A stretch of DNA of 64,000 bases, from contig JBHGNT010000017.1 of the NCBI GenBank assembly GCA_043228905.1, forward strand, positions 8,308,001 through 8,372,000, read 5' to 3'. This document shows, piece by piece, positions 1 through 64,000 of this stretch (positions within the stretch are counted from its first letter, which is position 1; each line of letters opens with the position of its first letter). Both the position numbers and the translations under genes were made by a program. The notes under the pieces were generated by a model. That model made no database searches and was not told where the DNA came from. It worked only from the letters and a program-made list of their open reading frames with translations. This stretch comes from Azolla caroliniana (Eukaryota > Plantae > Polypodiophyta).

Positions 1-12
1 GAGCAGAACGGC

Positions 13-2979
13 GTGGCCGAGAGAAAGAATCGGTCAGTTGTGGAAGCGGCACGGACAATGCTGGAGGAGAAGAGCTTGCCTAAGTTCTACTGGGCCGAGG
101 CAGTAAGGACCGTGGTATACATCCAGAACCGGATTGGAGACAAAGTGTCGGCGCACGAGCTATATTTCGGAACGAAGCCGAACTTGCGACACTTGAGGGT
201 GTTCGGTAGCATTGCGTATGTGCATGTACCGAAGGAGAAAAGGAGGAAGCTGGACGCAAAGGCCGAGAAGTGCATCTTGGTCGGTTACTCGGACGAGCAG
301 AAGGGTTATAAGTGCTATAACCCTCGCACCAAACAAGCGCGTGTCAGCCGCGACGTTGTGTTTGACGAGTCTGCGTCTTGGTACCTACCCTCGCCTCGGA
401 ACCCCGACTCCAATACGAGTTCTGACGATGAGGTCAGCGAGGCTGAGATGCCTCCGGATGAGCCCAAAATCGAGACCCGTGAAGAGAGTCCGATTTCACT
501 CCGGTTAAGTGGACCGATTGGACGACTGAGTCGGTACGACCAGTCCGATGAAGAGCCGGCGAGTAGTGGAGATTCGGCCGTGCATTCCCTGCGTAGGAAT
601 CCGAGGAGACGGCTTACGTGCAAAGAGAAAGGGAAGAAGAAGGTGTTGGATTCCGGCACGGAAAGGAACGAGTCAGACCGACGCGAGTCCGACTCTGAGG
701 GAACCGGTGATGGGTCTTTAACGGTGAAGACCGCGTCGACCGAGAAGGCCTCAACATCGGCTAATGTGAGATTACGCCGATCTACCCGCCAGAAGAACCC
801 AGTTGTGCGGTTCAGATTCAACGAGTACATGGCGCATCATTATGCGTACATGACCTGTGTAGCGGAAGTGCGTGGGCCGGAGAGCTACGTAGAAGCGACT
901 AAAGACGCGAATTGGCGTGCCGCGATGGAGGAAGAGATGCACGCATTGGCGGAGAACGAGACCTGGGACCTGGTTGACGCACCGAAGGGTGTGAAGCCGA
1001 TCGGGTGTAGATGGGTGTACAAAGTCAAGTACAACACCGATGGCTCGGTCAACCGGTACAAGGCTCGGCTGGTGGCAAAGGGCTACGCGCAGAAACACGG
1101 CATCGACTACGATGAGACGTTTGCGCCGGTCGCGAAAATGATGACCATCCGTGTTTTGCTGGCAGTAGCTGCGGCGAAGGGGTAGCACTTACATCAGATG
1201 GATGTAAAGAATGCGTTCCTGCAAGGTGACCTTGAGGAACATGTGTACATGGTACAGCCCCCCAGATTTCACTCTGGAACGAACTCCTCGGCAATATGCC
1301 GATTGAAGAAGTCCCTTTACGGACTGAAGCAAGCCCCGCGTGCCTGGAACGCGAAGATCACGCAACAACTGCGTCAGATGGGCTTCATCACGTCAAAATC
1401 AGACTCTTCCCTGTTCATCCGGAAAGGTCGACTCGGACCGGTTAGTATTTTGTTGTATGTCGATGACTTGGTCATCACCGGCACCGACCTAGGTGAAATC
1501 GACCGTGTGAAGCTCCAGCTTGCGGCTTCGTTCGACATGAAGGATCTGGGAGACCTTCATTACTTCCTTGGGATCGAAGTGATCCGTACCCCCGAAGGCA
1601 TATTGATCAGCCAACGTCATTACGTGCTGAGTATGCTCTTCAAACTCGGGATGGCCGATTGTAAGTTCGTCTCGACTCCTCTGGACAGAACCGTCAAGTT
1701 TCGTCCCGATACGGGAAAGGTATGCGACCTGACGAGGTTCCGACAAATTGTCGGAAGCCTCATATACTTGACCATCACCCGACCCGACCTCAGTTATCCG
1801 GTCGGGGTGATCAGTTAGTTCATGGCGCGACCTACCGAGGAGCACCTTCAGTGTGCGCAACGCATACCTCGGTATGTCAACGGCACTAAGTACCGAGGAC
1901 TGCTATATCGGACCGGTGTAGCCGCGTAGTTAGTCGGCTACATCGATGCTAATTGGGCTGGCAACGCCGCCGATCGCCGATCCACGTCTGGATACGCGTT
2001 CTCCCTCGGGAGCGCCGCGATCGCGTGGAGCAGTAAGAAGCAGCCGACAGTTGCACTGTCGAGCACCGAAGCTGAGTACCAAGGAGCGGCTGTCGCGACA
2101 TGCGAAGCCATATGGTTGAAGCGGCTACTTAAGGACCTGCAAGAGGAGGTGTCCGATCCAACGACGATCTACTGTGACAACCTCAGCAGCATCCAACTCG
2201 CAAAGAACCCCGTCTTCCACGCACGGACCAAGCACATTGAGGTGCACTACCATTTCGTCCGTGAGCGTGTCCTTTCCGGTGAAGTCGAACTTCAGTACGT
2301 TCCGACGGATCGGCAGACTGCCGACATCTTCACAAAGCCTCTTGGTCTGGACAAGTTGCCGCAATTCTCCGGTGCGCTCGGGTTGCGTCACCTCGACGTG
2401 CCGAACTTGAGGGGGAGAACAGTCCCGAACGACCAAGCAAGGCAGCAGGAAAGGAGCGGTGACCATGACACCGAGTCGGTTGACTCGTTTGTTGACTCGG
2501 TTGAAGACGGATCGGCTGAAGGAGCCGAGGGCAACTTCGGATCGACTGAAGAAGCCGAGGGCGGACCCGCGGAAAAGTTCGGAAGAGGACAGAAGGGGAG
2601 CAACCGAAGGAGAGAGCCGAAGCCAACCAAACATGAGGAGGATGACGCCATCGAAGGCGAGAAAACTGAAGACGAGTTGGAGACAGCCAACTCGGACGAG
2701 AGTGAAAACCGATTGGATATAGCCGAGTCGGTTCGGATGTTTGATTCAGACACGCTGAATCAACCGAGGCCCAAGCGGAAGAAAAGGCAGCAGAAGAAGC
2801 GTCAACACCGCAACAGCAGAAGAGCTGATAATGGCCGCATGAGCAGACAAGCCGACCGGAAGGGTCGAAGTGCGCAGAGTCGAACAAGTCGAGGAGCGCG
2901 AGCGAGGCGAGAAGCCAAGAGGAACCGGTGCTGTGAAGATCCCGAAGAGCCTCAAGTTGAGCTTGAGGGGGAGTGTTGA
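13..2979 (+). pseudogene. pol: copia pol (INT C-term, RT, RNase H, C-terminal extension), broken by in-frame stops
   Basis: ORFs 13-1185, 1198-1818 and 2116-2979 are in the same frame and separated by stop codons. Confidence 0.9.
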
Positions 2980-3385
2980 GAGACAAGCTCAACATCGGCC
3001 GGATCGGCTGAAGAAGCCAAGGACCGGATCAGTTGGTACCGATCGGTTAGGCCGAGTGCGTAAACCGGGAGATCGTTAGGAAAGATATTCCGTGAGGAAT
3101 ATATTTGGGAGTTAGTGTAGGGGCTCTTGATGAGTATTGAAGTACTGTCAGTACTTCGGTCAGTCCTTCTAGGACTTGTATAAAAGTGCTCACTGAGCAT
3201 GTCTTATGTACAGAGATTGAGTATTATTGTGGAATATAGTTTTTTGTGTTTCTCTCTCTGTCTCTCCCACGTATACCGTGTAAGCCTAAGATCTCCATTG
3301 AACCTGAGTTTCCTTCCTCTGATCTGTCTTCATACTTGCTTCCGCACGCTACTTTCTACAGTCCGGTTTAGAGCCTTCTTCAACA
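2974..3385 (+). repeat. 3' LTR of A1 (~412 bp)
   Basis: Follows the PPT, has TG...CA termini and a TATA-like TATAAAA at ~3179; 5' end homologous to the other A-family LTRs. Confidence 0.88.
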
Positions 3386-4381
3386 TTTGAATCTTGCCTT
3401 GGTCTTGTCCGATGATCAACATATCATCCACATATAGGAGTATCAGGTAATCTCCTCCGTCAAATTTCTTCATAAACATGTAGTGATCGACTTGCGTTTT
3501 GTACTACCCTTGGTCGGTCAGGAAGGAGTCAGACTTCCGGTACCATTGCCGGGACGCTTGCTTCAGTCTGTATAAGCTCTTCTTTAGAAAACACACCAGG
3601 TGCTCCTTCCCTTTCTTCTCAAATCCTTCCGGTTGATGGATGTAGATATCTTCTTTGAGGTCGCCATGTAGGAATGCCGTCTTGACGTCCAGTTGCTCTA
3701 CCTCAAGATCCATGCTTGCCGCTATGCTCAATACCGTCCAGATGGATGTCATCTTTACTACTGGGGCAAAGATCTCATCGAAGTTCACTCCTTTCTTCTA
3801 TTGGAACCTCTTCACCATGATCCGGGCTTTGTATCTCGGTGGGTTTCTGGCATCTCCCGGTTTCAGCTTGTACACCCACTTGTTCCGGAGTGCCCTCTTT
3901 CCTTTCAACTATTCCGTAAGTTCATACGTGTGGTTCTCATGTAGGGAATCCATCTCATCCTGCATGGCACTCAACCACTTGCAGATATGGGAACCTCTCT
4001 TTGCTTCTTCGAAGCTTTCCGACTCCCCCTCATCTGTTAACAACACATGCTCTGCAGCTGGAAATCTCCGGGGGGCTCTTCTCTCTCAGAGAGGATATCT
4101 CCGTCCTTGGTTTCTGACTATTGGTTCGTCCGTTTGTTCCTCATCCTCATCCGATTCGGGATCTTGTCCGGTTCCGGTGTCTTCTACTTCTTACTTCTTC
4201 TTCGATTTCGGGTGGTTCGGTTTCTTGTCCGTATCTGGCCAGTTCGTCGAGTGTCATCCGGTTCTTGGCTAACATTTGGTTTTCAACCAAGTAAGTCCTT
4301 GTGTCCTCAAGCCGGTTTTCATTGGATGATCCAGAGTTCATCACCTTCTTCTCCGACTCCCAGTCGGCAATGGTCTTGTCT

Positions 4382-5227
4382 TGACGGGAACTACTACGCT
4401 CCTTATACGCAACGCTCGGCCACAACCGAGCTTAGAATCATACATAGAAAACGGGAAAAAGATGTTCGACACAGAAAAGAGAAGAGTACACAGGATGTTT
4501 ACGTGGAAAACCCAAACTAAGGGAAAAACCACGGCAACCCACAGGCTGCAAACTATCACTATGTTAGAATGTACAACAGTGAGTTCACGGAGGCAACGAC
4601 CTCGTGCTCACGATCTTCGCCACAGGCGGTGGTTACAACAGAGGCAACAACCTCTTCCTCTCTCTCTTCCTCTCTGTACACAGTTACACACTCTGATCTT
4701 GCGCAGACAACAATAACGACAACAACAACTAAAAGTTTGCCCTAAGTCATATTTATACTAATATGACTTTTTGGCTATTTATAAATATAGCCATGATGGA
4801 CTCTCAGAAACATATTTACGAATATGTCTCTTCATCCGGTGAACACTCCTCACCGGGTCTGCAACATCCGGCTCTCCGTAGCCGGGTACTCCTCATCCGG
4901 TTCTCACCGGGTCTGCACCATCCGGCTCCCTGTAGCCGGGTACTCCTCAACCGGTTCTCACCGGGTCTGCAACATCCGGCTCTCCGTAGCCGGGTACTCC
5001 TCATTCGGTTCTCACCGGGTCTGCACCATCTGGCTCTCCGTAGCCGGTTACTCCTCATCCGGTTCTCACCGGGTGTGCAACATCCGGCTCTCAGTAGCCG
5101 GGTACTCCTCATCCGGTTCTCACCGGGTCTGCACCATCCGGCTCTCCGTAGCCGGTTACTCCTCATCCGGTTTGTTCATCAACACTGTTCTTCTCCCTTC
5201 CCATCCGGAGGGACCTGTCTCCCAACA
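4382..5227 (-). repeat. Solo LTR, family B (846 bp), 5-bp TSD TGTCT
   Basis: TGTCT at 4377-4381 and 5228-5232; termini match the B2/B3 LTRs; the host integrase sequence resumes across it. Confidence 0.92.
4853..5170. repeat. ~6 tandem 54-bp units in the U3 of the solo LTR
   Basis: Unit CCGGGTCTGCAACATCCGGCTCTCCGTAGCCGGGTACTCCTCATCCGGTTCTCA, with 4 CCGG per unit. Confidence 0.92.
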
Positions 5228-7341
5228 TGTCTTCCATGAAGACTATCCCGACCTCGGAACACCTTCTTCTCGACCAGATCCCACACCCGGCAACCGAACT
5301 CATCATCGCCGTATCCAAGGAATATGCATGGCCGGGACTTCGGATCCAGCTTTGCTCTCTTCTCCTTCGCCACATGCATGTAAGTGAGACATTCAAACAC
5401 CTTTAGATCCTAGTAGGATATGTACTTACCGGTCCACACTCTTTGTGGTGTGTCTCCGTTCAAGGGTATTGAGGGTGATCTATTTATCACATAGGTCGTC
5501 ATCGCCAATGCCTCAACCAAAAACGTCTTGGGTAACTTTGCATGTGCCAGCATACTTTGGACTCTCTCCATCACGGTCTGGTTCATCCGTTCGGCCAACC
5601 CGTTCAATTCCGGTGTCTTCGGGGTGAATTCGAGCCGACAGTACTCCTCGAACTACCACTGGAATTCTCCTCTGTCTGCTTGAACCGCCTTCAGCTTCTG
5701 ATTAGTTTCTCTTTCCACTCTCGCGTGGAGTTCCTTGAAGACGGATAACACCTGATCCTTCGTCTTCAACGGTGAGGCCCACAACTTCCGGCTGTGGTCA
5801 TCTATGAATGTCATGAAGTACTGCGATCCGTCATGTGACTTCGTGTCCACTTGACACACATCGATATGCACCAACTCCAGTGGTGCATTCTGTGTCATCG
5901 GTGGTCTTAACCGGAAGGAGGTTCGGTTTTGCTTGCCGACCAAGAAATCGGTGCACTTCTCAAGATGCACGTCTTTCACCTTCGGAATGAGGTTGTTTTC
6001 GGCAAGTCTTCTCATCCCCTTTTGGCTCATATGACACAATCTCTTCTGCCACAACTTACCGGTAGTGTCGGATGCAATGTTCACTTCTTCCCGGCATATC
6101 CGAGCATACATCAGATATAGCGTGTTGATCTTTCGGGCTCGAGCCACAATTAAGCTTCCTTTGCTGAATTTCATGACTCCATTCTGGATGCTACCCCTAT
6201 AGCCTTCATCATCTAGCTGACTGACTAATATCAGGTTCAGTCGAACCTCCAGAACGTGTCGGACATCCTTCATCAACAACTTGCATCCAGTTGATGTTGT
6301 CAACAACACATCTCCTATACTGATGATTCGGTAGGTCCCTTCATTCCCCATCCGGACACAACCATGATCTCCGGCTGTGTAGGATGAGAAGCATCTCCGG
6401 TCCAGTGTCAGGTGGAACGACACTCTGGAATCGACAACCCACGTTGTCTCGTCGCAGACAAGGTTTAACTCATTCTCCTTGGTGCTGACGTTCCTTTCCG
6501 ATCCGGGCTTCTCCGGTCTGAACTGTTTCAGTTGGAACTCTTCTTCGAATTGGCAGTGCCGGTTTCTTTCTCTTTCCAGAAATGCCGACAATTCTTCTGG
6601 AAATGCCCAGGCTTCCCACAGTAGAAGCAAGTAGACCTCCCCCTTGACTTCGACCTCATCCCCGATTTGTCCCGGTTTTGGGAACTCCAATACCGGTCTC
6701 TTCCCCGGTTGTGGTCATCTTCTGTGACGAAGGCCTTTGAATTGCTTCCAGACTCCCGGTCCTTCCGGCGATCTTCTTCATCTAGCAAGCTTGACTTGAC
6801 TCTTGCTAGGGACAACTGCTTTCCTTCCAGCCCGGCGTTGCCCAATGTGACAACTAACGTCTCCCAACTGTCTGGGAGGGAACTGAGTAGGAGTAATGCG
6901 AGTACCTTATTGGTGAGAGGGGCTTCCAACGAGGTTGCTTGATGTATTAGCACCTGGAAGACATTCATGTGCTCCGCCATACTGGAGCGGTCTTGGTACC
7001 AGAGCCTCACTAGCTTCCGGAATAGCGAAACCCGATTAACAACATTCTTGTTCTGGAACATGATGCCGATCTTCTCCCAGAGTTCATGAGTCTTGCTCTC
7101 TTCATTGATGTTGTTGTACAGGCTCATGTAGATGAAGCACTGGATGTATGCCACCGTCTTCATGTGCATCACCTCCCACATTGTGGCGTTGATCTTATCC
7201 GGTCTCTTGTCCCCGAACTAAACCGGCAACCAAAGATCTTTAACCACAAGCATACCCTCATCTTCGACTTCCACATTGAGTAGTTGGAGCTGGTGAGCTT
7301 GAACATGCCACCGAACGATTCTTCCATTTCCTATGTTGTTC

Positions 7342-7353
7342 GCTATGATACCA
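7342..7353 (-). promoter_or_regulatory. PBS (tRNA-iMet type, 1 mismatch) of B1
   Basis: Minus strand TGGTATCATAGC versus canonical TGGTATCAGAGC, 3 nt after the LTR CA. Confidence 0.85.
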
Positions 7354-7783
7354 CATTGAAGAGAACAACACAAAATATTGCTCGGCCACAACCGAGTAAT
7401 GAATCACTTCAATGAGAATGAAACACAAAAATGGGAAATAGAGAGTAAACGCACGTACACACACAAGCTATAGAGAGTACTCAGGATGTTTACGTGGAAA
7501 ACCCTAATAGGGAAATACCATGGGAGTCCACAGACTCCAAACTATCACGGTACAATCAGAGACTCGGAGGCAACGACCTCAAGCTCAGTTTCTTCGCCGA
7601 GCGGCGGTTACAATAGAGTATCGCTCTGTATCTCCTCTCTCTCTCTCTACAACAACATATGACAACTACAACAAAGTGATTGCCCTAAGTCATATTTATA
7701 CTTATATGAACTTAGGGCTATTTACAAATATAGCCTCAATAGGCTTACTCAAAACATATTCACAAATATGTCTTCTCTTCCGG

Positions 7784-8544
7784 TGTCGTGAAGAATTTCG
7801 GCCATAGGCGAAAACCGGGAAACATTGTCTACATCGGCGGGGTGCAGCGTGTGTGACCCATGTACATTTGGTGTGAATATCGAGGGTGCCTTTATGGCGC
7901 CGAAGAGTAGTCAAGTCGGGACAGATGATCCCATGAAAGTCGGGATTTTTCCCACATTGTAACGCATCCCTCTCCTTGTTCTATAAAAGGGAGGGAACGC
8001 CCTTTGTAAAAGGGTTGCCCATTTTGGATTAGAGGGTATACCGGTAGGTTTAGGGGTAGGTTTCTTCTGCGTCTTCTTCTTCCCTTTCGTGTTCGTTTAG
8101 GGTTGGCTGCAGCTTATCTCCTGTGCAAGACCCCGCTCGGCGCGACGAGCCCGAGAGCTCCCCGACGGCGGCTTAACAGCAGGCGACTGTTGTAAACTAT
8201 CCTGGTCCGGCTCGAAGCCGGGAGTGTATTCTTCTTATATATATATACATATACGTTTGCGTCTGTCTGTGTATATTGGCGACTTGTTGGTGTCGGGTGC
8301 TCCCCTCCTTCCCTGCGTTTCCTGTACATAAGGGCGTGAGTCGGGTGTGTGCGTGTGTGCGTGTGTGCGCGCGTGTGTGTGCGTGAGTCGGTGTTAAGTA
8401 CGCTCTCTCTCCCTTCGGTTGCTTCCGGTGTGTTTCTGAGATGTCCCAGAAGCAGTGAAGCACGACTTCCTATGCTCCGTCGCTCCCTAGTCCAAGACCC
8501 CCGTGGTCCCGCCTTTCTCCACGCACGCGCGTAACAACGCGACA
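7784..8544 (+). repeat. 5' LTR of D (761 bp)
   Basis: Direct repeat of 12119-12876; TATA-like CTATAAAAG at ~7981; internal (TA)n, (GT/GC)n and (CT)n tracts. Confidence 0.95.
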
Positions 8545-8548
8545 TATT

Positions 8549-8566
8549 TGGTGAACCCGACGTGAA
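8549..8566 (+). promoter_or_regulatory. PBS complementary to tRNA-Trp
   Basis: TGGTGAACCCGACGTGAA is the reverse complement of ...TTCACGTCGGGTTCA-CCA, the plant cytosolic tRNA-Trp 3' end as I recall it. Confidence 0.85.
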
Positions 8567-8581
8567 AGGCGGCAAGGGAGG

Positions 8582-10315
8582 ATGGAGTCGGAAGATGACG
8601 ACCTTGCGGAGATGGTGACCGAAGTGGTGTTGGAGTCGGCACGAGTGGTGATGAGGCGAGAAGCAGCGCAACAAGCGGTTGGGCGAGTGGTCGAAAGAGT
8701 CGGCCGTTTCAATGGGGACAAAGTTCCATCTTACTTGGAAGCCTACAACGCGGAAATGGAAGAGCGTGGTGTAGACGAGGCGTTGAGGCTGGAGTTCTTC
8801 TGCCGGGTCGTAGCTATCCAGATGCATGCGGAAGTAATGGAGCTCCGTGAGGCTCATGGTTCGTGGGAGGCCTTCGAAGAGGCGATCCTGAAGGCATACG
8901 GAGGATGGCGGAAGAGCCGGGGACGGCACCACTTCGACCAGTGGGTAGCATCGGCAAAGACCCACCGGGGTGCGACAAAGGCGTTCCGGGAATTTGAGCG
9001 ACGACTTGCTCGGCTCCCAGAGCGGGAACAAGGTTTGGTGGGGGCGGATAAAGTCCTTTTGTTCGTCAGGTCGGTCGACCGAGCGGAACGGGAAGCCATC
9101 GGGATTGAGCTCGAAGATGATGATGGAGCGAATGGGCTTACGGAGGACTGGTCGAAGGTCGGAAGGGTGTGCCAAAGGCTAGACAACGAGCGAGCTGATA
9201 AGGCTAAGAGGAAGGTACGCGACGGCGTGCCATCACAGTGGGAAGAGGCTGAACGACAAAGAGAGTCGGCAAGGGTCGGCGTTGGGGCCAGGATTTCGGA
9301 GGCGTACGCAACGCTCAAAGCGATGCTCGAGGAAGAGGGGGGATCGAGGCCAGAAGCTGAGACCGAGGAGACGGACTTGCCCCGCGCGACGGCGGAAGAT
9401 TGGTACAACGGTACCACGGGAGGGGGTGCGGGACGAGCCACCCTCTCGATATGCGGAGAAAGATCGACCGAGGACAAGGTCGGGGATGGTGAGGCGACGA
9501 TGGTGATTCGAGCGGGGATGGTGATTCGAGCGGACATGAGGGAGTTCGGGCACGGAGGCCTGAAGCATCGAGCGGGGAGAAGACGGGCGGTGGTGCCGCA
9601 ACCTTACGCACCGGGCCTAGAGACTCCGGCAACCGGCCCGAGAGCTGGTGTGAGACCTAGAGTGACGGGCGGTGGCGGCGGCAAGGCGGGCGACCACGAC
9701 GGCGACGATGTGGGAGAGGGTGCGGAGCGAGTGACCCTCTCGACTTGTGGAAAGAGGACGGCCAAGGACGAGGCTGAGATACCGATCGAGGAACCGGAAC
9801 GTTGGGACCAGCGGTCTCGAGCGTGTCAGCCCGAGATCCCGGGCATTGGAGAAGCAAGCCCATACGGGGCTTGCGCGATCGTTAAGAAGACAACCGCCGA
9901 ACACGAAGAGTCGGTGGCTACGGACAAGGGCGTAAAACGGGTGGGTGATTCTTTGTGTCTTCCCACGCTTGCCCCAGAGACGATGGCAGTCGGGCCCGAA
10001 TACCCGCGTGAGTCCCAAGCGGAGGAAGGCGGCGGCGGAGGGCCAAGAATCACCGGCGAGACGATACGGGGAAGGATCGGACGAAAGCCCACGGACCCGA
10101 TTCCGGAGAACTCGGCATTCGGGCCCGTATGCCCATGTCAGACCGAGGAGATGGATGGCGGTACCGAGGAGTCTTGGCACAATGCCAGCGAAGTCGGATG
10201 GGAAACGACTTGCAAGGAGGCCGAGGGCGGACGCGGCACAAGGCGATCGGCATTCCGATACGGGTGGAGCATGATCCGGTTGTGGATCGTTCGATCGGGT
10301 CCGGTTTCGGCATGA
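8582..10315 (+). CDS. gag: gag-like ORF (577 aa): N-terminal capsid-like ~200 aa, then repeat-derived sequence
   Basis: ATG just after the PBS; GRFNGDKVPSYLEAY...SWEAFEEAILKAY resembles a retrotransposon gag capsid. Confidence 0.65.
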   Translation: MESEDDDLAEMVTEVVLESARVVMRREAAQQAVGRVVERVGRFNGDKVPSYLEAYNAEMEERGVDEALRLEFFCRVVAIQMHAEVMELREAHGSWEAFEEAILKAYGGWRKSRGRHHFDQWVASAKTHRGATKAFREFERRLARLPEREQGLVGADKVLLFVRSVDRAEREAIGIELEDDDGANGLTEDWSKVGRVCQRLDNERADKAKRKVRDGVPSQWEEAERQRESARVGVGARISEAYATLKAMLEEEGGSRPEAETEETDLPRATAEDWYNGTTGGGAGRATLSICGERSTEDKVGDGEATMVIRAGMVIRADMREFGHGGLKHRAGRRRAVVPQPYAPGLETPATGPRAGVRPRVTGGGGGKAGDHDGDDVGEGAERVTLSTCGKRTAKDEAEIPIEEPERWDQRSRACQPEIPGIGEASPYGACAIVKKTTAEHEESVATDKGVKRVGDSLCLPTLAPETMAVGPEYPRESQAEEGGGGGPRITGETIRGRIGRKPTDPIPENSAFGPVCPCQTEEMDGGTEESWHNASEVGWETTCKEAEGGRGTRRSAFRYGWSMIRLWIVRSGPVSA

Positions 10316-10433
10316 AAGAGCCGATACGGAAGGGGGTGCGGGACGAGCCGCTCTCTTTTACATGGGGAGAAAGACCGACCGGGCGAAGGTCGAGAGGACA
10401 AAGGAAGAGCAATAGGGAAGGCGACGAACGCCA

Positions 10434-10756
10434 ACGGAGGATCCTTCACACCGGTTCTAGAGACTTCAACGCGGTCGATGTAAGACCAAGATACTGACGG
10501 TGGCGGCGAGGTGACGAAGGAAAGGGCTACGGAAGGGCAATCTACGGAGGATCCTTCACACCGGTTCTAGAGACTTCGGCAGTCGGCAACGCGGTCGACG
10601 TAAGACCAAGATACTGACGGTGGCGGCGAGGTGACGAAGGAAAGGGCTACGGAAGGGCAATCTACGGAGGATCCTTCACACCGGTTCTAGAGACTTCGGC
10701 AGTCGGCAACGCGGTCGACGTAAGACCAAGATACTGACGGTGGTGGCGAGGTGACA
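10434..10756. repeat. ~2.7 tandem copies of a 110-120-bp unit inside D
   Basis: ACGGAGGATCCTTCACACCGGTTCTAGAGACTTC recurs at ~10434, 10544 and 10664. Confidence 0.9.
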
Positions 10757-12118
10757 TAGACAATGGGCATAAGGAAGTCCGGTCCTACGGGATCCCCACA
10801 CTTAACCAGAGACTCCGGTAGTTCGGCCAACATGGCAACATGAGACCGAGAGAGAAGGTTGGTGGCGGCGGGAAACGGGACCCGGCTACGCGGAAGGCAC
10901 GAGGAGAGTCCGGGAGTGACTCAAACAAAAGACACCCGACTTTCGGCAAGCATAGAAACGGAGTCCGGCCCTATGGGACCCTCACACTGATCCGGAGACT
11001 CCGGCAGTTCGGCCAACGTGGCAACGTGAGACCGGGGGAGAAGGACGGTGGCGGTAGGGAACGGGACCCGACGACACGAGGTATCGGAAGGAGCCGATAG
11101 GGGTGAACACGAGGAGGTGTGTCAGGCTGGAAAGGCACACCTTGGACAGAACAAGAGTCTCGCGAGTGGCCATCACGGGCCGGATCGAAGCGTGACTACG
11201 GGACGGTGCTCGGCGCGGGCGAGGCCGAACGAAGGAAGTGGAAGACGGCACAAGGGAGGTGCCGAGAACGAAGGGACAAGTGCCTAGTGGACTGCATAGG
11301 GTCGGAACCAGGACGGCAAGAGAGGCCGGAGGAGGATCCTCCACACTCGCTTCGTAGATCTCGGTAGCTCCGTCGAAATAACAAAGACTGACACGGCAAG
11401 CCGGGGTGACAAGCTGGTGGGGGCGAGGGGACGACGACAAGCGAAAGACCCAGGACCTGTTTCAGCAACATGACGACGGGAAGGGCCAAGCGGGCTACTA
11501 CGGGGTGTTCCTCGGATGCAAAGGACACCGGTATGCGGGTGAATAGCGATGCAGGATCAGGTCGGAAAGGGGCCGACGAGGAGTGCAACACGGGCAGTAC
11601 CAAACAACAGACGAGGGTAGGTGACACACGGAGGTGCCGGAGCGGAAAGGCGAGCGTGGAGAAGGCCGGAAAGGGATCTTCCACACCATTCTGGAGACCA
11701 TGGCGGTTCGAGCTAACGCGGCGATGTAAGACCATGGAGAAGGAAGGTGGCAGCAGAAGGACGAAGGCGACGCGAAACACCATCGGGACATCACGATTCG
11801 ACAACGGAGGCCAAGCGGGTTGCCACGGGCATTCCTCTAGCGGAGGACATCGGGCATACGGCGGGAAGCGGGGCGTTCATACGGCCGAACAAGGGCCAAC
11901 GGAAGAACGCGTGCTACGGAGATCGCGGTAGAGGACCAATCGACGGGTCGAACGAGCCTACGGGGAGGCGAGCGGGAAGGAAGACTCGAAGCCGCCGGAT
12001 CAAACCGGCAGCGAGCCAAGATGCGGATCACGGGAGACCGGTTTCTCACCGGCCGAAATCTCTCACCCTTCAACCAGATTGGCACGTACTGGTGGACGTG
12101 CAGTTAGGTGGGGGCGGA

Positions 12119-12876
12119 TGTCGTGAAGAATTTCGGCCATAGGCGAAAACCGGGAAACATTGTCTACATCGGCGGGGTGCAGCGTGTGTACGCACCCATG
12201 TACATTTTGTGTGAATATCGAGGGCGCCTTTATGGCGCCGAAGAGTAGTCAAGTCGGGACAGACGATCCCATGAAAGTCGGGATTTGTCCCACATTGTAA
12301 CACATCCCTCTCCTTGTTCTATAAAAGGGAGGGAACGCCCTTTGTAAAAGGGTTGCCCATTTTGGATTAGAGGGTATACCGGTAGGTTTAGGGTTAGGTT
12401 TCTTCTGATTCTTCTTCTTCCCCTTCGTGTTTGTTTAGGGTTGGCTGCAGTTTATCTCCTGTGCAAGACCCTGCTCGGCGCGACGAGCCCGAGAGCTCCC
12501 CGACGGCGGCTTGACAGCAGGCGACTGTTGTAAACTATCCTGGTCCGGCTCGAAGCCGGGAGTGTATTCTTCTTATATATATATACATATACGTTTGCGT
12601 CTGTCTCTGTATATTGGCGTCTTGTTGGTGTCGGGTGCTCCCCTCCTTCCCTGCGTTTCCTGTACATAAGGGCGTGAGTCGGGTGTGTGCGTGTGTGTGC
12701 GTGAGTCGGTGTTAAGCACGCTCTCTCTCTCTCGCTCTCTCTCCCTTCGGTTGCTTCCGGTGTGTTTCTGAGATGCCCCAGAAGCAGTGAAGCACGACTT
12801 CCTACGCTCCGTCGCTCCCTAGTCCAAGACCCCTGTGGTCCCGTCTTTCTCCACGCACGCGCGTAACAACGCGACA
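12119..12876 (+). repeat. 3' LTR of D (758 bp)
   Basis: Direct repeat of 7784-8544 with scattered substitutions and microsatellite length differences. Confidence 0.95.
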
Positions 12877-12980
12877 CCGGTTCTCAGGTCCATTGATCTA
12901 GTTTCCAGATCTCTTCCGGTTCTCACCGGGTCCTCTTCATTCATAACTGGATCCCATCTGGAGGGACCGTCTTCCCAATA

Positions 12981-13342
12981 ATCTCCCCTTCACTTCGGCA
13001 TGGGATGTCTCGCTAGCCCGATCCACTTTTGGCGTGCGTCCAACTTGTCGGTTGTGAACACATTGGTCAGCATATCCGACCCGTTCTCCTCCATGTGGAT
13101 GTTCGTCAGCACGAACTCTTGATCTTTTACTCTCTCCCGGATCCAGTGGTACCTTCGCTGGATATGTTTCGTTCGGGAATGGTAGGCCGCGTTCTTTGCA
13201 AGGTGGATGGCACTTTGACCGTTGTAGTAGAGCCGATATTCCTCCTGTCGGATCCCTAGCTCTCCGATGAAGTCCTTCATCTAGATTATCTCCTTACCGG
13301 CTTCCATAGCTGCCATTACTCCGCTTCCATGGTTGATAACGC
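12981..13342 (-). pseudogene. pol: Tork-like RNase H end plus PPT (B0) abutting the B1 LTR
   Basis: ORF 12990-13280 (HSRTKHIQRRYH); minus-strand PPT AAGGGGAGAT at 12981-12990. Confidence 0.87.
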
Positions 13343-15911
13343 AAGGACTTCTTGGCATGGGAGTAAGGAGCGAGCATAGTATTATACTGCCTTGCGCCCT
13401 GTGTGCACGAACAAATGCTCGGCTACATCAAGGATGCAAAAGCGGTGAAAGAAGCCTGGGAAAATTTGAAGAAGATTTTTGCGGCAAGCACCACAACCCG
13501 GAAGTTGCAGCTCCGACAAGAGCTCAACAACATCCGACAATGGGATATGTTAGTTACCGACTATACCACCAAAATAAAGGAGATCAAAGATGCACTAGGG
13601 TCCATCAACATGATGGTGGACGAAGACGAGATGGTCCAGATCTGCCTCAATGGTTTAGCACAAAGGTACAGGCCTATTCGGATGGAGATTTGCACTCGGG
13701 AGAAGCCACTGTCCTTCTTCGACTTGCAATCAATGCTGATGGTTGAAGAAAACCACGCGAGTTGGTCGAGGACCACTCAATTGGACAACCGGATGCTATA
13801 CACGAAGGCAGATTGGCCCCGTGGGCATGGAGGACAAGGTGGATCAACACGCAACAGTGGCACCTGACAAGAGCAGAATCGGAGGCACGGAGATAGTGCC
13901 GACAACAGCTTCGGACCCTCCACGAGCAGGGGAAGTCAAGGGGTGCTGGGAACCGACAATCGAAAACCAAAAAGGAATGCTGGTATTGTGGCAAGGAAGG
14001 CCATCGGGAGAGCGAGTGATGGAAGAAGCGTGCTGATTTGGACAAGTCCAGATCCGGCCAGGCCGGACAAGGGAATCGACAACACTTGCACTATGTTGAA
14101 GGATCCGGAACCGGAAAGACCAGAAATGGATTAGACCTAACCTTTGTGATGAAGCACAAGGAAAACTTGATGAAGATGACCACCTCCAAGTCTGAAGAAG
14201 TGTGGTTTGTTGACGTCGAGGTGTCAAACCATATCACGAGCCATGAAGAGTGGTTCTCGTATGTGGAGAAACCGGAGCAACCGAGAGTGGTCTAAACCTG
14301 AGATGACACTCCGCACTCGATCGAACATGTCCGTGAAGTTCCCTTAAGTCATGTCAAACAAAAGGCAAAACTCATGAACTTGTTGCACGTCCCAAAAATC
14401 ACAAAGAACTTGGTGTCGGTCGGACAGATCGTCGACTAGGAGATGCAAGTACGATTTACGCATCTTGGGTGCTTCATCAAGAAAGAATGCCGAAAAATAG
14501 CGCAAGGGCACCGAGACGGGAGGATGTTTATTCTCGACACCAATGACGTTGGCATTGCTCTATTCGCTAAAGGATAGAAGGTCGAGTTGGATATTGACCT
14601 GTGGCATACGTGGATTGGCCACATCAATTATCGAAGGCTTCAGGACCTGCAGTCGAAACATGTTGTGTTCAGACTAACGAAATTCAATGGTCGGAAGGCC
14701 CAAAATTTTGAAGCTTTCCCGCTTCGGAAGCAACACCGGTTTCCATTCGCCAATGAGCGAAAACGGAGCCGGAACAAGCTTGATTTAATACATTTGGATG
14801 TATGGGGACTGGCACAAAATGTTAGTCTTGGCGGGAGTCGATATTTTGTCTCCTTCATCGACGACTACAGTTGGCACACATGGATCTACCTCATCGAAAA
14901 GAAAAGAGATGTTATCGACTGTTTTCGGAATCTACAAAGTCTTGGCAAATGGGAAACTAAAAGGAAAATCAAGTGCCTATGGTTAGATGGCGGAAAAGAA
15001 TACTTTTTTGGCCAATTCAATAGTTCTTTGCATCAGATGGGAATTCAGAGGGAATTCAGTTGTAGATATACCCCAGAGCAAAACGGCGTAGCCGAGAGAA
15101 AAAATCAGTCAATTGTCCAGGCGACACGGGCAATGCTGGAAGAGAAGAGCATGCCCAAATTCTATTGGGATGAAGCGGTCCAGACGGCTATCTGCATCCA
15201 AAACCGGAGCGGGGAGAAGGTGTCAGCACATGAGCTGTATTTTGGGAGGAAGCCGAACTTACGACACTTGAGGATATTCGGCAACATTGCCTATGTGCAT
15301 GTACTGGATGAGAAGCGAAGGAAGTTGGACCCGAAGTCGAAGAAGTGCATTTTCGTCTGCTATTCACACCAACAGAAAGGGTATAAGTGTTATAACCACC
15401 GAACAAAAGAAGTTTGAGTAAGCGGAGATGTCGAGTTCGATGAGTCGGCATCCTAGTATTCTTTACCGACTTTGACTCTGACCCCCGACAATGCTGACTA
15501 CCCGATCACGGAGGATGAGGCCAGTGAGCCCAAAATGATCCGGGAAGAAGAAGAAGAAGAGTTCAATACTCTATACGAGAGTCCGATCTCATTTTGGCTG
15601 AGCGGGACGAATGAAGAGCTGAGTCGGAAAGATCAACAAGATGATGAGTCAGTGAGTAATGGAGACTCGGCCATGCTCTCCCCGCGCAAGGAATTGAGGA
15701 GACAGTTTACGCACAAAGAGAAGGGGAAGAAGATGCCGGAATACGACACTGACAACAACGAGTTGGATTAGAGAAAATCTGACTCCAGAAAGAAAAAGGA
15801 TGAACCTTCGAAGACGAAGTCCGAGTCGGCCAAGAGGGCCCTTAAATCGGCGAACGAGAAGTTACGTTGATTGACCCGCCAAAAGAATCCTGTGAAGTGG
15901 TATGGTTATAA
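13343..15911 (+). mobile_element. Copia A2, 5'-truncated first part (gag-PR-INT), decayed
   Basis: ORFs 13403-13867 (gag), 14038-14295 (PR), 14587-15417 (INT); sequence resumes at 51641 (YGYNEYMA motif split). Confidence 0.88.
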
Positions 15912-17690
15912 TGTTAGGAATATGGCCAAGCATTTCGGTGAAGTGTTGCAACTTGTCTGATCCGAGTGGTTTGGTGAAGATATCGGCAATCTGCCGATCC
16001 GTCTGAACATATCGAAGTTCGACTTAATCGCTTAGGACACGCTCATGCACGAAGTGATAGTGCACTTCTATGTGCTTTGTGCGAGCATGGAATACGGGGT
16101 TCTTGGTGAGTTGAATGCTGCTCATGTTGTCACTATAGATTAGAATTGGGGTCAGAACCTCAATCTGTATGTCTCGCAACAGTCGCCGAAGACAAATGGC
16201 TTCATAGGTGGCATTGGTAGTGCCCCGGTATTCAGCCTCAGTGCTCAAAAGGGCCACTGTTGGCTGCTTTTTGCTGCTCCATGCAACAACCGCGCTACCA
16301 AGGGAAAACACATAGCCAGAGGTGGATCAACGATGTGATGCATCACCGGCCCAGTCGGCATCGGTGTAGCCAACCAGCTCTTCAGTTATACCATGCCGGT
16401 ATAACAGTCCCCGGTCCTTCGTGCCGCTCACATATCACAAAATTTGATGCGCACATAGAAGGTGCTCCACAGTCAGCTTCTGCATATATTGGCTGATCAC
16501 GCCAATCGGATAACTGATGTTGGGTTGGGTGATTGTCAAATATATGAGGCTTCCGACGATTTGTCGGAACCGCTTCTCATCGCAGGCCGGTCTGGAGTCA
16601 GGATGAAGCTTCTGGTTCCAGTCCAGGGTGTGGAGATCGGTCGGCATTCCGTCATGCCGAATTTGTACAACATATTCAACACATAGTGGCTTTGTGAGGG
16701 CAATATGCCATCGGGGGTTCGGATCACTTTGATCCCAAGGAAATAGTGAACATCCCTTAGGTCCTTCATCTCAAATGCGTTTGACAGCTGGGACTTGACT
16801 CGGTTGATTTCATCGAGTCTGGGTCCGGTGATGACTAGATCATCAACATACAACAAGATGCAAATCGGACTGTCTGGACCTTGCCAGATGAACAACGAAG
16901 AGTTGGACTTGGAGGCCGCAAACCCTATCTTACGCAACCGGTGTGTGATCTTCGCATTCCAAGCTTGGGGGGCTTGCTTCAGGCCATAAAGTGACTTCTT
17001 CAGCCGTCATACCACTGACTTGTTCATCTCTGACTGGAAAATGGGGGGTTGGGTCATAAAGAACTCTTCTTCAAGATTTCCTTGAAGAAATGCATTCTTC
17101 ATGTCCATCTGGTGAAGAGGTCACCCCCTTGCCACAACAACCGCCAGTACCACACGAACCGTTGTCATCTTCACTACTGGAGTGAAGGTCTCGTTGTAGT
17201 TGATTCCGTGGGTCTGTGCATATCCCTTCGCGACTAACCGGGCCTTGTACCGGTTAACTGAACCGTCGACATTGTACTTTACCTTGTACACCCACTTACA
17301 TCCGATCGGTTTACAGTGTCGGGGAGGGTCAACTAGGTCCTACGTGTCATTGGCATCAAGTGCCCACATTTCTTCCTCCATAACGGCACGCCAATTTGTG
17401 TCCTTTGTCGCTTCTTCGTAGCTATCCGGTTCACGCACTTCTGCCACCTTGGTCATGTACGCATAGTGATGCGCCATGTATACATTGTACCCATACCGCT
17501 TCACAGGGTTCTTTTGGCGGGAAGACTGGCGTAACTTGGTATTACCCAGTTTGGGGCCCTTCTTGGCCAGGTCAAACTTCATTCCCAAAGATCCGCCTTC
17601 ATCCTTTCCGGAGTCTGATTCGCTCCGATCCGTCTCAACGTTGTCAGTTTCGTATTCCGACATCTTCTTCTTCTCCTTCTCTTTGCGCGT

Positions 17691-18620
17691 TGTCATGAAG
17701 ATTTTCAGCAATGGTGTGAAAATCGCAAAAAACATACGAAATCGAGTATGAATCATATAAAACAATAATAGTGAAAATACTATTTTAAACAAGTTTACTA
17801 TCTTAGTACCAAAAGATGGAGGTCTTCAAGAGCTTTCGAATGCACTTTATTACATAAGAAACGAACATCTAAGTCTCAAGTTATGTGGGTAGGAACTTTG
17901 CAAAGGAAAAGAGAAAGATAAAACTGTGAGATATCCCACATAGACAGGACAAATAAGGATCTCACTGTATATAAGGCAGAACAAAAGCTATTATCTTTGT
18001 GTCTATGTGAGGAGCACACATGTTCCGGAGATTTGGGTAGTTGCAGAAAGCCAACGTGAGACCCAAGAGATGGACGGTGGTGATACCCATGTAGGACACT
18101 CCATTTGGAGACTTAGAAAGTTGCTTTAAGAACTAACGTGGGACCCAAGAGATAGATGGTAAGAGTGATGTATCAAAGAAAGGGAGGTATTAATCAAGAA
18201 ATTAAAAGTAAGAAATTCGTTATCCAATTGATGTATCAATCTTGTTCTTCAAATCTAAAGTCAAGAGTTCTATCTTATCTCAATCTCTCTCTCTTTCAAT
18301 GTATCTTAATTCCTTTCTTGCTGAAGCTAGTACAAACTTCGAGTCCTTCCGGTCTAGAACCGCGGCGGTTCCGAGTGATGTATGAAAGAAAGGGAGGTAT
18401 TAATCAAGAAATTAAAAGTAAGAAATTCGTTATCCAATTGATGTATCAATCTTGTTCTTCAAATCTAAAGTCAAGAGTTCTATCTTATCTCAATCTCTCT
18501 CTCTTTCAATGTATCTTAATTCCTTTCTTGCTAAAGCTAGTACAAACTTCGAGTCCTTCCGGTCTAGAACCGCGGCGGTTCCGCCTCACGATCCGTGCGT
18601 AGTGACGGATCTTCACAACA
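17691..18620 (+). repeat. Solo LTR (930 bp) of the D/E lineage, 4-bp TSD GCGT
   Basis: TGTCATGAAGAT...ATCTTCACAACA; GCGT at 17687-17690 and 18621-18624; the uninterrupted site in A4 (~22181) reads GCGCGTGAACC. Confidence 0.85.
18163..18583. repeat. Near-perfect 210-bp tandem duplication inside the solo LTR
   Basis: GAGTGATGTAT... starts at 18163 and again at 18373. Confidence 0.93.
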
Positions 18621-19319
18621 GCGTGAACCGTCTCCTCGGTTCCTTGCTCGGGGAGAGCACGACAAAGTCTCCAATACTCGCCGATTCCTCATCTGACTGG
18701 TCATCTCGTCTTAGCCGCTCATTTGGTCCACTTAGCCGAAATGAGATCGGACTCTCTTCTAGAGTGCCGAGGTCTTCATCTTCTAACTGGACCGGTTTTG
18801 GCTCACTAGCCTCATCCTTTAGTATCAGGTCAGGGTTGGAAGTCGGAGCCAGTAATGGATACCATGATGCCGTCTCATCAAACTCAATATCCCGGCTAAC
18901 TCGAACCTGCTTCGTCCGGGGGTTATAACATTTATACCCCTTTTGCTCATGTGAGTAACCGACCAAGATGCATTTTTCCGACTTTGCACATGCACATATG
19001 CAATGCTGTCGAATATCCGAAGGTGTCTCAAATTCGGCTTGCGCCCGAAATATAGCTCATCCACGGACACCTTGTCACCGATCCGGTTTTGGATGTAGAC
19101 GGCCTTCCGGACCACCTCAGCCCAGTAGAAGTGGGGCATGCTCTTCTCCTCCAGCATTGCCCTTGCCGTGTCGACAATCGACCGGTTCTTCCTCTCGGCC
19201 ACACCGTTTTGCTCAGGTGTGTATCTACAGCTAAATTCTCTCCGAATTCCGTTCTGCTGCAGATAACTGTTGAATTGGCCGGAAAAGTATTCTTTCCCGC
19301 CATCCGACTGTAGGCACTT

Positions 19320-22300
19320 TGTGAACGATTACTTGCGGAAGCGTTAGAAAACAGAGAAAGTAGAGAATACACAGAGTACATGGGAGAGACAGAGAGAGGA
19401 GAATGTAAAAGCTCTATTCAAAACAATATAATCGCTCTGTACATACAACTATGCTCAGTAGCACTATTTATACAAGTCCTCGTGGGACTGACAGAAGTAC
19501 CGCGTACTTCAATGCTCACACAAGCATCTGACACTTACTACGAGACTATTATTTCCTCGTAGTCTAAACTAATACTAGGCTTCCGGTTACCGATTGGATC
19601 CGGCTAACCGGCTCCCCAGCTCACCGTCTTTGTTGTTTGCCAGCTCGGTTGCTCACCGGCTTACCGATCCATCTTGCTCATCGGCTTACCGATCCATCTT
19701 GCTCACCGGCTTAGGCTTATCCAACCAATCCGGCTCTAGTTGAGCTTGCCGCTCAACACTCCCCCTCAAGCTCAACTTGAGGTTCGATCCTAGTGTTAGC
19801 TTCTGTGACAATCGGTTCTCCCAACCGACTTCTCTTGGCGTCGCTCTGCCTTGCTGGCACTCCTTGTTCGGTCCGGTTTTGTTTGCCGTGACCCCTCTTG
19901 TTCTACGTGCCAAAACCTTCTCGGTCGGTATGTCTGCTCAATAGGCCCCTCTCAGCTCCTTCGCTGCTATGACTCCGGCGCTTGCCGATCCGTCGGTTCC
20001 ACCATGATGGCATCGACTTCCGCTGCATCCGTGTCTGCTTGGCCTTGAATTGATCCGGTTCTTCTGAATCTGTCTGTTGAACCGAATCGACTGTCTCCGA
20101 TTCGTTCCAGCTCTTGTTTGAATCGGTTGCTCCCGATTCGTCTTCTGGTTCCAAGCCCTTCTCCACATCGAACCATGTCCGGGTCTTGGCCTTCTTCTTT
20201 CGGTCGGCTCTGTCTTTCTTGACTCTGCCGCTGGTGCCGCTTATTCCGACTTGTTCGGACGTGTCAACTTCCCTTGTCAACTCGGCTCCTTTCTTCTTCT
20301 TGACTCTCCCTTCATCGGTTCTTCCCTCACCGGCGCAATCGGCAGTCTCTTTGCCTTTGCCCGTTCCGGTGTTTCCGGTGTCTTTGCCCATTCTTCCCCT
20401 CAAGTGTGGCACGTCGAGATGCTGAACACCAAGCATTTCGGTGAAGCGTTGCAACTTGTCCGATCCGAGCGGTTTGGTGAAGATGTCGGCAACTTGGCGA
20501 TCTGTGTGAACATACCAAAGTTCAACCTCACCGCTCACGACACGCTCACGCACAAAGTGATAGTGCACTTCTATGTGCTTTGTGCGAGCATGGAATACGG
20601 GGTTCTTGGCGAGTTGCATGCTGCTGATGTTGTCGCAGTAGACCAGAATCGAGGTCGGTACCTCGATCTGTAGGTCTTACAGTAGTCGCCGAAGCCAAAT
20701 GGCTTCACAGGTGGCAATGGTAGCGCCCCAATACTCAGCCTCAGTGCTTGACAGAGCAACTGTTGGCTGCTTTTTGCTGCTCCACGCAACAACTGCGCTA
20801 CCTAGGGAAAACATGTAACCGAAGGTTGATCGGCGATCTAATGCATCGCCGGCCCAGTCGGCATCCGTGTAACCGACGAGCTCTTTGGTTATACCTCGCC
20901 GGTATAACAGTCCCCGGTCCTTCGTGCCGTTGACATACCGCAAGATCCTTTGCGTGCACTAAAGGTGCTCCACGGTTGGCTTATGCATGAACTGACTTAT
21001 CATTCCGACCGGATTGTTGATGTCGGGTCGCGTGATAGTCAAGTAAATAAGGCTTCCGACAATTTGTTGGAACCGTTGCTCGTTGCAGGTCGGCCCGGAG
21101 TTGGGACGAAGCTTTTGGTTCCGATCGAAGGGTGTGGAGATAGGTCAACATTCTGTCATGCCGAACTTGTACAACATATTCAAGACGTAATGTCTTTGTG
21201 AGAGGAATATTCTGTCTGGGGTTCGGATCACCTTGATCCCTAGAAAATAATGAAGGTCCCCCAGATCCTTCATCTCAAATGTGTCCGACAACTGTGACTT
21301 GACGCGGTTGACTTCTGGAAGACCCGGTCTGGTGATGACTAAATCATCAACATACAGCAGGATACATACCGGACCGGCTGAGCCTTGCCGGACGAACAAT
21401 AAAGAGTCCGATTTGGAGGCCACAAACCCCATCTTACGCAACTGGTGTGTGATCTTCGCATTCCAAGCTCGAGGGGCTTGCTTCAGGCCGTACAACGACT
21501 TCTTCTGCCGGCATACCGCCGACTTGTTCATCTCCGATTGAAAACCGGGAGGCTGAGTCATAAAGACTTCTTCTTCAAGATCACCTTGAAGAAATGCATT
21601 CTTCACATCCATCTGATGAAGATGCCACCCCCTTGCTACAACAACCGCCAACACCACTCGAACCGTCGTCATCTTCGCTATAGGAGCAAAGGTCTCATCG
21701 TAGTCGATTCTGTGGTTCTATGCATATCCCTTCGCCACTAACCGGGCCTTGTACCGGTTAACTGAACCGTCGGCATTGTACTTTACTTTGTACACCCACT
21801 TGCATCCGATCGTTTTACAGTGACGGGGAGGGTCAACTAGGTCCCATGTCTCGTTGACATCAAGTGCCCGCATTTCTTCCTCCATAGCGGCACGCCAATT
21901 TGTGTCCTTTGCCGCTTCTGCGTAGCTCACACACTTCCGCCACCTTAGTCATGTACGCGTAGCGATGCGCCATGTACTCATTGTACCTGCACCGCTTGAC
22001 GGGATCCTTCTGGCGGGTGGACCGGCGTAATTCACCGTTACCCGATTTGAGGCCCTTCTTGGCCGGATTGGTCTTCGTTGCCAAAGATCTGCCATTCTGC
22101 TTGCCGGAGTCGGACGCACACCGATCCGACTCATCGTTGCCGGTTTCAAATTCCGACATCTTCTTCTTCCCCTTCTCTTTGCGCGTGAACCGTGTCCTCG
22201 GTTCCTTGTGCGGAGTGCACGGTAGAGTCTCCACTACTCGCCGGTTCCTGATCGAATTGGTCAGATTGACTCAGTCTCTCGTTCGGCGCGCTCAACCGGA

Positions 22301-25150
22301 ACGATTCCGGACTCTCATCCTGAGTCCACGTTTCATCATCCTCTACTTGGGCCGGTTTAGGCTCACTAGCCTCATCCAACGGCATCGGGTCAGATTCGGA
22401 AGTTGGAGTCGGTAAGGAGTACCACGATGCCGATTCATCAAACTCGATATCTCGACTAACTCGGACCTGCTTTGTCCGGGGGTTATAACACTTATAACCC
22501 TTTTGCTCTTGAGCATAGCCGACTAGGATGCATTTTTCCGATTTTGCATCCAACTTCCTCCGCTTCTCATCCGGTACATGCACATATGCAATGCTACTGA
22601 AGATCTTAAGGTGTCTCAAATTCGGCTTCCGCCCGAAATATAGCTCGTGAGCTGACACCTTGTCACCAATCCGGTTCTGGATGTAGACAGTTGTTCGGAC
22701 TGCCTCCACCCAGTAGAATTTGGGCATGCTCTTCTCCTCCAGCATTGCCATTACCGCATCAATAAGCGACCGGTTCTTCCTCTCGGCAACACCGTTCTGT
22801 TGCGGTGTGTATCTGCAACTGAACTCTCGCCGAATTCCCATTTGTTGCAGATAATTGTTGATTTGGCCGGAAAAGTATTCTTTCCCGCCATCCGACCGCA
22901 GGCATTTGATCTTCCTCTCCGATTCCCATTCCACTATGCTTTCGAGAATCCGGAAACACTCGAAGACTTCACTCTTCCGCTCAATGAGGTAGATCCATGT
23001 GTGCCGCGTATAGTTGTCGATGAAGGAGACGAAATATCGACTCCCGCCAAGACTAACATTCTGTGCCGGTCCCCACATATCCGAATGGATTAGGTCGAGC
23101 TTGTGACAGCTCCGGTTACATTCGGTAGGGAATGGAAGCCGGTGTTGCTTCCCGCGTTGGCAGGCTTCACATACTTGGGCCTTCCCGCCGCTGAACTTCG
23201 GCAAACCGAAAACAACTTGTTTCGTTTGCAGGTCTTGAAGCCTCCGGTAATTGACGTGGCCTATCCGCTTGTGCCACAGGTCGATGTCTGATTCGAGCTT
23301 CTGTTATTTTGCAAATAGAGTGGTGCCAACGTCATTGGTGTCGAGGATAAACATCCTCCCGTCTCTTCGCCCTTGCGCAATAATCTGGCCCTCTTTCTCG
23401 ATGAAGCACCCAAGGTGCGTAAACCGCACCTACATCCCTTGGTCGACGATCTGTCCGACTGACACCAGGTTCTTCGTGATTGTAAGAACATGTAATATGT
23501 TCATCACCTTCCCCTTCTATCCGACGTGGTTCAAAGGGACTTCTCCGACGTGCACGATTGCGTGAGGAGTGTCGTCTCCAGTTTCGACTACTCGTGGTTG
23601 ATCCGGTTTCTCCAAAAAGGAGAACCACTCTTTGTGGCTCGTCATGTGGTTCGACGCACCAGAATCAACATACCACAGTTCCTCCGATTTGGAAGTGATC
23701 TTCTTCATTGAGTTCGCCTCGTGCTTCATCACCAAGGCTGGCCCATTACCGTTCTTGGATCCTCCCGATCCCTTCGCGTAGTGCGAGCTTTGCCGGCCAT
23801 CCTTGCTGGCCTTGCCGGATCCGGATTTGTCCGAATCGGCGCACTTTCTCCAGCACTCGCTTTCTCTGTGGCCCTTCTTGCCACAGTACCAGCATTCCAT
23901 TGCAGATTTGTCTTGCCGGCCTCCGGCATCGCCTTGACTCCCCCTGCCTATGGAAGTCCCGGAACTGCTATCGCCATCGTTCTTGCTCTTGCCGGCCGCC
24001 TTCAGTGCGTGCCGACCCACCTCGTCCACCACGCCCACAGGACCGATCCGCCTCCGTGTACAACATCCGGCTGTCAGTGGGTGCATTAGTTGATGCACCG
24101 GCGTGGTTCTCCTCTACAAGGAGCATTGACTATAAGTCGAAAAATGACGGCGTATTCTCCCTTGTACACACCGCCGTTCAGAACGCTCTGAACTTAGACG
24201 CCAGGCCCCCAAGACAGACCTGTACCATCTCATCTGCCTTGAAGGTAACGTTGATAGAGGCAAGTGAGTCACAGATCTCTTTGATCCGGGCCGTGTAATC
24301 CGCCACCGACATGCCCTTCTGTCGGACATTGCTCAACTCCTGTCGGAGTTGCAGCTTCTGGGCTGTAGTGCTCGCAGCGAAAACCTTCTTCAGGTTCCCA
24401 CAAGCCTCCTTTGGCGTCTTGGCATCTTGGATGTGGCTCAACATCTGGTCTCTGACACCGGACGCGAAGCAGTACATCATTCTGCTTGCCGATTGTTCCC
24501 ACACTGGGAAGTCCTTATGTGCCGCATCAGGTGTGGTTTTATTGGCTCCTTTGACAAAACTCCAGTAGCCATGCCCAAGCAGGTACTGGTGCATCTTGTA
24601 CGACCAAGATGCGTAGTTGGATCTGTCGAGTTTCTCCATAGGGAGTAAGCTAGCCATCACTCTATCCATCACTTCTATGTCTGTTGTTCTTACGACCTGT
24701 TAGGGTTTGCTTTCAAGCGTTTGTTTGTTGATACCATGTGAACGATTACTTGCGAAAGCATTAGAAAACAGAGAAAGTAGAGAGTACACAGAGTACACGG
24801 GAGAGGTAGAGAGAGTAGAACGTAAAAGCTCTATTCAAAACAATATAATCACTCTGTACATACAACTATGCTCAGTAGCGCTATTTATACAAGTCCTCGT
24901 GGGAGTGACAGAAGTACCGTGTACTTCAATGCTCACACGAGCATCTGACACTTACTACTACACTATAATTGCCTAGTAGTCTAAAATAATACTAGGCTTC
25001 CGATTACCGATTGGATCCGGCTAACCAGCTCCCCAGCTCACCGTCTCTGTTGTTTGCTGGCTCGGTTGCTCACCGGCTTACCGATCCGTCTCGCTCACCG
25101 GCTCAAGCTTATCCAGCCGATCCGGCTCCAGTTGAGCTTGCCACACAACA
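19320..25150 (-). mobile_element. Full-length decayed copia A4 inserted in the A3 integrase, TSD CACTT
   Basis: LTRs 24737-25150 and 19320-19758; CACTT at 19315-19319 and 25151-25155; PBS truncated (TGGTATCA only); PPT at ~19759-19769. Confidence 0.93.
19903..24672 (-). pseudogene. gag-pol: A4 gag-pol with stops and frameshifts
   Basis: gag 24178-24672, CCHC/PR 23517-24098, INT 22146-23204, RT 21145-21930, RNase H plus extension 19903-20943. Confidence 0.9.
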
Positions 25151-26382
25151 CACTTGATCTTCCTCTCCGTTTCCCATTCAATTAGGCTTTGCAGGTTCTG
25201 AAAACAATCGAAGACTTCGCTCTTCCGCTCAATGAGGTAGATCCATGTGTGCCGGCTGTAGTCGTCAATGAAGGAGACGAAGTATCGACTCCCGCCAAGA
25301 CTAACGTTCTGTGCCTGTCCCCATACATTCGAATGAATAAGGTCGAGCTTGTTACGGCTACAGTTTTGTTCGGTGCGGAATGGAAGGCGGTGTTGCTTCC
25401 CGAGTTGGCAGGCTTTACATATTTGGGCCTTCTGGCCATTGAACTTCAGCAAACTGAAAACAACTTGTTTCTTTTGCAGGTATTGAAGCCTTCGGTAATT
25501 GACGTGGCCGATCCGCTTGTGTCGGAGATCAATATCCGATTCAATCTTCTATCCTTTGGCGAACAAAGCGGTGCCGACGTCATTGGTGTCGAGGATGAAC
25601 ATCCTCCCATCTCTGTGCCCTTGTGTAATAATCTGGCCCTCTTCCTCGATGAAGCACCCAAGGTGCATAAAGTACACCTACATCCCTTGGTCAACAATCT
25701 GACCGACTGACACTAGGTTCTTCGTGATAGTTGAAACATGTAATGCGTTCATCAACTTCCCCCTCTGTCTCACGTGTCTCAAAGGGACTTCTCCGATATG
25801 CACGATTGGGTGAGGATTGTCGTCTCCGGTTTCGACGACTCCCGGTTGTTCCGGTTTCTCCAAGAAAGAGAACCATTCTCTGTGGCTCGTCATGTGATTC
25901 GACGTACCGGAATCAATGTACCACACTTCCTCCGATTTGGAAGTGGTCTTCTTCATCAAGTTAGCCTCTTGTTTCATCACCAAAGCTGACCCTTTACCGG
26001 CTTTTCCGGTTTTCGATCCTCCCGATCCTTCTACGTAGTGTGAGTATTGCCGGTTCTTTCTACTGGCCTTGCCGGATCCGGATCTGTCTGAATCAGCGCG
26101 CTTCTTCCAACACTCGCTTTCTCTGTGGCCCTTTTTACCATAGTACCAAGTACCAACATTCCGTGTTGGCCTTTGCTTGCCGGCCTCCAGCACCGCCTTG
26201 ACTCCCCCTTCTTGTGGAGGGTTCAAAATTGTTGTCGGCACGTTCTCTATGCCTTCGGTCCTTCTCTTGCTGGCCGCTACCATTGCGAGCCGACCCGCCT
26301 CACCCACCACACCCACGGGGCTGATCCACCTCCGTGTACAACATCCGGCTGTCGGTGGGTGCACTTGTTTACACACCGGCGT

Positions 26383-27219
26383 TGTCGTACACTACGTGAA
26401 AAACTTATAAAGTACCGATTTAATAAATATGAATAAATAGTAGAAAATATTAAAATATATATAACATGCATAGGGCAAGATTCGAACCTTGCACCTTCAT
26501 GTTAATAATGTAATGTCTTACCATTACACTAGCATTTCATTAATGTTCAAAAATAGATGTTCCACATAGAAAGGTTAGTTCAGCTAGGATAAACTTTAGT
26601 TAAAAGAAAACACATGCTAAAAGAAAAAGCTACGCATGCACATCTAGCGTGCATGAACGCTATAGTTGATAAAAAACGCACAAGTTAGAAAAAACATGAT
26701 CACTTTAGTTAAAGCATATAGTCTATCTATAGGAAAAGCATGGAGTCTATAGTTAGAGAAAAAAAAAGCATGGATTCCTAAGACTCCCTCATCACTACAT
26801 AAGGATGGGGAGCACAATGTAATAGGGTGTGTGAAATATTTGGGAAATTGGATATATTTCCTAAAACACCAATAATAAAATAGAATCGTGGGATTCACGA
26901 AGTTTTATATAATCTATCTCTTTCAATCTAAATTCATATTCTTACATAAATATTGATTAATGTAATACTTGTGGGATTCACAAGGTTTGATCTCTTTTCT
27001 CAATCTACTCTAATCTATTCTAAACTATTTTAATTTATTATTACGATTAAGATAAACTAAAACAATTATACTTGTGGGATTCACAAGTTTCTATATCTCT
27101 TTCTTATAATCTATTCATATTCATAACTAGATTAGCCTCAAATTCTTCCTCCTCCTAGTCCAAAACCCCGGTGGTTCCCACCCGACTCACGCAACAATCT
27201 GGAGCCAAAAGGCACGACA
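26383..27219 (+). repeat. AT-rich solo LTR (837 bp), D/E-lineage termini, degenerate 4-bp TSD GCGT/ACAT
   Basis: TGTCG...CGACA; U5 motif CCTAGTCCAAAACCCCGGTGGTTCCC; empty site in A4 (~24097) reads CACCGGCGTGGTTCTCC. Confidence 0.72.
26468..26535 (-). other. tRNA-derived / Pol III A-box + B-box-like segment inside the solo LTR
   Basis: Minus strand GCTAGTGTAATGGTAAGAC...GCAAGGTTCGAATCTTGC; no convincing acceptor or anticodon stem. Confidence 0.55.
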
Positions 27220-27518
27220 ACATGATTCTCCTCTACAAAGAGCATCGATTGTAAGTCGAAAAATGACGGCGTATTCTCCCTTGTACATACCGCCGTTCGG
27301 AACGCTCTGAACTTAGACGCTAGGCCCCCAAGACAGATCTGCACCATCTCATCTTCCTCTATAGTGACGTTGATAGAGGCTAGTGAGTCACAGATCTCTT
27401 TGATTCAGGCCGTGTAATCGGCTACCGACATGTCCTTCTATCGGACATTGCTCAACTCCTGTCAGAGTTGCAGCTTCTGGGTCGTAGTGCTTGCCGCGAA
27501 AACCTTCTTCAGGTGTCC

Positions 27519-27925
27519 CCAAGATTCTTTTGGCGTCTTGGCATCTCGGACATGGCTCAACAGCTGGTCTCTGACACTGGACGCAAAGTAGTGCATCACT
27601 CTGCTTGCCGCTTGTTCCCACACTGGGAAGTCCTTGTGTGTCACATCAGGTGCTGTGTCGTTAGCTCCGTCGACATAGCTCCAGTAACCATGCCCAAGCA
27701 GGTACTGGTGCATCTTGTATGCCAAGCTTCTTCTGGCGTCTTGGCATCTCGGACATGGCTCAACAGCTGGTCTCCGAAACTAGATGCAAAGTAGTACATC
27801 ACTCTGCTTGCCGCTTGTTCCCACATTGGGAAGTCATTGTGTGCCGCATCAGGTGCTGTGTCGTTAGCTCTGTCGATATAGCTCCAGTAACCATGCCCAA
27901 GTAGGTACTGGTGCATCTTGTATGA
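27519..27925 (-). repeat. ~203-bp imperfect tandem duplication of the gag 5' region in A3
   Basis: YKMHQYLLGHGYW...DAKTP is encoded twice (ORFs 27641-27994 and 27462-27725). Confidence 0.9.
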
Positions 27926-28519
27926 CCAAGATGCGTAGTTGGATCTGTCGAGCTTCTCCACCGGGAGTGAGCTAGCCATTCCTCTGTCCATCACTTCTCT
28001 TCCTGTTCTTACCAGGTCTTAGGGTTTGTCTTCAGATGCTGATGTCGGTTGTAGAGGTTCTCAACCCTCGCGCTCTGATACCATGTAAAAACAAAGGATG
28101 CGGAAGCTTTAGAAAACCAACTTAGCCGAATAGCAACAGAGAGAGAGAGATTACCACACAAAAGGTATGCAGGAGAGACAGAGAAAGAGAAAGAGCAGAG
28201 CATCTTAAACTTAAATCTATTGTCCGAAATTTTGTAGAATTCTCTGTACATACAACATGCTCAACAACACTATTTATACAAGTCCTAAGAGGACTGAGAG
28301 AAGTATGGTGTACTTCAATGCTCATACGAGCGTCTAAAAATAACTACGAGACATTAACTACCTAGTATTCTAGGCTGCTACTAGACTTCCGGTTACTGCT
28401 TGATCCGGCTAACCGGCTCTCTAGCTCACCGGCTCACCGATCCGACTCATCCTTCCGGATGCCGATCCGGCTCAGGCTTATTTAGCTGATCCGGATCCGG
28501 TTGAGCTTGCCGCTCAACA

Positions 28520-28846
28520 AGTATAAATACACCAAGGGCAAACAAAGATAGAGAGAGATAGATGTGTGATCCTCTTTAGTGTAGCATAATAGAGAGGAGT
28601 GTGTGTGTAAGAGCGGGAGAGAGTGAGCGGCGCCATAGCTGAGTTTAGTAACAACATACGCCAAGAGCCCTGAGAGGTTGTTTACACTCTGTGTAGGGAG
28701 TGTTATACTCTAATCTCGCTGTTGTATATCCAATGTATAGTGAAGCTCTGTTCTCCGTGGTTTTCTCCCGCTATAGGGTTTCCACGTTAAATCTGTGTAT
28801 TTCAGCATACTCCTTTGCTAGAGGATTGACGATTTGTTTCTCAACA
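28520..28846 (+). repeat. 3' portion of the C 5' LTR
   Basis: Homologous, though diverged, to ~51293-51640; ends TCAACA. Confidence 0.8.
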
Positions 28847-29562
28847 AACTGTTAGGAAATAGGTCCCTCCGGATGGGAAGTGGGAAGACCCGGTGAGAAC
28901 CGGATGAGGAGTACCCGGAAACGGAAGACCCGATGAGAACCGGATGAGGAGTACCCGGCTACGGAAGACCCGGTGAGAACTGGATGTGGTGTACCCGGCA
29001 AGCGCCGGATGACGAGTACCCGGCTACGGAAGACTCGGTGAGAACCGGATGAAGTGTGCCCGGCAAGCGCCGAATGATGCAGGCCCGGTGAGAAGTGCTC
29101 ACCGGATGAAGGGACATATTTGTAAATAACCGAAAAGTCATATTAGTATAAATATGACTTAGGGCAAACAGAGAATAGAGATGTTGTTGTTATTCTTGTT
29201 GGCGCAAGATTAGTGTGCGCAACTGGGTACAGAAAGAAAGAAAGAAAAGAAAGAAAGATATATTAACGTCTTCTAAGGCCAAATTTGGCCCATGAGACAA
29301 TTGGGTTACAACAAAAATGAGTGTTTATCCAATCATCAAAACTAAAATAAAAGAAAATAGCTTAAGCTAAGAAATTTCTAGTAGTGTGCAAAACTTTGCA
29401 CTAGGTCTAATCTCATTTCCACCCAAGTCTCTCAAAAAGAAGTGGGAGGTCAAAAGTTTTTGGTGTGTGTGTGACCCATGGTCCCGATGCATAGAGTGCC
29501 CTAGCCATGGCTTCTAGACGGTGTAGTTCACATTCCCTTATTTTCTTTATTGCTTCTACATC

Positions 29563-32500
29563 TCATCGAGTTGCTTTGAAACTCGGCATCCGAGGGCGTT
29601 TGGTTCTTCTTTGATTTTCTGCTTCATCAAGGAAAAGCCCGAGTGGTGCAGGTGTGTCGACATTCATTGTCTCCCCCTGTTCCTGAAAAACTTCATTTGT
29701 TATATGTTGGTAAACATTAGCAACATTATTATCAAGGTTTTGTAATTTATTCTCTCTGTCTTGTTTCAATTCTAAGATGTATCTACCTAATTTCTTTATA
29801 TCTAGTGTATCTAATAGTTTAGGGAGGGTGGGAGACGAACCAAGTATGTCTTGGTATTTTGCCCTTATCTCGGCATAGGTGGGGCATTTGCATGTAAAAT
29901 GGTACTCATCCTCTATCTCTATGTGGCATAACCTACATATCCTTTCCTCCCTAGGGACTCCATTAGTACGTCCATTCTCAATCTCAATTTGGTGAGATGA
30001 TATTCTAAGTTGACCAATGGCAACCCTTAGTGCATGTGGTAACAGTACATCTAGATATTTTGGGCGCGTGATAAAACCTAACTCAGAGAAGTGCATAAAG
30101 TGTTCCTTATAGTACGACATTTTAGATGGGAGTGGCTCTAGTGGGGTGATCCATTTATACCGAGTATAAATTTGCCATATTTCTTGGCGTATTACTTTAT
30201 TATGGTCCTCATGAGAGATTAAAGTGTTATCAGTCGTGTGGTCGTACTTAACCGGGGGGAGGTTATTAATGTTTAGACCGTTGGCAAGAAGCCAACTCAC
30301 CATCATGCCATACCATGAGCTAGTATAGCCGGACTCATACAGTGCTCGAGAAGCCTTAAAGGCTTGGTGGGATATTCTATCAAGTGGTTGGTTATGTATC
30401 CTGTGGATAAAGACTACAAGTTGAAAAAGTGCTTCTACTAACATAGGGGGTAGAGTGAACTCAGCCCTAATAATGTCATGTGGGACCGACGATTTGCTTC
30501 AGAGTTGGCTTGATAACATCATCACCAATGGTCTCTCTAATTGCATCCACATGAAAGATGGTAGTCCTGGAGCCCAAACCGCTGATGCATACATGAGAGA
30601 GGGAGTCACTAATGAGTCAAAGAGCCACCCTTTAGTTCGTGGCTCTTGGAAGTATGCTTGGTGGCATTGTCTCTCGAGGAGTGAGAGGGATGCATGTCCT
30701 CTTGTAAGTCTATCCTTCACTGCTTATGTCATCAAAAATTTACCTGAGCGGGCACTGAAAGTGACTCCGAGATAGACATATGATCCAACCACCTCAACTG
30801 GGCTATGGGAGATAGTTAGGTGACACTTAGCTCTAACTTGGGCCGACGTGTGGAAGATAAGGACTTTAGTTTTCCCTAGATTCACTACCAATCCTCGTTG
30901 TGTGCAAAAGTCATCTAAGGCATTAAGGTGCCTTTGTAGGTCATGTTCGGATTTAGAGAGCAAAACTATGTCGTCTGCATAGAGCAAGATACGCACCTGC
31001 GTATCCCCAAGGACTACTCCATTGCCTCCCTTACGAGCAATAAAATCTATGATCTCATCAATGTAGATCCCAAAAAGAGTCGGAGATAAGGCACAAGCTT
31101 GTTTTACACCACTAGTGCTAGTGAAACTATCGGATATGCCGCCTGGGCATCGAACACACCCGGACACTTGTTCATATAGTGCGTAGATGGCCCAAACCAT
31201 GTCATCTGGTATCCTCAAGCTCTTAAGCCTATCAAACAACCCGCTCTCTAGGGACCGTGTCAAAGGCTTTGCGGAAGTCCAACAATATAGTTTCTTCTTG
31301 CGAGCCTTAGTCTGGTCAATTAAGCATCTAAGTGTGAAGATATGATCAATAGTGGAGAAGGCTCGTCTAAAGCAGCCTGTTCAGGTGCACGAAGATTTAA
31401 GGTCTCCATATACTCACTAAGCTCTGCCTCCATTACTGCACCATATAATTTAGCAAGGGTATGACCTATCATAATGGTCCTATAAGTATTTGGCTCCATG
31501 GGGTCCCCCCCATTATGTATGGGGGCCACTGTGTTCATGGTCCATTGTGGTGGAAAACCCTTTGCGAGGGCACGATTGAAGATTAGAGTTAGCAAGGGAG
31601 CTAGGCACTCTCTCACATATATGATGTGTTCTGCTCGCAATCCTGTGTGGTCCATGGACTTCCTATGTTGTAATTTCTTTATGACCTTCGTGACCCTAGA
31701 GGTCGTGAAGAGTGTCGCCACAGTAGGTCGGGGTGTAGAAGGCATTGGAATGGGTGGTTGGTTTGGGATTTGGTAAAGTCTCTCTGTATAAGTGTGCCAA
31801 GTTTCGGGATCTTCGATGGGTGTTTGTGTTCTTGGTTCCCTTAATCTCTTCCATGTAGTGGCACAATCGCTACTCATGAGCATATGGTAGAGTTCCCAAT
31901 ATTGGGATGCCTCCCATGATCGTCTCTTACGACGTGTCATCTTGCGCACTTCTTTACGAGCTTGTACTGAGGTAATACTACCTCTGAGTTGCGATATTGT
32001 AAGTTGTCTATGTAAGCACCTACAATCCTCATCATACCATCTATTTTGTGGCATAGATCCTACTTTACCTTGATTGGAGTGTTTCGTGTATGGGAAACTG
32101 CTAACTGCTGCAGAGTGAAGGATGTGTGTGAATTTCGTACTAAGGCTCTCTAAAGGTAGGGAGGGATCAAGGGAGGAGAGATGGGCTTGAACATGTCGAG
32201 CATATATGTCAGAGAGCTCATGTGTGAAATGTATTGTGATGTCATGGCGTGGTTGACTAGAGTTGGTGACGTTAGAGATATCGCATTTTATCTCGAAGTA
32301 TAAGAAACTATGGTCCGCGCCAATAGGACATGGGGCCACTCGGAAGGAGTTAATCATGTGGGTAGCTTCAGGGCGTCCTATTAGATAATCGACTGTGCTT
32401 TCCCCTCCTCCATGTGGGAAACATGTGAGCTCTTCCGAACCTGGCCACTTGGCTAAACCATTATATATGACCATCTGGTGCCGACTACCGAGTTCGAGCA

Positions 32501-33146
32501 AATGATGGCCAAAGCTCGTGGCGTCCGCACCTTGATCCTTTGATCTACGTGTGGTGTCTATGTCTGAATCGACATTTACCATTTCTAGGTTTCTATTCAT
32601 TTGAAATATTGTGCATTGTCGGGATTGGGTTCTCACATTAAAGTCTCCTACAAGGAATACTTCTCCTTGGGAAGAATATCGGATTATGTCATCCGATAGA
32701 GGTTCATATGGGGAAGGCCCATGTGGCACTCCGTCATCAACTAATCTCGCCTCGCCAACCAGATTATAACAAGAGCCTTTCGGGGGAAAGTAACAAATGG
32801 CGAAAAATACTGCCTTGTCCTTGCTTGTGGAGACTTTCAGCCACATAAAACGAGCTTCTGGGTCTGTGCTCAATATTTCTATCCTATTATGTAGCTCCCT
32901 CCGAAACAATATTGCGACACCTCCAGATCCCTTGGTAGTGCATCGATGTGAGGTTTGTCTAAAAGCCGACTCCCAACGAAATCCTTCGACTCGTGGGAGT
33001 CCCCTATTTGGGCTTTGGTGTGTTTCTACTACGCAAACTATATCTGATTCCTTTAATATCCCCTCTAGGCGGCTGGGGTGTGTCCAGAGTGCACCGTTAC
33101 AATTCCATAAGGTCATCCTAAGTGTGTTTTCTGTCACATGGGCCAC
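29563..33146 (-). pseudogene. LINE ORF2: AP endonuclease, RT and C-terminal CCHC, frameshifted
   Basis: WNCNG, GDFN, STVDY, ADH (APE); GVKQACALSP, LLYADD, YVYLG (RT); CRLC...EDEYHFTCKC. Confidence 0.9.
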
Positions 33147-33874
33147 ACACCATCAATTAGTAGTGCGATCATTTATGATCACTCGCCCATCTCGATAAAA
33201 GGCGCGATGCTCGTCTTTATGAGCTGGCATAACCTTTGGCATACAACTCTTGCGATGCTCAATTTGCATCTTGGTGAGGTCTTCATCGAGATAGATAGGA
33301 TCCCCACCCAATCCTCGAAGAATAGGTCTCTTCTTAAAGAAAGTGATTCTAGAGTCTAAGTCTTTAAATTGAAGAACTAAGGCTCTCTTCCTAGTTTTGT
33401 CGCGTACGGCCCTCCAAGCTTTGGTGATAGGTAGGGTCATTGTGTACCTGTTACCGGCCGGCAAGGAGTCCAAAATACGGAGTGAAGGAATTAATTAGAT
33501 ATGGTTGTAAATGAGCATAGTGTGGACGGACGGACTGGAAACGGTATGCCGTTCCAGATCCGGACGGATCCCGAATAGGTGCGAGAGGCACCGTTTTGTA
33601 CTACGGGCCGGAAACCTATTTAAAGGCCCGGACCCCATTGTAATCGCAGCGGATAATTAATAGAGCTTATGATGTTTATACTTCTGTCTTGATTTCCGTT
33701 CTGTAATTACTGTTATATCTTACGCGTGTAATTAACCAAAGCATTCTAATCGTGTAACCTACGTAAGTTGGTGTAATCGTTGAATCTTAATTCTATGCCG
33801 TAATCACCCTTTGGTGAAGTGTCTCCGTGACACCTTGTGTTAGGCCTTGTCCGGCTAAGCGAATAACACAGTTT

Positions 33875-33885
33875 TGGCGACCACG
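33875..33885 (+). promoter_or_regulatory. PBS of F, probably tRNA-Arg type
   Basis: TGGCGACCAC 6 nt after the LTR end; matches the ...GTGGTCG-CCA end of plant tRNA-Arg(TCG) as I recall it. Confidence 0.6.
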
Positions 33886-33919
33886 ATTCCTGCTTTCTCA
33901 CAGCGAACGACGGTAATGG

Positions 33920-36900
33920 ATGACTAGACCAACGCACGACTTGGTTACAGACCGAGCTCGACGCCTCGCCGAACGGCAAAGACGGCGTGAGACTTTCCAG
34001 CAAGCAGCGCAGGAAATTCGCTCGGATCGTTCGTTCTCCAACGAGATCCGGAGAGTCGCGGAGGAATCTCTCCGGTTACGGCAAACTCGCGACCAGGACG
34101 ACGGAAGCAGTCTAAGTAGCCTCCGGGAAACCGAACGCCTCCTGGAGGCACTGGCAAGCGGAGAAAACGAGGCAGAAGCCTTTTCAGCCTACGAATCGGA
34201 TTCCGAAGGGGGATACAGCGTGCACACGAACTACCGGAGCAGCAACGATACCCCCGGCGGCCCGGAGGACGACGGGTCGGATACCGTGCCGACTCCAGAA
34301 CCGGAACCGCTCAACCAGGGCTATCCGGAACCGCAAACGGAAGCCGTCAACCCACCAACACCAACGAAAGAGCCGGCAAAGGTACCGGAAGAAGAGCCGG
34401 TGAAGGAACCGGAAAAAGAACCGGAAAACGCACCGGCAAAAGAACCGGAAGTGGAACCGGAGAAAGAACCGGAAAGATATCAACAAACGCCACTAAACCG
34501 CGGCCTAATACTGGACGACGACATGCCGTTCCAATACTCAAAGTATCGCGATGACCCGGACGCGGAAGCGCATGTTCATGACTTCGAGCAGACATGGGAA
34601 GAAAATCACACGTCCCAGCGAATGACACGGGAGGAAGAAGAACGCTCGAAGATAGCGGAATTCGGAGTCACGTTGGAGGGACCGGCGACACGATGGCGGC
34701 GGACGCAGGACCCGGCGACCATCACAACTTGGTGGGCCTGTTTTATACGATCCGGCAGGAGGCAGGGGAAAGCATTCCCCAATTCGTCATCCGTTTCCAA
34801 CGAATGCATAGCCAGCTGGCCCGTGCACCCCCGGAGGAGGAATTACGGACGATATTTTTAAACGCACTCCGGGAACCGTTACGCACGGTGTGTACGGTAA
34901 TCGACTTTCGAGGATGCACCATCGACCAGGTCATTGACCGGGTCAGAGAAATGGAAAAGACAAGCTCATGGCTTACGCTGGGAACACTGCAACGGGCGTT
35001 ACCCACCGAGGAAGATCTCCGGTTCCGGCAGGCAATTCAATGCACAATCTGCTTGAATGCCGGACACTCGGCAGTAGAGTGCACCATGTGCACTCAGTGT
35101 GTGATTTGTCAATCCAAGAGTCATACAACGGACCGGTGCGAGTACAACCTGTTAAATCGACAAGCACCACCCGTCCGACGGATCGAGCCAAGAAGCAGCC
35201 GAGACGAAGATGACGATCGTTGGCAAAGAATGAACCGGTACCCACCGGCACAGGATGTCCGGTACGGGGACAGGCAAGAGAATGATGGCCGGTACGGGAA
35301 TCGGCGTGATAACTACGACCGGTATGAGCGATCAGACCGTTATCGGGAGCCCAACAGACGACACGAGCAATACGACAGAGACCATTCCCCGGGTTACCGA
35401 AGGCACAAGGAGGACTACGGCCGATTTTACGATCTACCACGACCGGACTACCGAAATAAAAATAAGAATAATAAGAAACGTAATTTCAAGAAAGGTGGTC
35501 ACACTAGGGACCCGAAACAGGGAACCCCAAGGAGCCAACCGGCACAGAACGCACCACTCACTACGGAACCGACTCCGGCTACCAGCAATGCTGAATCCAG
35601 CAATACCCGTAAAGAGTACTGCTACTACTGCAGGCAGGAAGGCCACTACAGTAACCAGTGCCCGGTAAAGAGCTACGAGAAACGACCAACAGTTAATATG
35701 GTGGTTCCGGAAGTGGCGGATTTACAGCAAGTAACCACACGGTCGAAAGGCATGGCCAAAGAATGGGAAACACAAGAGGCCATACGAAAACAGGCGACGG
35801 AATGGGTGAAGGAAGCCAATGAAAGGAACGTCGCGGACGCGGAACGGCAAAAGGCGAATACCATAGGGAGTGCCGGCGGTAGCCACCCAGAAAACGAGAC
35901 ATGGCAAGCACTACAAGAATGTCAGATCACGTTACCATTAGGGAGACTCTTGCAGCTCGTGCCGCGATTCACAGAAGGACTAAAAACGGTCATGACAGAC
36001 GGTATAGCCCCACCGGCACCAGTCCTCTTCTCGAATCCAGAGGGGGGGACCGACGGTGGTGGACACTAGTAGTCCGGTGATTACAGCTATTGTCAAAGGG
36101 CACGAACTTCCCGGCACCGTAATCGACGGAGGTTCCGGGGTGAACGTAATAAGCCTCCGTACGTGTGATGCCTTGGGAATACATGAATGGGAGCCATGCC
36201 CGTTCTGGCTACGGATGGCGGATACGAGCTCGGTACGGCCGACGGGCTTAATACGGAAATTGGAAGTCACCATAGGAGGTCACACATTTCACATCTCGGC
36301 TGTCGTGCTGCAGCTACAGGCGCAAGGCGCGTACCCACTATTGCTGGGCAGACCATGGTTGAAAACAACACACATCAAGCAAAATTGGCGGAAAAATATG
36401 ATTACCTTCCGGCGCGGAAAAGCCAAGGTCCGGGTACCAACACAACCACGGACGAGCAACGGGAAGGAATGCACACCGCTGTATGCGGAATGTGTGAACA
36501 TGCTTGAAGGATTGGCAGACGACGAAGAAGCCCAGTACTTGGAGGAACACCCGAAGATCGTACCACTCTTCGAGATTGACGTAGCTGAAGTCGTAGCTCC
36601 ATACTTGCCGCAGCGGGACGACACCGAAGCCGAACCAGACAAAGATGCGATTCGGGAATTACGGCAAGCACAGGAAGCGTTGGAACGGGAAATGGCCGTT
36701 TCCCAACGGGTGAAAGCATCCCAGCTCGACGAAGTGAACCTAGGAAGCAAGGACGAATCAAAGCCGGTACACATCGCCAAAGAAATGAAGCCGGAAGATA
36801 AAGCGGCGATGATCAAACTTCTCACGGAGTTTCGAGACGTATTCGCCTGGTCATACGAAGACATGCGATGGCTGGACCCTCAATTATATCAGCATCAGAT

Positions 36901-39712
36901 CCACTTAGGCAAGGACGCGAAACCAGTGGCGCAACGACGTTACCGAATGAACCCCAACTACGCCGCCAAAGTGAAGGAGGAAATCGACAAACTCCTAAGA
37001 GTGGGCTTCATCCGGCCGGTAAAGAAAGCGACGTGGCTAAGCCCCATCGTCGTCGTCCCCAAGAAGAACGGTAAAATCCGTGTGTGCGTAGATTACAGGA
37101 AACTAAATGCAGCCACAATTACGGATGCATTCCCTCTTCCGTTCACGGATGGAGTACTGGATGCCGTCGCCGGCCATGAAGTTTATAGCTTTCTAGACGG
37201 GTTCAGTGGTTACAATCAAATCCGGATGCACCCGGACGACCAGGAGAAGACAGCGTTTGTCACCGAATGGGGGGTGTTTGTGGCCGAAGTCATGATGTTC
37301 GGCCTAAAAACGGCACCAGCAACTTTCCAGCGAATCATCATGGAGATCTTCGGCGAATACATTCCTGCCTTCATGCAAGTTTTCCTGGATGATTTTGCAG
37401 TCTATAGCCGGGGAAAAGACCACTTGCAGCACCTACGGTTATGCCTTGAAAAGTGTAGGTTATACCGGCTAAGCTTAAACCCAGCAAAATGCATCTTTGG
37501 GGTTTCAAGTGGAATATTGCTGGGACACATTGTAATTGTAAGTAAGGAGGGCATTGCGGTCGACCCGGATAAAGTAAACGCCATACTAGGGGCACCGGCG
37601 CCGAAAACAGCCAAAGCACTAAGCCGATTCTTAGGACAGATCCGGTGGCACAGCCGGATGCTCCGTCACTTGACTGACTTGGCTACACCATTACACACCG
37701 CGGTACATCGGACACCGTTCCAATGGACGGATACGGAGGATAAGGCATACAATGCCCTGAAGGTACTTTTATCGCAAGCACCCGTCGTGCAGCCTCCGGA
37801 TTGGAGCAAGGAATTTCATGTGTTCGTAGACGCTTCCGACATCGCTATTGGCAGCGCCTTAATGCAACTTACGGAGCCTAAATGGTACCGGCCGGTATAT
37901 TACGCCAGCCGGAAGCTGTCCCAAGCGGAAAAGAACTATTCAACGACAGAACGGGAGGCCCTGGGCATGATCTACAATGTAACAAAGTTTCGTCATTACC
38001 TATTGGGAAGGAAGTTCTCCTTCCATGTGGATCACTCGGCGCTCCTGTACTTAGTATCCAAGGCGTCCTTGACCGGTAAGTTGGCCCGTTGGACCTTGCT
38101 GTTGTAGGAGTTCGAATTCGAGATCTTCCACCGCCCCGGTATCCAGCATGCCGTAGCAGACTACCTGAGCCGGTTAGAGTCCGGAGAAGCAGGCGACGGA
38201 GTAGCGGATGAATTCCCGGATGCAGAGTTATTCCGTATCACCCCGGAAACGGCAGCAGACGACACGGTGGCATCAGAAGATAGGTGGCTGACGAACATGC
38301 ACCAGTTCCTAAGCATGGGCCTGCCACCGGAGGAAATGAACCGGGACGAGAGGAAACGACTGGCGGTGCAGAGCCGCAATTTTTGTCTGTTACGGGACAC
38401 TCTCTACCACAAAGGAGCAGATGGAATATGGAGACGGGCTGTCCGTAGTGACGAGAAAGAAGTAACCTTACGGGAAGCACATTGTGGGGTTGCCGGAGGA
38501 CACTATGCCAGGGAAGCGACGGCGAGGAAAGTATGGCAGAGCGGCTTATGGTGGCCCACGACGTTAAAAGACGCCGTCAAGTATGCTAAGGAATGTGACC
38601 TATGCCAACGAATGGGCCAGCCTATGGAGCAAGCACGGATGCCACACCAACCGGTACTTCCACTAGAGCCATTCCAGAAGTGGGGGTTGGATTTTGTCGG
38701 ACCGTTCAAGCCACCGGCAATGAGAACGGGTAATCGTTATGTCATCGTGGCAACGGATTATTGCACTAAATGGGTGGAAGCTAAGGCCCTGAGAGACAAC
38801 ACCGCGTCATCCACAGCAAAATTCCTGTACGAAAACATTTGGTGCCGATATGGATGTCCGATTGAATTAATCAGCGACCAAGGAGGCCACTTCCTCGGCC
38901 AGGTAGTGGAAAGCTTAACAACGTTCTATGCCGTGGTCCATAAACGAAGCACACCGTACTACCCACAGGCGAACGGGTTAGCAGAGTCCACCAACAAAAC
39001 GCTGCAGAACATTCTCCGCAAAATCGTCAACGAAAACCGGACGGACTGGGATACAAAGCTCCATAGCGTGCTATGGGCGTACAGAACGGCATACAAAACA
39101 AGTATCCGGACAACGCCGTTCCGGTTAGCATTCGGCTTAGAAGCGGTCATGCCGGTGGAATTTCAGGTACCAAGCTTACGGATCCAACTACGGGAACGGC
39201 TGAATGAAAAGAAGTCGGAGGAAATGCGGCTAGCAGCACTATGCGAACTGGAGGAGCAACGGCTGGCCAGCATCCTACACATGGAACTGGAGCAAAGACG
39301 ACGGAAAGCGTTCGTTGACCGTCACCGGAAAGGTAATGAGAAGATGTTCGAAATCGGAAAGCCGGTGCTAGTATTCCAAACGAGGATGGGCAAGATGCCG
39401 GGTAAACTCCGGTTCAGATGGACAGGCCCGTATTGGCTGACACGGGAATACAACGGGTCCTATCAGATAGGGACACTTGCCGGTGAAGTACTAGGCAAGT
39501 GGGTGAACGGATTTCGACTAAAGCCCTATAAAGGACCGATGCCAAAGAACCCGTTTATGCAGCAAACCGGCACTATACCGGGAACCTGCCTGGGATCGGT
39601 ACGGATCGATCTGGAAGAAAAAGACGACGGGGAACCCGTAGCAGAGGCAAAGGAAGACACAGCAAACCGTAAGGAAAACGGTAAGGGTCCGAAGGGACCT
39701 ACGGATGTGTAA
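33920..39712 (+). pseudogene. gag-pol: F gag-pol: gag with three Zn knuckles, PR (VIDGGS), RT (FLDD), RNase H, INT (HHCC, DDE, GPY)
   Basis: ORFs 33920-34861, 34594-36069, 36056-38107, 38267-39712; frame changes at ~34730 and ~36045; in-frame TAG at 38105. Confidence 0.93.
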
Positions 39713-39774
39713 GATCACATACCGTCAAAAAAAAAAAAAAAAAGAAATCATTAAAAATCGAGGTATGAACGGAC

Positions 39775-42774
39775 GTGAAACCAAGGAGCGAAAAGGTACG
39801 AAGTGGGCATTTAAGAGACGCCACGCTACTTAATACTAAATTGGTACACGACGTGTGCATGCTCGAAAAAGGCGCCAAAACGCACAAAGAAGAAGCAGAA
39901 CGCATGGAGACCTTTTCATTTCGCGAGCCAAGAAGCACAGAAGCACCAAGACAGTGGAAGCTGAGCAAACGCGAACCTGCACGCAGAGAACCCCCACGTT
40001 CAGAACGCTCTCTCTCTCGTCCTCACTCTCATCACCACTCTACCTCGCCCTCTTTCCTCGACCTCAAAGCAGACATGGAACCACAAACGCTGTCAGAAGC
40101 GGCCAGGAAATGGTTCAGGCAACACGGACTGGAGGGCTTCTTGGCCATCATGGAAGCACCACCGCACAGAGAAGCCGACCAGGTCATCAAGGAGCTCGAC
40201 AAGGAAGTCATCACCGAGGAAGCGATCCGTGCGCTAACAGGCCTTCCGGAGGGAGGAATTTTTCAGATTGATAATCCAACCTCGGAGCAACTCACCCGAT
40301 ATTTCGGTGAGTACTCTGTTGCCGGCAAAGGCTATCGAACACAGGGCGGCGAAGATCCGCTGTTCAGGGAGATAGCTCGAGTGCTCCATGAGTACGGCCA
40401 CGTGTACCCCCGACCCCCTGTCATGCCAAAAAATCGGGCAGGGATGATCATAGCCACCTATGAAGGGACCAAGGTGGATTGGCCGGTGTTGATTGCAGAC
40501 GGTTTGTGCGTGGCAATCGACATGGTACGAGGAAAGGACGGCAAGGAGGGCCGGAAGCTGTGGCATGCCGTAGCTCAGTGGGTAACATTGCTCGTGCCGC
40601 CGGTCGAGACCGTTCAGCCAAAGAAGCGGCCAAGAGTATCGGAAGGAAGCACCTCGAAGCCGGCGTCCAAACGACAGCAGCTGCTGGCGTCGAAGGCGAC
40701 GAAAGGGAAGAAACGGGTCCCAGAACCGGAGGAGGTGTCACCGGTCCGACCCGTCAAGATAACCATACGGAGACCGGGACAGAAGGAACCGGAACCCTTG
40801 ACGGCACAGAAACATGTCGTGACACAGGAAGAGGAAACGGAGGAGCCAGAAGAGCACCTCCAACGACGGTCAAGAAGTAGGACCGCCGAGACAGGAGGGG
40901 AGCGGTCGTACCCGCGAGAGGCAGAAACGCCCCCAACTCAACCTGAGCAAACCACAAGGGAGGAACCGGAACCGGTGCGTAGGGAACCGGTCTTGTCGAC
41001 TTCTGTAGAAGAAGTCAGTCCAACGGCTCCGGAGACGGCGAGAACCGGAACTCAACAGCCGGCGAGCCCAGCCAGCACACACGGCGGCCAAGGAGTAGAA
41101 CCAGAACGGCATATGCAGGCACTCAGGCCAGACAATTCCACAGGGAATGAGCCGACCCGACCAGTACAACAACAAGGCACTAGTAGCATGTGGCTACGGT
41201 GGGTAGGCGAGCAAATCGCCGGAGTGGTCGAATATATAGAGGCGGAAGAGAGAGCGCACCAGGAACGGTTGCTCGTCACAACCGTAGATCTAGAGACGGC
41301 CCGGTCCAGAATCCGGAGCCTTGAACAAGACTTGGACAGGGTCACAAGGGAAATGGCTCAAATCGCTTTGACAACACAAGTCCAAGCACCGGTGACTCCG
41401 GGCAATGTACAGAATAAAGCGACAGATCAACCTGTACATAGCAATGAGACCCCGGCAACGGAAACCGTTCCAGAGAGAAATGCGGCACAAGCCCAAGAGC
41501 TTGCGGATTTAAAGGATGAGCTAGCTGCCCAAGAAGCGCTGAGGAGCCGTGAAAGAGAATTGAAGACGGCAGCAGAGGCAGAACTCAAAAAGACTGCGGA
41601 GAATCTACGCCGGGCCGAGGAGAGCTTACGGAAAGGCCACCAAGCGTACGACCGGCTGAAGGAGGAGAAGGAGAAAATGCTGCAAGAGAAGGAGAGGCTC
41701 CGGAGGAACGCCGAAACAGAAGTAGAGCGCCTGAAAGAGGAACTCCGGCAGGTAAAGGACCGGGAGGACCGGAACCATCGCCAGATCAACGGCAAGCTCA
41801 AACAAAAAACGGAGGAATTTGAGCAATTGCACCGGGAGTATAAACGGTTGCAAACGGAGCACAAGGAACGGACGGATGAGCTCCGGCAAGCAGTTGATCG
41901 GACCGCAACCGCATTCGCCAAGGAACAAGCGGAAAACAGAAGACGGTTGGAAGAGGCGGAGAAGGTTCGGACAGAGCTCCTCAGGCAACAGCAGGCGGAA
42001 AAAGAAAGAGCGGCGGAGGTACTGCAGAGGCTGCAAACGACATATCAAGGGCAGCTGACGCGCTACAGAGAGCAGGCGGAGGATACGGCAAATCTCATCA
42101 AGCAGTTGAAGGAGGAGCGACAAGTGGTGGAAAGCAGAGCACAAATGGGAGCAAGTCGCATCCAGGATATCATGCGGGCCTGGTTGAACCAGACCAAGAG
42201 CTTGATTGACAACGGGTCCGTCAAATGGTGGACTAAGTGGGCCACGAACGCGGCGGAACTCCAATTGCTCCGGGCCGACGTAGAGAACCGGCGGAAGGAG
42301 GGAGATGATTGCTATATGCTGAATTCTGAAGATTTCACCGGCATAAGAGATGAGCTGGCCGAAGACTTTCAAGCCTTGGCAGAGGACCAACTAGAGCAAG
42401 TCCGGCAACTTGTAGCTCAGCTGGACGATGACAGGCTGGAAGCGCAGATCCAGTTTGAAAGCTATGAGAGGTCCCGGATCCGGGGAGAGAAAGAACGAGA
42501 ACCAGTTACGGTCAACCTCAGTGATGAGGAACCGTTACTGGAAGGAGACCGGACCGGAAGCAGTCAAACGGAGATGCCGGAGCCAGAGAGACAAACGGAG
42601 CAGCCGGAGTCAGCGAAACAAACGGAGCAGCAGTAGCAAGCAGAGCAGCCGGAGCAGCCTCAGTCCCAACCGCAACCACAGCAGCAGCAGCAAGCACAGC
42701 CGCAGCAACCACAACCGGAAGAACAAGTGGAAATTCTTGAACAAAGTATTTTGGACAATTTGGGTGAACAATGA
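39775..42774 (+). CDS. Extra 3' ORF of F (probable ATG at 40075; long coiled coil; one TAG at 42634 before a Q/P tail ending at 42774)
   Basis: 953-codon open frame between INT and the 3' LTR, with an E/K/R/Q-rich helical C-terminal half. Confidence 0.8.
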
Positions 42775-44131
42775 AGGGGCCGAGAAGGGTTCGACGTACA
42801 AGGTACTGTCCCACGGGCGTGCCATGTGTTACCGGCCGGCAAGGAGTCCAAAATACGGAGTGAAGGAATTAATTAGATATGGTTGTAAATGAGCATAGTG
42901 TGGACGGACGGACTGGAAACGGTATGCCGTTCCAGATCCGGACGGATCCCGAATAGGTGCGAGAGGCACCGTTTTGTACTACGGGCCGGAAACCTATTTA
43001 AAGGCCCGGACCCCATTGTAATCGCAACGGATAATTAATAGAGCTTATGATGTTTATACTTCTGTCTTGATTTCCGTTCTGTAATTACTGTTATATCTTA
43101 CGCGTGTAATTAACCAAAGCATTCTAATCGTGTAACCTACGTAAGTTGGTGTAATCGTTGAATCTTAATCCTATGCCGTAATCACCCTTTGGTGAAGTGT
43201 CTCCGTGACACCTTGTGTTAGGCCTTGTCCGGCTAAGCGAATAACAGTACCCTAACATTTTCCCGAGTGTTTGTGCATCCTCGTCCGGGGATGCACCTTC
43301 CTTCAGCCCAGTGACACGCACATTTAGGCGTCGGGCCTGACGCACTTTCTCCTCTTCGAGGGTGGTATTAACAATATTTTCATCCTTTATTTCTTTTTTA
43401 ATGTTTCTTTTAACCACATCTACCCAACCCGTTTTTGCTAACTCTCTGTTATTTTTAACCTCCTCTTTAACTTTTTTGATCTCATCTTTTATATCCTCTA
43501 TGGAGGATATTTCACCGTCCTCTCGGGATACGTTGATGTCATTAAGTTGTTGTTTGAGGTTTGTGTTTTCCTCTTTAAGTTTTTCTATTTCAGCCTTGAG
43601 GGTGTCTTTTTCCTCTCTATCTTTTTTCTTGTGGGTTTCGGCGTCTTTCACCCATTTCTTCATATCCATCTCTTGTGTATACTTGTCCAAAAAGTCCTCC
43701 TTACTTATAGCCTCGTCTTGTGTATACTTGTGTTCCTTTCGTTTAGACATTGTACTATCAATAAGAAAAGAAAAGAAAAGGATAAAATAAATGGGTTCGA
43801 GACAGAGAGAGAGTGAGAGAGAGGAAGAGGTCGTTGCCTTTGTTGTAACCGCCGCCTGTGGCGAAGATAGAAAGCTCGAGATCGTTGCTTCGGTGCTTTA
43901 CCATTTTGTACATTCTGACATAGTGATAGTTTGCAGTCTATGGGCTGCCGTGGTTTTTCCCGTATTTGGGTTTTCCACGTAAACATTCTGTGTACTCTTC
44001 TCTTCACTGTGTCGTGTCTTCATTCCCCATTTTTCTGTGTTTTATGATTCTAAGCTCGGTTGTGGCCGAGCGTTGTTCATCAGGAGCGTGTGTTCCTGTC
44101 AAAGTGGTATCAGAGCGAAACGACACAGAAG

Positions 44132-47100
44132 ATGGACGAATCGTTGGGCAGCATGTTCAAGCTCACCGGCTCGAACTATTTAGTGTGGAAGTCAAAGATG
44201 AGGGACATGCTCGTGGTTAAAGATCTTTGGTTGCCAGTTCAGTTCGGGGACAAGAGATCGGACAAAATCAACGCCACGATATGGGAGGTGATGCACATGA
44301 AGACAACGACGTACATACGGTGCTTCATTGACATCAGCATATACAACAACTTCAATGAAGAGAGCAAGGCTCATGAGCTCTGGGAGAAGATCAACATTAT
44401 GTTTCAGAACAAAAATGTTGTTAACCAGGTTTCGGTACTCCGAAAGCTAGTAAGACTCCGGTACCAAGATGGCTCCAGCATGGCGGAGCACATGAATGCC
44501 TACCAGGGGTTGATACACAAGGCAACATCATTGGAAGTACCTCTTGCCAACGAGCTACTAGCGCTACTCTTGCTCGGTTCCCTCACGGATAGCTGCGAGA
44601 CGTTGGTTGTCACTTTGGGCAACGCTGGGCCGGAAGGGAAACGGTTATCCATAGCAAGAGTAAAGTCGAGCTTGCTAGATGAGAAGGCGCGTTAGAAAGA
44701 TATGGATACGAGCTCCGACTCCAAAGCGCTCCTTACCAAATCGGAACGCGGAAGACAAAGGAACCGTAGCCCCTAGAACCAGGAATAGTCGGGGACACGG
44801 TCAAAGTTAAGGGGGAGGCCTACTTGCTTCTATTGCGGCAAGCCGGGACACTTCTGGAAGAATTGTCGGCATTTACGAAAAGACAAGGAAACCGACGGCA
44901 CTGATTCGAAGCGGACACCAGACTGGAACGATAAAGAACAAAGGGGGCCGGACAGGAAGGGAACGAAGGCAATCGTGGCAAGTGAAGAGGAGTTGATGCT
45001 CATCTCCGAGGAGAGTGAGATAAACCTTGCCGGCGACGAGATGACCTAGGTGGTCGACTCCAGAATGTCGTTCCACGTTACCCCGGACCGGAAGTGCTTC
45101 TCATCCTACTAAGCCGGTGATCACAGCTGTATCCAGATGGGGAACGAAGGTACATGCCGAATTGCCGGCATAGGAGACGTGTGGTTGACAACACCAACCG
45201 GATGCAAGTTGTTGTTGAAGGATGTCCGACACGTTCCGGAGGTTCGTTTGAACCTGATATCAGTCGGTCGACTAGATGATGAAGGCTACACGGGTAGCAT
45301 CTGGAATGGTGTTATGAAGTTCAGCAAAGGGAGCCTGATTGTGGCTCGGGCCCGGAAGGTAAACACACTTTACCTGATGAATGCCCAGTTATGTTCGGAG
45401 GAAGTGAACGTGGCATCCGACACTGCCGGTGAGCTGTGGCACAAGAGGCTGTGTCACATGAGCGAGAAGGGGATGAAGAGGCTTACAGACGACAACTTCA
45501 TTCCAGTGAAGAACGTGCACTTGGAGAAGTGCACTGATTGTCTGGCCGGAAAACAAAACCCGACCTCCTTCTGATCAAGGCCACCGGTGAGACGTAATGC
45601 ACCGCTGGAGTTGGTGCATATTGATGTATGTCAAGTGGACACGAAGTCACATGCAGGATCGCACTACTTCATGACGTTCATAGATGAACACAGCCGGAAG
45701 CTGTGGGCCACACCGTTGAAGACGAAGGATCAGGTGTTATTCGTCTTCAAAGAGCTCCAAGCGAGAGTGGAAAGAGAAACCAACCGGAAGCTGAAGGCGG
45801 TTCGAGCAGATAACGGAGGTGAATACCGGGGGCAGTTCGAGGAGTACTTTCGCTCGAAGGGAATTCGGCTCAAATTTACCATGCCGAAGACGCCGGAACT
45901 AAACGGGTTGGCCAAGAGGATGAACCAGACCATAATGGAGAGGGTTCGGAGTATGCTGGCGCATGCAAAACTACCCAAGAAGTTTTGGGCTGAGGCACTA
46001 TCGACGACAACATATGTGATAAACAGATCTCCCTCAGTACCCTTGGACGAAGACACGCCGCAGAAAGTATGGATCGGTAAAGAAGTGTTTTACCGGCATT
46101 TGAAGGTGTTCGGGTGTCTCGTGTATGTGCATGTTGCTAAGGATCGGAGAGGAAAGTTAGATCCAAAGACCCGGCCATCCATATTCCTCGGTTACGGCGA
46201 TGATGAGTTCAGCTACCGAGTGTGGGACCTGGTCAACAAGAAGGTATTCCGGAGTCGAGATATTATCTTCATGAAGGACAAGACGCTCGCCGACTGGGAG
46301 TCGGAGAAGAAGATAATGAACTCCGAGTCGACCGGTAAGGATCGATTCTACGATGAGCAGACCCAACCGACAAGAGACCGGTTAGCACTCAAGTAACCAG
46401 CGGATTACGGTGAGGATACCGAACCGGTAGAAGAAGAAGTAGAGGAAGCTGAAACCGGAACCGGCCAAGACCCCGAATCGGATTCGGATGAAAAGCAAAT
46501 GGAGGAGCCGGTTACCGAAGCCTAGAGACGGAGATATCCTCTTCGAGAGAGAAGGGCCCCCCGGAGATTTCCGGATGTAGAGCATGTGCTACTAACCGAT
46601 GAGGGGGAGCCAGAAAGCTTCGAAGAAGCGAAGGATGACACCCACAACCGAAAATGGTTAAGTGCCATGCATGATGAGATGGATTCCCTGCATGAGAATC
46701 ATACGTACGAATTGGTGGAGTTGCCGAAAGGAAAGCGGGTACTCCGAAATAAGTGGGTGTACAAGTTGAAACCGGGAGATGCCGGCAACCCCTCGAGATA
46801 CAAAGCCAGGATCGTGGTGAAGGGGTTCCAGTAGAAGAAGGGCGTGGACTTCGACGAGATATTTGCCCCAGTAGTAAAGATGACCTCCATCCGGACGGTG
46901 TTGAGTATAGCAGCAAGCATGAACCTCGAGGTAGTGCAGCTGGATGTGAAGACGACATTCCTTCACGGTGACCCTGAAGAGGAGATCTACATGCAACAAT
47001 CGGAAGGATTCGTTGAGAAAGGGAAGGAGCACTTGGTTTGCTGGTTGAAGAAGAGCCTCTACGGGTTGAAGCAGGCCCCCCGGCAATGGTACCGGAAGTT

Positions 47101-48178
47101 CGACTCCTTCATGACCGATCAAAGGTACCACAAGACAAAGGCCGATCACTGCGTGTTTGTGAAGATGTTCGAAGGAGGCGACTTCTTGATACTGCTTCTA
47201 TATGTGGACGACATGTTGATCGTCGGACGGGACCAAGCCAAAATACGAATGCTGAAGTAGGCTCTCAACCGAACCTTCTCAATGAAAGACTTGGGTCCGG
47301 CAAGACAGATGTTGGGGATGCATATCATCTGGAACCGGCCAAGGAAGCAACTATGGCTATCACAGGAGAAGTACGTGACAAAGGTGCTTCAACGGTTCAA
47401 CATGTCAGATGCGAAACCGGTCGGATCGACACTTTCAGCAAATTGCAGGTTATCCAGTAAGCAAAGCCCGAAGACGAAAGCAGAGAAGGCGGATATCATG
47501 AAGGTTCCATATGCCTCTGCTGTCGGGAGCTTAATGTACGCAATGGTGTGTACTCGACCAGATATTGGATACGCAATCGGAGTGGTGAGCCGGTTTATGA
47601 GCAATCCCGGCAAGGAGCACTAGAACGCAGTCAAATGGATACTCCGGTACTTGAAGGGCACTTCGAACATGTGTCTCCGATTCGGCTCCGGTAAACCTCA
47701 ACTTGACGGTTTTACCGATTCGGACATGTCGACTGATGTGGATACCAGCCGGTCTACATCCGGGTATGTAATGACATATGCAAGGGGAGCCGTTTTGTGG
47801 CAGTCGAGGCTGCAGAAGACGGTTGCGCTATCAACCACGGAGGCGGAGTACATGGCGGGTGTGGAAGCCGGCAAGGAAATATTATGGATGAAGGACTTCA
47901 TCGGAGAACTCGGTATCCAGCAAGATGAATACTGGTTCTACTACGACAGTCAAACTGCCATCTACCTTGCTAAGAATGCGGTCTACCATTCCCGGACAAA
48001 GTATATCCAGCGAAGGTATCACCGGATCCGGGAAAGAGTAGATGACCAAGTGTTCATGCTGACGAAGATCCACACGGTTGAGAACGGGTCAGATATGCTG
48101 ACCAAAGTACTGATACCTGACAAGCTGGATGCATGCCGGAAGCGGGTCGGACTAGTAAGACATCACATGCCGGAGTGA
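44132..48178 (+). pseudogene. gag-pol: B2 gag-pol with multiple stops
   Basis: ORFs 44060-44695, 45137-45574, 45587-46396, 46586-47260, 47282-47623, 47651-48178 (PYASAVGSLMYAMVCTRPD). Confidence 0.92.
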
Positions 48179-48869
48179 AGGGGGAGTTTGTTAGGAAACA
48201 GGTCCCTCCGAATGGGAAGTGGGAAGACCCGGTGAGAACCGGATGAGGAGTACCTGGAAACGGAAGACCCGGCGAGAACTAGATGAGGAGTACCCGGCTA
48301 CGGAAACCCGGTGAGAACCAGATGTGGTGTACCCGGCAAGCGCCGGATGATGAGTACCCGGCTACGGAAAACCCGGTGAGAACCGGCTGAAGTGTGCCCG
48401 GCAAGCGCCGAATGATGCAGACCCAGTGAAAAGTGCTCACCAGATGAAGGGACATATTTGTAAATAGCCGAAAAGTCATATTAGTATAAATATGACTTAG
48501 GGCAAACAAAGAATAGAGATGTTATTGTTATTCTTGTTGGCGCAAGATTAGTGCGCGCAACTGGATACAGAGAGAGTGAGAGAGAGGAAGAGGTCGTTGC
48601 CTCTATTGTAATCACCGCCTGTGGCGAAGATAGAAAGCTCAAGGTCGTTGCTTCGGTGCTTTACCATTTTGTAAATTCTGACATAGTGATAGTTTGCAGT
48701 CTTTGGGTTGCCGTGGTTTTTCCCATATTTGGGTTTCCCACATAAACATCCTGTGTACTCTTCTCTTCACTGTGTAGTGCCTTCATTCCCTGTTTTTCTA
48801 TGTTTTATGATTCTAAGCTCGGTTGTGGCCGAGCGTTGTTCATCGGGAGCGTGTGTTCCTTTCACAAAC

Positions 48870-50664
48870 TGGTATGAGAGCTTGAGGTGGAAGCATGGAA
48901 GGAGGTGTGAGTGGCTTCCTAGGAATGATGCTTCTAAACTCTCAGAACTATGCAGACTGGAAGATAAAGATGGAGGACCTTCTCATATTCAAAGACCTGT
49001 ACGAATCGATCGATAGAGCAGAAATACCCACGGGGGTATTGGAGTCGGAATGGAAACTTCTTAACAAAAAGGCGGTGGCCACCATCTGATAGTGCGTCGA
49101 TGTAAGTGTCCTTCAGGATGTGGCAAACGACTGAAATGCCCATGAGATGTGGTAGCAACTGTCAGGTCTATATGAGAGGAAGAACGCCCTCAATAAAACC
49201 TCACTGATGAAAAAGATTGTACGATTGAAATACAGAGACGGTGAGAGCATTGTCAAACACATCAACACATTCATGGGGTATGTAAATCAACTTGTTGCAA
49301 CCAAGTTCCCCCTTGACGATGCTATGTAGGCCATCCTGCTAATGTGCACACTATCGGATAGCTGGGAGAACCTGGTGGTTATTCTCAGCACCTCTTGTCA
49401 AGAAGAGAACTTGTCTTTACAAGCAGTGAAGACAAGCATCCTGAATGAGGAAGAGACAAGGGTTTCCTAGTCCAGTCGGAGTCAAATTTGACTCAACACA
49501 TCGGTAGAGGAAGGAACCAGCAAAGAAGTCTACCAACGAGAGAAAAGTCTCAAGCCAGGTCGAAGTTCAGAGGTAAGCTCGCATGCTTTTATTGTGGAAA
49601 TCCTGGAGATTTCCAGAAGGACTGCTGACACCTCAAGAAGGAAAAGAGTGTCAGTAATAATGTCGAAACTAGGAAGAATCCTAAAGAAAAGAACATTTCA
49701 GCCATTGCTACAAGCAATGAAGAACACTTGTTTATTTGTGAACAGACGAGTGCAAATCTTGCAAGTGAAGAATGCACTTGGGTAATCGATTCTGGTGCTT
49801 TCTTCCACATAACTTTGTTGAGAGAGTACTTCTCGACTTACAAAGCCGGTAATCATGGTTATGTAAAGATGGGTGACAGTGGGGAGTGAAAGATAGCCGG
49901 AATCGGAAGTGTCTGCCTGACGACGTCGACAGGGTGTTCACTGACTTTGAAGGATGTTCGACATGTCCCCGATATGAGATTGAATCTGATATCGACTAGA
50001 AGACTGAATCTGATATGAGATTGAATCTAATTGAATCTGATATCGACTAGAAGACTGAATCCGATATGAGATTGAATCTGATTGAATCTGATATGAGATT
50101 GAATCTGATTGAATCCGATATGAGATTGAATCTAATACCTCGGGTGTGTGTCTTAAGTATGATGTCGGAAATCCCATGCTCAAAGGGTTTACCAACTCGG
50201 ACATGTCGGGGGATGTAGACTCAAGCCGATCCACGTGAGGGTATGTGATGACCTATGCAGGGGGAGCAGTGTCGTGGCAGTCACGACTGCAGAAGTTTGT
50301 GGCTTTGTCGACCACAGAGGCAGAGTACATGGCAACGATAGATGCCAACAAGGAGATGATTTGGATGAGAAGCTTTCTCAGTGAGTTGGGGACAAAGCAA
50401 AGGGATTTATTGCTTCATTGTGACAGCTAGAGTGCCATACATCTAGCCAAGAATGCTGCATACCACTCTCGGACCAAGCACATACAGAGAAGGTATCACT
50501 GGTTACAGGAGAAAGTCGAAGAAGGAGAGTTTACCTTCGTGAAGCTCCATACTGATGACAATGGATCCAACATGCTGACAAAGAACCTACAGATGGACCG
50601 ACTTCAAGCCTGCGACAAAGGACAGGAATAATGGACTCCTCCCCACAGGAGTGAAGGGGGAGTT
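48870..50664 (+). pseudogene. gag-pol: C internal region: PBS, gag-PR joined to RNase H (INT and RT deleted), PPT
   Basis: PBS TGGTATGAGAGC at 48870; gag 48895-49785; PR to ~50000; RNase H ~50137-50650; PPT GAAGGGGGAG. Confidence 0.85.
49971..50136. repeat. Patchwork of short templated repeats at the C deletion junction
   Basis: Iterated GATATGAGATTGAATCT, GATTGAATC and GATATCGACTAGAAGACTGAATC blocks. Confidence 0.88.
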
Positions 50665-51640
50665 TGTTAGGAATATGTCCCCCCAGTGGGAGGAGCTGAC
50701 TACTTAGAGAGAGCCGACAGTCGAAGACAGGGAGGAACCGACTAATTGGATGAGAGCCAATGGTTGAGGAGTTGACTCAAAGAGAGTTGATCAAGGTTGA
50801 AGACACACTAGCTAGTCGGGCCGACTGGATGGTCGATGACTAGCTTGACTAGTTGGACTACCCCGATAGTCGACGAATAAGTTGGCTACTTAGTAAGGTT
50901 ATTATCATTATTATTGGATAATAATAATGGCCATGATTGTAAATAGCCCATTCTGTGTATTAGTATAAATACACCTAGGGCAAACAGAGATAGAGAGAGA
51001 TAGATGTGTGAGCCTCTATAGTGTAGTGTAATAGAGAGGAGTGGTGTGTGAGAGCGGAAGATAGTGAGTGGCACCATAGTTGTGTTTAGAAATAGCATAC
51101 GCCAAGAGCCCTGAGAGTTGATCAAGGTCGAAGACACACTAGCTAGTTGGGCCGACTGGATGGTCGATGACTAGCTTGACTAGTTGGACCACCCCGATAG
51201 TCGACGAATAAGTTGGCTACTTAGTAAGGTTATTATCATTATTATTGGATAATAATAATGGCCATGATTGTAAATAGCCCATTCTGTGTATTAGTATAAA
51301 TACACCTAGGGCAAACAGAGATAGAGAGAGATAGATGTGTGAGCCTCTATAGTGTAGTGTAATAGAGAGGAGTGGTGTGTGAGAGCGGAAGATAGTGAGT
51401 GGCACCATAGTTGTGTTTAGAAATAGCATACGCCAAGAGCCCTGAGAGGCTATTTACACTTGAGTGTTGTACTCTCATCTCATTGTTGTATATCCATTGT
51501 ATAATGAAGCTCCGTTCTTCGTGGTTTTCTCCTGCTATAGGGTTTCCACGTTAAATCTGTGTACACTGTTTTTTTGTGCTTTAGAGTTGTGTATTTTAGC
51601 ATACTCTTTTGCTAGCAGATTGAAGAATCGTTTCTTAACA
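50665..51640 (+). repeat. 3' LTR of C with a 331-bp tandem duplication (50782-51448)
   Basis: TGTTAG...TTAACA; duplicated blocks start at 50782 and 51113 with GAGAG microhomology. Confidence 0.88.
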
Positions 51641-54600
51641 TATAATGAGTACATGGCATATCACTATGCGTACATGATGAAAGTGGCGGAAGTGCGTGAG
51701 CTGGAGAGATACGTAGAAGCAGCGAAAAACCCAAACTAGCGTGCCACGATGAAGGAAGAAATGCAGGCAGTCAATGCTAACGACACATGGGACCTGGTTG
51801 AGTCTCCCCCACACGTCAAACTGATCGGCTGCAAGTGGGTATACAAGGTAAAGTATAACGCCGACGGTTCAGTCAACCTATACAAGGCTTGACTAGTGGC
51901 AAAAGGATATGCACAGATCCATGGAATCGACTACGACGAGACCTTCGCTCCGGTAGTGAAGATGACGATGGTTTGTGTGGTGTTGGCAGGTGTTGCGGCA
52001 AGGGGGTGGCATCTTCACCAAATGGACGTGAAGAATGCGTTTCTTCAAGGAGACCTTGGAGAACAAGTCTACATGATTCAGTCCCCCGGATTTCAGTCGT
52101 AGATGAACAAGTCGGCAATGTGCCGACTCAAGAAGTCGCTTTATGGCCTGAAGCAAGATCCCTGTGCTTGGAATTTGAAGATAACACACTTGTTGCGTAA
52201 GATGGGGTTTGCGGCCTCGAAGTTCGACTCTTCGTTGTTCATCGGAACTCATCCGAAAGGTCCGGTATGCATTTTGTTGTATGTCAAGTGACACTATGTG
52301 CTGAATATGTTGTATGATTTCGGCGTGACCGATTGTTGACTGTTCTCAACACCTCTTGACCAGAATCAGAAGCTATGTCCTGACTCCAGACTGGTCTGCA
52401 ATGAAACATGGTTCTGACAAATTGTTGGAAACCTAATCTATCTTACTATCACCCGACCCGACATCAGCTATCCGGCCGGGGTGATCAGTCAGTTTATGCA
52501 GTGCCCAACCAGCGAGCACCTTTAGTGTGTGCATGGACTATTGACATATGTGAGCGGCACTAAGGATCAAGGACTGTTGTACCGACATGATATAACCAAA
52601 CAATTAGTCGGTTATATAGATGTCGACTGGGTCGGTGATGCGTCAGATCGTCGGTCAACATCCGATTTTCATGTTTTCTCTAGGTAGCGTGGCTATTGCG
52701 TGGAGCAGTAAGAAGTCGCCGACAGTGGCTCTGTCGAGCGTTGAAGCTGAGTATCGAGGAGCTACCATCGCGACTTGTGAAGCCATATGGCTTCGGAAGT
52801 TGCTACAAGACCTCCGGATCGAAGTGCCGACTCCGATCTCGATCTACTCCGACAACATAAGTAACATGTAGCGGACCAAGAACACCGTATTTCATGCTCG
52901 CACAAAGCACATAGAAGTGCATTAAACCACTTTGTGTGCGAGCCACTCTAGTATGTTCGAATGGATCGGTAGGTTGCCGACACCTTCACCAAGCCACTTG
53001 GATCGGACAAGTTCCAACATTTTTCAGAGATCCTTGGGCTACAACATCTCGACATGCCGCACTTGGGGGAATAATTAGAACAAGAACCGGAACAGGTAAA
53101 GGCTCTGGAGAAGCAACCAGAAACAAGGAGGAAAAGACCAAAATAGGGGGAGACAAGAAGAAAATGGAAGCCGAGTTGATTGAAGAAGTCGAGACATCTG
53201 AAAATTGTTAGGAAACAGGTCCCTCCGGATGAGGAGTACCCGGCTACGGATGACCCGGTGAGAACCGGATGATGAAGATCCGGTGAGAACCAGATGAGGA
53301 GTACCCAGCTACGGATGACCCGGAGAGAACCGGATGATGAGCGCCCGGCAAGCGCCGGATGATGCAAGCCCGGTGAAGAGTGCTCACCGGATGAAGGGAC
53401 ATATTTGTGAATATGTTTCTGAGAGTTCATCGGGGCTATATTTGTAGATAGCCGAAAAGTCATTTTAGTATAAATATGACTTAGGGCAAACTGTTGTTCA
53501 TGTCTGTGAGGGTTGTTGTCATTCTTGTTGTTGTAAGATTAGAGCGCGTAATAGTGTATAGAGAGAGTGAGAGAGAGGAAAAGGTCGTTGCCTCTGTTGT
53601 AACCGCCGCCTGTGGTGAAGATAGCAAGCTCGAGGTCGTGGCCTTGGTGCTTTTCTATTGTACATTCTGATATAGTGATAGTTTGCGGTCTGTAGGCTGT
53701 CGTGGTTTTTCCCGAGTTTGGGTTTTCCACATAAACATCCTGTGTACTCTTCTCTCTATTGTGTTGTGCTTTCATTCCCTGTTTCCTGTGTTTGATTCTA
53801 GGCTCAGTTGTGGCCGAGCGCTGTTCATCGGAGTGTGTAGTTCCTGTCAAAGTGGTATCAGAGCAAAACGACACAGAAAATGGACGATTCGTTGGGAGAC
53901 ATGTTCAAGATCACCGACTCCAACTATTCGGTGTGGAAGTCGAAGATGAGGGACATGCTCGTGGTTAAAGATCTTTGGTTGCCGGTTCAGTTCGGGGACA
54001 AGAGACCGGACAAAATCGACGCCACGATATGGGAGGTGATGCACATGAAGACAACATCTAACATACGGTGCCTCATCGACATGAGCCTATATAACAACTT
54101 CAATGAAAAGAGAAAGGCTCATGAGCTCTGGGAGAAGATCGGCATTATGTTTCAAAACAAAAATGTTGTTAACCAGGTTTCGGTATTCCGGAAGCTAGTA
54201 AGACTCTGGTACCATGATGGCTCCAGCATGGCGGAGCACATGAATGCCTTCCAGGGGTTGATACACTAGGCAACATCATTGGAAGTACCTCTTGCCGATG
54301 AGGTACTAGCGCTACTCCTGCTCGGTTCCCTCCCGGATAGTTGGGAGACATTGGTTGTCACTTTGGGCAATGTCGGGCCGGAAGGGAAACGATTATCCCT
54401 AGCAAGAGTGAAGTCGAGCTTGCTAGATGAGGAGGCGCGTCGGAAAGAGAGGATCGAGGATATGAGCTCCAACTCCAAAGCGCTCCTTACCGAATCGGAA
54501 TGCGGAAGACAAAGGAATCGTAGTCCCTAGAACCGGGAGAAGTCGGAGACACGGTCAAAGTCAAGGGGGAGGCCTACCTGCTTCTATTGCGGCAAGCCGG

Positions 54601-57600
54601 TACACTTCCAGAAGAACTGTCGACACTTCCGAAAAGACAAGGAAACCAACGATACCGATTCAAAGCGGACACCGGACCGGAACGGTAAAGACCGGAGGGG
54701 GTCGCACATGAAGGGAACGACGGCAATCGCGGCAAGTGAAGAAGAGTTGATGCTCATCACCGAGGAGAGTGAGATAAACCTTGTCGGCGACAAGATGACC
54801 TGGGTGGTCGACTACGGAGCGTCGTTCCACGTTACCCCGGACCGGAAATGCTTCTCATCCTACTCAGCCGGTGATCACGGCTGTGTCCGGATGGCGAATG
54901 AAGGTACATGCCAAATTGTCGGCATAGGAGACGTGTGGCTAACAACACCAACCGGATGCAAGCTGCTACTAAAGGATGTTCGACACGTTCCGGAGGTTCG
55001 TCTGAATCTGATATCAGCCGGTCGACTAGATGATGAAGGCTACACGGGTAGCATCCGGAATGGTGTTATGAAGTTCAGCAAAGGGAGCCTGATTCTGGCT
55101 CGGGCCCGGAAGGTAAACACACTGTACTTGATGAATGCCCGGTTATGTTCGGAGGAAGTGAACATGGCATCTGACACTGCCGGTGAGTTGTGGCACAAAA
55201 GGTTGTGTCACATGAGTGAGCTGGGGATGAAGAGGCTTGCAGACGACAACCTCATTCCAGTGAAGAACGTGCACTTGGAGAAGTGCACTGATTGTCTGGC
55301 CGGTAAACAAAACAGGACCTCCTCCCGATCGAGGCCACCGATGAGACGTAATGCACCACTGGAGTTGGTGCATATTGATGTATGTCAAGTGGACACGAAG
55401 TCACATGTCGGATCGCAATACTTCGTGACATTCATAGATGACCACAACCGGAAGCTGTGGGCCACACCATTGAAGACGAAGGATCACGTGTTGTCCGTCT
55501 TCAAAGAGCTCCACACGAGAGTGGAAAGAGAAACCAGCTGGAAGCTGAAGGCGGTTCGAGCAGATAACGGAGGTGAATACCGGCGGCAGTTCGAGGAGTA
55601 TTGTCACTCGAAGGGAATCCGGCTCAAATTTACCGTGCCGAAGACGCCGGAACTAAACGGGTTGGCCGAGAGGATGAACCGGAACGTAATGGAGAGGGTC
55701 CGGAGTATACTGACGCATGCAAAACTACCCAAGAAGTTTTGGGCTGAGGCACTATCGACGACGACATATGTGATAAACAGATCACCCTTAGTACCCTTGG
55801 ACGGAGACACGCCACAAAGAGTGTGGACCGGTAAGGAAGTGTCCTACCGGCACCTGAAGGTATTCGAGTGTCTTGCGTATGTGCATGTAGCTTAGGACCA
55901 GAGAGGAAAACTAGATCCGAAGACCCGGCCATGCATTTTCCTCGGTTACGGCGACGATGAGTTCGGCTACCGAATGTGGGACCTGGTCGACAAGAAGGTA
56001 TTCCGGAGTCGAGATATTATCTTCATGGAGGACAAGACGCTCGCCAACTCGGAGTCGAAGAAGAAGATAATGAACTCTGAGTCGACCGGTAAGGATCAAT
56101 TCGACGATGAGCAGACCCAACCGGCAAGAGACCGGTTAGCACTCGAGGAACCAGCCGGTTACGGTGAGGATACCGAACCGGCAGAAGAAGAAGTAGAGGA
56201 AGCTGGAACCGGAACCGGCCAAGACCCCGAATCGGATTCGGATGAAGATCAAATAGAGGAGCCGGTTCCCGAAAGCTAAAGACGGAGATATCCTCTAAAA
56301 GAGAGAAGGGCCCCCTGTAGATTTCCGGATGCAAGGCATTTGCTGCTAACCGATGAGGGGGAGCCAGAAAGCTTCGAAGAAGCGAAGGATGACACCCACA
56401 GCCGGAAATGGTTAAGTGCCATGCAGGATGAGATGGATTCCCTGCATGAGAACCATACGTACGAATTGGTGGAGTTGCCGAAAGGTAAGCGAGCACTCCG
56501 AAACAAGTGGCTGTACAAGTTGAAACCGGGAGATGCCAGCAACCCCCCGAGATACAAAGCCAGGATCGTGGTGAAGGGGTTCCAGCAGAAGAAGGGCGTG
56601 GACCTCGACGAGATATTTGCCCTTGTAGTAAAGATGACCTCCATCCGGATGGTGCTCAGTATAGTGGCAAGCATGGAACTCGAGGTAGAGTAGTTGGACG
56701 TGAAGATGAAATTCCTTCACGATGACCTCGAAGAGGAGATCTACATGCAGAAACCGGAAGGATTCGTGGAGAAAGGGAAGGAGCACCTGGTATGCCGGTT
56801 GAAGAAGAGCTTGTACGGACTGAGGCAGGCTCCCCGACAATGGTACCGGAAGTTCGACTCCTTCATGACTGATCAAGGGTACCACAAGACGAAGGCTGAT
56901 CACTGCGTGTTTGTGAAGAAGTTCGGAGGAGGCGACTTCCTGATACTGCTTCTGTACGTCGACGACAATGGTGTGTACCCAACCGGATATTGGATACGCA
57001 GTCGGAGTGGTGAGCCGGTTCATGAGTAATCCTGGCAAGGAGCACTGGAACGCGGTCAAATGGATACTTCGGTACTTAAAAGGGCACTTCAAACATGTGT
57101 CTCCGATTCGGCTCCGGTAAACCTCAACTCGACGGTTTTACCGATTCGGACATGTCGGCTAATGTGGATACCAGCCGGTCTACATCCGGGTATGTAATGA
57201 CATATGCAGGGGGAGCTGTTTCGTGGCAGTCGAAGCTGCAGAAGACAGTTGCGTTGTCAACCACAGAGGTGGAGTACATGGCAGCTGTGGAAGCTGACAA
57301 GGAAATATTATGGATGAAGGACTTCATCGGAGAGCTCAATATCCGGCAAGATGAATACCGGCTCTATTGTGACAGTCAAAGTGCCATCCACCTTGCTAAG
57401 AATTTGGCCTACCATTCCCGGACGATGCATATCCAACGTAGGTATCACTAGATCCGGGAAAGAGTAGATGACCAGGAGTTCGGGCTGACGAAGATCCACA
57501 CGGCCGAGAACGGGTCAGATATGCTAACCAAAGTACTGACACCTGACAAGCTGGATGCATGTCGGAAGCGGGTCGGACTAGTAAGACACCCCATGCCGGA

Positions 57601-58470
57601 GTGAAGGGGGAGTTTGTTAGGAAACAGGTCCCTCCGGATGAGGAGTACCCGGCTACGGATGACCCGGTGAGAACTGGATGATGAAGACCCGGTGATAACC
57701 GGATGAGGAGGACCCGACTACGGATGACCCGGAGAGAACCGAATGATGAGTGCCCGGCAAGCGCCGGATGATGCAGGCCCGGTGAAGAGTGCTCACCGGA
57801 TGAAGGGACATATTCCACGTAAACATCCTGTGTACTCTTCTCTCTATTGTGTTGTGCTTTCATTCTCTGTTTTTTGTGTTTGATTCTAGGCTCGGTTGTG
57901 GCCGAGCGCTGTTCATCGGAGCGTGTAGTTCCTGTCAAAAATGTCGGAATGAGCAACGACGATGACAGAGTCAAGAAGGACGAGCCGACCAGAAGAAGAA
58001 GGCCAAAACCCGGACATGGTGTGATGTGGTAAAGGGCCTAAAGATTGAAGACGAACTGGAGACAACCAATTCGGACAAGAGCTGGAACGAATTAGAGGTA
58101 ACCCATTCAGAGGAGCCGAATCAACTAAAGGCCAAGCAGACAAGAAGGTAGCAGAAGTCGTCACCGACATAGAGGAACCGATAGATCGAGAAGTGTCGAA
58201 GTGGCAACAGTGAAAGAGTTGAGATGGGGCTTATGAGCACACAAGCCGACCGAGAAGGTCGAGGTGTGCGGAACTGGATGGGTCGCGGAAAGCAGGACCG
58301 GACGGGTTGAGGAGCGCGAGCAAGGTGGGAAAACGCCAGGAGGAGCCAGGGGGAAGGACCGGTAGACACTGACAATACGATCCAACCTCAAGTTGAGCTT
58401 GAGGGGGAGTGTTGAGCAAGCATGCTCAACATGATCCGGATTGGTTGAATAAGCCAAGATCCAGATCAGT
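51641..58470 (+). mobile_element. Copia A2, second part (RT, RNase H, 3' extension split by B3, PPT, first ~60 bp of the 3' LTR)
   Basis: RT 51896-52291, RNase H ~52620-53060, extension 53060-53205 + 57938-58400, LTR start TGTTGAGC at 58410. Confidence 0.85.
53206..57937 (+). mobile_element. Tork-like copia B3, TSD AAAAT
   Basis: LTRs 53206-53849 and 57615-57937 (the latter internally deleted); PBS 53853-53864; AAAAT at 53201-53205 and 57938-57942; RT deleted after YVDD (~56968). Confidence 0.93.
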
Positions 58471-59024
58471 GTCCCCATCTTATGCAATCGGTGCGTGATC
58501 TTCAAATTCCAAGCATAGGGGGCTTGCTTGAAGCTATAATGCAACTTCTTTAGTCGACATACTGCCGACTTGTTCACCTCCGACTGAAATTTGGGTGGTT
58601 GGACCATGTATACTTGTTCTTCAAGATCTCCTTGAAGAAAAGAGTTCTTCACATGCATTTGGTGGAGATGCCACCCCCTTGCCGCTGCGACGCCAACACC
58701 ACACAAACCGTCGTCATCTTCGCTACTGGTGCAAAGGTCTTGTCGTAGTCCATTCTGTGGATCTGCATGTATCCCTTGGCCACCAAATGGTCGACATTAT
58801 ACTTCACCTTATATACCTATTTTCAGTTGATCGGTTTGCAATCTTGGGGAGGGTCAACCAGGTCCCATGTGTCGTTGGCATCGAGTGCCCACATTTCTTC
58901 CTCCATGGCCGATTGCCATTTGGCATCCTGTGATGTCTTTGCATAGCTCTCCGGCTCATGGACTTCTACCACTTTCATCATGTACGCATAGTGGTGCATC
59001 ATGTACTCATTATATCCATACCGG
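58471..59024 (-). pseudogene. pol: Copia A5 RT fragment (host of E)
   Basis: YGYNEYMMHHYAYM...WDLVDPP and HQMHVKNSFLQGDL on minus. Confidence 0.85.
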
Positions 59025-62000
59025 TGTCGCGTTGTTACGCGCGTGCGTGGAGAATGAGGCAGGACCACCGAGGCCTTGGACCAAGAAATAGTTGAGAAGG
59101 AGGAGAACGGAAACGCAACAGACGCACTTGCACACGCACTGACACGAGAGCACACAAGAATAACAGTCCAACAACATAGCAAACGAGACGACTCGAAGTC
59201 CGAGTATATAATCACGTAAGTATATAAATGTATGTATATATCAATACGGTTACAACTAACAGGCCGGCAAGGCGGACACCGACGCCTGCTCACACACCCA
59301 CACAGAAGAGCGAGATGGAGTCTCTGCCGGAAGCACACAGCCTCCCGAAAACCTGCGCAAAAATGGCTATGGAGAGTGTTAGAGAAGAAGGGCTCGGTCC
59401 CAGTCCGGCAACACCTCGTCCACTCTAACGCGCGATTCCTTTCTCATTCCTCTCCCTCTCTTTTATAGCCCAAGGAGGGAGGCCGTTATCACCCGTTACA
59501 TCATATTACTTCTCAGTCCTTTCGGACAGAGATACAATTTGATTCTCTCCCTATTGAATGCGTGCTACCTAGGATTTCACCTCAACCGACTTGTACCTAC
59601 CTACTTACTATACAACGAAAAGTGTGCTCGTGTGCAATGGGCGGTTTACACATGCTAAACTTGGTTTCCGCCTAGGGACGGTTTTCTTCATGACATCCGC
59701 CCCCACCTAACCGCGCATCCACCGGTATGTGCCAAAATTGGTCTCCTGCTAGAGAAAACCAGTCCATGCTTTACTACTCATCTTTTGGTTCGACATCCGC
59801 CTCGAACCGCCCTTCATCGCCGTCCAAGCTTCCCAGATCCGGCTCGTACTGGTGTCATTTCTTAAATGCTTTGACCCTCTTCCCCGCTACCAGTATTGCC
59901 ATCCTCGTACTGTCGAGCTCTGCAAGATGGTAGGTCCCGTTGTTGTTGGTGCTTGTCACCACGTAATGCCCGAACCACCTCCGTGCAAACTTCCGTGTTG
60001 CCCTGTGCTGGTTATCGAGGTTGCTGTCATACACTAGGACCCAGTCGCCTTCCTCAATCTTCTTTGGTCGCAACCGGTGCGCCCGATCGAACCAGATCTT
60101 GTTACGCTCCCTTGCCGCCTGCAGCTTTTCCTTTGCCCGTTTCACGTCCTCCGGCCTCCGCTCGAGTTGCCGAATCCGCGCCGCCATCAACTCCTCCCGG
60201 CTCATCTCGTCCTTCCAATCTACCGCCGCCCACGAAGGAACCGTCTGTTCCATTGGCATGATCGGCTTCTGACCTTACATCAGCTATGCCAGCATGAACC
60301 CTGTCACCGAATTGTGCGTAGTTCGGTCCGCCCATAGTGCGTAAGGAAGGAGCCGCGGACAATTCCCGACCTGCCCTCTGCATGCACGCACCAACGCCTT
60401 TACGATCGTCCCGTGCCCACATTCTACCTTCTCGTTCGCCTCTGGGTTGTACGCCGTAGTGAGGGAGAGTTTGACCCCTAGCCGGTCGAACAGCTCCTCA
60501 GCTTCCCGCGCATCCAGCTCTCCCCAGTCCGCCATGATCCTCCCGACGCACCCGTACCGACACACCACCTCCTCGATCAGGAACCGGCATACTACCGCAG
60601 TTGTCTTGTTATGTAGTGCACGGCCTTCCACCTGGTTCGTTAAGTCTTCCCGCGCAAGCACCAAGTACCGCATCTGTCCTGCTCCCATCAGCATCGTCAC
60701 CAAGTCCACCATCCACTTGAAATGGACCGCAGGCGGGTAAGTCGGGTGTAGCTCGTCCCGATGTCGGACTACAGAGTGCATCTGACAGCTTTCGCAAGTT
60801 GTTACGAACCGATGCACGTCCTTGTACAGCCCCGGCCACCAGTACTTCTCCTTCACCTTCTCGAACGTGGCCCACGTTTCGCGGTGCCCGGCCCAGGGAC
60901 TCTCATGAAATGCCGCCAGTAGTTCCTCTTGTTCTTCTTTCTTCGCCACTACCCGGAGCGGAACACCGTTTCTCTTCTTCGGGTGCTTCCATATGTACCC
61001 GTCCCGAAGGAAGAATCGGTACGCTTTCTTCCGGATCCGGTTGGTCTCTTCCTTTGTCCACGCCGCGTCCGATGTCATTGATTTCAGGAGCCCGCCGATC
61101 CGGAGCCACTCCCTGTTGTACTTGCTCTCGTCGAATTCGTTAAACGCCTGAGTGCTCCCCTTTCTGGTTGCCACATATGCCGCCTCGAAGAAATCTACGC
61201 GGACTTCCTCGTCCTCCGAAACCATGTCGTCCTCATTTCCGAACCTCGCCCTTGAGAGCATGTCGGCCATGGCATTGTCTTTTCCAGAAATGTGTCGTAT
61301 CTCCGGATTCAGGGACTTGATGTACGCTATCCACCTGAGCATTGCTAAGTCCGGCGTCGCACATCCGGAAACCATGCCGAGAATCGGCAGGCAGTCCATC
61401 TCGATTATTACCCCTGTCCCGATCAGGTAGTCTTTATCAGCCTTCACCGCCGAAACGATACCCCAGAGTTCGCATTTAACCTGGGCGTATCCTCGTTGTC
61501 GCTCACTCAGGACCTTCACGCTGAACCAGATGGGGAACCTCGTGCCAACGTCATCCTCTTGGTTGATCACCCATCCGATCCCAGTCGGACTCGTGTCTAC
61601 GGTTACGTAAATCGAAGTGTCTTTGCCGTAGACCGCCTTTCGGAGCGCCGGTGCCGTGGCAAGTGCTTCCTTCATCTTTCAGACTGACTCAACCCATATA
61701 GCGGCTCCGTGATGTGGGCATAATGTGGGATCCAGATATATGGTAGAACGCGCATGCTCCCAAGAATCTCCAAACCTCCGTAACCGAATTGCAGTCATGC
61801 TTCATCGCGGAGATGGCATCCACCTTGGTCGGAGACGGTTTCCGACCATATGGTCCTCATAGGTGCCCGACGACCATGATCTCTAATTGCCTAAAGGCCG
61901 ATTTTTCCCCGGAGAAGGTGAGCCTCGCGCCTTCTAGTCTCTGCAGCACCTTCTCGCAGTCATTGATGTGAGTCGCCACAAAATTCCGACATCCGTCTGG

Positions 62001-63827
62001 TCCGATTGTCTCGTCCCTTTCCTCCACCGGGCATCCCCTGATCGGGATGTCGTCTAAGAATGGCATGGTGATGTCCGGGATACAATCCCTAAGCACTTTG
62101 TTCATCGCGTTCACCATGTGGGCCACCGAGTTCATCACTCCTTGTGGTAGGGTGCACATTCACACTAGGCCGAGAGGAGTCCGCATCGTCGTAATGTCTC
62201 TGCTCTCCACGGCTAGTTGGAACTGACCGTACCCTGAGTACAGATGATCGACAGAGTAAATCGACCTTCCGGCGAAGGCCTCCATGAACTCGTCTATGGT
62301 CGGTCCGATTCCTGCGTTTCGGATGGTCACCTTGTTGACCGGTTGTAGGTCTTGAATGAAGCGCAGCGTGCCGTTCTTCTTTGGCACTGTAAACCACCGA
62401 TTCGAATACGGGGCACTCGACGGTTCGAGGGTGCCCATCTCCACCTTTTGCTTCAGAAGCTCCATCAACTTCGGGATGTGAGCTCTTGGCACCGGAATCG
62501 GTTTGAGATTCCACCGTACATGCGGCACCGTGAAGATCACCATCGGTTCGACGATCGTCGGGTCCACGCACCCGATCTCCTCCGGCGAGAACACAAAGGC
62601 CTTCCCATGCCTTCCGAGAATTCTCCGAAACCTATTCTCCTCCATCGGCAGTAGAAAGCCACCCCCACCGACCTTGAGCTCCCGTAGCGTTATGTCGGTG
62701 AACCAGTGCCCTATGCCAGCCGGATTCCGTAAACTTGGGTCCGACGCAACCCCTTTTCTCCGCTCCTCGCTGCGCTCCGGCAAGGGTGCCACGACCGGCC
62801 TTACCTTCCGGTCCACAGTCTTGTACTTTGTAGTCATGCGGGCCGTCCGATCTGACCCGATCCTTTCCCCGAAGTCCGTGATGACTTCGTACATTCCCAT
62901 CAATCCTACCAGAACGGTCCGGTCTTCTCTAAGGTCTTCACCGAACACCTTTCGCAACTCGCCCAAGATGTCATCAAAAGAGACCGCCTCCACGGCTCCA
63001 CTGATCTCTTCGTCGGGGGAGAGGACTCCGCATCTCCTGAGCCTCTCCTCCGCTCGCTTCCTTTCTCGGCCGTTGACACCGGCCATAGTACAACCTCCAT
63101 TGTCAGAGAACCAAAATTTCCTACCTATGGTAGAGGTCTTCTTCCGTACTATACATTTGTGGGGTTTTTCCAGGGTGTCCGGACTATCGCGGCCCCACGC
63201 CTTGATAGCCCTCTCTAAAAATCCCTTGGGGTTTCGCCACCGAGGGTCTCACGGTTACCCTCATGGTTTGGTCGCACCGTCAAGAACTAGACCGAGTGAC
63301 GCCCGTCCTAGATCTTGACTCTTGCGTAGGCCGAACCGTTGTTCAGCACCTTGGTTTCCATCCGTGCCGCCGTGATGTATGGTTCTCCTAGTATAACCGG
63401 ATGTGAGGACGTCTCCTGCACCAAGAAGTGTTGGTCAATCTTGACATCGCCGATCTTCACTCGTACATTCGGGCAGGCTCCATGTAGTTCTTCCGTGGCC
63501 CGCGTCGTTACCCGTATTTTCCAGCCATGTTTGGTGTTGATCAGCCATTTCCCCTTTTTGTAGAAGTCCATGGACATCAAGTTGATTTCTGAACCGTGGT
63601 CCACCAACACCACCACCGGCTCCTAGACATCCCCGACCTTAATAGGGGTCTCCGTGGTCGCTTTGGCCCAGTGCGGCCTCGAATAGTGGCTCTCCGCCAA
63701 CTCTTCTTCTAACGCCATGTCCTCTATGTGCGTCGTTCGCACTTCCATCGGCTTCTGGGGCTCTGGCTTTGTCGACAACCTCTTCCTCTTTACCAAGTAT
63801 ACGATGGAGTCGTGGAACTCCTTCTTG
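59025..63827 (-). mobile_element. Divergent Ty3/gypsy E (pol-coding relative of D), 3' LTR 59025-59695; continues beyond the window
   Basis: LTR termini, U5 end and PPT (GGTTAGGTGGGGGGCGGA) shared with D; flank CCGG at 59021-59024. Confidence 0.9.
59855..63827 (-). pseudogene. pol: E pol: PR (VLVDHGSEINL), RT (YSNRWFTVPKKNG, LPQGVMNS, FLDD), RNase H, INT (HHCC, DDE, RRWFGHY)
   Basis: ORFs 63308-63616, 62160-63086, 61857-62159, 60284-61675 and 59855-60259. Confidence 0.9.
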
Positions 63828-64000
63828 TGTTGGGAGACAGGTCCCTCTGGATGGGAAGAGAAAAGAACAGTGCTAATGAACAAACTCAGCCGAGGCCGAA
63901 ACTGTATGAGGAGTACACGGCTACGGAGAGCCAGATGATGCAGATCCGGTGAAGACTGGATGAGGAGTACCCGGCTACGGAGAGCCGGATGATGCAAACC
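63828..64000 (+). repeat. Start of a family-B LTR (same subtype as 4382-5227) inserted in E
   Basis: TGTTGGGAGACAGGTCCC followed by the 54-bp U3 unit. Confidence 0.88.

What the first reader, a model, noticed from the sequence alone, without database searches (positions are those of the whole stretch)
7780..59695. A gypsy lineage making 4-bp TSDs centred on CpG: candidate CpG-targeting integration system
Seen: four independent insertions with TGTCR...CRACA-type ends. D has CCGG/CCGG. The solo LTR at 17691-18620 has GCGT/GCGT, confirmed against the empty site in A4. The solo LTR at 26383-27219 has GCGT/ACAT, explicable by two G>A changes. E has a CCGG flank, one side only. The other LTR insertions with both ends visible have 5-bp, non-CpG TSDs (TGTCT, CACTT, TATAA, CAAAC, GTACC, AAAAT). 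Established: plant LTR elements usually give 5-bp TSDs with weak sequence preference, and I recall the fungal Ylt1 element giving 4-bp TSDs. Inference: an integrase with a 4-bp stagger that prefers S-CG-K sites, possibly methylated CpG, giving heterochromatin targeting without a chromodomain. With n=4 in CG-rich hosts this is suggestive only.
Basis: partly seen in the sequence, partly recalled or inferred. Interest (0 to 1): 0.85.

Follow-up and report, generated by a model that had tools for sequence, protein, structure and literature searches.

The report
Phygy-type retrotransposons inserting at CG sites
These jumping genes really do duplicate a 4-base target with CG in the middle when they insert, but that habit is already published for the moss "Phygy" group to which they likely belong, and the idea that they read DNA methylation is untested.

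Summary
D has CCGG/CCGG. The solo LTR at 17691 has GCGT/GCGT with an empty paralogous site. The solo LTR at 26383 has GCGT/ACAT against an empty GCGT. E has one CCGG flank. In 45 unique 3' flanks from metagenome contigs with the D/E LTR end, 42 have a central CG (background 0.036; p=3e-57) and the other 3 read TG/CA. The motif is V-CG-B, mostly ACGT; S-CG-K fits only 12 of 45. The habit is published: Neumann et al. 2019 describe the Physcomitrella lineage Phygy as 4-bp TSD (100%, NCGN), tRNA-Trp PBS, no extra domain. Here the TSD, the domain order and the lack of chromodomain and aRH match. The PBS isotype (Trp) is recalled, not tool-tested, and no labelled Phygy or Ylt1 sequence was available for a tree. 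E's closest named relatives are Riccia and Adiantum proteins. Likely mechanism: a 4-bp-stagger integrase that bends DNA at a central pyrimidine-purine step and reads it as CG. Reading of methyl-CG is neither shown nor excluded. Five look-ups in this scan's notes found no earlier report of it.

The parts
7780..7783 (.). D left TSD copy CCGG
7784..8544 (+). D 5' LTR
   Evidence: self-BLAST
8549..8566 (+). D primer-binding site; complement of the small RNA listed as miR894 family; tRNA-Trp isotype recalled, not tool-tested
   Evidence: exact 18-mer in 8 of 12 PBS-adjacent loci
8555..10315 (+). D gag-like ORF; no pol in D, so a non-autonomous or deleted derivative
   Evidence: 26-29% to Riccia polyproteins, E about 1e-15; no pol hit in D
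12103..12118 (+). D polypurine tract, same 16 bases as in E
12119..12876 (+). D 3' LTR
12877..12880 (.). D right TSD copy CCGG
17687..18624 (+). Solo LTR S1 (17691-18620) with GCGT/GCGT TSD, inserted in a copia pol
22183..22186 (.). Empty paralogous site for S1 (single GCGT)
24101..24104 (.). Empty paralogous site for S2 (single GCGT)
26379..27223 (+). Solo LTR S2 (26383-27219) with GCGT/ACAT (decayed) TSD
   Evidence: 25-bp motif shared with D, E=7e-4
59021..59024 (.). E flank CCGG (one side only)
59025..59695 (-). E 3' LTR; last 57 aligned bases 89% identical to D's
59696..59711 (-). E polypurine tract
59858..63826 (-). E pol, order PR-RT-RH-INT, broken by stops and frameshifts, no chromodomain; cut near 63829 by another LTR, so the 5' part is outside the window

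Best explanation
These are insertions of a non-chromovirus Ty3/gypsy lineage, likely Phygy or its immediate kin, that duplicate a 4-bp V-CG-B target, and the integrase likely finds that target by bending DNA at a flexible central pyrimidine-purine step and reading that step as CG by sequence, with no need for methylation. Shown: 4-bp register, central CG, avoidance of T at the first and A at the last position, PR-RT-RH-INT order, an integrase ending in an SH3-like domain and a short acidic tail, a shared PBS and PPT. Inferred: the bend-and-read mechanism, by analogy with 4-bp retroviral integrases (foamy virus consensus VYRB), and that the invariant ADRGE motif or the basic C-terminal domain narrows YR to CG. 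D is a pol-less derivative, presumably mobilised in trans; S1 and S2 are likely solo LTRs of related subfamilies.
For: 42 of 45 unique flanks have a central CG although CA, TG and TA are each about twice as common nearby (0.068 vs 0.036). Among the 42 CG sites T is first in 0 (p=2e-8) and A last in 1 (p=6e-7) against background NCGN. This is the V..B rule of PFV and other 4-bp retroviruses in PMC4422553 (passages). Host-species contigs agree at the 5' end: pooled loose ends finish ACGA, CCGA, ACGT, GCGA, and further contigs match from 7780 or 7781. PMC6317226: Phygy 'insertion preference to NCGN'; Additional file 5: n=186, 4 bp 100% NCGN, tRNA-Trp 81%, no extra domain. PMC6911290 finds 4 bp commonest in Phygy. 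No chromodomain in 10 full-length relatives or in E's C-terminus. E sits in a clade (SH-aLRT 99) with Riccia and Adiantum proteins. ADRGE makes up 111 of 123 motif matches in the held proteins, and its Glu aligns to PFV Ala188, a target-contacting residue. CG density is flat from +5 to +1000 (3.1-3.7 per 100 nt).
Against: No labelled Phygy sequence could be put in the tree: REXdb Additional files 1 and 3 were too large to read, and no Physcomitrium-named protein appeared. The tRNA isotype is recalled; searches did not supply it. 0 of 3 two-ended metagenome solo LTRs had perfect TSDs. The 45 flanks belong to the D/E LTR end only; S1 and S2 rest on one site each and on short motifs. The tree is the quick version without bootstrap and includes an Olpidium (fungal MAG) fragment inside the plant clade. 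No data here separate methylated from unmethylated CG, and 19 of 44 flanks resemble repeats found in the window, which fits either reading.
Confidence: 0.8

Rival explanations
1. The integrase prefers methylated CG, so the TSD motif doubles as a way to target heterochromatin without a chromodomain.
For: All four window sites lie in other retrotransposons; 19 of 44 metagenome flanks resemble window repeats. The 3 of 45 non-CG flanks and S2's right copy show CG>TG/CA changes, so such sites are methylated at some time. Phygy domains are reported enriched at liverwort centromeres (PMC12885004) and often nested in Tcn1 (PMC6911290).
Against: Decay can follow insertion, since the element itself attracts methylation (established knowledge). 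The repeat fraction has no genome baseline. CG density around sites is flat. The V-YR-B shape rule explains the outer bases and holds on naked DNA for PFV. Drosophila gypsy families have sharp 4-bp motifs (ATAT, TATA) that contain no CG (PMC3276498). No methyl-reader domain was found.
Confidence: 0.12
2. The elements belong to a separate lineage, closer to fungal Ylt1-like elements, that has the same target habit as Phygy.
For: Fungal relatives exist at 41-53% RT identity (Smittium, Olpidium). Phygy was defined as specific to Physcomitrella, and no labelled comparison was possible.
Against: TSD length, NCGN motif, absence of extra domains and a non-seed-plant context all match Phygy. The nearest named relatives are plant proteins. 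Phygy and Ylt1-like affinity need not exclude each other.
Confidence: 0.07
3. The CG-centred 4-mers are chance in CG-rich hosts, or 5-bp TSDs were misread.
For: Window CG frequency is 0.060 and D's host LTR is rich in CCGG; 0 of 3 two-ended metagenome LTRs are perfect.
Against: p=2.7e-57 in 45 flanks; CG is at positions 2-3 in 42 and at 1-2 or 3-4 in none; empty sites give an exact 4-bp overlap.
Confidence: 0.01

Closest known systems
Phygy (non-chromovirus Ty3/gypsy of Physcomitrella patens; Neumann et al. 2019, PMC6317226; passages and Additional file 5 read)
   Same: 4-bp TSD, NCGN preference, tRNA-type PBS (Trp by my recall), no chromodomain or aRH, non-seed-plant context.
   Different: A different host genome, likely a bryophyte; D is a 5.1-kb pol-less derivative against 7.7-10.0 kb for Phygy; the motif is resolved here as V-CG-B with ACGT modal. 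Sequence membership was not testable.
Prototype foamy virus and other 4-bp retroviral integrases (Serrao et al. 2015, PMC4422553; passages)
   Same: 4-bp stagger, central YR step, T and A disfavoured at the TSD edges (VYRB); the integrase core aligns (E=2.6e-9).
   Different: There YR is a weak preference over several dinucleotides; here it is almost exclusively CG.
Fungal Ylt1-like Ty3/gypsy (Novikova et al. 2010, PMC2864245; passages)
   Same: Non-chromovirus gypsy; named fungal relatives of E at 41-53% RT identity.
   Different: No labelled Ylt1 was available; its TSD length was not found in the passages read; fungal hits are more distant than liverwort and fern hits.
TatI and Selgy (PMC6317226, Additional file 5)
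   Same: 4-bp TSD; TatI also uses tRNA-Trp.
   Different: No NCGN preference listed; TatI carries aRH, which was not seen here; Selgy uses tRNA-Ala and is about 5 kb when complete.

Membership tests
Phygy | 4-bp TSD | tested here: met
   0 of 3 two-ended metagenome LTRs perfect, noted
Phygy | NCGN target preference | tested here: met
   42 of 45 flanks
Phygy | PBS complementary to tRNA-Trp | tested here: inconclusive
   PBS conserved (8 of 12 exact) and equal to the complement of a CCA-ended small RNA mapped to gypsy PBS (PMC5846777); the Trp isotype is recalled; searches gave no confirmation
Phygy | Gypsy domain order with no extra domain (no chromodomain, no aRH) | tested here: met
   one weak RVT_3 hit below cut-off (E=0.048) in 1 of 10 relatives
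Phygy | RT/RH/INT fall in the REXdb Phygy clade | not testable with these tools
   REXdb files too large; no labelled P. patens protein; the tree has no Phygy reference
Phygy | Full length about 7.7-10 kb | not testable with these tools
   E runs out of the window and no genome is held; D is a deleted derivative
Chromovirus | C-terminal chromodomain | tested here: not met
Tat (TatI) | Additional aRH domain | tested here: not met
   no second RNase H above cut-off in 10 relatives
Ylt1-like | RT/INT clade with Ylt1 and Tca3 | not testable with these tools
   no labelled reference; only Smittium and Olpidium proteins as named fungal relatives

The most novel reading that the evidence does not exclude
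Integrases of this clade, spread across mosses, liverworts and ferns, read 5-methyl-CG directly in the target-capture complex and so steer insertions into methylated repeats without any chromatin-reader domain; re-insertion into the duplicated target then builds head-to-tail arrays.
Probability: 0.12. Interest if true: 0.7.

Novelty: new member of a known kind. Interest (0 to 1): 0.2.

Why it matters
The CG-centred 4-bp target is a published trait of Phygy, so the headline is not new. What this adds is a quantified motif (42 of 45 CG, V-CG-B, ACGT modal), close relatives in liverworts and a fern, and a candidate residue motif. This is an unusually strict dinucleotide preference for an LTR integrase and a clean system in which to ask whether an integrase can read 5mC. 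If it does, it would be a reader-domain-free route to heterochromatin targeting.

Tried and rejected
Genome-wide harvest from the assembly: no genome is held, so metagenome loci and Logan contigs were used instead; read laying gives only pooled loose ends, not per-site counts. S-CG-K rejected (12 of 45). A CG-cluster preference was not seen (flat CG profile). An extended motif beyond the TSD: only G at +5 (17 of 45, p=0.007, uncorrected for the 12 positions looked at), not claimed. Labelled Phygy reference: none among the names shown; the RLG2 transcript in PMC7466625 is cut at 400 characters and was uninformative; the Atlas gave unnamed clusters. tRNA isotype: DNA scans of viral and prokaryote collections and papers gave nothing. 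Ylt1 TSD length not found in the passages. A paper joining integrase, methylated CpG, target site, retrotransposon and moss: 0 hits (one search of an open-access library only). The first TSD search missed Neumann 2019, which I opened from recall. The careful tree did not finish; the quick tree is reported. Sequencing-run shares under 0.2 were not used. No structure prediction or complex job was run. Supplements not seen that bear on membership: PMC6317226 Additional files 1 and 3.
Full report
Observation. The window is a nest of copia elements, one LINE and two gypsy lineages. D (7784-12876) has two LTRs, a PBS, a gag-like ORF and a polypurine tract, and CCGG on both sides. S1 (17691-18620) has GCGT/GCGT, and the paralogous copia at 22183-22186 has one GCGT with both flanks aligned. 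S2 (26383-27219) has GCGT/ACAT against an empty GCGT at 24101-24104. E is a minus-strand gypsy whose 3' LTR (59025-59695) abuts CCGG; its other end is outside the window. Of the six 5-bp control TSDs, five are clean and TATAA is not. D's empty site is only half shown, and its host LTR is rich in CCGG.

One lineage? D and E share the LTR end (89% over 57 columns), the LTR start and a 16-base PPT. D's gag matches the N-terminus of Riccia polyproteins whose pol matches E. D has no pol. S1 shares the LTR start; S2 shares a 25-bp U5 motif (E=7e-4). The link is therefore firm for D and E and weaker for the solo LTRs.

Larger sample. No genome is held. I scanned metagenome contigs for the 20-base LTR end, which does not condition on the flank, and got 59 loci. 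Twelve were 5' LTRs followed by the PBS and two were duplicates; these 14 were dropped. Of 45 unique flanks, 42 begin N-CG-N and 3 begin with TG/CA in the centre (p=2.7e-57 against a local CG frequency of 0.036). Counts: ACGT 19, CCGT 6, ACGC 4, ACGG 4, CCGG 3, GCGT 2, and one each of GCGG, CCGA, GCGC, CCGC, ATGT, CCAG, CCAT. S-CG-K fits 12 of 45; V-CG-B fits 41 of 45. Among the 42 CG sites, T is never first and A is last once, both far below background NCGN. Eight independent 5' flanks give 5 CG, 2 TG/CA and 1 other at -3/-2. Contigs of runs that hold the element agree at the 5' end in pooled form (4 runs, at most 3 samples, and one may be the window's own source). CG at +2/+3 after the LTR end and at -3/-2 before its start means a 4-bp duplication. 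Against this, none of the three two-ended solo LTRs in the short-read contigs has a perfect TSD; assembly chimeras or recombination between copies are my unproven explanation.

What the element is. E's pol runs PR-RT-RH-INT and is broken. Ten full-length relatives and E's own C-terminus show no chromodomain and no second RNase H above cut-off; the integrase ends in an SH3-like domain and a short acidic tail. Named relatives are Riccia (58-67% over the RT region) and Adiantum (65%), then Olpidium (53%), Smittium (41-42%) and Chara (38%); the window's other gypsy is 24%. In a quick tree of 48 rows chosen by me from several hundred held proteins, E lies in a clade of 20 (SH-aLRT 99) with the Riccia and Adiantum rows and one Olpidium MAG fragment. 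The host is therefore likely a non-seed plant (inference). The PBS 18-mer is exact in 8 of 12 loci and is the complement of a CCA-ended small RNA that PMC5846777 lists as miR894 family, mapped to gypsy PBS (passages). I recall it as the 3' end of plant tRNA-Trp; no call confirmed this.

Known system. Neumann et al. [quoted passage not shown] PMC6911290 (passages) also finds 4 bp commonest in Phygy and GC-rich centres in 4-bp TSDs. PMC12885004 (passages) reports Phygy in a liverwort. Every feature I could test is met; the phylogenetic criterion could not be tested, because the REXdb files were too large and no labelled P. patens protein turned up. So: it works like Phygy (shown) and is a member of Phygy (likely, about 0.9).

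Mechanism. Shown: 4-bp stagger, central CG, V..B edges. From PMC4422553 (passages): 4-bp retroviral integrases bend the target sharply at a central YR step, disfavour T and A at the TSD edges (PFV consensus VYRB), and do so largely independently of chromatin. The edges here fit that rule, but flexibility alone does not explain CG over CA, TG and TA, which are each twice as common nearby, so a base-specific readout is inferred. A candidate is the ADRGE motif at the second catalytic aspartate (111 of 123 motif matches), whose Glu aligns with PFV Ala188; the basic C-terminal domain is another. This is inference from alignment only. Because the TSD regenerates the target next to each LTR, re-insertion would give LTR end, NCGN, LTR start; such junctions occur in L015 (1 of 59 loci) and in contigs of two runs.

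Methylation. Nothing here separates methylated from unmethylated CG. For: all four window sites and 19 of 44 metagenome flanks lie in or near repeat-like DNA (no baseline), and CG decay is seen in 3 of 45 flanks and in S2. Against: decay can postdate insertion, CG density near sites is flat, no reader domain is present, and sharp CG-free 4-bp motifs occur in Drosophila gypsy families (PMC3276498, passages). One search for the idea in print returned 0 papers, in an open-access library only. I give it 0.12.

Other papers consulted without yield: PMC2864245 (passages) and PMC5014426 (passages) gave no Ylt1 TSD length; PMC7466625 (passages and supplements) does not name Phygy; PMC12877858 (passages), PMC11658184 (supplement search) and PMC9928184 (passages) gave no isotype. 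Five look-ups in this scan's notes found no earlier report of this trait.

Verdict. A real and strong target preference that is already described for Phygy; new family members in another genome. Interest 0.2.

Noticed in passing
L015:237-255; runs X4 and X5 (table 5c): An LTR end joined to an LTR start through a single N-CG-N 4-mer, as expected if a copy re-inserts into the duplicated target and forms a tandem.
   Followed up: partly
   Followed up: no
window about 26445-26515, minus strand, inside solo LTR S2: By eye, a tRNA-like stretch with A-box and B-box-like motifs; ARAGORN and Rfam did not call it a tRNA.
   Followed up: partly
window 8549-8566: The PBS is the complement of the small RNA catalogued as miR894, first reported in moss; that miRNA may be a tRNA 3' fragment that matches this lineage's PBS.
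   Followed up: partly
window 18163-18583: S1 carries a 211-bp tandem duplication at 99% identity near its 3' end, and its two ends form an imperfect 12-bp inverted repeat.
   Followed up: no
L022 flank; L040: Self-nesting: one insertion lies in an RT region 88% identical to E's, another inside the CG-rich end of a sister LTR.
   Followed up: no
P0397: A protein labelled Olpidium bornovanus (MAG, 2.6-kb contig) falls inside the plant clade; contamination or transfer, not examined.
   Followed up: no
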